This document shows, piece after piece, positions 1 through 44,914 of a stretch of 44,914 nt of DNA; position 1 is the stretch's first letter; every line of letters begins with the position of its first letter. The DNA lies in the IMG/VR virus record IMGVR_UViG_3300025267_000025, positions 1-44,914 of that record. The stretch is one strand, 5' to 3'. This DNA is from a virus (Duplodnaviria > Caudoviricetes). The position numbers were made by a program, and so were the translations under genes. The notes beneath the pieces were generated by a model. The model did not search any database. It worked only from the letters and a program-made list of their open reading frames with translations, and had not been told where the DNA came from.

Positions 1-146
1 CGTATGAAGACGACCCGACCATCCGCCGATGCGTCGGTTTCGGCCAGCGCGACGGGTTTGATATGATCCATGTCGCGAACCTCTACGCTGGACGCGCCAC
101 GAAGCCTGACGACCTGTTTGCAATGGCCGATCCGGTAGGCCCGGAA
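1..146. repeat. Terminal direct repeat, left copy (circular overlap)
   Basis: Identical to 44769-44914 except C32 vs A44800. Confidence 0.97.
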
Positions 147-371
147 AACGAGCGCGTCTGGGCGAAGATGAAGGCAAACACGAGCTGCACGATCGTCTGC
201 GCCTGGGGCGCTGACAGGCGAGCGATTCAGCAGGGTGAGCGGTTCCTCGACTTCATGGCGGGGCGTGACCTGTATTGCCTCGGCATGACAAAATACGGGC
301 ACCCGAAGCACCCGCTGTATCTTCGTGCCGACGCGCTGATCGAGCCGTTCGTCCTTGGCGAGTTGCGGTGA
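1..371 (+). CDS. DUF1643-family protein, 3' part (gene spans the origin, starts at 44612)
   Basis: Joined frame reads [19 protein letters not shown]...VANLYA.RAT.P...VCAWG...LCLGMTKYGHPKHPLY, typical DUF1643 motifs. Confidence 0.85.
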   Translation, partial: YEDDPTIRRCVGFGQRDGFDMIHVANLYAGRATKPDDLFAMADPVGPENERVWAKMKANTSCTIVCAWGADRRAIQQGERFLDFMAGRDLYCLGMTKYGHPKHPLYLRADALIEPFVLGELR

Positions 372-664
372 TGGCGCCGCCGAAACCGCGCTGGAGGAAT
401 CATTCGTCGCACCACCGAACGCTCAAAATCGGCAAGGACATGCTTCAGCATTGGCCGACCACGGACAAGTTTCAATGGAAGGGCAAAATCTACTACGGCC
501 AGGACGTTGACGCCTTCGTCAAGAAGCTGTTAGGGGACGATCCTGACGCGGAACGTCTCGACATAGCCGACCGGCTTGAAGAGCTTTCGTCCTGGTACGG
601 AGAGAACACAACCGAAGGTGACCGCCAGGCCCTCCTGCGCGCCGCCGAGCTTCTGAGAGGATAG
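371..664 (+). CDS. Hypothetical protein
   Basis: ATG at 371 overlaps the upstream TGA; fits the operon packing. Confidence 0.6.
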   Translation: MAPPKPRWRNHSSHHRTLKIGKDMLQHWPTTDKFQWKGKIYYGQDVDAFVKKLLGDDPDAERLDIADRLEELSSWYGENTTEGDRQALLRAAELLRG

Positions 665-665
665 A

Positions 666-1037
666 ATGGAACCGACTAAAGGTGCGAAAGATGTTACAGC
701 CGAGAGGCTAAGGCAGATTGAGGAAGAGGGTTATCATTGCCTTCACGACGACTTGAACAAACCAGGCGAGATTGCGAGAGCAGCACTCAACTACGTCGTC
801 TGCGCTTTCACGTGTCAGAAGCTTGGAGTGAAAGAAACGCAAGTCCCCCCTCCTTATACGAACGAAGCATACACGAGCCTTGCTTGGCCGTGGAGCTTCG
901 ACAGCTGGAAGCCAGGAACAGTCCGGCGAATGTATGTGAAGGCTGCGGCGCTTCTCATCGCCGAGATTGACCGAATGGACCGCGCAGAAGAGGATTCGGA
1001 AAGGATCAAAGAGGAGGAACGAAATGATCAACGATGA
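666..1037 (+). CDS. Conserved phage hypothetical protein
   Basis: AER.RQ..EG...HDD...WPW...WKP...VKAAALL.AEI.R pattern seen in many phages; GAGG RBS. Confidence 0.75.
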   Translation: MEPTKGAKDVTAERLRQIEEEGYHCLHDDLNKPGEIARAALNYVVCAFTCQKLGVKETQVPPPYTNEAYTSLAWPWSFDSWKPGTVRRMYVKAAALLIAEIDRMDRAEEDSERIKEEERNDQR

Positions 1038-1272
1038 AATGAACTCAGGCGATGATCGAGAGCCGCTTGCCAACCATAACGAAGACAAGGTGGCCGAGCG
1101 CCTTCAGCAAATCGCCGCGAACGTCCGCGCACCGATGGGTCATGTCACTGACGTTGACCTGATGTATATCGAGAAAGCCGCCAACATGCTGAAGTCGAAA
1201 AGCCAAACCAAAAGTGGAGCCCATCGATGGGGGGACAAGCGAAAGAACACCAACCGGCATAGGAGTTACTAA
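1024..1272 (+). CDS. Hypothetical protein
   Basis: GAGGAGG RBS before ATG 1024; stop overlaps next start. Confidence 0.6.
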   Translation: MINDEMNSGDDREPLANHNEDKVAERLQQIAANVRAPMGHVTDVDLMYIEKAANMLKSKSQTKSGAHRWGDKRKNTNRHRSY

Positions 1273-1619
1273 TGCCTCGTCCTCGCAAGTATCACTTTTT
1301 CTTCCGCATTCTTGACACGGATCATTCGTGGAAAGAGCTTATCAAATCTCCGCCAACGGAGCGTCTGCCGGCCACTGTGATGGTTGATAAGGACGAACGC
1401 CCAAAGTTCCTGTTCGTCCGCATCTATGACGACGTGTACGAATCAACCGTCTGGGAAGTAAGAGGGCCACGGAACAATAAGCTCACCAACGACGAATGGG
1501 AGGGAACCCGCCGCTTCACATATCTCAAAGACGCGAAGCGAACCGCGATTGATCGGGCATACGCCAACGCCGGCATTCCGAACCCCCACGCTCAGCGGTC
1601 CTCGCTCAGCTACAAATAA
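1272..1619 (+). CDS. Hypothetical protein
   Basis: AGGAG RBS; TAATG coupling. Confidence 0.7.
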   Translation: MPRPRKYHFFFRILDTDHSWKELIKSPPTERLPATVMVDKDERPKFLFVRIYDDVYESTVWEVRGPRNNKLTNDEWEGTRRFTYLKDAKRTAIDRAYANAGIPNPHAQRSSLSYK

Positions 1620-1662
1620 TTTCATCGGCCCTCTTGTCATTTTGATCGAGGGGGCCGATATT
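1613..1662 (+). promoter_or_regulatory. Sigma70-like early promoter P1
   Basis: TTGTCA (1634-1639), 17-bp spacer, GATATT (1657-1662); A/T-rich upstream; matches P2 and P3. Confidence 0.7.
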
Positions 1663-1675
1663 GAGATTGTCAACG

Positions 1676-1912
1676 ATGGAGAATCAAATGGTAACCCGCA
1701 CCGAGTTCGGCCTCAGCGAGCAGATTGTGCCTGTCGAGAATGCACGCAACGTCGCGATTGTCATGAACAACGGCTCGGAGATTGTCGAGATTGAGACCGG
1801 CCTCCCGTCCCACGCCGACGCCCTCGCCGAGGCCCGCGCGCTTCGAGAGCTTGCTTGGGATCGTCCGTCTCAGTTCGCCTCGATGAACATCGGCGTGCGA
1901 TATGAAATTTGA
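1676..1912 (+). CDS. Hypothetical protein (start 1676 or 1688)
   Basis: ORF directly after P1. Confidence 0.6.
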   Translation: MENQMVTRTEFGLSEQIVPVENARNVAIVMNNGSEIVEIETGLPSHADALAEARALRELAWDRPSQFASMNIGVRYEI

Positions 1913-2489
1913 GCTCAATTCGGCGACGCCTGCCGAAGTGCTCGCGAACCTCTGGAGGCGGCGCAACTACACGCCGCTTCTGGAGGGTGAGGGGTTCGCC
2001 TACGGAGCAACGCGACTTCCGAACCAAGAGAACATCTATCACTTGTGGGTGGCCGAAGGGAGATCGTGCCATCTTGTCAACAAGCTGGACGATCTCGATG
2101 AGGCATCGTTCTGCGTACGGATCATCGAGGAAGGATTGAGGTCAACCGATATGAATGAAGACGGCATCTTTGGCGTTCGCGGAAGCACTCGCGATGGAGA
2201 CTACTACGTCATAGCCCAATGCGGAACGCGCCCTCGCGAGGGGAAGGCGGGGGGAGCCATGGCCAACATCCAGAGCGGATCGTGGGATAACGTTCGCTTC
2301 CTGGCCGGCCCATACGCCAGCGAAAGCGTCGCGGCAATCTTCGCGCCAATCGTCCGTGACAAGATTAAGCGGGAGCAGCCCGAACGGGAGGATTGGGGAC
2401 GATGGGACTTCGGCGTGCTGAGAAAGGAAACGTCCAGACCGCGATCAATTCTCGGCGTCTGGCTCGGCGACGATGACGACGAAGAATAG
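1902..2489 (+). CDS. Hypothetical protein
   Basis: 195-aa ORF overlapping the previous stop. Confidence 0.7.
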   Translation: MKFELNSATPAEVLANLWRRRNYTPLLEGEGFAYGATRLPNQENIYHLWVAEGRSCHLVNKLDDLDEASFCVRIIEEGLRSTDMNEDGIFGVRGSTRDGDYYVIAQCGTRPREGKAGGAMANIQSGSWDNVRFLAGPYASESVAAIFAPIVRDKIKREQPEREDWGRWDFGVLRKETSRPRSILGVWLGDDDDEE

Positions 2490-2658
2490 GGGCCGAAGGT
2501 ATACGTGGGACGATCCCGCGCTGAGGGCCGAATATGTCGAGTTGCGAAATCTCTCGATCACGTGCCCTTGGGACAAGTCCGTGCGCGGACAGCTAGAGGA
2601 AGTCGGGCGCCGCTTCGATGCGAAGTTCAACCCTCGATACCGCCCGCGCCGACGCTGA
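2473..2658 (+). CDS. Small basic hypothetical protein
   Basis: 61-aa ORF filling the gap before P2. Confidence 0.45.
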   Translation: MTTKNRGRRYTWDDPALRAEYVELRNLSITCPWDKSVRGQLEEVGRRFDAKFNPRYRPRRR

Positions 2659-2708
2659 AGAAAAAGTTTCACGCTCCTCTTGTCATTTTGGTCGCGTGAA
2701 CATATATT
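2654..2708 (+). promoter_or_regulatory. Sigma70-like early promoter P2
   Basis: UP-like GCTGAAGAAAAAGTTTCA (2654-2671, exact copy at 3038-3055), TTGTCA 2680-2685, 17 bp, TATATT 2703-2708. Confidence 0.8.
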
Positions 2709-2730
2709 CAGATAGTCAAAGGAGGACGAT

Positions 2731-3042
2731 ATGAGCTACAAAGTTACGATCATCGGCGAAGATGGTTTCCCGCGCCAAATGTGGACGGGAGGCCGCCTCA
2801 GCCACGACATGATGAAAGCCGCTCGCTCGATGGAAGGCGACGATAAGGCAATCGAAGTCTTCAACACCGAAACTTCCGAGACGACCGTTTACACGCAAGA
2901 GCAAGCGGACGCCTTCGAGAAGTGCTACAACTGCGGCGCCGTCTCTCATGAGCACCCGATCCCTGCCGCTTCGAGCGAAGTCGGCGAGACCTTCTGCTCA
3001 GGCCTCTGCGAGCAAGACTCAATGGATTCGATCCGAAGCTGA
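2731..3042 (+). CDS. Hypothetical protein with Cys pairs (possible Zn binding)
   Basis: AGGAGG RBS; CYNC and CSGLC motifs. Confidence 0.75.
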   Translation: MSYKVTIIGEDGFPRQMWTGGRLSHDMMKAARSMEGDDKAIEVFNTETSETTVYTQEQADAFEKCYNCGAVSHEHPIPAASSEVGETFCSGLCEQDSMDSIRS

Positions 3043-3092
3043 AGAAAAAGTTTCAGCGAGGGGTTGTCAATCTCTCGCTGAACACATATATT
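3038..3092 (+). promoter_or_regulatory. Sigma70-like early promoter P3
   Basis: Same 18-bp UP-like block as P2, TTGTCA 3064-3069, 17 bp, TATATT 3087-3092. Confidence 0.8.
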
Positions 3093-3119
3093 GAGTGAGT
3101 AGAAGGAAGGAACCAAGAC

Positions 3120-3275
3120 ATGAAAAGCATCGTTGAAATCCTCGATAACGACGGCAACACGATCACGAAGGAACAAATGATGGTCGGCGAGGAATACGTT
3201 GCGATCATCGGTTCTGGCCAATACATCGTTATCACAAAAACCAAGGAGGGTGATCTGAAAAGAGTTCAAAAATAA
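3120..3275 (+). CDS. 51-aa hypothetical protein (not in ORF track)
   Basis: AAGGAAGG RBS; MKSIVEILDNDGNTITKEQMMVGEEYVAIIGSGQYIVITKTKEGDLKRVQK; lies between P3 and P4. Confidence 0.7.
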   Translation: MKSIVEILDNDGNTITKEQMMVGEEYVAIIGSGQYIVITKTKEGDLKRVQK

Positions 3276-3318
3276 AACATCGAAAGGGGTTGTCATTCCC
3301 TTGAAAATGGCGCAAAGT
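3267..3318 (+). promoter_or_regulatory. Probable promoter P4
   Basis: A-rich block, GGGTTGTCA as in P3 (TTGTCA 3290-3295), 17 bp, weak -10 CAAAGT. Confidence 0.5.
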
Positions 3319-3354
3319 GAACCGGCCAAGAGGCCAAACAAATTGGAGAATATC

Positions 3355-4128
3355 ATGACCATCTTCACCATCGTTCCGCACGCCGCTTCCGTCACCAAGG
3401 GTGCTCTTCTCAAAGGCGTCCAGTTCTCGACCAAGGATGAGCTTGTTGAGCTCATGACTGCGACCAAGACCGAAAAGGTCACCCAGAAGGAAGTGAAAGA
3501 TGACGAAGGCAACGTCACGACGCCTGAGAAGCGCGAGACCGTGACCGTTGATCCGGTCCTCTCGATGGACGTTGTTGTCAACGCCTACAACAAGCTCACG
3601 GGCCAGGATCGTGGCGACTTCAAGAGCCGTCCCGCCGCCGCCGAAGCGCTGCTCGAAGCTGCTGAAGAGCACGCTCCCGAGAAGATGAACGCTGCGCCCA
3701 AGCGCGGCAAGTTCGCTGACGTCCTCTTGATCCCTCGCCGCGATGAGAACCCGCTCCGCGAAGGCGGACGCCGCCACGGTTCGTTCCAAACCGTGCTCGA
3801 CAATCCCGGCAAAAGCCTTGAGTTCTACGTCGAGAAAGGCGCGAACGCTTCCGATCTGATCCTGTGCGCCGGTGGGCCGGACGAAACCCGCCTGATCGAT
3901 ACGAAGCCCGATCCTGAGGCCGTTGCTCGCCGCGAGGCCGAAGAGAAGGCCGCTGCCGAAGAGAAGGCCGCGAAGGCCGCTGAGAAGGAAGCCGCCAAGA
4001 AGGCCAAGCAAGAGGAAAAGGCCAAGGCCGCCGAAGCCAAGAAGTCTGAGAAGGCCAAAGCTTCCGAAGCCAAGAAGGCTGAACAGGAAGCCGCCGCGAA
4101 AGCCGCCGCCGACAAAGCGAAGGGCTGA
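3355..4128 (+). CDS. Protein with Ala/Lys/Glu-rich C-terminal tail (histone H1/TolA-like composition)
   Basis: GGAG RBS before ATG 3355; C-terminus AEEKAAKAAEKEAAKKAK...; flanked by P4 and a terminator. Confidence 0.8.
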   Translation: MTIFTIVPHAASVTKGALLKGVQFSTKDELVELMTATKTEKVTQKEVKDDEGNVTTPEKRETVTVDPVLSMDVVVNAYNKLTGQDRGDFKSRPAAAEALLEAAEEHAPEKMNAAPKRGKFADVLLIPRRDENPLREGGRRHGSFQTVLDNPGKSLEFYVEKGANASDLILCAGGPDETRLIDTKPDPEAVARREAEEKAAAEEKAAKAAEKEAAKKAKQEEKAKAAEAKKSEKAKASEAKKAEQEAAAKAAADKAKG

Positions 4129-4150
4129 CCCTTCCTCGACACTGTGAGAG

Positions 4151-4179
4151 AGGCCCGCCACCGAGCGGGCCTTTTTCTT
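4151..4179 (+). terminator. Rho-independent terminator
   Basis: AGGCCCGC-caccga-GCGGGCCT followed by TTTTCTT. Confidence 0.88.
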
Positions 4180-4460
4180 GTCCGCATTCCAAGCTTCGAG
4201 AGCCCGAAATCCCGCCCGATCCTGTCGCATCGACGCTAGGCCGTCTCTCCGCCTCGCCTGTCGCCGCTTTTCCTTTCCGGGGCCTTCCCATTCCGGCCCT
4301 TCGTTTCGCCTCTCTCCGGCGATCCTCGAAGGCCGATATTCGAGGTCCAAGCCGAAAACGTCGCCGATCCTGACGAATTGATCCGTACACGGACTATTGT
4401 GGAGCTGGTCCGTTCAAAGAGGATCGAAAAGCAGACATTTTCAAAGAAAGTTCTCGAAAA

Positions 4461-4494
4461 ACTTTTCGGAACGCGCGAAGGGGAAAGGGCCGCG
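4461..4494 (+). repeat. Partial copy of dispersed non-coding element
   Basis: cttttcggaacgcgcgaaggggaaagggccgcg vs cttttcgtgacgcgagacgagaaagggccgcg ending at 15705; GAAAGGGCCGCG exact in both. Confidence 0.65.
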
Positions 4495-4539
4495 AAAAAC
4501 CGATCCCCTTTTGATTGCGGCCGGGGATGGAGAGCCAAG

Positions 4540-5367
4540 ATGGCATCGAGTAAAAAAGCAGTCGCCACGAAGTCTGAGAACAGCGTGGCGGCTTTTTCTT
4601 TTGAAGAGCACTCAGGACAGGGCCTGGAGAACGTCTCCGCCGAAACGCTGACGATCCCGCGCCTTGCTCTTCTTCAAGACCTCTCGCCACAGAAGAAAAG
4701 GTCCAAGCCCGAATACATCGAAGGTGCTGAAGAGGGACTGTTCTGCGATGTAACGATGGCCGAGCTTTATGGCGCGGAAATTGTAATTGTTCCGGTCTAC
4801 TTCCTTCGCCAATGGCTTGTCTGGAAGCCCCGCGAGAGCGGCGGTGGTCTTGTGGCGGTTCACGATCATGATCCGGGCACGGACAAAATGGATAGTGACG
4901 AGAACGGGAAGCCCATCGATGATGACGGCAATTCCGTCTCTGAGACGTATCAGTTCTACGTCCTCCTGCTCAATCGAGAGACGAAGCAGGTTGAGAGGAA
5001 GTTCTACCCCCTCTCATCGTCCGGCATCAAGCGGGCCAAGCGGTTCCTGACGCTTGCGACCTCGATCAAGCTTCAAGGATCGAATGGCGAATATACGCCG
5101 CCCCTTTTCTATTCGTCCTATCTCGTCAGGAGCGTTCCTGAGAGCGGACCGAAGGGCGATTGGCACACGCCAATTTTCGAGAGGCTCAAGCCCATCGCCG
5201 AGCTTGAGGACGAAGGCTTCAACCCTCAGTCCGTGTACGACGCAGCAGTCGAGTTCTACAAGATGATCTCGGCAGGCGAAGTCAAGGCCGATATGTCTCA
5301 GGACGAAAGCCAATCTTCCGGTGGCGGATCGTCCGCAGCCAACGTCGATGAATCGGAACCGATGTAA
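4540..5367 (+). CDS. Putative phage single-stranded DNA-binding protein
   Basis: IPRLALLQ.LSPQ...YIEGA..G motif of a siphophage SSB-like family; acidic C-tail; first gene of the replication cluster. Confidence 0.65.
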   Translation: MASSKKAVATKSENSVAAFSFEEHSGQGLENVSAETLTIPRLALLQDLSPQKKRSKPEYIEGAEEGLFCDVTMAELYGAEIVIVPVYFLRQWLVWKPRESGGGLVAVHDHDPGTDKMDSDENGKPIDDDGNSVSETYQFYVLLLNRETKQVERKFYPLSSSGIKRAKRFLTLATSIKLQGSNGEYTPPLFYSSYLVRSVPESGPKGDWHTPIFERLKPIAELEDEGFNPQSVYDAAVEFYKMISAGEVKADMSQDESQSSGGGSSAANVDESEPM

Positions 5368-5813
5368 TGCCGGTTGAAGGGAAGCCGCTCAACGTCAACA
5401 TCGTTCAATATCTACGGCGCTTCCATCGGGCGTTCGGGCATCCGTGCCCGGACGTTCCGGTCAAGCCGGATGAACAGTTGGCCAAACTTCGAGTCAATCT
5501 GATCCAAGAGGAGTTGGAAGAGCTTTCGGTCGCACTCGATAACGGCGATATGGCCGAAACCTTCGATGCTCTCATAGACCTCCAAGTCGTAGTCGCCGGT
5601 GCGGCTGTCGCGTTCGGCCTCGATAGGGCCTACGCGGACGGATTTGAAGAGGTCATGTCATCGAATATGTCCAAGCTTGGAGAGGACGGTCAGCCGATCT
5701 ATCGAGAGGACGGCAAGATTATGAAGGGGCCGAAGTATAGGCCACCCAATCTTCGCGCCGTGCTTCAGGACGTGTTCGGACGATCTGAGTGGGGAGGACC
5801 GAATGAGTTTTGA
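5367..5813 (+). CDS. MazG-like/PRA-PH family nucleoside triphosphate pyrophosphohydrolase
   Basis: LIQEELEEL...DALIDL...EEV..SNMSK.G.DG.PIYREDGKIMKG. Confidence 0.88.
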   Translation: MPVEGKPLNVNIVQYLRRFHRAFGHPCPDVPVKPDEQLAKLRVNLIQEELEELSVALDNGDMAETFDALIDLQVVVAGAAVAFGLDRAYADGFEEVMSSNMSKLGEDGQPIYREDGKIMKGPKYRPPNLRAVLQDVFGRSEWGGPNEF

Positions 5814-6363
5814 TTTCGAGAATGCGGTCAAGCCGACGAACAGTGACAAGCTGAATGAAGTTCAACGTCTCTACGCGGAGCAATTGAAGCTTGAACAAGT
5901 CGTATCTGCGATGGAGGAGCGGCTGGCCGAGGCCAAGAAGCGCAAGAACTACTACGAGCAAAAGCTTGTGCCTGAGGCCATGATGGAAACGGGCATCGGT
6001 TCGTTCTCGCCTGATGGCGCCGAATATGAGCTCAAGCTTTCGGACTACGTTTCGGGAAGTCTGCCCAAGGACGAAGTTGGCCGCAGAGAGGCGTTTGAAT
6101 ATCTCGATGAGATTGAAGGCGGATCGTCTCTGGCCAAGACTGAAGTCATCATGAAGTTCGGCAAAGGCCAAGAGGAAGAAGCAGAAGCGTTCATCGATAT
6201 GGTGACTTCGTCCAACTTCGGAAGCCCTGAAGTGAAGAAAGATGTTCATCACTCGACACTCAAAGCGTTCGCCAAAGAGAAGTTGAAGGAAGGCGATGCC
6301 CTTTCCCTCGATAAGCTCGGCTTGTCGGCAGGCAAATACGCGAAGCTTGCGAGGAAGAAATGA
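5803..6363 (+). CDS. Conserved phage protein, N-terminal coiled coil
   Basis: GGAGG RBS; coiled coil followed by VH.STLKAF.KE motif common in phage replication modules. Confidence 0.75.
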   Translation: MSFDFENAVKPTNSDKLNEVQRLYAEQLKLEQVVSAMEERLAEAKKRKNYYEQKLVPEAMMETGIGSFSPDGAEYELKLSDYVSGSLPKDEVGRREAFEYLDEIEGGSSLAKTEVIMKFGKGQEEEAEAFIDMVTSSNFGSPEVKKDVHHSTLKAFAKEKLKEGDALSLDKLGLSAGKYAKLARKK

Positions 6364-7304
6364 CGAAGTATTCCGTAATCGGAGCGGGGCTGGCGGGTCT
6401 ATATGCCGCCGCCCTGCTGAGAAATGAATGTTCATCCGTTCACGAACTTCAGTCAGAGCTTCCGAACAACCATCGGGCATTGCTGCGCTTTCGGACGAAT
6501 GAGGTGGGCAAGGCGCTGAACATTCCGTTCAAAGAAGTTAGCGTGGTCAAGCAAGTCCACACTTCCGTGGACAAGATTCAGACTGCGATCAACTACTCGT
6601 TGAAGACGACGGGCTCAATCCTCCCGCGTTCGGTTCTGTCCGCAGACGGACAGACTGTCACTCGATACGTGGCGCCTGCCGATCTGGTCCAGAAGATATA
6701 CGACCGCACGACTTGCGCGTATCATTTCCATTGGGACGCAGAAGAGAGGATTGGCCAACTCATCGACAGTGGACGGAACATCATCTCAACGCTGCCGATG
6801 AACCTCCTTGCCTTGATCCTCGACTATCCGTTCAAGGACGATCTGGAATGTAAGAGCGTCTCAGGCTACTCCCGAACAGTAGAGCTTGTGAATTGCGACT
6901 TCTACGGAACGATCTACGTTGCCGATCCTGACATCCCATTCTATCGGGTGTCATTCGTCGGTGATCGGATCATCGTGGAATACGCACAAAGGCCTGATGC
7001 CGGTCTAGGCGAGGACAACTTTGAGAAGCAGCTATACGATATGCTGAATCTCAACGACGTTCATCACCTCGCAGTCGATCCGTGCCCGCCGCTTGTCGAG
7101 CAGAGGTATGCTAAGATACTTCCGATCGATGATCGTCCGCGCAAGGAGTTCATACACTGGGCTACGAGTAAGTTCGGCATCTTCAGTTTCGGGCGCTTCG
7201 CGACTTGGCGTCCCGGCCTTCTCATGGACGATTTGGCCAAAGACCTCTCGGTCATTCAAGACATCGCAAACAGCGGGCAGTATCAAGCCCTTCGCAGGAG
7301 TTAA
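6360..7304 (+). CDS. FAD/NAD-binding Rossmann flavoprotein (UDP-galactopyranose mutase/amine oxidase-like)
   Basis: N-terminal VIGAGLAGL; C-terminal FGRFATW. Confidence 0.75.
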   Translation: MTKYSVIGAGLAGLYAAALLRNECSSVHELQSELPNNHRALLRFRTNEVGKALNIPFKEVSVVKQVHTSVDKIQTAINYSLKTTGSILPRSVLSADGQTVTRYVAPADLVQKIYDRTTCAYHFHWDAEERIGQLIDSGRNIISTLPMNLLALILDYPFKDDLECKSVSGYSRTVELVNCDFYGTIYVADPDIPFYRVSFVGDRIIVEYAQRPDAGLGEDNFEKQLYDMLNLNDVHHLAVDPCPPLVEQRYAKILPIDDRPRKEFIHWATSKFGIFSFGRFATWRPGLLMDDLAKDLSVIQDIANSGQYQALRRS

Positions 7305-7308
7305 GAGC

Positions 7309-8109
7309 ATGAGTGAAGAGTTCCAACACATCAAGGTCAGCCTACTCGATTACACGGGCAAGGGCCAGAAGTCGCCTGCTCTATACGCGGCGAGGCTCTT
7401 GGCCTACATCAAGAACACGCGGCTTGAAATGAACGCGGGCGCTTTCGAGAGGCTGATGCAGTGTCGGCCAGAAGATAAGGCGTGGCCGGACGAACGGACG
7501 CTGATGGAGGAGATTGCCTACATCGCCAACACGATCCGTTCAAGCTGGGAATTCGTGGACTACACTTTCCAGATTGAGGGCGTGTCGAGAGCCTTCACTC
7601 ACCAATTCGTCCGAACGCGACATGGTTCGTACGCTCAGCAAAGCCAACGCTCCGTGGACGTGTCCGGTTTTGAGACATACAAGCCGGAAAACGTGAGGAG
7701 CAATCCGACCGCGAACCATACGTGGAACGGCACCATGGAGGTCATCGACCAGTCATACAAATTGATGATCGAGGAAGGCGTATCGGCTCAGGACGCGAGG
7801 GGCGTTCTGCCTACGAATATTCACACGAATATCTGCGCGAAGTTCAACCTTCGGACGATGGCTGACCTTATCGCGAAGCGCCAGAACCTCCGTGCACAGG
7901 GCGAATACGGATACGTCGCCGGTCAATTCGAGAGGCTGATGAGAGAGGTTCATCCGTGGACCGATAATTTCATCGACCCCGACCGCTCGGCGACGCCTGC
8001 GCTTGATGAAATCTTAAAGGCAAGTCTGGGCACGGATAGTCCGGTTGACCGGCCTCTCGTCAATGACGCGCTGAAAGAGCTTGACAAGCTCAAAGGAGTT
8101 TGGGGCTAA
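7309..8109 (+). CDS. thyX: Flavin-dependent thymidylate synthase-like protein
   Basis: EF..YTF.IEGVSRAFTHQFVRTR..SYAQQSQR, A.DAR.VLP, N.R, AQ.E motifs. Confidence 0.85.
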   Translation: MSEEFQHIKVSLLDYTGKGQKSPALYAARLLAYIKNTRLEMNAGAFERLMQCRPEDKAWPDERTLMEEIAYIANTIRSSWEFVDYTFQIEGVSRAFTHQFVRTRHGSYAQQSQRSVDVSGFETYKPENVRSNPTANHTWNGTMEVIDQSYKLMIEEGVSAQDARGVLPTNIHTNICAKFNLRTMADLIAKRQNLRAQGEYGYVAGQFERLMREVHPWTDNFIDPDRSATPALDEILKASLGTDSPVDRPLVNDALKELDKLKGVWG

Positions 8110-8564
8110 TGTTGGACCAGAAATATATAATTGTGGACGTGGACGGAACAATCTCCAACTGCGAACACCGGATCAACTTCGCCAAGACGCAAGATTGGGA
8201 TGAGTTCCACTCTCGTTGCGACTGCGACGAACAGATCAAGGAAAACCTTGATGTCGTGGCGGGCCTCGCCGACACGTTTGAGATCATCTTGGTCACGGGA
8301 CGGCCTGAGAAGTATCGCCAGCAGACGGAAACTTGGCTCAAGGACCAGATGGTCTATCATCTGATCACGGACGTTCTCATGCGACCGAAGGATGACTACT
8401 CGCCGGACGGCGTGATGAAGGAAGGTCTGATCACGGAGTATTTCGGCAGCCTCTCGACTGCGCTTGAGAAGGTGACTGTGATCCTCGATGACCGGGACAA
8501 GGTTGTTGATCACTTCCGTGGTCTCGGCTTCAACGTATGGCAAGTAGCGGAAAGCGGTTACTGA
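8109..8564 (+). CDS. HAD-family phosphatase (PNKP phosphatase-domain-like)
   Basis: DVDGT, VTGR, LMRP..D, K and DDR motifs. Confidence 0.87.
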   Translation: MLDQKYIIVDVDGTISNCEHRINFAKTQDWDEFHSRCDCDEQIKENLDVVAGLADTFEIILVTGRPEKYRQQTETWLKDQMVYHLITDVLMRPKDDYSPDGVMKEGLITEYFGSLSTALEKVTVILDDRDKVVDHFRGLGFNVWQVAESGY

Positions 8565-9376
8565 TGGACTGTTTGAACATTCAAATTCCATCAGTGCGGC
8601 CTTCGATCCTGGAGACGCTCAGAACGTTTGACGAGCACTTTGCCGATCCTTTCGCGTTCTCTTTCACAGTGCACGGAAGGCATGAGCCGGAAGTCGAGAA
8701 GGAAGTCAGAGGCCATCACAGGGTCATCGACTACATTCCGCAGGCGGATGAAGCAAGGCCATCAATGTCTAAACTTCGTCGTGCGATGAATGTTCCGGGT
8801 CAGGAGCTTTGGATGGCGCTTGATGATGACGCTCGGTTCACGGAAGGTTCTGAGCGTTATTATTCCGAGTGCGTCAAGGCAGTGATCGAGGCGCGGGAGG
8901 ATTTCGGCAGGCCAATCTATCTGGGTACGGATGGTGCGTTCGGCTCTCGTTTTCACGGCGACCGCATCCACCTATCGAGGACGAATAGTCTGATGCCGAA
9001 CGGAAAGGGGCTGATATTCTGCGGCATCAACTTCGCGGGCGAGCGCTTCGATTTCATGGACAGGGTTGAAGGGGGTCTTGAAGACTTCCTATTCTGCTGT
9101 GCGGCAATCGAGCACTTCAATGCCGTTCCTCTTAAGCGGTTTTTGAACCCGACGAAGAACCACAAGTCAAACGAAGAACAGCGCAAGAGCAGCTTCATAC
9201 ACGACTACGACGTTTGGATGGCGAACGCAGTAAGGTTCATTCGCCAAATGTCCGGCGAGTACAGTTGGGTGATGCCAATAGGAATGGGAGACAAGGGGCC
9301 AAACAAGAGCAAGTGCCCCAGGCCATACATCAGAAGAACCGAAGCGTTGATGAAAGAGTTCCCCAAATATGCGTAA
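8564..9376 (+). CDS. Putative GT-A fold glycosyltransferase
   Basis: IPS.RP N-terminus, WMALDDD (DxD) and LEDF motifs resembling phage DNA-base glycosyltransferases. Confidence 0.6.
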   Translation: MDCLNIQIPSVRPSILETLRTFDEHFADPFAFSFTVHGRHEPEVEKEVRGHHRVIDYIPQADEARPSMSKLRRAMNVPGQELWMALDDDARFTEGSERYYSECVKAVIEAREDFGRPIYLGTDGAFGSRFHGDRIHLSRTNSLMPNGKGLIFCGINFAGERFDFMDRVEGGLEDFLFCCAAIEHFNAVPLKRFLNPTKNHKSNEEQRKSSFIHDYDVWMANAVRFIRQMSGEYSWVMPIGMGDKGPNKSKCPRPYIRRTEALMKEFPKYA

Positions 9377-9767
9377 GGAAACCCCCGTTCAAGTTCTTGA
9401 ACGTCTCACCGAAATGAAGAAAGCGAAGGGCTCGGAGTATTCTGATGGCCTCAACCTCAAAGAGTCATACGAGGTTCACGGAGAAATCATGGCTGCGCTG
9501 TTTCCGGTCGGCGTCGGTCTCAGGAGTGAGTCTGACTTCGCCCGCTTCGGCGTCCTGAATATGATCGTGTCCAAACTGTCTCGATACTGTTTGAACTTCG
9601 ATAAGGGCCATCACGATAGCGTTGACGATTTGATCGTTTACGGATCAATGTTGGCCAGCCTCGATTCCATAGCCTTCGGCCAGGAAAAGCCTGCCGGCGG
9701 CGTGGTCGTCTCGAATGTCTCGGTGAACGACGAAGAAGACAAGGGCGAAGTCGTGGAACGTCGATAG
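9369..9767 (+). CDS. All-alpha nucleotide-modification-associated protein (Nmad1/DUF6378-like)
   Basis: K...Y...; K.SRY....H.DS..DL.VY pattern. Confidence 0.6.
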   Translation: MRKETPVQVLERLTEMKKAKGSEYSDGLNLKESYEVHGEIMAALFPVGVGLRSESDFARFGVLNMIVSKLSRYCLNFDKGHHDSVDDLIVYGSMLASLDSIAFGQEKPAGGVVVSNVSVNDEEDKGEVVERR

Positions 9768-9927
9768 CGTCTCGCGAGGACGCGCGGAGAGGGGCGGGAC
9801 GCTTCCCCCGAGGGTTCCGGCCCCTCTCGACAATCCCGCGAACAGGCGGGCGGATTTCGAGGCCTACGGGCCTTCCCCTCTCTCTCGAAGGAAACGGACG
9901 CGCGAAACGGCGCGGAAGGGCTGATAA

Positions 9928-10464
9928 GTGGACATCATAGTATTTGATACGGAGACCACGGGTCTTCTCAAGAACCGTTTGTCTCCACTCGACAAGCAAC
10001 CTCAGATCATCGAACTATACGCGATGCGTCTTGACAAGGACCGAAAGAAGATTGATGAGATAGATGTTCTGGTTAACCCCAAGAAAAAGCTTGACGACAT
10101 CATCACGAAGATTACGGGGCTAACGGACGATGACTTGCGAGACGCAAGTGATTGGGCTGGGGTCCACGATCAAGTTCATAAGTTCTTCAGCGCGGCGCCC
10201 GCTCGCGTGTTCGGTCACAACCTATACTTTGACCTTGAGATGCTCAATCTCGAATACAGGCGGATGGGCTGTGAAGACTTAGTGCCGGCTGAGAAGGTCT
10301 GCACTGTTGAGGCGACCGAATACATCAAGGGCTATCGCTTGAGCCTTTCGGCACTTCATGAATATCTTTTCGGCGAGGCTTTCGAGGGCGCACACCGGGC
10401 GAAGATTGACGTTGAGGCGACGGCGCGCTGCGTCATTGAAATGGAAGGTCGAGGCATATGCTAA
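9928..10464 (+). CDS. dnaQ: DEDDh 3'-5' exonuclease (Pol III epsilon-like)
   Basis: FDTETTG, GHN..FD, AHRA..D. Confidence 0.88.
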   Translation: MDIIVFDTETTGLLKNRLSPLDKQPQIIELYAMRLDKDRKKIDEIDVLVNPKKKLDDIITKITGLTDDDLRDASDWAGVHDQVHKFFSAAPARVFGHNLYFDLEMLNLEYRRMGCEDLVPAEKVCTVEATEYIKGYRLSLSALHEYLFGEAFEGAHRAKIDVEATARCVIEMEGRGIC

Positions 10465-13328
10465 AGGTCAGGACCGGATACTCATTTCGATCCGCTGTCG
10501 GATCAATCGGCGAGGCCATCGAGGCGTTCAAGGCAGCAGACGCGACGAAGGCTGCGATTGCTGACACTTCGTCCTCATACGGATTTGTTCGCTGGAAGAA
10601 AGCTTGTCTGGCTGCGAACCTTCAGCCGATCTATGGCGTTGAGCTAGCTGTCTCGCCGGACATTCACGCGAAAAAGGTGACGACGGACTATTGGTCATTC
10701 TTCGCCGTTGATGATTTGGAGCCGCTCAACCAGCTTGTCTCGACTGCTACAAGCCAGTTCAGATACAATCCTCTCATCACCTACGAACAGGCCATCGACA
10801 ATCCACTTATCAAGGTTGTCGGCCATCGTGCGCTTCTTGACAGGATCGAAAGCTGGGCTGAGGACGCAGAACTTTCGCGCCTGTGGTTCGGCCTGTCTCC
10901 AGCCGTCTCGACTGGCTATTTTCGATCCGTTCAAAGAACGAAGTTTGCCGACCGATGGGTTGCGACCTCCACAAACCGATACATCACCGAGGACCAGTTT
11001 GGGCTCTATGAGACCATCTGTGGACGGAACGCGAACACCCAGACGTATCCGCAGCACTTTCTGTCCAAAGACGAATGGCGCCGAGAGGCGGACAGGATCG
11101 GGCTGACGGACGAACAGGCGCAGGATGCGCTGGAGAACGCGGAGAGGCTGTTTGATGATGTTACCGCCGAGCTTCCTAAGGCGACGCTCGCTAAGCCGGA
11201 ACGCCCCGATACCCTCAGGAATATGTGTGCCGAAGGTGCGAAAAGGCTCGGCGTGGACCTATCGGATGAGACGTATGCGGATCGTCTCGACAGGGAATTG
11301 GGCCTCATCGAGGATAAAGGATTTGAAGACTACTTCTATATCATGTCTGATATTTGCTCTTGGGCTCGTGATCGGATGCTCGTTGGTCCTGCTCGCGGCT
11401 CTGCTTGTGGTAGCCTGGTGTGTTATTTACTCCGTATCACGACTATTGATCCGATCCCGCACGGACTGATTTTTGAGCGGTTCATCGACATCAACCGGCC
11501 AGACCTTCCTGACGTTGACGTTGACTTTTCGGACACCAAGCGTCACCTCGTCCTTGAATACATCAAGCAGAAATACGGCGAGGACAGAGTATCTCAGCTG
11601 GGAACGGTCGGCATGTATCAGCCGCGCTCGGCGCTAAACGAAGTGGGCGGAGCATTCGACATTCCCAAGTGGGAAACTGAAGCCGTCCTCGATACTCTCA
11701 TCAAACGTTCGTCTGCGGACAGTCGCGCGCAAGACAAGCTTGAGGACACGATCAACGCGACGAAGGAAGGCAAACAGTTCGCGACTAAGTATCCGTTCGC
11801 TCGCGTGGCCTACGACATGGAAGGGCGCCCGAGATATCCGGGCAAACACGCGGCTGCGATCCTGTTGACCGAGAAGCCGGTGCGAACATACGTTCCCGTG
11901 GACGAGCGCGCGGGCACGACGATGTGCGATAAGAAGGATGCGGAGGAATTAGACTTTCTCAAGATTGACGCGCTAGGCTTGACTCAGCTTTCGATCCTTG
12001 AGGAGGCGATGGAACAGGCCGGTGTGGATCGTTCCGTGCTCGATGAATTGGAGCCGAACGATCCCAAAGCTTTTGAGGTCATGAACGATAAGAAGTTCAC
12101 GGGCATTTTCCAGTTCATGGGAGCGGCAGTGAAGTCCCTCGCTACACGGATCAAGTTTGACCGCTTCGATGATTTCTCGGCATTGTCCGCGCTCGGAAGG
12201 CCAGGGCCGCTCGCGACGGGCGGCGCCGACGAATGGATCGCAGTCCGCAACGGACTCAAAGAGCCCTTCTATCCTCACGAAGTCTTCAAGCCTTATCTTG
12301 AAGAGACGCTTGGCGTTATCATCTATCAAGAGCAGGTCATGACAATCGGTCGTGAGATCGGCGGGCTGTCTTGGGAAGACGTCACGGCACTTCGAAAGGC
12401 CATGTCCAAAAGTCTCGGCAAAGAGTATTTCGATCAGTTCGGCGACAAGTTCAAGTCCGGCGCTGAATCGAAGGGCGTGCCGCGAGAGACTTGCGAAAAG
12501 CTTTGGGACGATATGTGTGCCTACGGAGCGTGGGCGTTCAACAAGTCTCACGCCGTCGCCTACGGACGGATCAGCTACTGGTGTGCTTGGATGAAGGCAT
12601 ATCATCCGTATGAGTTCGCCGCCGCGACGCTGACCCACGAAGGCGATCCTAAGCGCCAAATCGAAATCCTCCGTGAACTCGCGAGAGAAGACATCAACTA
12701 CACGCCTGTTGATCCTGAGATCAGCGACGATAAGTGGCGCGTGAAGAGGAAGGAGGGCAAGACTTATCTCGTTGGTCCGGTCACGGCGGTCAAGGGCATC
12801 GGGCCGAAGATGGCGAGCCAGATCATATCGTGTCGTCAGCTTGGCGCTCCGCTCCCGGAACGGGCTCAGAAGCTTCTTGCGAACGCGGTCACGCCGGTCG
12901 ATAGTCTGTACCCTGTGCGTGATGCCGTGGCTCGTAATTGTCCGCCTCTCGATGAGATGAACATTTTGTCCGAACCCGTCCCATTACATAAGATCGGGCC
13001 GGACCATCACAACAAGAGTTTTCTGGTCATCGTTCGCATCGACAAGATCAAGCCGAACGATGAAAATGAAGAAGTGTATGTCGCAAGGAGAGGCGGCAAG
13101 AGGATTTCAGGGCCACATACTACTCGACTTATTCTTAAGATATCAGATGACACTGACGAAATAGTCGCGAAGGTTCACAGGAACCATTACGACAAACTGG
13201 GCAAACCGATTGTGGAACTGGGCGGGGCCGGCAAGGTCATATACGCGCTGAAGGGTCAACTCGCCTATTTGGACGGGTTCAGACTATTTAACATCCACAG
13301 AATCAAATACCTTACGAGGCTGGCGTGA
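10458..13328 (+). CDS. dnaE: DNA polymerase III alpha subunit (family C)
   Basis: GPARGSACGSLV.Y.L.IT.IDP, FERF, PDVDVDF, KIDALGL, GIFQF, RPGP, YQEQVM, FNKSHA. Confidence 0.96.
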   Translation: MLKVRTGYSFRSAVGSIGEAIEAFKAADATKAAIADTSSSYGFVRWKKACLAANLQPIYGVELAVSPDIHAKKVTTDYWSFFAVDDLEPLNQLVSTATSQFRYNPLITYEQAIDNPLIKVVGHRALLDRIESWAEDAELSRLWFGLSPAVSTGYFRSVQRTKFADRWVATSTNRYITEDQFGLYETICGRNANTQTYPQHFLSKDEWRREADRIGLTDEQAQDALENAERLFDDVTAELPKATLAKPERPDTLRNMCAEGAKRLGVDLSDETYADRLDRELGLIEDKGFEDYFYIMSDICSWARDRMLVGPARGSACGSLVCYLLRITTIDPIPHGLIFERFIDINRPDLPDVDVDFSDTKRHLVLEYIKQKYGEDRVSQLGTVGMYQPRSALNEVGGAFDIPKWETEAVLDTLIKRSSADSRAQDKLEDTINATKEGKQFATKYPFARVAYDMEGRPRYPGKHAAAILLTEKPVRTYVPVDERAGTTMCDKKDAEELDFLKIDALGLTQLSILEEAMEQAGVDRSVLDELEPNDPKAFEVMNDKKFTGIFQFMGAAVKSLATRIKFDRFDDFSALSALGRPGPLATGGADEWIAVRNGLKEPFYPHEVFKPYLEETLGVIIYQEQVMTIGREIGGLSWEDVTALRKAMSKSLGKEYFDQFGDKFKSGAESKGVPRETCEKLWDDMCAYGAWAFNKSHAVAYGRISYWCAWMKAYHPYEFAAATLTHEGDPKRQIEILRELAREDINYTPVDPEISDDKWRVKRKEGKTYLVGPVTAVKGIGPKMASQIISCRQLGAPLPERAQKLLANAVTPVDSLYPVRDAVARNCPPLDEMNILSEPVPLHKIGPDHHNKSFLVIVRIDKIKPNDENEEVYVARRGGKRISGPHTTRLILKISDDTDEIVAKVHRNHYDKLGKPIVELGGAGKVIYALKGQLAYLDGFRLFNIHRIKYLTRLA

Positions 13329-15550
13329 AAAAGTTCATCACTTCCCTTACTGATATTGATCCGATTGCGGAGTATCTTGCGAGGATCGGCGCTGAGGAAA
13401 GGTCGCTGCGGGCAGCAGTGATCAAAGATCAGAAAGGCGCCTACTGGGTTGACGTTTGCGTTGTCCGTTTCACCAAGGACGGCGTGTTGCTTCCGAAGGG
13501 CATGGAGGAATACGAACCAACGGACGCCGAGGCCAAGGCCATCGAGAGGGCGATGGATGACTATCAATGGCCGACCAGCGTTCCGGTTGATTCGTTGGCG
13601 GACCTTCCTGAGGAGGTTCGTGCTGTTGATCCTGATAATCGCTTCGTGTTCCGAAACACCAACGATCAGATTGTCATGGTTCAAGTTCGCATCGAGAACG
13701 CGAAGGGGGAGCGGGCATACGTTCCGTGGTCATACTGGTCGGATGGGAAGTGGCGCAGAGCAGAGCCGGAAGGGCCGCTGCCGCTTTGGGGCCTGGAAAA
13801 CATCGGCGACCATACTGTTGCGTTCGTTCATGAAGGGGCGAAAGCTGCGCGTCGAATGCAGCAGCTGTTCTACGGCGCTGACAAGGAAGCGGCGCGGGAG
13901 CATCCGTGGTATGACGAATTGTCCGTAGGCGTCCATATTGGGTGGATCGGCGGGGCCTTGTCGCCGAGGCGAACGGATTGGACCGCACTCAAGAAGGCGG
14001 GCATCAAGCGGCTCTATATTGTCTCAGACAATGATGCGCCAGGCAACAGCGCCGTTCCGCAAATCGCCGAACAGAACCATATGCCTTGTTATCATGTCCA
14101 GTTCACTCAACAGTGGCCGGCGAGTTTCGATCTAGGCGATGAGTTCCCTAAGCACTTCTTCAGAAAGAAGGGCGATAACGTCTTCTATATTGGGCCTTCA
14201 TTCCGCGACTGCGTTCAACCGGCGACATGGGCCACGGATATGAAGCCGAGCCCGACCGGCAAGGGAAGGCCGCACGCTGTGCTTCGTGATCACTTCGCCG
14301 AGCTTTGGGCTTACATTGAAGAAGTTGACATGTTCGTTTGTAAGGAAATGCCGACGATCATCAGGACTGACAAGATTCTAAACAATATGCTGTCAGCCTT
14401 CTCCCACGTCTCGAATACGACCCAGCATATCGTGAAAGCCTATCGAGGTCGCCAGACGAAGCTTTGCTACAGACCGGACGAAGACGGACGAATGATCATG
14501 GACGATGGTTCGCCCGCGATCAATCTTCATGTTCCTACCTCGATCAAGCCAGCGAAAGGCGACATCAAACCATTTCTCCAGTTCATGGAGTATATGTTTC
14601 CGAACTCGGACGAACGGCATACGGTCATGCGATGGTGTAAGACGCTCATTGCCCATCCAGAAGTCAGAATGGAATACGGACTGTTGCTTGTCAGCGTCAC
14701 GCAAGGCGTCGGCAAGACAACGCTCGGTTCACGGATATTAGCGCCGCTGGTTGGCCTCCACAACGTCTCGCAAACGCAAGAGACGGAAATCGTGGACAGC
14801 AACTTCAACGGATGGGTCGCCAACCGGCGCCTTGTCGTCGTGAACGAAATCTACGCGGGCCACAGCTGGAAAGCATACAACAAGTTGAAGGAGCTGATCA
14901 CGGACAAGATGATCAGCGTCAACAAGAAGTATGAGCGTCCATACATGATCCAGAACTGGGCGCATTTCTTCTGTTGCTCCAACTCGATGCAAGCTCTCAA
15001 AATGGAAGGGGACGACCGCCGTTGGTTCTATCCGATGATCACGGAAAAGTCTTGGGACAAACGATCATTCCAGAAGTTCTATGATTGGCTTGAGTCAGGC
15101 GGACTCTCTATCATCTATCACTGGGCACTCAACTCGCCGGACATTCAGCCGGTCACTCCCGGCGAACGCGCGCCGATGACCGCTCGCAAGAAGATGTTGA
15201 TCGAGGAGTCAAGATCGGAGGCTCAGCAAGAGGCCGTCGCGCTCGCCAACGAGATCAAGAGCAGAACGGAACCGCTCGCAATCTCGACCAAGGCCAGCCA
15301 TATATGGATCATCAATTCTGATCGTACACAGAAGGTATACGATAAGGAGTTTGAGATCAGGAAGGTTATGAAGGACGAAGGATTGATCGAATACGAACGA
15401 AGGCTCAAGATTGGGGGCCGAATGCATTACGTCTTGTTGAATGAGTCCGCCTACAGAGGATTGGAGGGAAAGGACGAAAACGAGCGCAACTCATTCGTCC
15501 GTTCACATCTTACTGGGCCGGAAGCGGTGTTCAACGAAGTAGCCATGTGA
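13325..15550 (+). CDS. Primase-helicase (TOPRIM plus DUF5906/SF3-type P-loop)
   Basis: HEG and SDND TOPRIM motifs; QGVGKTT, VVNE, CSN, DDRRW. Confidence 0.85.
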   Translation: MKKFITSLTDIDPIAEYLARIGAEERSLRAAVIKDQKGAYWVDVCVVRFTKDGVLLPKGMEEYEPTDAEAKAIERAMDDYQWPTSVPVDSLADLPEEVRAVDPDNRFVFRNTNDQIVMVQVRIENAKGERAYVPWSYWSDGKWRRAEPEGPLPLWGLENIGDHTVAFVHEGAKAARRMQQLFYGADKEAAREHPWYDELSVGVHIGWIGGALSPRRTDWTALKKAGIKRLYIVSDNDAPGNSAVPQIAEQNHMPCYHVQFTQQWPASFDLGDEFPKHFFRKKGDNVFYIGPSFRDCVQPATWATDMKPSPTGKGRPHAVLRDHFAELWAYIEEVDMFVCKEMPTIIRTDKILNNMLSAFSHVSNTTQHIVKAYRGRQTKLCYRPDEDGRMIMDDGSPAINLHVPTSIKPAKGDIKPFLQFMEYMFPNSDERHTVMRWCKTLIAHPEVRMEYGLLLVSVTQGVGKTTLGSRILAPLVGLHNVSQTQETEIVDSNFNGWVANRRLVVVNEIYAGHSWKAYNKLKELITDKMISVNKKYERPYMIQNWAHFFCCSNSMQALKMEGDDRRWFYPMITEKSWDKRSFQKFYDWLESGGLSIIYHWALNSPDIQPVTPGERAPMTARKKMLIEESRSEAQQEAVALANEIKSRTEPLAISTKASHIWIINSDRTQKVYDKEFEIRKVMKDEGLIEYERRLKIGGRMHYVLLNESAYRGLEGKDENERNSFVRSHLTGPEAVFNEVAM

Positions 15551-15572
15551 GGAACGATCCGGGAACGGAAAG

Positions 15573-15848
15573 TTTCTTTTCGGAAAGGGAGGGGTTCGGA
15601 TCAACCGTGAACAGACGTGTTCGTTTCGACCCCGTTCCAGTTCAGGAAATTGGCCGGAAAACCGACCGCCGCGCTTTTCGTGACGCGAGACGAGAAAGGG
15701 CCGCGGCATATCGAATATCGAGGGATCGGGATCGGATCGAAACCCTAAGTTCCAAGAGTTTCGAGAAAAGAAAGAAGAGAGGAGAGATATTGTTCCGAGA
15801 GTTCCCGAAAAACGCTGTTCGGGCCGATCCCGATCCTTTCCGAAAAGA
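15573..15848 (+). repeat. Dispersed non-coding element with 14-bp terminal inverted repeats
   Basis: TCTTTTCGGAAAGG (15575-15588) / CCTTTCCGAAAAGA (15835-15848); inverted homolog at about 41265-41507. Confidence 0.8.
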
Positions 15849-15872
15849 CATGAGAGTTGAGAAGGAAAAGAA

Positions 15873-17687
15873 GTGACCAAGACGATACAAATTGAAGGCA
15901 ACAAAGCTTTCGCAGAGGGGCCGCTTTCTGATGAGGAGTGGCTGAACGTCCGAAAGATAGAAGGCAAGAAGTCATGGATTGACGACGAAAGCTTGCGGTT
16001 TGAGCCCACACCGTTCAACCTTTCGCTGTTCCCGTCTCGAATTGTCGCCGGGGAAGGCGGATCGGACGGGAAGGGGGCGGAGAGCGCCGAGGGCGAGCGT
16101 TCCGGCTCTCTCGCTGTCGGCGCCTTCGAGGGCTTCTCTTCGCCGACACTCGGCGAGCCTCGCGAGGAACAAAGGGGTGTTTCGGGCCGATCGGTCGCCG
16201 CCGAGGCCGATCCCGCCGAGGGCGTCCTTGAAGGGCCTGAATTTGACGTTTCAACGTTCACGGAACATCCGAGATATCGCAGTGCCGTCATGCTCGATGG
16301 AGACGGGAATGAGCTCAAGAGATATCCTCACCAGCTGGAGGCGGTTCACAAAGCAAGAACCCGCCGCAACCTCGCCCTATTCGCAAAAGTTGGTCGCGGC
16401 AAATCGAAGGCGGCCACTGACATCATCCTCGAAAGGTTCGTTGACGGAAGGTCTGATCAAGCCATCGCGGTGATGAAGAAGAACCTCCTATGGCAATGGG
16501 CTCATGAAGAGTTCCCCAAGCAAGCCGGAACGGTTGACGGAAAGCCTGTTGATTTCGTGGCCTGGCATTGGGGTGAGAAAGAGCCCAAGCGGAAGCCCGG
16601 CCAGTTCCGCCTGTTCTGCGTCAACTACGATATGATCCGAACCAAGAGGGGTTGGGCAGCAGTCGAAAAGTTCTTGGGCGAGGGGCGCACGGACGTTCTG
16701 TTTGATGAGAGCCACCAGATCAAGAACAAGGCCAGCCAGCGTTGGAAAGCGGCCAATAAGCTCCGTGAGCGTTGCGACTTCGCCATGATGATGACGGGAA
16801 CGCCGACCGCCCGCGACCTATTGGACGAATGGTCTCAGTTCTATGCCCTCGATTGGAAGATCGTCGGCGTGAAGTATAAGACTTCGTTCCAGCAAGAGTA
16901 TTGCGTCATGGGAGGCTTTCGCGGCAAACAAGTCATCGGCCATCGGAACGTTGAGAGGTTCAATCGCAAGATTGCTCCCTACACGGTCTATGGTGGCGCA
17001 GCGACTTCCGGCATCGAGGAGGCTTATCGCAAGATCATCTTTGAGCTTTCGGACGAACAAAGGGCAATCATCAAGCGGCTCAAAGACGATATGGAGGGTC
17101 TGACATTCAACAATGAGTTTGAAGAGAAGGCTACCGCCATGTCATTCTTCGTCCGTGTTCAACAGATAACGAGCGGATACATTCCGGCCACAGAAGAAGG
17201 CCCGATGGTGGTCCTCGATGAGAACCCAAGGCTTGATGCTCTCGAAGAGTTGAAAGAGGAGTTGCCAGGGCCGCTCATCGTTTGGTGCCGGTTCGTCGCC
17301 GACACACACATGGTGGCCTCTCGCTTCGGATCGAAGGCGTTGCGGGTCGCGGGCGATGTTAGCGACGCCGAATGCCAAGAGGCAGTTCAGATGTTCAAGA
17401 AAGGGGAATTGGACGTTCTCGCCTACTCGATGATGAAAGGCACCGAGGGGATGAACCTTCAGGGGAAGGATCGTTCGCAGGCGTTCTATTCGCACACGAA
17501 CGATTCACTTATCCGCTGGCAAGCCGAAGGCCGTTTGCCGAGGCCAGGCGCTTCAGGGTATCTTGGGAAGTTTGACTTGGTTGCGCGAGCTTCGCCTGAT
17601 GTCAAGATAATGCAAAATCTCAAGACCAAGCAAAGCTTCGCGGATTTCAAGATGAGTGGCCTCATCGAGGCTATATCTGACGTTTAG
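15873..17687 (+). CDS. SNF2-family (SF2) helicase
   Basis: YPHQ, GRGKS, DESH, TGTP, EGMNLQ, QAEGR..R.G. Confidence 0.9.
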   Translation: MTKTIQIEGNKAFAEGPLSDEEWLNVRKIEGKKSWIDDESLRFEPTPFNLSLFPSRIVAGEGGSDGKGAESAEGERSGSLAVGAFEGFSSPTLGEPREEQRGVSGRSVAAEADPAEGVLEGPEFDVSTFTEHPRYRSAVMLDGDGNELKRYPHQLEAVHKARTRRNLALFAKVGRGKSKAATDIILERFVDGRSDQAIAVMKKNLLWQWAHEEFPKQAGTVDGKPVDFVAWHWGEKEPKRKPGQFRLFCVNYDMIRTKRGWAAVEKFLGEGRTDVLFDESHQIKNKASQRWKAANKLRERCDFAMMMTGTPTARDLLDEWSQFYALDWKIVGVKYKTSFQQEYCVMGGFRGKQVIGHRNVERFNRKIAPYTVYGGAATSGIEEAYRKIIFELSDEQRAIIKRLKDDMEGLTFNNEFEEKATAMSFFVRVQQITSGYIPATEEGPMVVLDENPRLDALEELKEELPGPLIVWCRFVADTHMVASRFGSKALRVAGDVSDAECQEAVQMFKKGELDVLAYSMMKGTEGMNLQGKDRSQAFYSHTNDSLIRWQAEGRLPRPGASGYLGKFDLVARASPDVKIMQNLKTKQSFADFKMSGLIEAISDV

Positions 17688-17917
17688 TCCGGCTCAGGAC
17701 AATAAGCCAGGAAGTCACCCGTCACGGTCTCGATTTGACGCTTGGTCTCTTCGGCATCGTGGCGGGAATAGGTCAACGGAAATTCATCCGTGCAAGGCGA
17801 GCACCAGAAGCCGTCCGGGCACCCGCTAATCTCGTTGAAGCTTGTTCCGCACGCCGTCAGAGACAGGCTTGTCAGTGCGAGAGCGGCGCAGATTGTCCGT
17901 GAGCTTCTCTTTAGCAT
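17684..17917 (-). CDS. Putative o-spanin (Rz1-like lipoprotein)
   Basis: Basic N-terminus, hydrophobic stretch and lipobox LTAC; overlaps the i-spanin candidate. Confidence 0.65.
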   Translation of the reverse strand: MLKRSSRTICAALALTSLSLTACGTSFNEISGCPDGFWCSPCTDEFPLTYSRHDAEETKRQIETVTGDFLAYCPEPD

Positions 17918-18044
17918 ACAGATCACTTTCCAGTTCGCGGACGCGAGACTTGAGCTTGCCGATCCTCTCGGATTGTCTGCCCACGAAGTAAATAACGAGG
18001 ACCGCCGAAGCGGCCCCCGCAATCGCCAAAGGCCAGGAGCGCAT
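17826..18044 (-). CDS. Putative i-spanin (Rz-like)
   Basis: N-terminal TM helix then coiled coil; in lysis module. Confidence 0.6.
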   Translation of the reverse strand: MRSWPLAIAGAASAVLVIYFVGRQSERIGKLKSRVRELESDLYAKEKLTDNLRRSRTDKPVSDGVRNKLQRD

Positions 18045-18256
18045 TACGCTTCGCCGTCCGGCTTATTGTCCGCCCGCAGAGTTTCGCCGACCTGGATCAT
18101 TGCTTCCGCCGCGCGGTCAACAACCATATCCAGCATCGGGTCTTTCTCAATGACGTTAGCATCGAGGTCGCGTGCCGCCTCCTTGATGGCAGTCGCCGCA
18201 ACAGGGGCGAGAGCAAGAACAGCCATCTCAGCGATTTGCTTCAGATTCATCTTCAT
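18044..18256 (-). CDS. Small hypothetical protein in lysis module
   Basis: AAGGA RBS; stop overlaps next start. Confidence 0.55.
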   Translation of the reverse strand: MKMNLKQIAEMAVLALAPVAATAIKEAARDLDANVIEKDPMLDMVVDRAAEAMIQVGETLRADNKPDGEA

Positions 18257-18620
18257 TTCCTTTCTTGTCGGCAGAATTTGACCCGCTGCCTTTCGGGTGT
18301 TCATCGATGATCTCAACGCCAAATCTTCTCAAGTAGCTTGTGAGTATAGATTTGATCACTCGATCACCACTCAACAATACAACGATGTTCGGGCCTACGA
18401 CAACCCCGATCAACGTCATGAATACTACGCCGTAACTACCCTGGTTGTCAGGACCAATTGCGACGTACCCGAACAGAGTGCCGAAGAAAAGGGAGGCGAA
18501 AGGCAGCAGCACGTTCTCTCTCCACTTGTCGATGGCTAAGGTTGTTCCGCACACGGCTAAAACCGTGATGATGATCAACTCAATTATCTGTGCCGGGATT
18601 TTCGTTATCAGGTGCATCAT
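18228..18620 (-). CDS. Membrane protein, holin candidate
   Basis: About 3 hydrophobic segments, charged C-tail, dual Met start. Confidence 0.6.
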   Translation of the reverse strand: MMHLITKIPAQIIELIIITVLAVCGTTLAIDKWRENVLLPFASLFFGTLFGYVAIGPDNQGSYGVVFMTLIGVVVGPNIVVLLSGDRVIKSILTSYLRRFGVEIIDEHPKGSGSNSADKKGNEDESEANR

Positions 18621-18954
18621 AGGCGCCCAACCTCCTGACCCTTTTTCTTAGATAGATTAAATGAAAGGCAAGCGAAGAAATGCCCGACATTATATGGAAT
18701 GATGCCCAAATCAAGTCATCACGAACGAAATCTCCAATCACAATATAGCGCGGATAAAGAAAGAAAAATCCCCAGCACGATCCCATAGAGAAAAGTATCG
18801 CAAGCCAGTCGAGACGCGAGCGCGAAGCAGCCGCCATAGAAAGAGCGCCGGTTATTCCTCCCAAGAAGTATAGAAGGATAGCGAAATATCCGATCACGTG
18901 ATTCAAGAAATAGACGCCGTCAATATACATTGCAATACATAGCTCCTTCATCAA
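18580..18954 (-). CDS. Membrane protein (holin/antiholin candidate)
   Basis: About 3 hydrophobic segments; AT-rich; next to endolysin; start uncertain. Confidence 0.5.
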   Translation of the reverse strand: MMKELCIAMYIDGVYFLNHVIGYFAILLYFLGGITGALSMAAASRSRLDWLAILFSMGSCWGFFFLYPRYIVIGDFVRDDLIWASFHIMSGISSLAFHLIYLRKRVRRLGAYDAPDNENPGTDN

Positions 18955-19393
18955 ACCGCCTACGGAACAATCCCCAGACGGGCTTCTTAACTCCGTCCAC
19001 TGTTGCTTTTCGCCACATGAGAAATGACTCAGCAGCCTTCATCTTGTCTCCCGCCGAGTGATATCTGAACACGGACGAACGTTTGAAGGCTGAATGCCCG
19101 ATGTTATACATCAGAAGGCACATGGCATCAAACTCGTGCTGAGCCGTTGGAATGTCCTCCAACAGAATGTTCATTCTGCCCTCAAACCATGCGAGGTCAG
19201 ACAATAGAAGCGCATGAGCTTCCGGCTCGGTGATAGAGGCGCCCGGCTTGGCCGCCTCCCCCGTGTGTCCGTATCCGATTGTCCAAACGCTCGCAATGTC
19301 TTGATAAGCGTTCGCCTCGAAGCCTTCCCAAGTCTTAAGCTTTCTTATCCCCTCTTCGCTGACGCGCAGCCCTCTTCTCGGCAATTGCTTCAT
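18920..19393 (-). CDS. Endolysin, GH24 lysozyme
   Basis: EG....AYQD...VWTIGYGHT, FDA...YNIG, GL.RRR..E. Confidence 0.92.
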   Translation of the reverse strand: MKQLPRRGLRVSEEGIRKLKTWEGFEANAYQDIASVWTIGYGHTGEAAKPGASITEPEAHALLLSDLAWFEGRMNILLEDIPTAQHEFDAMCLLMYNIGHSAFKRSSVFRYHSAGDKMKAAESFLMWRKATVDGVKKPVWGLFRRRFDEGAMYCNVY

Positions 19394-19661
19394 CGGTTGA
19401 CTTGTCGTGTATTGACTTGATTTGGGCAATCTGGACAAGATCGGAAGGGCTGAAAACAAGTTCTTCTTCAGGCCATAGAAGGTGAGTTGAGTCACGGACA
19501 AGTTTGACGTTCCTGATTTGCTTCGAGTTCATCGCCGAGAGTTCTGGGTGACAGTCCGTTGGGACCACCACCCTTGATCCATTGTCAAGATCAATCCGAA
19601 TGTTTTTCTGATTCGGACGAACGCGGACGATCCGGGGAAGGATTGTTCTGTTCAGTTTCAT
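19335..19661 (-). CDS. DUF2442-like protein
   Basis: I.I.L.NG..V.VP...HP.L.......V.L.....L.WP pattern. Confidence 0.6.
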   Translation of the reverse strand: MKLNRTILPRIVRVRPNQKNIRIDLDNGSRVVVPTDCHPELSAMNSKQIRNVKLVRDSTHLLWPEEELVFSPSDLVQIAQIKSIHDKSTDEAIAEKRAARQRRGDKKA

Positions 19662-21883
19662 GACGGAAGCAACGCGCCTTTCTTGGTCGTGGACGAACGG
19701 TAATTGCCCATCAGGTCATCCCAAGTCGTCTCGTTTGCCGGAACGTCGTCAGCGCCCGCGAGAGGTCGCGGAATGTTGACTTCAGCGGCGGTCGCCGAGA
19801 GAACGGTTGGGATCGAAGGGCCGCCCGTCAGGTTGACATTTGTCGTATCGTCCGTGTCAGGAATGATGGTAAGATCATTGAACGAGTCCATCCAAACCAA
19901 ATCTTCCGGCCTGAACTCATCGAAGGTTGCTCCGTCCTCCCTTACTGACTGGAACATCGCGAAGTCATTGTTGGAAGTCGAGACAGTGTTGATGTAAGTA
20001 TTATGCCTAGACAATACTTTCTTGGGCCCTTCAAGTTCAGACAAGAATGACCAGACGCTGATAATTGAACCGCCGCCAGGCCTTCGCTTCCTCTCGAAGG
20101 GCCAGCCCGGATCGTAGTCAGTCATGACGAACACGTTGTTGCGCAACAGCGTGTGGTGGTGGAAAATCTTCATCAGCGTAGCTGTGACGTCAATTCCTCT
20201 GAACACGTTGTTTGTCACGACGAAGCAGTCATCCTTGACGCCGAGAATATTGAGGCAGTTGTCGCCGCCCTCCATATAACATCTGTGCACGAACGCAACG
20301 TTATGGAACTTCTCAGAGGTCGCAACACGGGCGCAAGGCTGGTTCGGAACGCCCAACAAGTCGCCGTCATCGCCGTTCTCAAATCCGCCCTTGGATATGA
20401 GCAAGCATCCGAAAATCAGATTTCGCTGAGGCTTTGCTGCTCGCTTCGGGCCATTCTTGGCTTCGCCATAGTCCTGGCCAAAACCTGTCTCGATGCGATT
20501 GCCTTGGGCGTCTGTGTAATACGTGACCCAATTTCCATCCGGGGGCAGAGCATCGACGTGTTGGCCGAAGCGGACGTGACAAACGGAGTGGTTCTCATAG
20601 CCCTCATCGAATGCGACGTAATGCCAACTGTCCTTGACATCGACATCCCACCAAATGACGCGAGCCGTATGAACCCCAGCCGTGGGCACCCCGGTCTGGC
20701 CTGAGCTCATCGAGCAGCCGATTATTCCGAACTCGAACGGATCGGCACCGTTGTGGTTGTTGTGGTAAATGGTCGTGTACCGACCAGTTCCATCACCAGT
20801 CTCGGCGGCAGCCTTCCCTCTATACTGAGTGTCGAGATATCCCGCCGAGAAAGCCAGGAAGCCGTCATTGCCTCGCCCGAGGAACAGGGCCGGGCTTTGG
20901 CCCGGCGGAACCCTGTAGATATATCCGTCAGGAAACGTGTGGCCCGGTTGAGGATACGGGCGCCAAACAGCGTCGCCGTTCGCATCGACCGCGTACGGAA
21001 ATTCATACTTGGCCAGCTGATGGTGAGGCTCAGAGGCGAGAGGATCGCCAAAGTCGCGAACGATCCACCGGCCCTTCGCCTTGACAATATACTTATTGTC
21101 GTTCACGATAACGCCATTGCTGTCAATCGCCAGTGACTCTTCTTCCGTGCGCGGATAGAAGCCGCCACGCTTATAGATGGTCGCGAAGTCTTCGCCATTC
21201 GAGACGTTGGACCGGACCCACTGAACTGCGTCATTGTGAGTCGTGAACCGTTGCGAAGGGGGCGCGTAGTCCACGTGGTTAACGTCAGTGGGCAAGTCGC
21301 TGAAGTCACCATCATCGGCAACCGCAACCGTGTTCGCTCGCATTGTCGAGTTCAGAACAATATTGATCGTGAACGTCTTGATGAAGAGCGTGTTCGTGAA
21401 TGCGTTGTAGCCCTTGACTGTCAGCGTCCGAGTTCCAGCAACGGTGGCAGGAAACGCCGCACACGGACTATCAATGCGCCCTTGAGCGCCGGGAGCTTGC
21501 GACACGAGAGGGTTGTAGCACTGTTTGAGCGGGTCAATCCCGTCCATTTCATATACGATGGACCATCCGTCGTAATCGTCGTGCGTGGTGTCGCCTTCAT
21601 ATTTGGTGGAGGTCCACTCGCGGTATTCGTTAGGCGTCTTGCCTTTGATTACGGCGAGCACGGACAGAAATGAAAACTCAGTGACTGAGATTGATCCGTC
21701 CGTCTCCAGAGTAACATGGCGGTCAAAATGAATCTCAAGCGCCGTGTCGTCTCGCACCGGACTGGAAAGAACAGTCTCGGTGAACATATTGCGGTAGACG
21801 TTGAAGTTTCCAGGATCGGGCTCAGGAAGCGTAGGCCCGGTTGGGTTGGTCGCTGCTGCGACAAGTCCAAGAAGAAAGCTCAT
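19658..21883 (-). CDS. Putative tailspike/receptor-binding protein, possibly beta-helix
   Basis: 741 aa after the fibre gene; repeated V.NNVF/LRNNVF/HNTY strands. Confidence 0.55.
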   Translation of the reverse strand: MSFLLGLVAAATNPTGPTLPEPDPGNFNVYRNMFTETVLSSPVRDDTALEIHFDRHVTLETDGSISVTEFSFLSVLAVIKGKTPNEYREWTSTKYEGDTTHDDYDGWSIVYEMDGIDPLKQCYNPLVSQAPGAQGRIDSPCAAFPATVAGTRTLTVKGYNAFTNTLFIKTFTINIVLNSTMRANTVAVADDGDFSDLPTDVNHVDYAPPSQRFTTHNDAVQWVRSNVSNGEDFATIYKRGGFYPRTEEESLAIDSNGVIVNDNKYIVKAKGRWIVRDFGDPLASEPHHQLAKYEFPYAVDANGDAVWRPYPQPGHTFPDGYIYRVPPGQSPALFLGRGNDGFLAFSAGYLDTQYRGKAAAETGDGTGRYTTIYHNNHNGADPFEFGIIGCSMSSGQTGVPTAGVHTARVIWWDVDVKDSWHYVAFDEGYENHSVCHVRFGQHVDALPPDGNWVTYYTDAQGNRIETGFGQDYGEAKNGPKRAAKPQRNLIFGCLLISKGGFENGDDGDLLGVPNQPCARVATSEKFHNVAFVHRCYMEGGDNCLNILGVKDDCFVVTNNVFRGIDVTATLMKIFHHHTLLRNNVFVMTDYDPGWPFERKRRPGGGSIISVWSFLSELEGPKKVLSRHNTYINTVSTSNNDFAMFQSVREDGATFDEFRPEDLVWMDSFNDLTIIPDTDDTTNVNLTGGPSIPTVLSATAAEVNIPRPLAGADDVPANETTWDDLMGNYRSSTTKKGALLPS

Positions 21884-21886
21884 TGT

Positions 21887-24178
21887 TCACCCAATGATCG
21901 AAAGATTGCTGATGGTGACGGTTTGTTCGCCGTCTGCTTCAGGAACGAAGCTCATGAATTCGCCGGAACTCTCGGTGATGTTCCCATCCGTCGTGACAAT
22001 ACACAAGTCATATAGCCCGCCGCCCTTGTTGGTGAAGGCCATGACATATCGGTCGTTATTGTATCGGCCCTTATAAGGGGCGCCAATTCCATTCGACTGA
22101 TAGTTGTGAGTCATGCTGTTGATCTCAACATATCCGTCAGGATCAGACAAAGCGATGACAAGTCCCGGATGAGCGTCTGGGATGGCCATGTCTTCAAGAG
22201 AAAGGCTGCCCAAATTCACATCAGTCAAAAGGACGCACTGGTTTGGCTCTGTTGAGCCAACAAGCCCGAACGCGCCCGCCGAAGTCGCAACGCGGTCGCC
22301 GGTTCCTCCCGTCGTTTGGTTCGTCCACGTCCCATCGAAGGCCGTCACGTTGATGATCTGAGCCGACTCAATGATTTGTATCGAGACGATTTCAGAATGG
22401 GTTTCGCCCGCATCGTTCGTAAGGATTACCTCAATCGTTCCGCTATCGGACGAAGTTCCAGTATAGTCCGGGGCCGTCGTGTTCCAGCTGACTGCGAAGT
22501 TATCGCCGGAAGGGGAAAGGCTGACATCAAAATCGGAAGCACCGAGAGATGCCGAGTAGTTGAACGTTCGCCCGCCCGATGGCGTTATAGAAGCAATCGG
22601 CCTGTCAGACCCTTCCTGGATGCCGCCCGGATCAAGCAGCGAATGAGAAGCCGTCAGAGGATCGGCCGCAACCGTCCGGTCGATGATCGTGATATCCACG
22701 CTGGCCGTTGCCGTCGCGTTCGTTCCGTCCGTGACCTTGACAACAAGCGTTTGAACGTCCGCCGCCGTGTTCGTGTAGGCGGGAGCGGAGCCGGACCATC
22801 GGTAAGTGCCCGCGAACGGATCGCCGCTAATGCCAATTCCATTCGCATACGGATTGTCTTCAACCGTGAACACGTAAGTGCCATCGCCGCCTGTCGCCGA
22901 CGCCGCCGTGATCTGGCCGGTCGCACCTTCCTCGAATGTCGCCGTAGTCGGATCAACCGTGATGGCGAGAGGGGCTGTTGCCGCTTGCGTAATCGTGACA
23001 GTCGAGACGAGTGATTCAGACGTTCCGTCAGCGTCCGTTACGGTCACGGTGATATCGTTCGTGTCCGAAGCATCCCCTGCGAATGCCGGCGCCGCTGTAT
23101 CCCAAGTCACGAGGCCCGTTGAGCTATCAATCGAGACAGCGAGCGCCGACGCGACCGAAAACACATACGGAGAGGCCCCGCCCGTCGCGGAAGCGTCGAG
23201 GATCGCCGAGGAGGCGCCTTCTTCGATGTCGAGGGCCGAGGGGACGCCGGACAGCGAAAGGGGCGCCTGTCCGCCTCCTAGCGATGCGATTTGTCCCGCC
23301 AATCCCGAAATCTCGACTTGAGACGTGGTCCCATCAGCGAGAGGGAAGGTGAAGTTAATTTCGCCGTTCACAATCGTGGAAGTGATAACTTGCGTCTCAT
23401 CGACAAGCTTGCCCGCCTTCGCGAACAACGCGGCCAGACCGCCGAACAGTTGATCGGCAGTAGAGCCGTCCGCCCTCGTGAAGACGACGCGGATGTCATC
23501 GCCAACAATCGTTGCCGGAGCGGCGATGGCGTTGTCAATCAATTTGTCCGTGGACGCCTTTCCGGCAACTTCCGTGGACAGACTGTTGAACTGTGCCGCC
23601 GTAGGAAGGTTCGCAATCGCATCGCTGATCGCCTGCGCTCGCTCATCGTCCGTGGACATATTGGCGACAGCATTGAGAAGGTCTTGCGTTGTTACGAAGT
23701 CCGCAACATTTGCCTCAACCTCAAACTGCGTTCCGTCTCGGCGCGTATAAAGGATCGTGCCCGGAGAGCTGCCGGGAACCGCGTTTACAACGTCTCCTGG
23801 TGCGCCGCCCGTAATGTCGATGGGCACGGAAAGGTTGCCCGCCGCTCGCGTAAGAACAAGCTGGCCGTTCTCGAAAGAGATGGCCGTGACGATGTTTGAT
23901 CTCTCAGCCTTCGCGGCAAACCTTGTGTCGAGCACTGACGTTTGCGTGTATCCGGCCAGAGAGGAGGCCAGCTGATTGTCCGTGTAGGTCTTGCTTTCGT
24001 CAACAATCGAGGTCCGAGCAGCATCATTGATCCCGGCGCCTTGTCGAATGCCGTTCACACTGTAAACAGCGTCTCGATATGATCCCGGATTATCAGGGTC
24101 TGGCTCTGACACCCAAACCAATCCGTCTTCGGACGGAAGCGAAACGGGGGCAATCTGGTCAATCGTTACCTTGGTCAT
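21887..24178 (-). CDS. Tail fibre/adhesin with tandem Ig-like repeats
   Basis: Three ~100-aa repeats PL....EEG....SATGG..Y.F.V...W...AP.Y......V.VTD. Confidence 0.7.
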   Translation of the reverse strand: MTKVTIDQIAPVSLPSEDGLVWVSEPDPDNPGSYRDAVYSVNGIRQGAGINDAARTSIVDESKTYTDNQLASSLAGYTQTSVLDTRFAAKAERSNIVTAISFENGQLVLTRAAGNLSVPIDITGGAPGDVVNAVPGSSPGTILYTRRDGTQFEVEANVADFVTTQDLLNAVANMSTDDERAQAISDAIANLPTAAQFNSLSTEVAGKASTDKLIDNAIAAPATIVGDDIRVVFTRADGSTADQLFGGLAALFAKAGKLVDETQVITSTIVNGEINFTFPLADGTTSQVEISGLAGQIASLGGGQAPLSLSGVPSALDIEEGASSAILDASATGGASPYVFSVASALAVSIDSSTGLVTWDTAAPAFAGDASDTNDITVTVTDADGTSESLVSTVTITQAATAPLAITVDPTTATFEEGATGQITAASATGGDGTYVFTVEDNPYANGIGISGDPFAGTYRWSGSAPAYTNTAADVQTLVVKVTDGTNATATASVDITIIDRTVAADPLTASHSLLDPGGIQEGSDRPIASITPSGGRTFNYSASLGASDFDVSLSPSGDNFAVSWNTTAPDYTGTSSDSGTIEVILTNDAGETHSEIVSIQIIESAQIINVTAFDGTWTNQTTGGTGDRVATSAGAFGLVGSTEPNQCVLLTDVNLGSLSLEDMAIPDAHPGLVIALSDPDGYVEINSMTHNYQSNGIGAPYKGRYNNDRYVMAFTNKGGGLYDLCIVTTDGNITESSGEFMSFVPEADGEQTVTISNLSIIG

Positions 24179-24186
24179 TTTTCCTC

Positions 24187-24606
24187 TTACGCCGGTTGGG
24201 CGGGTTCGATCTTGTTGACTTCTGAAATCTCAATCGTGAAAGCAACTCTCGTCATCGGCGCGAAATTTCCGGCACTTGCCGAAACGTATCCCGCGTGACT
24301 GTAGCTAACGTCGGAAAGCAACTTGCACAGATGAACTTTCTTAACTGTCGGATCGCTTGGAGAGCAAAACTCCCACTCGAAAGTCTTGGCGCCCACGTCA
24401 TCAAAGAACCACCATAGGCGAGGCAAGTTTGATGAAAGAGTTATGATCTCGACATCTTCAACGGGCGCGTATCGCTTTCCTATCCTTCTGGTCTTGCGGC
24501 GACCGCTTTCCATTTCAATGACTCTGATGCCTGTATTGACAGAGCCACGAGTGTTGAAAGTTGGCCGTCCAAAGTCGGGCATCCTTGGAGTTGGACTTGC
24601 TGCCAT
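24187..24606 (-). CDS. Minor tail protein (distal tail/gpM-like)
   Basis: MESGR.K.RR and F.W motifs; size. Confidence 0.5.
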   Translation of the reverse strand: MAASPTPRMPDFGRPTFNTRGSVNTGIRVIEMESGRRKTRRIGKRYAPVEDVEIITLSSNLPRLWWFFDDVGAKTFEWEFCSPSDPTVKKVHLCKLLSDVSYSHAGYVSASAGNFAPMTRVAFTIEISEVNKIEPAQPA

Positions 24607-27062
24607 CAGTAAACCCTTTCGTCGTATTTGAAGCCTTCAATTGAGAAGACGCCAGGGGAAGTTTCCACCACGCCCTCTTTGGCGACGATGATGTCAATAA
24701 TGTCGTGATCGGACGATCTGACAATTGAGGCGTGCACGCCCTTTTCATCGAGGAGTTGAGAGCTTATCCCGCTTATCGATCCACTGTTCAGCGTCAGCGC
24801 GCCGCCTCCTTGAGAAACGCTCGCAGAGAAAGGCCCTGCGGTATTTCCGTAGGCGTCTCTTAACATCAAAGAGTAAGTGCCTGTCGGCGGATGGCCTTCC
24901 TCAAACCACACTTGAGTGCTGGTGAAGGCGGAAACTATGAGGTAATCCGTTCCCCAGCTGAAGTTGGGATGCATGACTGCGATCCTGTCGCCGAACTCGA
25001 CAAGCCTGCCTTCCATTTCCGTCTCGAAGCGCACGAACATATTGCGATACTGCTTGCTTCTGCTGACGCGCTGAGCGATGGCCAAAGCTTGCGATTTGTC
25101 CGTGCACCCGAAAGCGTCAACCTTCTGTGGGCGGAGCGCATTGCTCGGATGACGGACGAATACGCGGTTGTATGTGACAGGATCGTAATAGCCAACCTCA
25201 ACGCCGTCCGTCTCGTCAGGATTGCCGAGGGTCATCGAGACTTCCAGCGAGCCCGGAATGATCGAGTCAGGAGTGAACAGCATCTTTCGGATCGGCTTTA
25301 TCATATCCTCGCTGACGCCGAACTTGTTCAAGTAGTAAACAGGATCGGCATTGTATAGCGAGAGAACAGATTGGATGGCATCAAAGACATTGGTGTCACT
25401 GTCGAATACACCGTTGAAACTGTCAGGGTGTCGAGACTTGAAATCTTGAAGGCTGGAAAAGTCAAGTTCTGAATCAGGCCGAGCAATCGAGTAGTCTTCA
25501 TTCGTGAAAATGTCTTGAACAACGTCCGCAGGCGAATTGTTGAATGACAATCCCGTTCCATTGAGAGGGCGGATAAGCCTTTTGCTCTTGACTTGAACTC
25601 GCTGAGAAGCGCCTGACGAAAGCTTGGCCGAAGAAGTCAGAGCAAGAGCCAAGATTGACGTTTGGCCGTAGACAGATGAATTGTCGTAGCTCAAGAACGA
25701 TTTGAGGCGTGTCCAGACCACTCGCGTCGTCTCGCCGGTTCCGTCTTCACGCTGGTTCCTGCGAACGGAAACAGCATAGCGGCCCTTCGGAACATTGAAC
25801 GTGTACGTCCTGCGCTGAGGATCGTTTGATGCCGCAGACCAAGTCCGAGTGAAGTTCTGGTAAGTCCCGGCCCCGCTGTCGTCATCGTTCAGAAGTTCGC
25901 AAGCGATGTATAGAGTCAGCGAGGTTGATTTCAGCGTTCCGTCATCGTTGGAATCAAACAGCCCCGCTGGGCACTCGAAGTCCAAGTCAATCCGTTCCGT
26001 CTCTTGTCCCGGAAGGCAGGAAACGAAAGGCCCGATGGTGTCAGGATCGGAAGGCGCTGAAGAGCCCGTGATTGCGCCTCTGAACTCGCCGGTCCCGTTG
26101 GGGCCATTCGAGACGTTGACTGCAGTTCCGTTCACGGATGTTACGTTGTATGTTCCGTCAACGTTGTACGCTGCGCCGAAGAACTCGACAGCATTTGAAT
26201 CACTGACGGTGAATGTTCCGCCTGCGGATATTCCGATGCCCGCTGGGTTCCTGTTGAACGCAAAAGTCGAGCCGCCGTTGCCGACATAGAAAGTCACGCC
26301 GTCGTATTGGCTGTTGCTTCCCGTCTCTCTCGGAAGCTCCTGAGACGCAACCTCGCCGGACGTGTAAACATTCTCGTGAATGCCGGTAACCTTCTGCATT
26401 TCGCCGAGAGAATTTCCGTGATCTGAAGGATTGAAAAGCCACCATGACCAGTCGTTGGAGTTCAACTCCGTGAGCGGAGTATTGCCGACGAACAGTTTGA
26501 TTGAGCTTTCTTGAAACTCTCCCATCCCAAGGCAAAAGTAAAAGTAGGCACGCTCTTTATTGTCCTGGAACTCAAGCCAAGGCTGAGAAGCATATTGAGG
26601 AGAGCGCATCCACTCGCCGTATTGGATCGGGATTTGACCGCCAGGCTTCGCTTCGTTCGCTTGGACGCCTACGGAGTAAACGTCAGAAGGCGTCGGCGCA
26701 CCAATGTATTCGGGCGGCCTTGGCGTCAAGAGGTAAGTCAGGACGCTCATCGAGACGGAAATGGCAACCGCAATCAGCACTTGGATCGTGAACGGATCAC
26801 CAGGAGAAAGCGCAATTACAACGCGGTCTGACTTTTCAACGTATACGTCGCGGGCGAGGACTTCGCCTTGGCCATCGGCAACGCCAATGTCCGTCTGGTT
26901 GCCGTCTTCGTCAATGTGGACAATTTTCCATGATTGGGTTCCGGGGCCTTCCGGGAACAGTTCTGACAGTGCGTCTTCAAGATTGCCCGTGAAGCTGTGA
27001 ACTTCCGGCTTCATGTCTTCTGTTCTGATGACAGATATCATCGAGCGCTCCAATCGTAGCAA
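24606..27062 (-). CDS. Tail tip/host specificity protein (gpJ-like, N-terminal gpI-like part)
   Basis: IPIQYG, LG.GE, GRY.V..RR, N.PA....D, GC...QA, GD.I.V. Confidence 0.85.
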   Translation of the reverse strand: MLRLERSMISVIRTEDMKPEVHSFTGNLEDALSELFPEGPGTQSWKIVHIDEDGNQTDIGVADGQGEVLARDVYVEKSDRVVIALSPGDPFTIQVLIAVAISVSMSVLTYLLTPRPPEYIGAPTPSDVYSVGVQANEAKPGGQIPIQYGEWMRSPQYASQPWLEFQDNKERAYFYFCLGMGEFQESSIKLFVGNTPLTELNSNDWSWWLFNPSDHGNSLGEMQKVTGIHENVYTSGEVASQELPRETGSNSQYDGVTFYVGNGGSTFAFNRNPAGIGISAGGTFTVSDSNAVEFFGAAYNVDGTYNVTSVNGTAVNVSNGPNGTGEFRGAITGSSAPSDPDTIGPFVSCLPGQETERIDLDFECPAGLFDSNDDGTLKSTSLTLYIACELLNDDDSGAGTYQNFTRTWSAASNDPQRRTYTFNVPKGRYAVSVRRNQREDGTGETTRVVWTRLKSFLSYDNSSVYGQTSILALALTSSAKLSSGASQRVQVKSKRLIRPLNGTGLSFNNSPADVVQDIFTNEDYSIARPDSELDFSSLQDFKSRHPDSFNGVFDSDTNVFDAIQSVLSLYNADPVYYLNKFGVSEDMIKPIRKMLFTPDSIIPGSLEVSMTLGNPDETDGVEVGYYDPVTYNRVFVRHPSNALRPQKVDAFGCTDKSQALAIAQRVSRSKQYRNMFVRFETEMEGRLVEFGDRIAVMHPNFSWGTDYLIVSAFTSTQVWFEEGHPPTGTYSLMLRDAYGNTAGPFSASVSQGGGALTLNSGSISGISSQLLDEKGVHASIVRSSDHDIIDIIVAKEGVVETSPGVFSIEGFKYDERVY

Positions 27063-27424
27063 CGGCTACGGACGAAATCAGGGTGGCGCCAATCCGAGAA
27101 CTGGACGCCGCCTACTTTTTTGGCATGAAGTATTCCTCCGAATATGGAGAAGCCTCCATGGAATGATCTTCTGCCGCCTCCAGAGAAGACGATACAATAA
27201 TCCTTCCGCTCACACTCAAACCCTTCGAGTGCGATGCCATTCGAGATTGCGTTAGAAACAGCCAAGCGATTGTCGCAAGCAATCATGGGATCGGGAGGAC
27301 GCCTGAGACCAAGGCGCTCCGTGCACAACATAACCAGGCCCCAACAGTCTAGGCCGCTTTCGTCTCGACCAAGACGTTTATAAGGGATGCCGATGAGACT
27401 GTTAACAATATCGGCTTCGGTCAT
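27038..27424 (-). CDS. NlpC/P60 tail assembly protein (gpK-like)
   Basis: GIPY..GR...G.DCWGLV, H.G, LHA. Confidence 0.85.
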   Translation of the reverse strand: MTEADIVNSLIGIPYKRLGRDESGLDCWGLVMLCTERLGLRRPPDPMIACDNRLAVSNAISNGIALEGFECERKDYCIVFSGGGRRSFHGGFSIFGGILHAKKVGGVQFSDWRHPDFVRSRCYDWSAR

Positions 27425-27936
27425 CCTCGCCTTATCCCTGGGAACTCTTCTTCACTGTAAAGCTTGCGCGGGAACATCCGCCCAAGGAGGTCTTGACGGG
27501 TTGCGGTTCCGGTGATCGCGATGCCATCAAACGATATGTTCTTGAGGGGCATTACGTAGTATTCGCCGGAAGGTTGTTGAGACGGAATGATGAACTCGCC
27601 GAAACTCAAGATGATATCTTGAGGACCGTTGACTTCTGTCCACTCTCTCGCAGCGTTAATCTGGTCGTATATTTCCTGATCGTTCCTTCCAATGGTGAAG
27701 GCCAAGTCTTGATTGCTGTTGGCGTTCTTGGAAGGGAGTGCGACCGAAAAGGCAGCAGGTATGTGAGTCCTGAGCGTTCCGTTTCGATCCTCCGCGTAAT
27801 AACTTTCCGTGTGCGAAGTAAGATAGAAACCGGACGTGTTGACAAAGCCTGGGTGCTCCAGGCCGATACAAAGCGCCTGCTGATATTCGTTCGGGCCGGT
27901 GACCCAATACGACCTCTGCTGAGCGGTGTAAGCCAT
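27421..27936 (-). CDS. Minor tail protein (DUF1833/gpL-like)
   Basis: HP, F...LP and FP...Y....FPG motifs; follows TMP. Confidence 0.7.
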   Translation of the reverse strand: MAYTAQQRSYWVTGPNEYQQALCIGLEHPGFVNTSGFYLTSHTESYYAEDRNGTLRTHIPAAFSVALPSKNANSNQDLAFTIGRNDQEIYDQINAAREWTEVNGPQDIILSFGEFIIPSQQPSGEYYVMPLKNISFDGIAITGTATRQDLLGRMFPRKLYSEEEFPGIRRG

Positions 27937-29954
27937 TAGTCCGCCCTCCTCCTAACTCCAGAGAAGTTCCGTTGCATCGAGCGTGCGGCCCTTCCGTGTC
28001 GTTGGAAATCAGCCTCGATCACCTCTATGATGTGCTCGGTCGATCCGTTGTTGTCTCGTTGCTGAGTCGATATGCGAGCGGACGAATTATTGTTGACAAC
28101 AATATTAGTCTGTCCGCCGCCATTCGGCACGACGCGGCTGGCCGTGAGCGGAACAATCGTTTCAGGGCCAGCTTCGCCGACTTGATAAGCCAGGCCTGGC
28201 ATGACCAATCCGCCACCGGACTTTCCGCCACCGAAGCCGCCACCGAAGCCGCTAACAAGCCCGTTCAGAATGCCGCCGAAGATTGCGCCGCCGAGACTGT
28301 CCTTGCCACCGAACAAGCCGCTCAGCGCGTCGCCTAGAACGCCTGACAAGAGGTCGCCGAGGCCACCGACAACTTGTCCAAGGGTGCTGTCCATGTCGAG
28401 GCCAAGCTGCTCTGCGACCGCCGAAATATCGCCGGATTCAACGAAGTCTTTGACGCCTTTCGCAAGAGCTTCTTCATGGTCCTTTGCCTCTTTATCCTTG
28501 GCCTCTTTGTCCTCTTCAGACTTCGCGTCTTTGATCCTTTGTGCTGCTTCGGCTCTCGCCTCAAACAGTTCATTGATGTATTCTTCGGCTTCGGCCTGAG
28601 CCTTGGCTTCATCAATGCCGAGAGAACGAAGCGTTGAGATCGTGTCCATCAACTCAAGTTGGCGGGTGAGTTTCTCTGCCAACTCATCGTTCTCTTCAAG
28701 TTCAGCAATGCGAAGCTCTTGCCTAATCCTCAGCTTCTCAAGCAACTCCTCTTGAGACTGATTGTATGTATCGGCAGCTTCCTTTTCGGTCTTGGCCGTT
28801 TCAAGACGAACCTTGGCTTCATCAGACCTTTTCTTATTCGTCTCTTCAGCAACTTCTTCTGCTTCAGCGCGGGCTTCGATTTCAAGCTGAGTCTGTTCAG
28901 CAATCTGAGCCTGAATCTCGGCTCGCTCGCGCTCAATCTCAACAAGCCGCTTGGCGTTTTCTTCTTTGCGTTTGTCAAGATTTTCGGCACCGAAGGCGTT
29001 GGGGTACTTGACGTCACCCGTCAAAGTGATCCGTGCTCGGAAGGCACCACGATCATTCGTAAGCTGTTCGTTCTCTCGCGTCAGCTGACGTTGTTCCGTG
29101 GCCAGAGCAGTATCGCGGCCCGAAAGGGTTGTAGTATCCTCAAGAGCGCGGGAAAGCAAGAAGTCTCTCGACTTGGTGATGACGTCATCGAAGGCTTCGG
29201 CAACAAGATCAAGCTCATCAGAATAAGCAGCAAGGGCAGTTACGCCGACGCCATTGAGACTGTCAAACAGTTTGGTGAACTTTTGGTTGGCTTCTTCGGC
29301 AGATTGGATGAGAGACTCATCCATGATCCGCCCCGTGTCTTCCATCTCATCGCCGAACCTTTGAAGATAGCCTTCGCCTTTCTCGAAAAGCTCAATCAAT
29401 TCGTTCCCGCGCCCACCGAAGATTTGGGCTGCGAGAGCCGCCGCCCGCTGTTCGTCGTTGAGGCTCGCTAGCGCGTCCGTAATCTTGATGAACTTCTGAT
29501 CGACCGTGAGGCCGGCCAATTCTTCCATCTTGATTCCAAGCTGGTTGAGCGCTTCGAAGCCTTCGCCGGTTCCATATTCGGCAGCCTCGCCGAGCTTTTC
29601 ATTCAAGTCGATAAACAGGTCACGAACTTCAATCGTGCCGTCGCCGATCCGAGACAAGGCAAGATCAAGCTTTTGGTAGCCCTGAGCGGACGCGCCGACT
29701 GATCGGGAAAGTTTCGCAATCTCTGAACCCTGTTTTATCATCGCGAGGGTCGCCGCTCCCGCCGAAGCCGCGAGGCCCGCGAGCGCGACCCCTCCCGCGC
29801 GTCCGAGCCTCCCGAGCGAGCCCTCCGCGAGGCCCGCGCGGGTTTCGACATCGCGAAGGGCCGTCGAGACGCTTTCCGCCGCGCCGGACATTTGTTTGCG
29901 AAATTTCGAGACTTCAGCGTCAAGAACAACCTTGACTTTTTCAACTACCGCCAT
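27936..29954 (-). CDS. Tape measure protein
   Basis: Helical Ala/Glu-rich; C-terminal GG.V.PG..Y.VGE.GPE. Confidence 0.88.
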   Translation of the reverse strand: MAVVEKVKVVLDAEVSKFRKQMSGAAESVSTALRDVETRAGLAEGSLGRLGRAGGVALAGLAASAGAATLAMIKQGSEIAKLSRSVGASAQGYQKLDLALSRIGDGTIEVRDLFIDLNEKLGEAAEYGTGEGFEALNQLGIKMEELAGLTVDQKFIKITDALASLNDEQRAAALAAQIFGGRGNELIELFEKGEGYLQRFGDEMEDTGRIMDESLIQSAEEANQKFTKLFDSLNGVGVTALAAYSDELDLVAEAFDDVITKSRDFLLSRALEDTTTLSGRDTALATEQRQLTRENEQLTNDRGAFRARITLTGDVKYPNAFGAENLDKRKEENAKRLVEIERERAEIQAQIAEQTQLEIEARAEAEEVAEETNKKRSDEAKVRLETAKTEKEAADTYNQSQEELLEKLRIRQELRIAELEENDELAEKLTRQLELMDTISTLRSLGIDEAKAQAEAEEYINELFEARAEAAQRIKDAKSEEDKEAKDKEAKDHEEALAKGVKDFVESGDISAVAEQLGLDMDSTLGQVVGGLGDLLSGVLGDALSGLFGGKDSLGGAIFGGILNGLVSGFGGGFGGGKSGGGLVMPGLAYQVGEAGPETIVPLTASRVVPNGGGQTNIVVNNNSSARISTQQRDNNGSTEHIIEVIEADFQRHGRAARSMQRNFSGVRRRAD

Positions 29955-30195
29955 CCTTGACGCCTCTCGTTTTCACCATTTCAGATATACGCCGATGCTC
30001 CTCAATTTCTTGGTCCGTGATCGGACTGTTCGGGGCATCGCGCTCGTGACGCCTTCTGTGGCCTTCAAACATCGCAGTGTATTCGTACCACGTCAACGCA
30101 AGAACGTCTTTGGGCCTTGATATTCCGAACACGGAGCAATTGGCGTAAATAGTCGGGAGGCAGAAGAACTTTGTTCCGCCGCCTCCCCCTTTCAA
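29941..30195 (-). CDS. Tail assembly chaperone, frameshift (T) part
   Basis: Lies in the -1 frame after the chaperone; LTW.EY motif. Confidence 0.65.
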   Translation of the reverse strand: MKGGGGGTKFFCLPTIYANCSVFGISRPKDVLALTWYEYTAMFEGHRRRHERDAPNSPITDQEIEEHRRISEMVKTRGVKDGGS

Positions 30196-30569
30196 TTTGG
30201 GTCCGCAGTCTCCTGACGGGCCTTCGTGGTCTCATCGGCATAGCCAACAAGAGCGACCTTGGCGACCGCCTGGGCGTATGTCGAGAACCAAGAGAGGGGC
30301 TTGCCCTCTTGATGAGCATTGAACAGATCACGGATGGCTTTCGGTTCCATCCCGCCCGATTCAAGAGCGTTGATCATAACGCTCTTTGCCCAGAGTATCT
30401 TCCACGACTGGTTGATAGCGAGGGCCGTGATGACCTTCTGAATCGGCTCACCCGTATCATTCTCGATGCGGAGCATTGCGCCAATATCGACCTTGAACGT
30501 CCTTTCTTCACCACAGAAGAAAAGATCAATCTGGTTCGGATGCCAGTTTTGATTTCGGAAGTTCATCAC
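30192..30569 (-). CDS. Tail assembly chaperone (G)
   Basis: Between tail tube and TMP; ends in a slippery site. Confidence 0.7.
   Translation of the reverse strand: MMNFRNQNWHPNQIDLFFCGEERTFKVDIGAMLRIENDTGEPIQKVITALAINQSWKILWAKSVMINALESGGMEPKAIRDLFNAHQEGKPLSWFSTYAQAVAKVALVGYADETTKARQETADPN
30195..30201 (-). other. -1 programmed ribosomal frameshift site C-CCA-AAT
   Basis: XXXYYYZ heptamer in the correct phase just before TGA; -1 frame continues into 29941-30195. Confidence 0.75.
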
Positions 30570-31018
30570 GCGGGCAGATCGGTTGCGTCTTTCGGCGAGC
30601 CAGCATCGTTCAGGACGCCTTCAATCGTCACTCGAACTACATCTCCACGCGTCGCTGCAACAGTAAGGTTGTTGATGACGAGTTTGCCCCTGTAGCTCAT
30701 GAGTAGGCCAGATGTTTCGTCTGCGGGGTTCTCAAACGACTCAACAACAACGGAGCCTTGCTCAACCCTGTCCCGCCACATAAGGAACAGCATCTTGAAC
30801 TCTTCAGCGGACATCACGCCTGTTGCGCTGATGGTCGCTTTTTGGTTCTGGGCAACCTCAAGAGTTTCGCCCGGCCTGCTGAAATCTGTGCAGTCAGGGA
30901 AGTTGTATTCAGAAGTAGAAGTCTGAGCACTCAAAGTGATGTCTTGAAGAGAGCACACCTTGTCTTGGCCAAAACGAATGAACGTCTTGCCTGGAGCGAT
31001 ACCGCGAATAACGGCCAT
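30566..31018 (-). CDS. Major tail tube protein
   Basis: Position; ISATG and Y.GK..I..L.V beta-strand pattern. Confidence 0.7.
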   Translation of the reverse strand: MAVIRGIAPGKTFIRFGQDKVCSLQDITLSAQTSTSEYNFPDCTDFSRPGETLEVAQNQKATISATGVMSAEEFKMLFLMWRDRVEQGSVVVESFENPADETSGLLMSYRGKLVINNLTVAATRGDVVRVTIEGVLNDAGSPKDATDLPA

Positions 31019-31446
31019 TATGATTTTCCTTTCATTGCTAACGCTCGGAAGTCAACACTTCCGTACCAAGAGGATTTGACCTCATCAACGGAAACGCGCG
31101 TGCCTTCCGTATACGTGTTTGTCAGATCGGCGCCGGATGGGAGGCGCTTGTGAGCGATTGACAGGAACTGGCCGATGACAACATCCATGACTTTTCTAGC
31201 CTTCGCCGAATCATCCGCGTAACAGATGAACTCAAACTCGACATTGAACGTCAGGAAGCAAACCTCATCGTCAACTTCCGTGGACGGATTAAGAATGACG
31301 CAATACGGTCGGCTCGGTGCGCCTTCGGCGACGCCTTGATAAAGACGCCCTCCCGTCAGACTGATGAACTCTTGATTCTTGGACAGCAGCGAAACAAGAT
31401 AGTTCGTAACTTCCGAAGCAACATCCGTGTGCGGAATGTTTGACAT
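31018..31446 (-). CDS. Tail terminator (DUF3168-like)
   Basis: GRLY...AP..PY.V motif; position. Confidence 0.65.
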   Translation of the reverse strand: MSNIPHTDVASEVTNYLVSLLSKNQEFISLTGGRLYQGVAEGAPSRPYCVILNPSTEVDDEVCFLTFNVEFEFICYADDSAKARKVMDVVIGQFLSIAHKRLPSGADLTNTYTEGTRVSVDEVKSSWYGSVDFRALAMKGKS

Positions 31447-31646
31447 CAGGCGCTTTCAATGTCCAGCTGCTCGCCCTCGATTGGCTCAGCGTAACCTTCG
31501 TCAATCGCGCGTTGCGCCATCGAGCGCCATTCGTCCGTATCAGGAACTTCCTGGGCACCTTCGAGAAACTCATACACGGGAGGGTTTGCTTTGCCCGGCT
31601 TGCGCTGTCCATGGCGCCGGAAATACTTGTTCACTTTGATTTTCAT
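31446..31646 (-). CDS. Small hypothetical protein
   Basis: AGGAGG RBS; overlaps both neighbours. Confidence 0.6.
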   Translation of the reverse strand: MKIKVNKYFRRHGQRKPGKANPPVYEFLEGAQEVPDTDEWRSMAQRAIDEGYAEPIEGEQLDIESA

Positions 31647-32062
31647 TTCGTCCTCCTAAGGAACTTCTTGAGTGCCTTATCGGCAAGCTTCTCGACACGG
31701 TTTCCAAGACGTTTGGCTGCCGGCTCCATGTATGGCCTTTTCTTCATTCGCCTTGTTCCCTCTTCAAGAGCAAGAGCGTAGTTGGCCGATGGAGAGCCCG
31801 CCGTGACTTCGTATGTCAGGCGTCCTTTCTTGACTACTTGTATAGAGTTCTTGAGTGCGCCAGTGTCATTGTTCGGCGGTTCGCCCGGCTTGCTCGGAAT
31901 ATGACCGGCGCCTGAGACTGATCCTTCCGTGATCGAACGAATCACGTCAGCCTTCAATTCGTCCGCTGCGACGAAGGCGATTTGGCCTGCCAACTTCGGC
32001 GACTTCCTTGCGACTGCTTGAAGCTTTCTCGACACGCGGTCGCCGCCGACAACTTTGACCAT
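31643..32062 (-). CDS. HK97 gp10-like tail completion protein
   Basis: S.PGEPP..DTGAL..SI, YA..LE.GT..M..RPY..PA. Confidence 0.85.
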   Translation of the reverse strand: MVKVVGGDRVSRKLQAVARKSPKLAGQIAFVAADELKADVIRSITEGSVSGAGHIPSKPGEPPNNDTGALKNSIQVVKKGRLTYEVTAGSPSANYALALEEGTRRMKKRPYMEPAAKRLGNRVEKLADKALKKFLRRTK

Positions 32063-32586
32063 TACGCCTCCAGGACGTTGAACCGAATGCGTTGTGAAGG
32101 ATCGCCATACGTTCCGTGGACGGACACGTCAACGCCTTCTTGCGTCGAGAGCGTGGAACCGCTCATCGTCGCCGCTTCGAGTTCAATGGGCACGGAAGAT
32201 TTATCAACAACCCTCAGATCAGCCGAGAAGTATGAGCGGAGAGGATCGGACGCAGCAGAGATTATCTCATGGCGGTTCCCGATCCGGTCAATGATGATTC
32301 CGCCTAGATCGTCAATTGACTCAACGTCAATCGTGATGCCCGCAGCTTCGGCTTCGGCATTGAGTGGTTTCAAGAGGACGATGAAGCGCGGCTGAAGGGC
32401 CGTCTTGCCACTCGACACGTCGGTGAACTTTCGCGGACTGTCCTGGTATTGAATAGGCAGTGGATCGTGATACGAATATACGACTTGCGCTTGTTCGTTC
32501 ACGGACTTGATTGGGAGAAGGATCGTGCCCGAATTGTATTCGTCATCGAGAACGTCCGTTATCAGATCAGCAATATCTTCGAGCAT
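32062..32586 (-). CDS. Putative head-closure protein
   Basis: Position after the adaptor; TGATG coupling at 32586. Confidence 0.5.
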   Translation of the reverse strand: MLEDIADLITDVLDDEYNSGTILLPIKSVNEQAQVVYSYHDPLPIQYQDSPRKFTDVSSGKTALQPRFIVLLKPLNAEAEAAGITIDVESIDDLGGIIIDRIGNRHEIISAASDPLRSYFSADLRVVDKSSVPIELEAATMSGSTLSTQEGVDVSVHGTYGDPSQRIRFNVLEA

Positions 32587-32954
32587 CAGACCAATATGCC
32601 TCCAGAAGCCCTCAAGCGATTCAACAAATCCCAAAGCTCGGAGCCATATCGGCTTGAAGAAAGGCTTGATTGCGCATCTCCAGATTTGCTAGGTGGGCGG
32701 AACGAAAGCGAGACTTCGCCAGACTTGAAGCTAGAAAGCCCCTCGACTGATTTGGCGTGTCTTGATCCGCCCTTTGTCTGTCCACGGAGGAACAGAAGAT
32801 GGGCCGTCAGCAAAGCCTTGGCCCTTTCTTCATAATCGCCGAGACCAGCCACCAAAGGGTCGCCGTCGGCATCAGCGATAGCCGAAGCCAAGATTGCTCC
32901 GTCCACAGATGAAAACTCAGGGAACCTTGTGGTGACTGACTCAGCGGTTATCAT
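32586..32954 (-). CDS. Head-tail adaptor (DUF4054-like)
   Basis: RFPEF, L.AH.L, G.VS.SF, S.YG. Confidence 0.8.
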   Translation of the reverse strand: MITAESVTTRFPEFSSVDGAILASAIADADGDPLVAGLGDYEERAKALLTAHLLFLRGQTKGGSRHAKSVEGLSSFKSGEVSLSFRPPSKSGDAQSSLSSSRYGSELWDLLNRLRASGGILV

Positions 32955-33310
32955 TACTCGCCGCCTCCTGCGACTTGCGACTCAAGCGTGGCAACCTTCG
33001 CCTTGAGTTCTTCATTCTCCTCCTTGAGCCCTTCATTCTCCTGGCGGAGCAATTCGAGTTCAGGATCAGCTTCGCCATTGGCCGTCCGTGAGCGCTGCTC
33101 TTTGACGTCCAAACCGCCTTCGGTCAGTTGGCCGCTATCCAGCATGGCCTTGACTACGGGATTGTCCGTGTCAAGACCGCCTTCAACTTCGGCCTCCTGG
33201 CGAGGACCAATCGAGACAACCTCATTGTTCGTAGTCAGAACATTGACAGCATTCTTGCCGTTGTTGCCGTAAGTCGTCTTGGACGTGTTGCGGGTTTTCT
33301 TGTTGGCCAT
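32954..33310 (-). CDS. Hypothetical virion protein with C-terminal coiled coil
   Basis: Follows the capsid gene, coupled on both sides. Confidence 0.65.
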   Translation of the reverse strand: MANKKTRNTSKTTYGNNGKNAVNVLTTNNEVVSIGPRQEAEVEGGLDTDNPVVKAMLDSGQLTEGGLDVKEQRSRTANGEADPELELLRQENEGLKEENEELKAKVATLESQVAGGGE

Positions 33311-34233
33311 TACGCGCCGTCTCCATATTGCGCCATCGCGGGCTTGTGGAAGTCAACGGTGCCGACACGCATGATGCCGGGAACCTTGAAGTGAAGAGCA
33401 CCGTCCTGGTACGGATCAAGAAGACGGAAGGGCATCGGCATCTGGAGGCTGACGACGCTTTCGTCATTCGTGTACGCTACGATCCGCCGAGTGCCGCCTG
33501 CGCCCGCCGTTTCGAGACGACGATCCGCGCGGATGGTCAGGGGCTGGCCCGTGAACATCGTGTAGGCGTTGTTCTCCCGGTAGTGCTGGAGGACGGTGAT
33601 TTGCGTGTCGCCGATCCGCGTCCGGTTCGCCAGGAAGGCGAGTGAATACGGAAGGCACAGCGTATCAGCCATCGAGCCCGCGCCCATCTGGGTGTGCGAG
33701 TTCAACAGAAGCGAATCAAGGTCGCTCACCATCTCATCGCCGGTCTTCTGTTCCCAAAGCGGCGAAGCGCTGGCGCCGTTGACGACAGAAGCAACGGACA
33801 CGGACGGATCGTTGAAGAGGCCCGTTGCGCCGACCGAAGCGTTACCGACGAACACAAGGTCGTCAATGAAACGCTCGGAGGCTTCGCGAGCCGCCACACC
33901 ACGCTTGTCGGTGAGGTTGATGCCCATGCCGGAAGCGGCGAGGATTTCAAAGTAGCTGTATCCGTATCCAACGCCTGCGGAACGAATCATCGTATCCACG
34001 GAAGCGCGGAGCATGTCAACGGTGGGAATGTTGTCGTTATTCCCGCTGATGAACATCGCATGGCCAATATCCTTCTCAGTGAAGGTCTTGACCGTATCGG
34101 CAAACTCCGGCGCGGACGTGTCCACGGTGATGAAGTTCTGATACGTAATGTCCGGGTATTTGTGCCGGTATACGTTCGGGTTGATGATCGCTCGCTGCGA
34201 GTTCAAGAACGCGAGCGCCTGTTGATAGTTCAT
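33310..34233 (-). CDS. Major capsid protein (DUF2184 family)
   Basis: GY.Y...E...A...G..L, F.G......GL.N.P, L..AGAGGT.R.VAY, PMP. Confidence 0.9.
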   Translation of the reverse strand: MNYQQALAFLNSQRAIINPNVYRHKYPDITYQNFITVDTSAPEFADTVKTFTEKDIGHAMFISGNNDNIPTVDMLRASVDTMIRSAGVGYGYSYFEILAASGMGINLTDKRGVAAREASERFIDDLVFVGNASVGATGLFNDPSVSVASVVNGASASPLWEQKTGDEMVSDLDSLLLNSHTQMGAGSMADTLCLPYSLAFLANRTRIGDTQITVLQHYRENNAYTMFTGQPLTIRADRRLETAGAGGTRRIVAYTNDESVVSLQMPMPFRLLDPYQDGALHFKVPGIMRVGTVDFHKPAMAQYGDGA

Positions 34234-34254
34234 GATTTCTCCTTGGTCAGAGTA

Positions 34255-34686
34255 TTAGCTGAGACGGACCATCACGATGCCATCGGTCGCGGCAGTCGCG
34301 AACTCGGCGCCTGAGAGGGTGTTGGTTCCGGCAGCGGCGAACGTTCCGTCATCATTGAAGGTAACAGGATCGCCAGGGACAACGGAGCCAGCAATCTCAA
34401 CATAGACAGTGCCCGTCGTAATGACATCGGCAAGATAGTCGTTGGGGTATTGGTCCGTGTTCGTCTCAGGAACTTCCTTGGCCTGAACGCTGATGCCAGC
34501 CGGTCGCCGAGCGGCAGCCATGGGCTGGAAGGTGTTGGTCGCATCGCCATGGGCCGTCACGACGCCGAACGCAAGCGGGCCGTTCTTGACGACTGCGCTC
34601 ACGATATTGGATTTCTCCGTGGTCGCGATTTGGCCGGGAACGCCGATGGGCGGTGCGCTGGTGTAGTCAGTTTGAAGAGCGGGCAT
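34255..34686 (-). CDS. Capsid decoration/cement protein
   Basis: 143 aa upstream of the capsid; FG, G.VYV, GDPV motifs. Confidence 0.7.
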   Translation of the reverse strand: MPALQTDYTSAPPIGVPGQIATTEKSNIVSAVVKNGPLAFGVVTAHGDATNTFQPMAAARRPAGISVQAKEVPETNTDQYPNDYLADVITTGTVYVEIAGSVVPGDPVTFNDDGTFAAAGTNTLSGAEFATAATDGIVMVRLS

Positions 34687-35873
34687 TATTTACCTCCATT
34701 GTAAGATTGGATCATTTCCAAACGGGCCTTCTCGGATTCATCCGTGACCGAATCAAATCCTTCCGTGGGCGTCCCGCCTGCGGCGTCGTCTTCTTCAGTC
34801 GTCGTCGTGTAGCTGGAAGTCGTCGTCTGCTTACGGACAACCTTCATGTCATCGAAGATGCCGCGCAGATAGTCAGACGACTTGTCTTTCACGGCGTCTG
34901 CGCCCTTGCGAGCCTCGACAACCTTGCGCACTATTTCGTCCGCGTCCAGACCTTTGAGGTCAACCTTGGGCGCGACCTCTTTGGCCTTCGTCCGCACACT
35001 GTCGAGTTTCGTCAGCTCAGCTTCCAGCTGATCTTTCGGGACGGCGCCTTCAAGCTCTTTTAGCTGGTTGTCTTTCTCGTCAACCGAGCCTTGAAGCTTT
35101 TCGACTTGCGATTGCAAATCCTTGAGCTTTGTTTCGGCTTGAGCGAGAGTATCCTTGGCTTCGGCCAACTTGTCATCGCGCTCTTTGAGTGCCTTGTCGA
35201 TGAACTGTTGGGCGCTGGAAGCCGGGACGGACATGCCGTCAATAGTCACATTGTCCACTGGTTTTTCTCCTTGCACGTCCTTTTTGACTTGATGAACAGA
35301 CGGCCGGACGATATGGCGCGGCTGAACAAATTGGCCATCGATACAGGCTTGAGCGCCCGCACGACCGCGTGGAACGATTGCGACGTGATCGCCGATGATC
35401 TGTCTCTGGCGGGCGTCGTATTGCGTCCCGCACGGAGCAATGCCCTCGCCGATCTCAATCTGACAATCGTATCCGCATGACAGTTCCTTCTCACCTTTCT
35501 TCACCGCCTCGATGGCGTCCGAAGCTTTGACAATGAGAGGGACGTTGAAATACTCGCCGCTCTCGACTGTGACTCGGCCAAGGTTTTGGCTATCAACTTC
35601 GCCTACGGCGTATTTTTTCCAATTGTCCGCCGTCATCAGAACGGGCGGATGGCCGAGCGTCACAGGCACGCGAGCGAAGCTTGACATGCTGTCACGGTTG
35701 AACACTTCGTCCGTGGACCGATAAACCTTGACGATCCTGTCTTCATTGATGCCGATTTCTGGACCCCAGTAATCGTAAATGCCGTCTCGGCTGATGCGAG
35801 CGTTCGCGACCAGGAAGCCTTTACTAGTCAACTGGAATTGACCATCCATCAGCATTTCGTCTGAGAATAGCAT
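34686..35873 (-). CDS. DUF2213 prohead protease/scaffold protein
   Basis: G.Y.Y, VYR...EVF, PVT.GHP, ELS.GY, HVAIV.RGRAG; C-terminal coiled coil. Confidence 0.88.
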   Translation of the reverse strand: MLFSDEMLMDGQFQLTSKGFLVANARISRDGIYDYWGPEIGINEDRIVKVYRSTDEVFNRDSMSSFARVPVTLGHPPVLMTADNWKKYAVGEVDSQNLGRVTVESGEYFNVPLIVKASDAIEAVKKGEKELSCGYDCQIEIGEGIAPCGTQYDARQRQIIGDHVAIVPRGRAGAQACIDGQFVQPRHIVRPSVHQVKKDVQGEKPVDNVTIDGMSVPASSAQQFIDKALKERDDKLAEAKDTLAQAETKLKDLQSQVEKLQGSVDEKDNQLKELEGAVPKDQLEAELTKLDSVRTKAKEVAPKVDLKGLDADEIVRKVVEARKGADAVKDKSSDYLRGIFDDMKVVRKQTTTSSYTTTTEEDDAAGGTPTEGFDSVTDESEKARLEMIQSYNGGK

Positions 35874-36670
35874 TAGTTGATCCTTTCGCCATCAATCATC
35901 AAGACGGCTTTACTTGTGCAGCCACAGTTGATTTCTTCACCGGGGTGACCGCCGCTCGGCGGATCGTCCCATCTGAAAAGCTTTCCGTGACGCGCTTTGT
36001 GATCCTTGCGGAAGTTCGTCTTGCCCGAGTGGACCCATTCATACCAATCAATCTCGGCTTCTTCGTTCCGTTCACGGTTCAATCGAGCGTTGAGCTTGTT
36101 CGCCTGATCGTTGGCGATGTTCGTTGCCCGCTTGACCGTTGACCTGAGAGCCTTGTTGATTTGCTTCGTGGCTTCCGTCCGCGTTGACCTTCCGGTGAAC
36201 ACTTCGTACACGGCGTATTCAACCGACTTTCGAGCAGTGCTTGATATGTCTTTGATCAGGGACGTGTTGGCCTTTATGAGAGCCTTGACCTTTTCGTCTT
36301 TGGTCAAATCTTTCGTGAAGCCTTTTATGTCCGTGCCCGTCTTATTCTTGACGTCCTCTTGCCACTTCTCAGTGTGCCATCCGATGGTCTTGGTGAACCA
36401 ATTTTCGAGGTCGGCAACCAAGACGCGAATGAGAACTCCTGCGCCTTTCTCGGCTCGGTCAAACTCATTCTCGGCGCCCTCGATGCTGTCCGTGGTCGGA
36501 AGCTCTTGGAGAATTTGATCGGCGTAGACTTCCTGCCAATAATAGACAGTGCGCAGATAAATCGCCCTCAGCTCAGCCTTCTGTCGCTTGGTGAGGACGA
36601 TCCTGTTGAACTTGATTCGGTCGCGTCGAGACTTCTTGACTGTGAGCGTCTTGGCAAGATTGAAAGACAT
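35873..36670 (-). CDS. Head morphogenesis protein (SPP1 gp7/Mu F family)
   Basis: RA..IA.DQ..K, R..H....GK.F.WD.PP..GHPG.EINC.C. Confidence 0.88.
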   Translation of the reverse strand: MSFNLAKTLTVKKSRRDRIKFNRIVLTKRQKAELRAIYLRTVYYWQEVYADQILQELPTTDSIEGAENEFDRAEKGAGVLIRVLVADLENWFTKTIGWHTEKWQEDVKNKTGTDIKGFTKDLTKDEKVKALIKANTSLIKDISSTARKSVEYAVYEVFTGRSTRTEATKQINKALRSTVKRATNIANDQANKLNARLNRERNEEAEIDWYEWVHSGKTNFRKDHKARHGKLFRWDDPPSGGHPGEEINCGCTSKAVLMIDGERIN

Positions 36671-36673
36671 TCA

Positions 36674-38035
36674 TCATTCCTCAGTCTCTTCTGCTTCCTC
36701 CTCATCGTCTTCATCTTCGTCTTCTTCAACCGGAAGGTTGCCGATGCCCGAGACGTCAACCGATGACTCATATTCTTCGTAAACGGACTTCATTGCTTGT
36801 CCGTGATCGGACGAAAGCATGACCTCTTTCACGAACGCCTCGCCAATCTCATCCGGCATCGCGCCCGAAGTGTAGTAGTTCTTAAACACCTCAGACTTGG
36901 CCTTTTCCGTCTCGGCAATTTCCTTCTCAGTCGGCTGCCATAGCGGAGGATACGACCAGTCGAGCTTCACGCTATCCGATCCAAACACATGGATGAACAA
37001 CGCTTCGTTCACGGAGTTAATCGCAGGCGTGATGTCGCGCTCACGAACACCGGAAAGTGAGTCAAAGTAATTCCTGATGTCACTTTCGCCTGTCGCCGAG
37101 AGGCCAGCAGGTGACATGCCGATAAGCTTCGTGGCCGGAATATCCGAAGCGCCCGCAACGTTCAAGAGGAGCGCATGGATGGCGCCGGGCAATCCGCCGA
37201 AGCTCATCGCGTGCCGCTTAATCTCATCCTTGCTGTCGATCAGAGTCAAGTTGGCGACGGACTGAAGAAGACGAACAAGGGACCAACGCTTGGTGACTTC
37301 GTCCTCTTTGCCTGCGATGATCTTCTTGTCAAGCCCCTCGATTGAAACAGCGTCGATGATCGCTTTGTGGAACATCTCAGAGAGGTTGCGAGACGCCGCC
37401 TCATACTGTTTGATGTAGGGAAGGATGGTCGCCAGTCGAGACGATCCCCAGCGCTTGTTCAAGTCCGTCGTATGAGAAAGGCTGGAGCCGAGTTCACAGA
37501 ATGACTCAAGAACAATGATCCGTGAACTGTGGATACGATGTTCCTTGTTCAGATCATCTTTGTAGATATAGAACTCTGATCTTCCGTATGCGTCGGAAGT
37601 GATATCACTGTCCGGCTTTTCGCGCTTGACACGATGCGAAGGAAGAACGTTGATTGCCGTAAGGCCGTCCTGTCCGAACGTCAGCTGCTCGCTAACGCCT
37701 TCGAGGTCCGTTGAATCTGACAAGAAAAGAATGCCAGCGCCGTATACATCCTGGTTCCGCTTGGCGTCTTGGAGCTTTTTGAGAATGTCGAATTGATCGT
37801 AAGCAGAGCTTATCCGCTCGATGACTTCCGCTTCGCCTTCCCATTCGATCCCTTCACGGAGCATATCTGCGATTGGAACGTCCACGACCTTTTGGGCCAG
37901 GCGCATCGTGTTATATGCGGTGACCGTTTCTTCAATCGTGGGCTTCTCGGCGTCGATGGTGATGCCTTGATTTGCGGTCGGCGCCGACTGTCCGGCAATC
38001 CGTTCAAAGAGGGTTTTGATGCCGTCGTTGATCAT
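36674..38035 (-). CDS. Portal protein (DUF1073 family)
   Basis: K.VD.P..DM.R, IH.SR, WG.S, IPAT.L.G.SP.GL.ATGE.D..NY.D. Confidence 0.9.
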   Translation of the reverse strand: MINDGIKTLFERIAGQSAPTANQGITIDAEKPTIEETVTAYNTMRLAQKVVDVPIADMLREGIEWEGEAEVIERISSAYDQFDILKKLQDAKRNQDVYGAGILFLSDSTDLEGVSEQLTFGQDGLTAINVLPSHRVKREKPDSDITSDAYGRSEFYIYKDDLNKEHRIHSSRIIVLESFCELGSSLSHTTDLNKRWGSSRLATILPYIKQYEAASRNLSEMFHKAIIDAVSIEGLDKKIIAGKEDEVTKRWSLVRLLQSVANLTLIDSKDEIKRHAMSFGGLPGAIHALLLNVAGASDIPATKLIGMSPAGLSATGESDIRNYFDSLSGVRERDITPAINSVNEALFIHVFGSDSVKLDWSYPPLWQPTEKEIAETEKAKSEVFKNYYTSGAMPDEIGEAFVKEVMLSSDHGQAMKSVYEEYESSVDVSGIGNLPVEEDEDEDDEEEAEETEE

Positions 38036-39342
38036 ATCGGGGCAAACTGCCTTTCTGACTCGCCGCCGAACAGTTCCGTGAACGCCCAAACATAGGCATC
38101 CAGTCTGTCTGGGCTGTCCTGGTCGCGTTCGCCCGTGTACGTCGTAAGCTGTTCCTCCAGCTCAGGACAAGGGTGGGCGTGTTTGATTCTCCCCCTCTCG
38201 TGGAGGGTCGCAATAGGCTCGGCACGGACGATCTTGCCGCGAGTGGCGCGGACCTCGATCACCGGGATGTTCCGATCAATCTTGCCGATGATGTCGGCAA
38301 TCATGTTCCCGCCGTTATTGACTTCTGCGACAATTGCGTCGGCTTGGTAGGCCCTATATCCGTTCACGGCCTTTTGGGCCCATCCGCTCGGCGATAGTCC
38401 GCCAACGGACAAATCGTTCAGCAGATAGCCATCGCCTTCGTCCTTGTTGCCTTCGAGGCCCGCCACGACGATCCCGCATTCAGCGCCGGTGGACGAGGCA
38501 GGAGGATCAACGGCAACCACGATCCTGTCCATCGAGGATATGGGAGGACGCGCGACGCGGGAGGCGTCCACACGGTCCCATGTCCACAGTGCGCCGGGAA
38601 CGTCGCCGAGTATTTCGGCGTTCAACTCTTGGCGTCCGAGCCGCGTGCCTTCGTATTTCTCAATGATCTGTTTTACGAAGTTATCAGCGAGGTTCGCCGC
38701 ATTGTCATAGGTCGTGCCCGTCGTAACCTTGGTCTTGACCGAGGCAACAAGGCTCTTGAGAAATTTGGTCGGGCGCGGAGTAGTCGTGATGATGCTTCGC
38801 GGGTTGTCGCCGAGACGCAATCCGAACTGATAGTTCGACCAAGTCTTCTCGACATAGGGCCAAGTGCAGATTTCATCCGCCCACCCAAAGTGATGTTGGG
38901 GGCCGCGCAGAAGGTCCGGCTTCTCAGCAGAATAGGTCGTGGCTATCGAGCCGTTCGGCCAAGTCAGAAGGCGCTTGGACGGTTGATATATGGGCCGGAA
39001 GTCAGGAGGGCTACAAGCCATGATCCCGCTCTCGCCCTCGATCATAACGTCACGAATGTCCGCAGCCGTTCGGCCCATAAGGGCTATTCTGGACACGGAC
39101 GATTTGGCAATCTCGATGGTCGTCTCAGCGCCTGTCCTGGTCTTGCCCCATCCGCGTCCGGCGAGGATCAGCCAGTCAAGCCACTCCCCTTCGGTGAGCA
39201 GTTGATCTTCGCGAGCCCAGAAGCGCCAGATGCTGTCAAGCTCAACCAGTTCTTCTTTCGTCAGCGAAGACATGATCTCGGCGACCGCTTCAGGGCCTAG
39301 TTCCGATATCATTCTGTGGACGTTCAATTCGGCGAGGCTCAT
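38032..39342 (-). CDS. terL: Terminase large subunit
   Basis: AGRGWGKT, LRGPQ, WADE, TTTP, AVDP, E.NNGG, SPDR.DA. Confidence 0.95.
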   Translation of the reverse strand: MSLAELNVHRMISELGPEAVAEIMSSLTKEELVELDSIWRFWAREDQLLTEGEWLDWLILAGRGWGKTRTGAETTIEIAKSSVSRIALMGRTAADIRDVMIEGESGIMACSPPDFRPIYQPSKRLLTWPNGSIATTYSAEKPDLLRGPQHHFGWADEICTWPYVEKTWSNYQFGLRLGDNPRSIITTTPRPTKFLKSLVASVKTKVTTGTTYDNAANLADNFVKQIIEKYEGTRLGRQELNAEILGDVPGALWTWDRVDASRVARPPISSMDRIVVAVDPPASSTGAECGIVVAGLEGNKDEGDGYLLNDLSVGGLSPSGWAQKAVNGYRAYQADAIVAEVNNGGNMIADIIGKIDRNIPVIEVRATRGKIVRAEPIATLHERGRIKHAHPCPELEEQLTTYTGERDQDSPDRLDAYVWAFTELFGGESERQFAPI

Positions 39343-39860
39343 TTGCCTTCGTCCGTGGACGCCTCATCTTTGGGCTTGGTCTTCCGTTCACCGACCAATT
39401 TGGCGATACGTCCGAGCACAGATTGAGCTTTGCCGCTTTCGTCTTGTTCGGGCAGCTGGTCTTGAGCGCCGCCCCACAGTTGACGCTGGCGCTTGTTGAG
39501 CCAATATTCAGCGGCCTTCTGATCCGGGAGGATCGGGACCGTTATCTCAATCACTTCATTCTCGCCGTTTGGCGTCTTGCGGATAACCTCTTTGGTCGCC
39601 TCGTATCCAATGGCGTTCGCGTAAGCCTGCTTCGCAACCTTTGCGTCAGCGAGCGTTCCACCGCTGATGATCGCATCCTCAAAATCGGGATGGGTCTTCA
39701 TCCAGTTGTAGATGGTCGTGACGTGGACGCGGAAGACCTTGGCCAATTCGGCCTTGGACGTAATTCCGAGTAGCGCGAGCGAATGCGCTTGCTCCGCATA
39801 CTCAGGCTTGTATTTGTTCGTGTCCGGCGGAATTTGCTTTTTGCGTTCAGTGTCGGACAT
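39339..39860 (-). CDS. terS: Terminase small subunit
   Basis: KY.PEYA..A, HTH with TIYNW...HP.F, PD..AA.YWL..R; GAGG RBS at 39860. Confidence 0.85.
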   Translation of the reverse strand: MSDTERKKQIPPDTNKYKPEYAEQAHSLALLGITSKAELAKVFRVHVTTIYNWMKTHPDFEDAIISGGTLADAKVAKQAYANAIGYEATKEVIRKTPNGENEVIEITVPILPDQKAAEYWLNKRQRQLWGGAQDQLPEQDESGKAQSVLGRIAKLVGERKTKPKDEASTDEGK

Positions 39861-40560
39861 GGCGCCCTCGATTTTCGGCAGCCTTCGGACTTTGCGATAA
39901 GTCTGAATACGGAGGGATTGACCCATCAGACATATCGCGGGGGCCGCTAGCGTCTCGCCTCTCAAGAGGTGACGTCTGATCAACGGTCGTCCGGCCATCG
40001 TCCTGTCGCGTTCGGGCGAGAATGTCGAGAGGAATCTTTGCCTTTTTCTCCGAGCCCAGAAGATACATATTGACGAGAGCCGATGGCCCTTCGATCTTCA
40101 GCGCCTTCATTGGTCCGCCGAAGATTGATCCGTGTTCGGATATAAAGGCAACGCTGTCGCCGACCTCGATTGGCTCTTTGATTTCTTTCTTCCGTGCACG
40201 GCGGTCTCGACGCTCGGCGACGTATCGAGATACGATTGCCTTGGACAATTCTTCCGCCCACGTCTTGATCCCTAGCATCTGCTGCTCGGTAAGATATATC
40301 GTCTCGCCGTTCATTTCGAGAGGCGCCATGCGCTCGGCTTCAACAGGCGTTCGCCAATCCACAGTGGCTGGACGAACGAAGGCATAGCCTTCGAGCAGCG
40401 GAAGGCGCTTCGATGCCTTGCGCTTCGATCTACGATTGACGCGAACGCGCGCGCGTAAGGAGGGCTGATAGTCCTCGATGAAGTATCCGTCAGCGGTCAG
40501 ACGTTTCACGCGGTCATGGTTCGCGGGCCATAGGATGACCCAAAGCTTTCCGCCGCTCAT
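39847..40560 (-). CDS. NusG/RfaH-family transcription antitermination factor
   Basis: NGN-like W.I...YQP...PLLEGYAFV; KOW-like EVGDSV....G.FGG...V....LG. Confidence 0.75.
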   Translation of the reverse strand: MSGGKLWVILWPANHDRVKRLTADGYFIEDYQPSLRARVRVNRRSKRKASKRLPLLEGYAFVRPATVDWRTPVEAERMAPLEMNGETIYLTEQQMLGIKTWAEELSKAIVSRYVAERRDRRARKKEIKEPIEVGDSVAFISEHGSIFGGPMKALKIEGPSALVNMYLLGSEKKAKIPLDILARTRQDDGRTTVDQTSPLERRDASGPRDMSDGSIPPYSDLSQSPKAAENRGRHVRH

Positions 40561-41111
40561 TGGATCGTGCTCGGACCATTCGAGGCCGAGGCGCCTTTGG
40601 CCGGGCCTGTTCCGTTCACGAACACCGGGAGGTGCGGATCAACGAGAGGGGCCGAGGCACGCGTGCCTTCCTCGACAGTGAGGATGGCCGTGATGTATTC
40701 GGCGACACGTTCAGCTGCGATTGTTTGATAAGGTCGGCGCACGTCCATTTTCGGAACCTTGCCTTCAAGCACAAACTCCGGCCACGGAACGATGATGTGA
40801 GGCTTCAGCTCAAGCTGGTCGCCGAACAGCACGAAGGTTCGCTGAACTCGATTGACATTCATATGCCAATGAACTTGATCGACACGAAGGTGGGTGGCTG
40901 CGATGCCCTTGACGGGACTGTTGCCTTTCTCGATGGCCTTGGACATACGTTCACTGTTGTATAGCTTCAACTCAACGGGAGCGAACAGATTGTATTTTTG
41001 GACGGGCACGAACAAATCGGCGACGCCAGTCTCGCCGCCTTGGCCATGCTCGACTGCGTATGATCCGGGGATGGCCGAGAGGAGCTTGGCCTTCAGTTGA
41101 TTCTCGTTCAC
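40557..41111 (-). CDS. PD-(D/E)XK nuclease (VRR-NUC/Holliday resolvase-like)
   Basis: MNE..L, G.AD, ELK, Q..W. Confidence 0.65.
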   Translation of the reverse strand: MNENQLKAKLLSAIPGSYAVEHGQGGETGVADLFVPVQKYNLFAPVELKLYNSERMSKAIEKGNSPVKGIAATHLRVDQVHWHMNVNRVQRTFVLFGDQLELKPHIIVPWPEFVLEGKVPKMDVRRPYQTIAAERVAEYITAILTVEEGTRASAPLVDPHLPVFVNGTGPAKGASASNGPSTIQ

Positions 41112-41264
41112 GATGGGGGAGACCTTTTCAAGCGATAGCCGACGATAGACCGTGTGCGGACGTATGACAACCTTTGTCTGTGAACGGAACGCCCAGGGGC
41201 CTTCGAGATTGATCGGTGCACGGTTGAAATTTTTCCGATGACGGACGGACTCAAACGAAAAACG

Positions 41265-41507
41265 TTTTCGCTTCGGACGGATCGGGGATCGGTCGGCGAG
41301 AGCGAATCCGGGAACTCCCGAGAAAAATATATACCCCCTCTCCTTTCTCTCGACACTTTATAGAAACAAGGGGTTCGATCCGATCTCGATCCTTCTCCCT
41401 TCGCCCACCTATCCCCTTGTTTCGTCTCGCGAAAAAGAACCGGCAGCGGATCGTTTCGGAGTCGAGATTGTTTCGGTCGGCGATGTTTCGACCTTTCCGA
41501 AAAGAAA
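41265..41507 (-). repeat. Inverted diverged copy of the 15573-15848 element
   Basis: CCTTTCCGAAAAGAAA (41492-41507) equals the reverse complement of 15573-15588; colinear blocks CGGGAACT, TCGATCCGATC, TCGTCTCGCG. Confidence 0.8.
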
Positions 41508-41736
41508 TGTTTTATTCTGCGAATAAAAAACGTTTCGAGGCCGGAACCGAAAGCCCTTTTTCAACAAACTTTCGCCTTCTTTTCGCCCCTTTTCGCCGAT
41601 CACTTTTCGGCCCTCTTCAAGCCTGATTTTTTTGCCGAGCCGAAAAAGGTTTTCGGTTTTTCGTTTTTCCTCTCGACACGGCGACGAAAAACCGCGAGAA
41701 GGGGCGGCGCCATTCCGGCCTGCGAAAGGAAATGAC

Positions 41737-42324
41737 ATGCGAGACCTCAACGTTGAGCGGTGGAAGAAAGCCCGAGCTGAAGGCAACATCGTCCATGGAA
41801 CATATAGATTCAACGATTGCTTCTGTGTCGTCGGCGCCCTCATATTCAACGAAGAGACGGGACTTTTTGAAACCGCTCGGATGCCGAATTGGCTTCGTGA
41901 GTGTGCCGCAGAAGCATTCGACAATCTGCCGAGCGGCAAGGATTTGGAGTTTGCCGACAAGTTCGCCGAGTACGCCAAGGCTTGTTCCGAGAACGGAGCA
42001 AACGAAAAGCTAATGCTCGACAAGTTCCGAAGCGTCCATCTTCTCCCGCGCGCTCTCGAAAATGCCGAGTCTGGCGGAAAAGTCCGCGAAGAGATCATCA
42101 CCGAGTTGAAGCGGATCAAGCCCAATGGTGATTGCAACCCGTACTTTCTGAGCATGTGCGATTTTGACGCCTTCAACACGTCAGAGGACGAAGCAATCTT
42201 GGCCATTCGCCGAGCAAACGGCGACTTGCGAAACACAATGACGCCCGAACTCATCGCCAGTGGCGTTCTTGACGTTCTCAAGTGGGGCGCCGAGACGAAG
42301 TGGGTCAAGGGAGCCATCCAATGA
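41737..42324 (+). CDS. Hypothetical protein
   Basis: AAGGA RBS before ATG 41737; first + strand gene. Confidence 0.7.
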   Translation: MRDLNVERWKKARAEGNIVHGTYRFNDCFCVVGALIFNEETGLFETARMPNWLRECAAEAFDNLPSGKDLEFADKFAEYAKACSENGANEKLMLDKFRSVHLLPRALENAESGGKVREEIITELKRIKPNGDCNPYFLSMCDFDAFNTSEDEAILAIRRANGDLRNTMTPELIASGVLDVLKWGAETKWVKGAIQ

Positions 42325-42530
42325 TCGAAGAAACCATCAACCTTCTCCGTTATTGCTTGGGATATGTCGAGAACGGATCAAGTCGCTCATTGTCAATCTT
42401 CCAAGACGAAATGACGAAAGAGTGGGTCATCCACGTTGGCGACAGCGGCAAGAGAAGAATGTACGTGGGCAATTCTTTCGATGAAGTAATAAGGAAAGCG
42501 GGCGAAGCCGAAAAGGAATTCAACCAATGA
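42321..42530 (+). CDS. Hypothetical protein
   Basis: GGAG RBS, ATGA coupling. Confidence 0.6.
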   Translation: MIEETINLLRYCLGYVENGSSRSLSIFQDEMTKEWVIHVGDSGKRRMYVGNSFDEVIRKAGEAEKEFNQ

Positions 42531-42660
42531 TCATTCGCATCTTTACGACGTGGCCGGAATATATCTGGGCAAAGCTTTCGTCGGCCATCGAGCGCCGCCG
42601 CGCCGAGCGCCTTTGGCAATCAACCGAAGACTTCCGCGCACAGAAGAATGGAGAGTTCTA

Positions 42661-43059
42661 ATGCTCAAGAATGACAAGTTCAACCACAGCACGGCCAAGT
42701 TCAAGTGCATTCGCATCTTCACCGACGGCGAGCGAATGCACGACATCACCGAGCTTGACATGATAACCGGAACGGTCAAGCACGTTCCCGATGAGGGCAC
42801 GCTGTCTATTGTTCAATTTCTTGCCGGCCACATTCCCAAGTCTCTCGAATGCGACAATCACAAGTGCGACGCTATGGTTTTTGATCCGAACACGGATGAA
42901 GAGAAGATTCACGGCACCGATTGGTTCCTTGACCTTCGAGCGGCATATGCCGAACGCTCGCCGTTTGGTCTTTACACGATCAAAGAGTTCAGCGAACTGA
43001 TGCGAACGGGCAAGGTCACGCCGCGTTACTTCGATGCGACGAGCACGGAGGCCAAGTGA
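42661..43059 (+). CDS. Hypothetical protein
   Basis: GGAG RBS before ATG 42661. Confidence 0.65.
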   Translation: MLKNDKFNHSTAKFKCIRIFTDGERMHDITELDMITGTVKHVPDEGTLSIVQFLAGHIPKSLECDNHKCDAMVFDPNTDEEKIHGTDWFLDLRAAYAERSPFGLYTIKEFSELMRTGKVTPRYFDATSTEAK

Positions 43060-43628
43060 ACATCTTCTTCACCCATTCCTCGCCCGCCGAAGCGGCCCGC
43101 GCTCTCGATGACAAGCGCGTCAACAAGATGATCATCGAGACGGCGCAACTTCTGTCCACGGCCCTTCGCCTGCTCGAATATCCGGGGGCGGATCGTCTCT
43201 ATCGAGCCACCCACGACAATCATCCGTGTACGCTTTGGCTTCTTGAGTCGCCAGCCAATATGCGATGGACCCTTCGCCATCTGGAGGCCCTTGACGAAGT
43301 TCGCCGGAAGCGTCGCGGAAAGCTTTGGACGCCTCATAAGACGTGCACGGACATTCTGCCTCACCTTCAATCGTTCGTGCTCGGAGGCCACCTATCGAGC
43401 CACCGCACGAACTTTGCCCAGACGTTCAAGCGCCGAGACATGACGCCCTTTCCGCGTTGTGTCCATGAGTCGCTGGACCGATCCTTCCGAACGCGAGACG
43501 ACCGGCACACGGCCACCCTCTATCGCCAGACCATGAACATCAAATGGTCCGAGGACAAACGGCCACCGACATGGACCAACAGCGTTCCGCCCCATTGGGC
43601 CAACTTTGAGAGGCAACAAGCAGCATGA
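43056..43628 (+). CDS. Pyrimidine dimer DNA glycosylase/endonuclease V-like protein
   Basis: MNIF....P...AR.LDDKR..KMI.E.AQLL, Y..TH.NHPC..W. Confidence 0.75.
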   Translation: MNIFFTHSSPAEAARALDDKRVNKMIIETAQLLSTALRLLEYPGADRLYRATHDNHPCTLWLLESPANMRWTLRHLEALDEVRRKRRGKLWTPHKTCTDILPHLQSFVLGGHLSSHRTNFAQTFKRRDMTPFPRCVHESLDRSFRTRDDRHTATLYRQTMNIKWSEDKRPPTWTNSVPPHWANFERQQAA

Positions 43629-43822
43629 AGCTTTCGTCTTGGTTGAACAGGAACGTCTGGGACAAGCTTCCGTGCCCGGACGAAATATCCAAACACCCTC
43701 TCAGGGTTCTGTGCCGATTTGGCATCCACGAGTGGAACGAACCGACGCATTGGGCGAGCGGCACGATATCATCGACCTGCGTGCGTTGCGGAAAGGTCAA
43801 GATATGGAAAGGACCATCATGA
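43625..43822 (+). CDS. Small Cys/His protein
   Basis: LC.FG.H.W...C.RCG pattern; ATGA coupling. Confidence 0.6.
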   Translation: MKLSSWLNRNVWDKLPCPDEISKHPLRVLCRFGIHEWNEPTHWASGTISSTCVRCGKVKIWKGPS

Positions 43823-44139
43823 AGTACAAAGCCATCAAATGTCCGTGTGGGCACGAAGCTTGTCAGCAATGGCACATCACCAACGTTGCCCAAGTCCAAG
43901 GCGTGTCGTTCACGGAGGAACAGGCTCGGCTGACAGCTGCTCTTCTGACAAGTCTTGATGAACCCTGGGTGACAATGGAATTGCCCATTGAAGAGCCCTC
44001 CGCACCCGGACTTATTGTGACAGGGACTTGGGCGTGCGAAGAAAGGCCGGGGAGACACCTCAGCTGCGAATACAATTCTGAGGTCGATCCTTGTCTCGAC
44101 AGCTGCGTTCACTGCGGCCAGCCAGAGGAAAGAAAATGA
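43819..44139 (+). CDS. Hypothetical Cys-rich protein
   Basis: AAGGA RBS; CPCG..C and CVHCG.P.ERK. Confidence 0.6.
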   Translation: MKYKAIKCPCGHEACQQWHITNVAQVQGVSFTEEQARLTAALLTSLDEPWVTMELPIEEPSAPGLIVTGTWACEERPGRHLSCEYNSEVDPCLDSCVHCGQPEERK

Positions 44140-44564
44140 GAGTTTTCCAATGTTATCATCCGATAGCGGATCGTTATCGGCACTTCGCCAATCAAGATCA
44201 GGCTGATCGGTGCGCGGACGATTGGAACCACGTAAGCGGCCCATACGGCGAAAAGCGCCTTGATGAGATCGAAATCGAGGGCAAGCCCATTCCCTTGTGT
44301 AAGCCCATCGAGATCAACATAACGAAGACCACGGACGTTTGCCGCGAGTTGGACGCCCTTGGCCATCCGGGCAGGGAGCGTCTCGGATCGTTTGAGCCTA
44401 ACTTCATCCGGGAGCTTGCCGACTTGAGTGTATTCTGCGCCCGTCTGTATAAGGAGTATTCAGCCAAGGCTGTGATCGCAAAAGCGCCATCGGTCAAATA
44501 TTCGTCCTCTGGCCGAGCACTCGCTGCCCTCGATATCGGCAAGTATATCGAGGGCCTCAAGTGA
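44136..44564 (+). CDS. Hypothetical protein
   Basis: ATGA coupling, GAGGA RBS. Confidence 0.6.
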
Positions 44565-44611
44565 AAACGGCGAGATTTCTCAACACCCAAAATCGTAGGA
44601 GAGCCCAAAAG

Positions 44612-44768
44612 ATGAGTGACATCAAACGCGACGCCCACCTCTCGCGCTGCGGGAAGTATCGTTATCTGTTGACGCGGGACTGGTCACGGGACGGTCACAG
44701 CGCGATCGGGCATGTGGTGCCGAAGCTCCAACTAGTATTCGTTATGCTGAACCCGTCCACCGCTGACG
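44612..44768 (+). CDS. DUF1643-family protein, 5' part (continues at position 1)
   Basis: AGGAG RBS; A.LS.CG.YRY.L.R.W...[10 protein letters not shown]. Confidence 0.85.
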
Positions 44769-44914
44769 CGTATGAAGACGACCCGACCATCCGCCGATGA
44801 GTCGGTTTCGGCCAGCGCGACGGGTTTGATATGATCCATGTCGCGAACCTCTACGCTGGACGCGCCACGAAGCCTGACGACCTGTTTGCAATGGCCGATC
44901 CGGTAGGCCCGGAA
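44769..44914. repeat. Terminal direct repeat, right copy
   Basis: 146 bp matching 1-146 with one mismatch. Confidence 0.97.

Follow-up and report, generated by a model that had tools for sequence, protein, structure and literature searches.

The stretch of DNA analysed here (44,914 nucleotides, hereafter the window) represents a complete marine siphophage with a 44,768-bp circle. Family scans of the window detected a tail tube, a tape measure and a J-like tip but no match to a tail sheath, and none of the 62 window proteins scanned was recognised as a topoisomerase. A candidate DNA modification module on the plus strand comprises genes for a MazG-like nucleotide pyrophosphohydrolase (5367..5813), a flavoprotein assigned to phrog_4828 (6360..7304; about 33% identity to its Pbunavirus homolog), a ThyX-like flavoenzyme (7309..8109; about 37% identity to Pbunavirus homologs), a HAD/PNKP-type phosphatase (8100..8564), a GT-A-fold glycosyltransferase-like protein (8537..9376) and a small conserved protein with no assigned function (9369..9767), which matches 107 loci. 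On the same strand follow a Pbunavirus-like replication set of 3'-5' exonuclease and DnaE-type DNA polymerase (9928..13328) and a primase-helicase gene (13325..15550). The predicted fold of the flavoprotein resembles UDP-galactopyranose mutase (pLDDT 88.9; E 3e-10; TM 0.61), and the ThyX-like protein carries RTR in place of the RHR of the solved enzyme. No close homolog of the glycosyltransferase-like product was found; its neighbour clusters include the TAGT family (20-30% of members), the gene occurs at only 2 of the relatives' loci fetched, and folding 8564-9376 from its sequence alone gave no usable model (pLDDT 37). Predicted folds in the module fit nucleotide-sugar chemistry.

Distributed over this genome are six islands, each about 150-211 bp long, in which TG and CA steps are rare outside the context TGT/ACA. 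The earlier note had described them from hand counts of TG and CA steps, and a program returned exactly the same values for islands 1 to 6, with the TGT/ACA part in brackets: 4 (2), 2 (2), 6 (6), 8 (7), 3 (3) and 2 (2). Pooled over the islands, 3 TG[A/C/G] steps (TGV, read as BCA on the other strand) were observed where 96 were expected (TGA 0 vs 43, TGC 2 vs 25, TGG 1 vs 28), and TGT was not depleted (22 vs 24). The longest gaps free of TG[ACG]/[CGT]CA have lengths of 214 (start at 16015), 168 (9754), 159 (29738), 158 (23127) and 154 (41251), with the next-longest in the window at 99 (15752). Seven regions surpassed every one of 15 order-3 Markov simulations, the seventh being a weaker zone at 15681..15858. 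For the three islands within genes, 0, 1 and 0 TGV steps compare with 13.5, 13.9 and 14.1 under 500 synonymous resamplings, and the minima with the protein fixed were 5, 6 and 8. The longest gap in these resamplings, a comparison that leaves the three intergenic islands aside, had a mean of 80 and a maximum of at most 135 (observed 214, 159 and 158). The claimed depletion thus held against codon-preserving shuffles, none of 500 giving equally long TGV-free runs, and the purge of TG[A/C/G] acts on silent sites. The quasi-regular spacing was also borne out, the six centres being more even on the circle than random (CV 0.26, P=0.003) in a post hoc test on six points that leaves out the zone at 15681..15858; no weak island lies in the 11.5-kb gap among the 20 lowest windows checked.

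Island 1 (4190..4350; 2 TGV/BCA steps) is intergenic, and island 2 (9755..9924; no TGV) separates the modification module from the exonuclease gene. Three islands are read in frame: island 3 (16016..16231; no TGV) in a helicase gene, island 4 (23128..23300; one TGV) in a putative tail-fibre gene of 763 amino acids and island 5 (29739..29899; no TGV) early in the tape-measure gene. The linker containing island 3 is extended by about 45-50 amino acids relative to most of 22 homologs. Island 6 (41252..41407), whose two TG+CA steps are both TGT/ACA, lies at the divergence of the early and late gene blocks; it contains purine/pyrimidine tracts and a TATATA run and continues in a weaker TG-poor tail to about 41720. 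The satellite zone at 15681..15858 directly follows the primase-helicase gene and has a 27-nt inverted copy (89%) in common with island 6; both may be origin-like. No binding word common to the islands was found beyond composition, nor any DNA similarity between them and other phages. AGT appeared as a second avoided word (3 vs 20), an effect that fades once the protein and the TGV ban are fixed, and GC and CG content call for no further cause beyond these two. The coding islands are also poor in TA (2 vs about 10), which may come from a codon-junction bias outside the null model.

The avoided step has a counterpart in the chemistry of Pbunaviruses. About one quarter of T in the DNA of F8 and 14-1 consists of sugar derivatives, and TG-containing restriction sites of F8 resist cutting (PMC12191111); the accessible text of that report assigns no genes to the modification and describes no unmodified islands. 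Homologs of the ThyX-like protein, flavoprotein, phosphatase, exonuclease and DnaE polymerase are common to the window and F8/PB1 (33-37% identity), and the target step reported there is the step avoided here. The window differs as a 45-kb siphophage with an added glycosyltransferase-like gene and an apparently exempt TGT, and its islands are strong, whereas those of PB1 are weak. It does not belong to the genus Pbunavirus, which has a genome of about 66 kb with a contractile tail sheath, compared with 44.8 kb and no sheath here. In PB1, TG contains 27% and TGV 23% of T, matching near-complete modification, and the shares in the window (26% and 21%) give the extent of replacement predicted for this phage. 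By homology to the Pbunaviruses, we infer that T in this phage is modified at TG[A/C/G]; T is chosen over C in CA on the basis of the Pbunavirus mass spectrometry, as the sequence alone cannot separate the two. The earlier note's proposal of a base modification in TG context, from which the islands would be free, draws support from module homology and from the specificity of the islands for TG and for the module, with the modification of this genome argued from its relatives.

A dinucleotide context for T modification is also described for M6, ViI and phiW-14, which carry 5-hmdU-derived hypermodification at TG/TC (PMC6449724); family scans of the window, however, named no homolog of the 5-hmdU pathway. 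No TG-free islands were found in 50 kb of the TG/TC-modified M6. Restriction-site avoidance, a familiar phenomenon in phages, is likewise a response of sequence to a system that marks or cuts DNA, whereas the avoidance seen here is local, periodic and aimed at what is likely the phage's own mark. Animal CpG islands are likewise local unmarked zones at functional sites; they keep the target step and shield it, while the window islands delete it.

We then compared other phages with a composition-adjusted island test (150 bp, p<1e-4), which replaced an earlier Markov-null survey of 72 loci that was uninformative, other steps having yielded equally many islands. In 85 module loci the density of TG islands was 18.8 per Mb, compared with no more than 2.3 for any other step, and 45 controls had none. 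Among held-out module loci, 11 of 81 carried TG-poor islands compared to 0 of 45 controls (Fisher 0.0075), leaving 70 without an island at this threshold. TG islands are thus linked to the module across phages, and they accompany it in phages of Vibrio, Cronobacter and marine bacteria. TGV, unlike TG, failed to separate module loci from controls (Fisher 0.10 and 0.36). The controls had no islands, as the earlier note had expected of phages without the module, but many module-bearing relatives lack them too. Several islands per genome were seen in Ss1, in the closely related VA-RY-3 and PVA7 (the PVA7 record is broken into 98 short CDS, with less reliable reading frames) and in the genomes G001 (5 islands) and G002 (7 islands). 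Most Lindbergviridae-type and other module-bearing genomes have no dispersed islands, and in Carpasina, PY059YO380, WTB, MyoSmar and Gekk3-15 they are absent or marginal; none of the window genes distinguishes genomes rich in islands from those poor in them. ECML-117 has a single TG-poor early cassette of 1.7 kb, and BcepF1, which lacks the module, has a TG-poor stretch adjoining its primase gene (p=3e-4). The exemption of TGT, strong in the window, is not general: TGT is depleted in the islands of Ss1 (15 vs 33), PVA7 (12 vs 41) and VA-RY-3 (2 vs 28). A literature search on three island-bearing podophages by name gave only unrelated papers among the matches listed.

To explore which protein might use the islands, we scanned them with the 130-bp E. 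coli gyrase motif from Topo-Seq (matrix of Table DS10 in PMC6379681), which may differ from the motif of the window's host. The matrix ranks the Mu site and one pSC101 site first, and the island lengths (152-211 bp) match or exceed the motif. Islands 1, 5, 3 and 4 are peaks 2, 3, 4 and 9 of the genome, with partly GC-driven scores of 12.0 (centre 4287), 11.4, 11.1 and 9.8 compared to 12.5 for Mu in the same scan; islands 2 and 6 score 8.7 and a low 2.9, and the highest peak (28204) lies outside the islands. In the window, 4 of the top 10 peaks fall within TG-poor windows (0.24 expected). Four discovery genomes gave 11 such peaks (1.1 expected), 14 held-out records gave 10 (1.4 expected) and 7 controls gave none (0.26 expected); a composition-neutral version gave 3 vs 1.4 in the held-out records, so the raw enrichment is partly due to GC content. 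In motif fit, 15 discovery coding islands surpassed their TG-free synonymous versions (p=2e-4; composition-neutral 1e-4), random coding segments being calibrated in this test, and 5 further coding islands, two of which (from PB1) were not blind, gave p=0.06 and 0.003. No motif excess was detected in 49 held-out TG-poor islands (Fisher 0.78), where control windows gave 0.01 and hence mark the dinucleotide-shuffle null as lenient, or in 11 weak islands of named genomes (Fisher 0.91). In whole held-out records, the 19 intergenic islands reached p=0.008 and the 3 coding islands p=0.36. Phased G+C of about 10.75 bp (GC periodicity at 10-11.5 bp) was absent from the window islands (p=0.54) and present in those of the three podophages (0.013-0.047); purine/pyrimidine and CG signals peaked near period 10 in a post hoc trial of 10 signals.

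The Mu SGS and pSC101 sites resemble the islands in length scale, in the high matrix scores that four of these reach and, if the gyrase reading holds, as DNA elements through which a phage recruits a host enzyme (PMC6379681, PMC10052514). They have ordinary TG+CA contents (16 and 18 per 130 bp), and Mu has one central site, whereas the window would have about five dispersed ones, three of them inside genes, defined by a missing modifiable step and without significant plain GC periodicity.

In the reading we prefer, the phage would attach a bulky sugar to T at TG[A/C/G], and the purge of this step on both strands would leave plain DNA in the six islands, at places where the virion chromosome has to be wrapped or opened by proteins. 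The five dispersed islands, which are GC-rich, would likely serve host DNA gyrase, and proteins that start replication would use island 6 and the zone adjoining the primase gene. That the islands are modification-free landing pads seems probable by homology with the Pbunaviruses; given this, the motif evidence leaves gyrase about evenly poised as their user, and for the explanation as a whole we see an even chance.

We consider it possible, if less probable, that modification-free windows serve a different user, such as RNA polymerase, packaging or ejection, repair or recombination proteins, or simple hinges where the chromosome has been stiffened. Whatever speaks for TG avoidance favours such a user to the same degree. 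Further points for it are the early cassette of ECML-117, the failed held-out motif test and the podophage promoters, as 4 of 18 strong sigma-70-like matches of the three podophages fall in islands, which make up about 4% of the genome. In the window, however, neither of the two strong -35/-10 matches falls inside an island and their surroundings are not TG-poor, so a role as sigma-70 promoters was rejected; island 6 holds one 9/12 match, and the module-control comparison of -35 usage yielded too few cases to be interpreted. The mid-gene position of three islands, the lack of a common binding word and the lean of silent sites towards the gyrase motif also argue against this alternative. It is unlikely that the removal was driven by an enzyme, of host or phage origin, whose cutting, damage or binding at TG[A/C/G] would be harmful in these regions, with the phage's own modification not the cause. 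The reader of the step cannot be named from the genome text, many module-bearing phages lack islands and BcepF1 has a TG-poor stretch without the module; yet the islands follow the module across the three host groups, and it is the avoided step at which module-bearing phages are reported to carry their modification.

Mechanical or structural elements unrelated to modification, among them the stiff segments that the earlier note had offered as an alternative, are highly improbable. TA is the most kinkable step, and it is halved in the GC-rich window islands (11 vs 23); it is doubled, however, in the AT-rich islands of relatives (142 vs 70, 129 vs 54 and 163 vs 72), so the rule is TG avoidance rather than stiffness. 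TGT/ACA is moreover retained at a normal rate, and the Mu and pSC101 sites show no TG deficit. RNA or DNA hairpins were not supported: among the z-scores of 7 folds, six range from -1.6 to 0.4 and one reaches -2.2. Chance, amino-acid composition or an assembly artefact is negligible: the coding islands do encode Gly/Ala/Ser/Glu-rich stretches in which Q, H, M, W and C are scarce (1/69, 2/56 and 2/51), but the protein-fixed resampling refutes this origin, the pattern recurs in unrelated phages, and a second assembly (run X1), which possibly represents the source sample and is hence not independent, is identical across 9000-17000.

More broadly, and more tentatively, sugar-armoured phages may lay out unarmoured windows along their genomes, rewriting silent codons and stretching protein linkers such that host gyrase meets a plain site of 130-200 bp every 6-7 kb. 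Hypermodification would then have a topological cost that genome architecture bears, and the missing word, here TG[A/C/G], would reveal the modified context without chemistry. We found no described system of modification-free periodic islands in the literature searched. The cultured phages Ss1, VA-RY-3 and PB1 make the idea directly testable. If true, it would reveal a cost of phage DNA armour that we did not find described in that literature, together with the way phages pay it, and the modified context could be read from sequence alone in uncultured phages. It would also predict the sites at which a modified genome stays open to nucleases that the modification otherwise blocks, and mark the stretches to leave untouched in engineered therapeutic phages.

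The earlier note's hand counts of TG and CA steps were reproduced exactly in all six islands of the window (starting at 4190, 9755, 16016, 23128, 29739 and 41252), and the islands are real. In the pooled islands (1,011 bp, both strands), TGA occurred 0 times versus 43 expected, TGC 2 versus 25 and TGG 1 versus 28, with TGT at 22 versus 24. Seven regions of the window beat an order-3 Markov null. Likewise, the coding islands fell far below the proposed codon-preserving shuffle (500 synonymous resamplings, proteins fixed), with 0 steps versus 13.5 in the helicase island, 1 versus 13.9 in the fibre island and 0 versus 14.1 in the tape-measure island, which indicates selection on the DNA itself. 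Given the protein and a ban on TG[A/C/G] (TGV), the GC and CG richness of these coding islands needs no extra cause, and no avoidance of TGT was detected in them. In most of 22 homologs, the linker occupied by the helicase island is shorter by about 45-50 residues. As previously described, the islands share a rule and not a sequence, since no word is common to them, and their quasi-regular spacing is more uniform than chance would give (P = 0.003, post hoc). The islands of the podophage Ss1 are also more evenly spaced than random (0.002), which was not seen in the podophages VA-RY-3 (0.11) and PVA7 (0.52).

To relate the islands to the set of ThyX-like and flavoprotein genes (the module), we surveyed 85 module loci (deduplicated, each 10 kb or longer) and 45 controls, with expectations adjusted for local base composition. 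Module loci contained 18.8 TG islands per Mb, compared to at most 2.3 per Mb for nine other steps, and the controls contained none. The suggestion that islands follow the module was borne out in part: after removal of the four discovery genomes, islands at p < 1e-4 were present in 11 of 81 module loci and 0 of 45 controls (Fisher 0.0075), and at p < 1e-3 in 35 of 81 and 5 of 45, but most module loci have none at the stricter threshold, and the ~20-kb pieces are biased, as module loci were centred on replication genes and most controls on capsid genes. Seven island-bearing records were extended to whole or nearly whole length, among them G001, G002 and G003 with 5, 7 and 4 islands. Islands were weak in PB1, absent or marginal in the stretches read of Carpasina, PY059YO380, WTB, MyoSmar and Gekk3-15, and absent within 50 kb in M6. 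ECML-117 shows a lone 1.7-kb TG-poor block (6696-8455) that takes in small early genes as well as a promoter match. Pairs of islands formed by element copies within one genome were observed in G001 (12756-13050 and 16306-16605) and G002 (19691-19970 and 40586-40740).

Ss1, VA-RY-3 and PVA7 carry 5-8 islands per genome. The exemption of TGT, complete in the window, holds only in part in Ss1 and PVA7, and VA-RY-3 lacks it. The DNA ligase gene hosts an island in all three podophages (26470-26640 in L001, 21680-21960 in L002 and 18040-18250 in L007), and an entire 65-codon gene is nearly free of TG/CA in L001 (5832-6029) and L007 (38943-39140; 4 and 3 versus ~17 expected). Taken together, the TGV purge is local and two-stranded, operates via silent sites and linker choice, and is linked to the module.

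Hairpins were not supported by folding. The idea that the islands are stiff DNA is contradicted by the podophage islands: because these have a GC content of 37-45% and doubled TA, the rule is that TG is missing, rather than that the DNA is GC-rich or stiff. Nor are the islands the promoters of the window phage, as its four best early-type matches (1634, 2680 and 3064 on the plus strand, 41170 on the minus strand) all fall outside them. All four have the -35 box TTGTCA instead of TTGACA, which places TGT, the exempt step, on the top strand. In the podophages, promoters lie within a minority of islands (4 of 18 strong matches); one of them (L002) has a back-to-back promoter-like pair at 30107-30290, each with a TG-free -35 box (TAGACG) and a 17-bp spacer.

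The window represents an entire circular phage contig whose termini overlap by 146 bp, and its sequence is present in a marine metagenome run. The early genes share the plus strand with a replication block (MazG-like, flavoprotein, ThyX-like, phosphatase, glycosyltransferase-like, exonuclease, DnaE, primase, helicase), and a siphovirus virion block takes up the minus strand; family scans of the 62 proteins named neither an RNA polymerase nor a topoisomerase. A pyrimidine-dimer glycosylase-like gene (PF03013, E 1.7e-5) lies in the early region (43056-43628), and a protein with a long Lys/Ala/Glu-rich tail (3301-4128), which had no match in family scans, stops immediately ahead of island 1. For DnaE, ThyX and the flavoprotein, matches came from Pbunavirus-like myophages as well as from Cronobacter Ss1, Vibrio VA-RY-3 and Vibrio PVA7. 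The predicted flavoprotein fold resembles UDP-galactopyranose mutase, the ThyX motif is altered, and the protein at 8564-9376 looks like a GT-A glycosyltransferase, its TAGT-family neighbours offering a lead. We infer that the module makes a DNA mark. According to PMC12191111, about one quarter of T in F8 and 14-1 is replaced by sugar derivatives, and all five enzymes unable to cut F8 carry TG in their recognition sites; 27% of the T of PB1 is located in TG and 23% in TGV. A 2026 preprint describes native nanopore assemblies of Pbunaviruses that failed.

As a possible user of the five dispersed islands we analysed host gyrase with the published E. coli matrix (PMC6379681, Table DS10), which may not fit the gyrase of the host. 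Peaks 2, 3, 4 and 9 of the window correspond to islands 1, 5, 3 and 4. Top-10 peaks fell inside TG-poor windows 11 times versus 1.1 expected in the four discovery genomes (composition-neutral 8 versus 1.1), 10 versus 1.4 in 14 held-out records (3 versus 1.4) and 0 versus 0.26 in seven controls (1 versus 0.26). Furthermore, in a test calibrated on 180 random coding segments, coding islands outscored their own TG-free synonymous versions in the window (three islands, p = 0.01) and in the discovery set (15 islands, p = 2e-4); five further islands gave p = 0.06 raw and 0.003 neutral. No gyrase-motif excess was found in 49 held-out islands (0.78; control windows 0.01), and simple GC periodicity is absent from the window's islands. 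The top matrix peak in Mu is the annotated Mu site and that in pSC101 lies at 4740, which we take to be the known gyrase site of the plasmid; unlike the window islands, both sites have ordinary TG content. In PB1, the two top peaks (10750 and 21956; 13.3 and 15.8) lie within genes, the former in a TG-poor stretch that encodes low-complexity sequence close to the end of gp18. A SELEX preprint reports that gyrase is favoured by GC-rich motifs regardless of phasing, which would fit the GC-rich islands, yet lowers the specificity of the matrix test. Host gyrase is the best-supported named user of the dispersed islands, but it is not established.

A 27-nt inverted copy (89%) with GGATC-type units connects island 6 (41369-41395) with the zone that follows the primase gene (15720-15746), 25.6 kb apart, and both regions appear origin-like. 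G002 likewise has two tract-rich TG-poor zones ~26 kb apart. Origins may be TG-poor by nature: in BcepF1, a phage without the flavoprotein, a TG-poor stretch (20786-20985) adjoins the primase.

The islands are probably modification-free windows, as the earlier note proposed; the purge and its link to the module stood, but modification of the phage's T is deduced and the user uncertain. In line with its remark that it knew of no such described system, no paper on modification-free islands in phage genomes was found in the literature covered, subscription journals excepted. The phage would modify T at TG[A/C/G], and bulky sugars would impede proteins that need to wrap or melt DNA, so that purged windows would remain plain DNA. 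Host gyrase could load at these windows every 6-7 kb and relax the supercoiled incoming chromosome, and the origin-like pair may be where replication starts.
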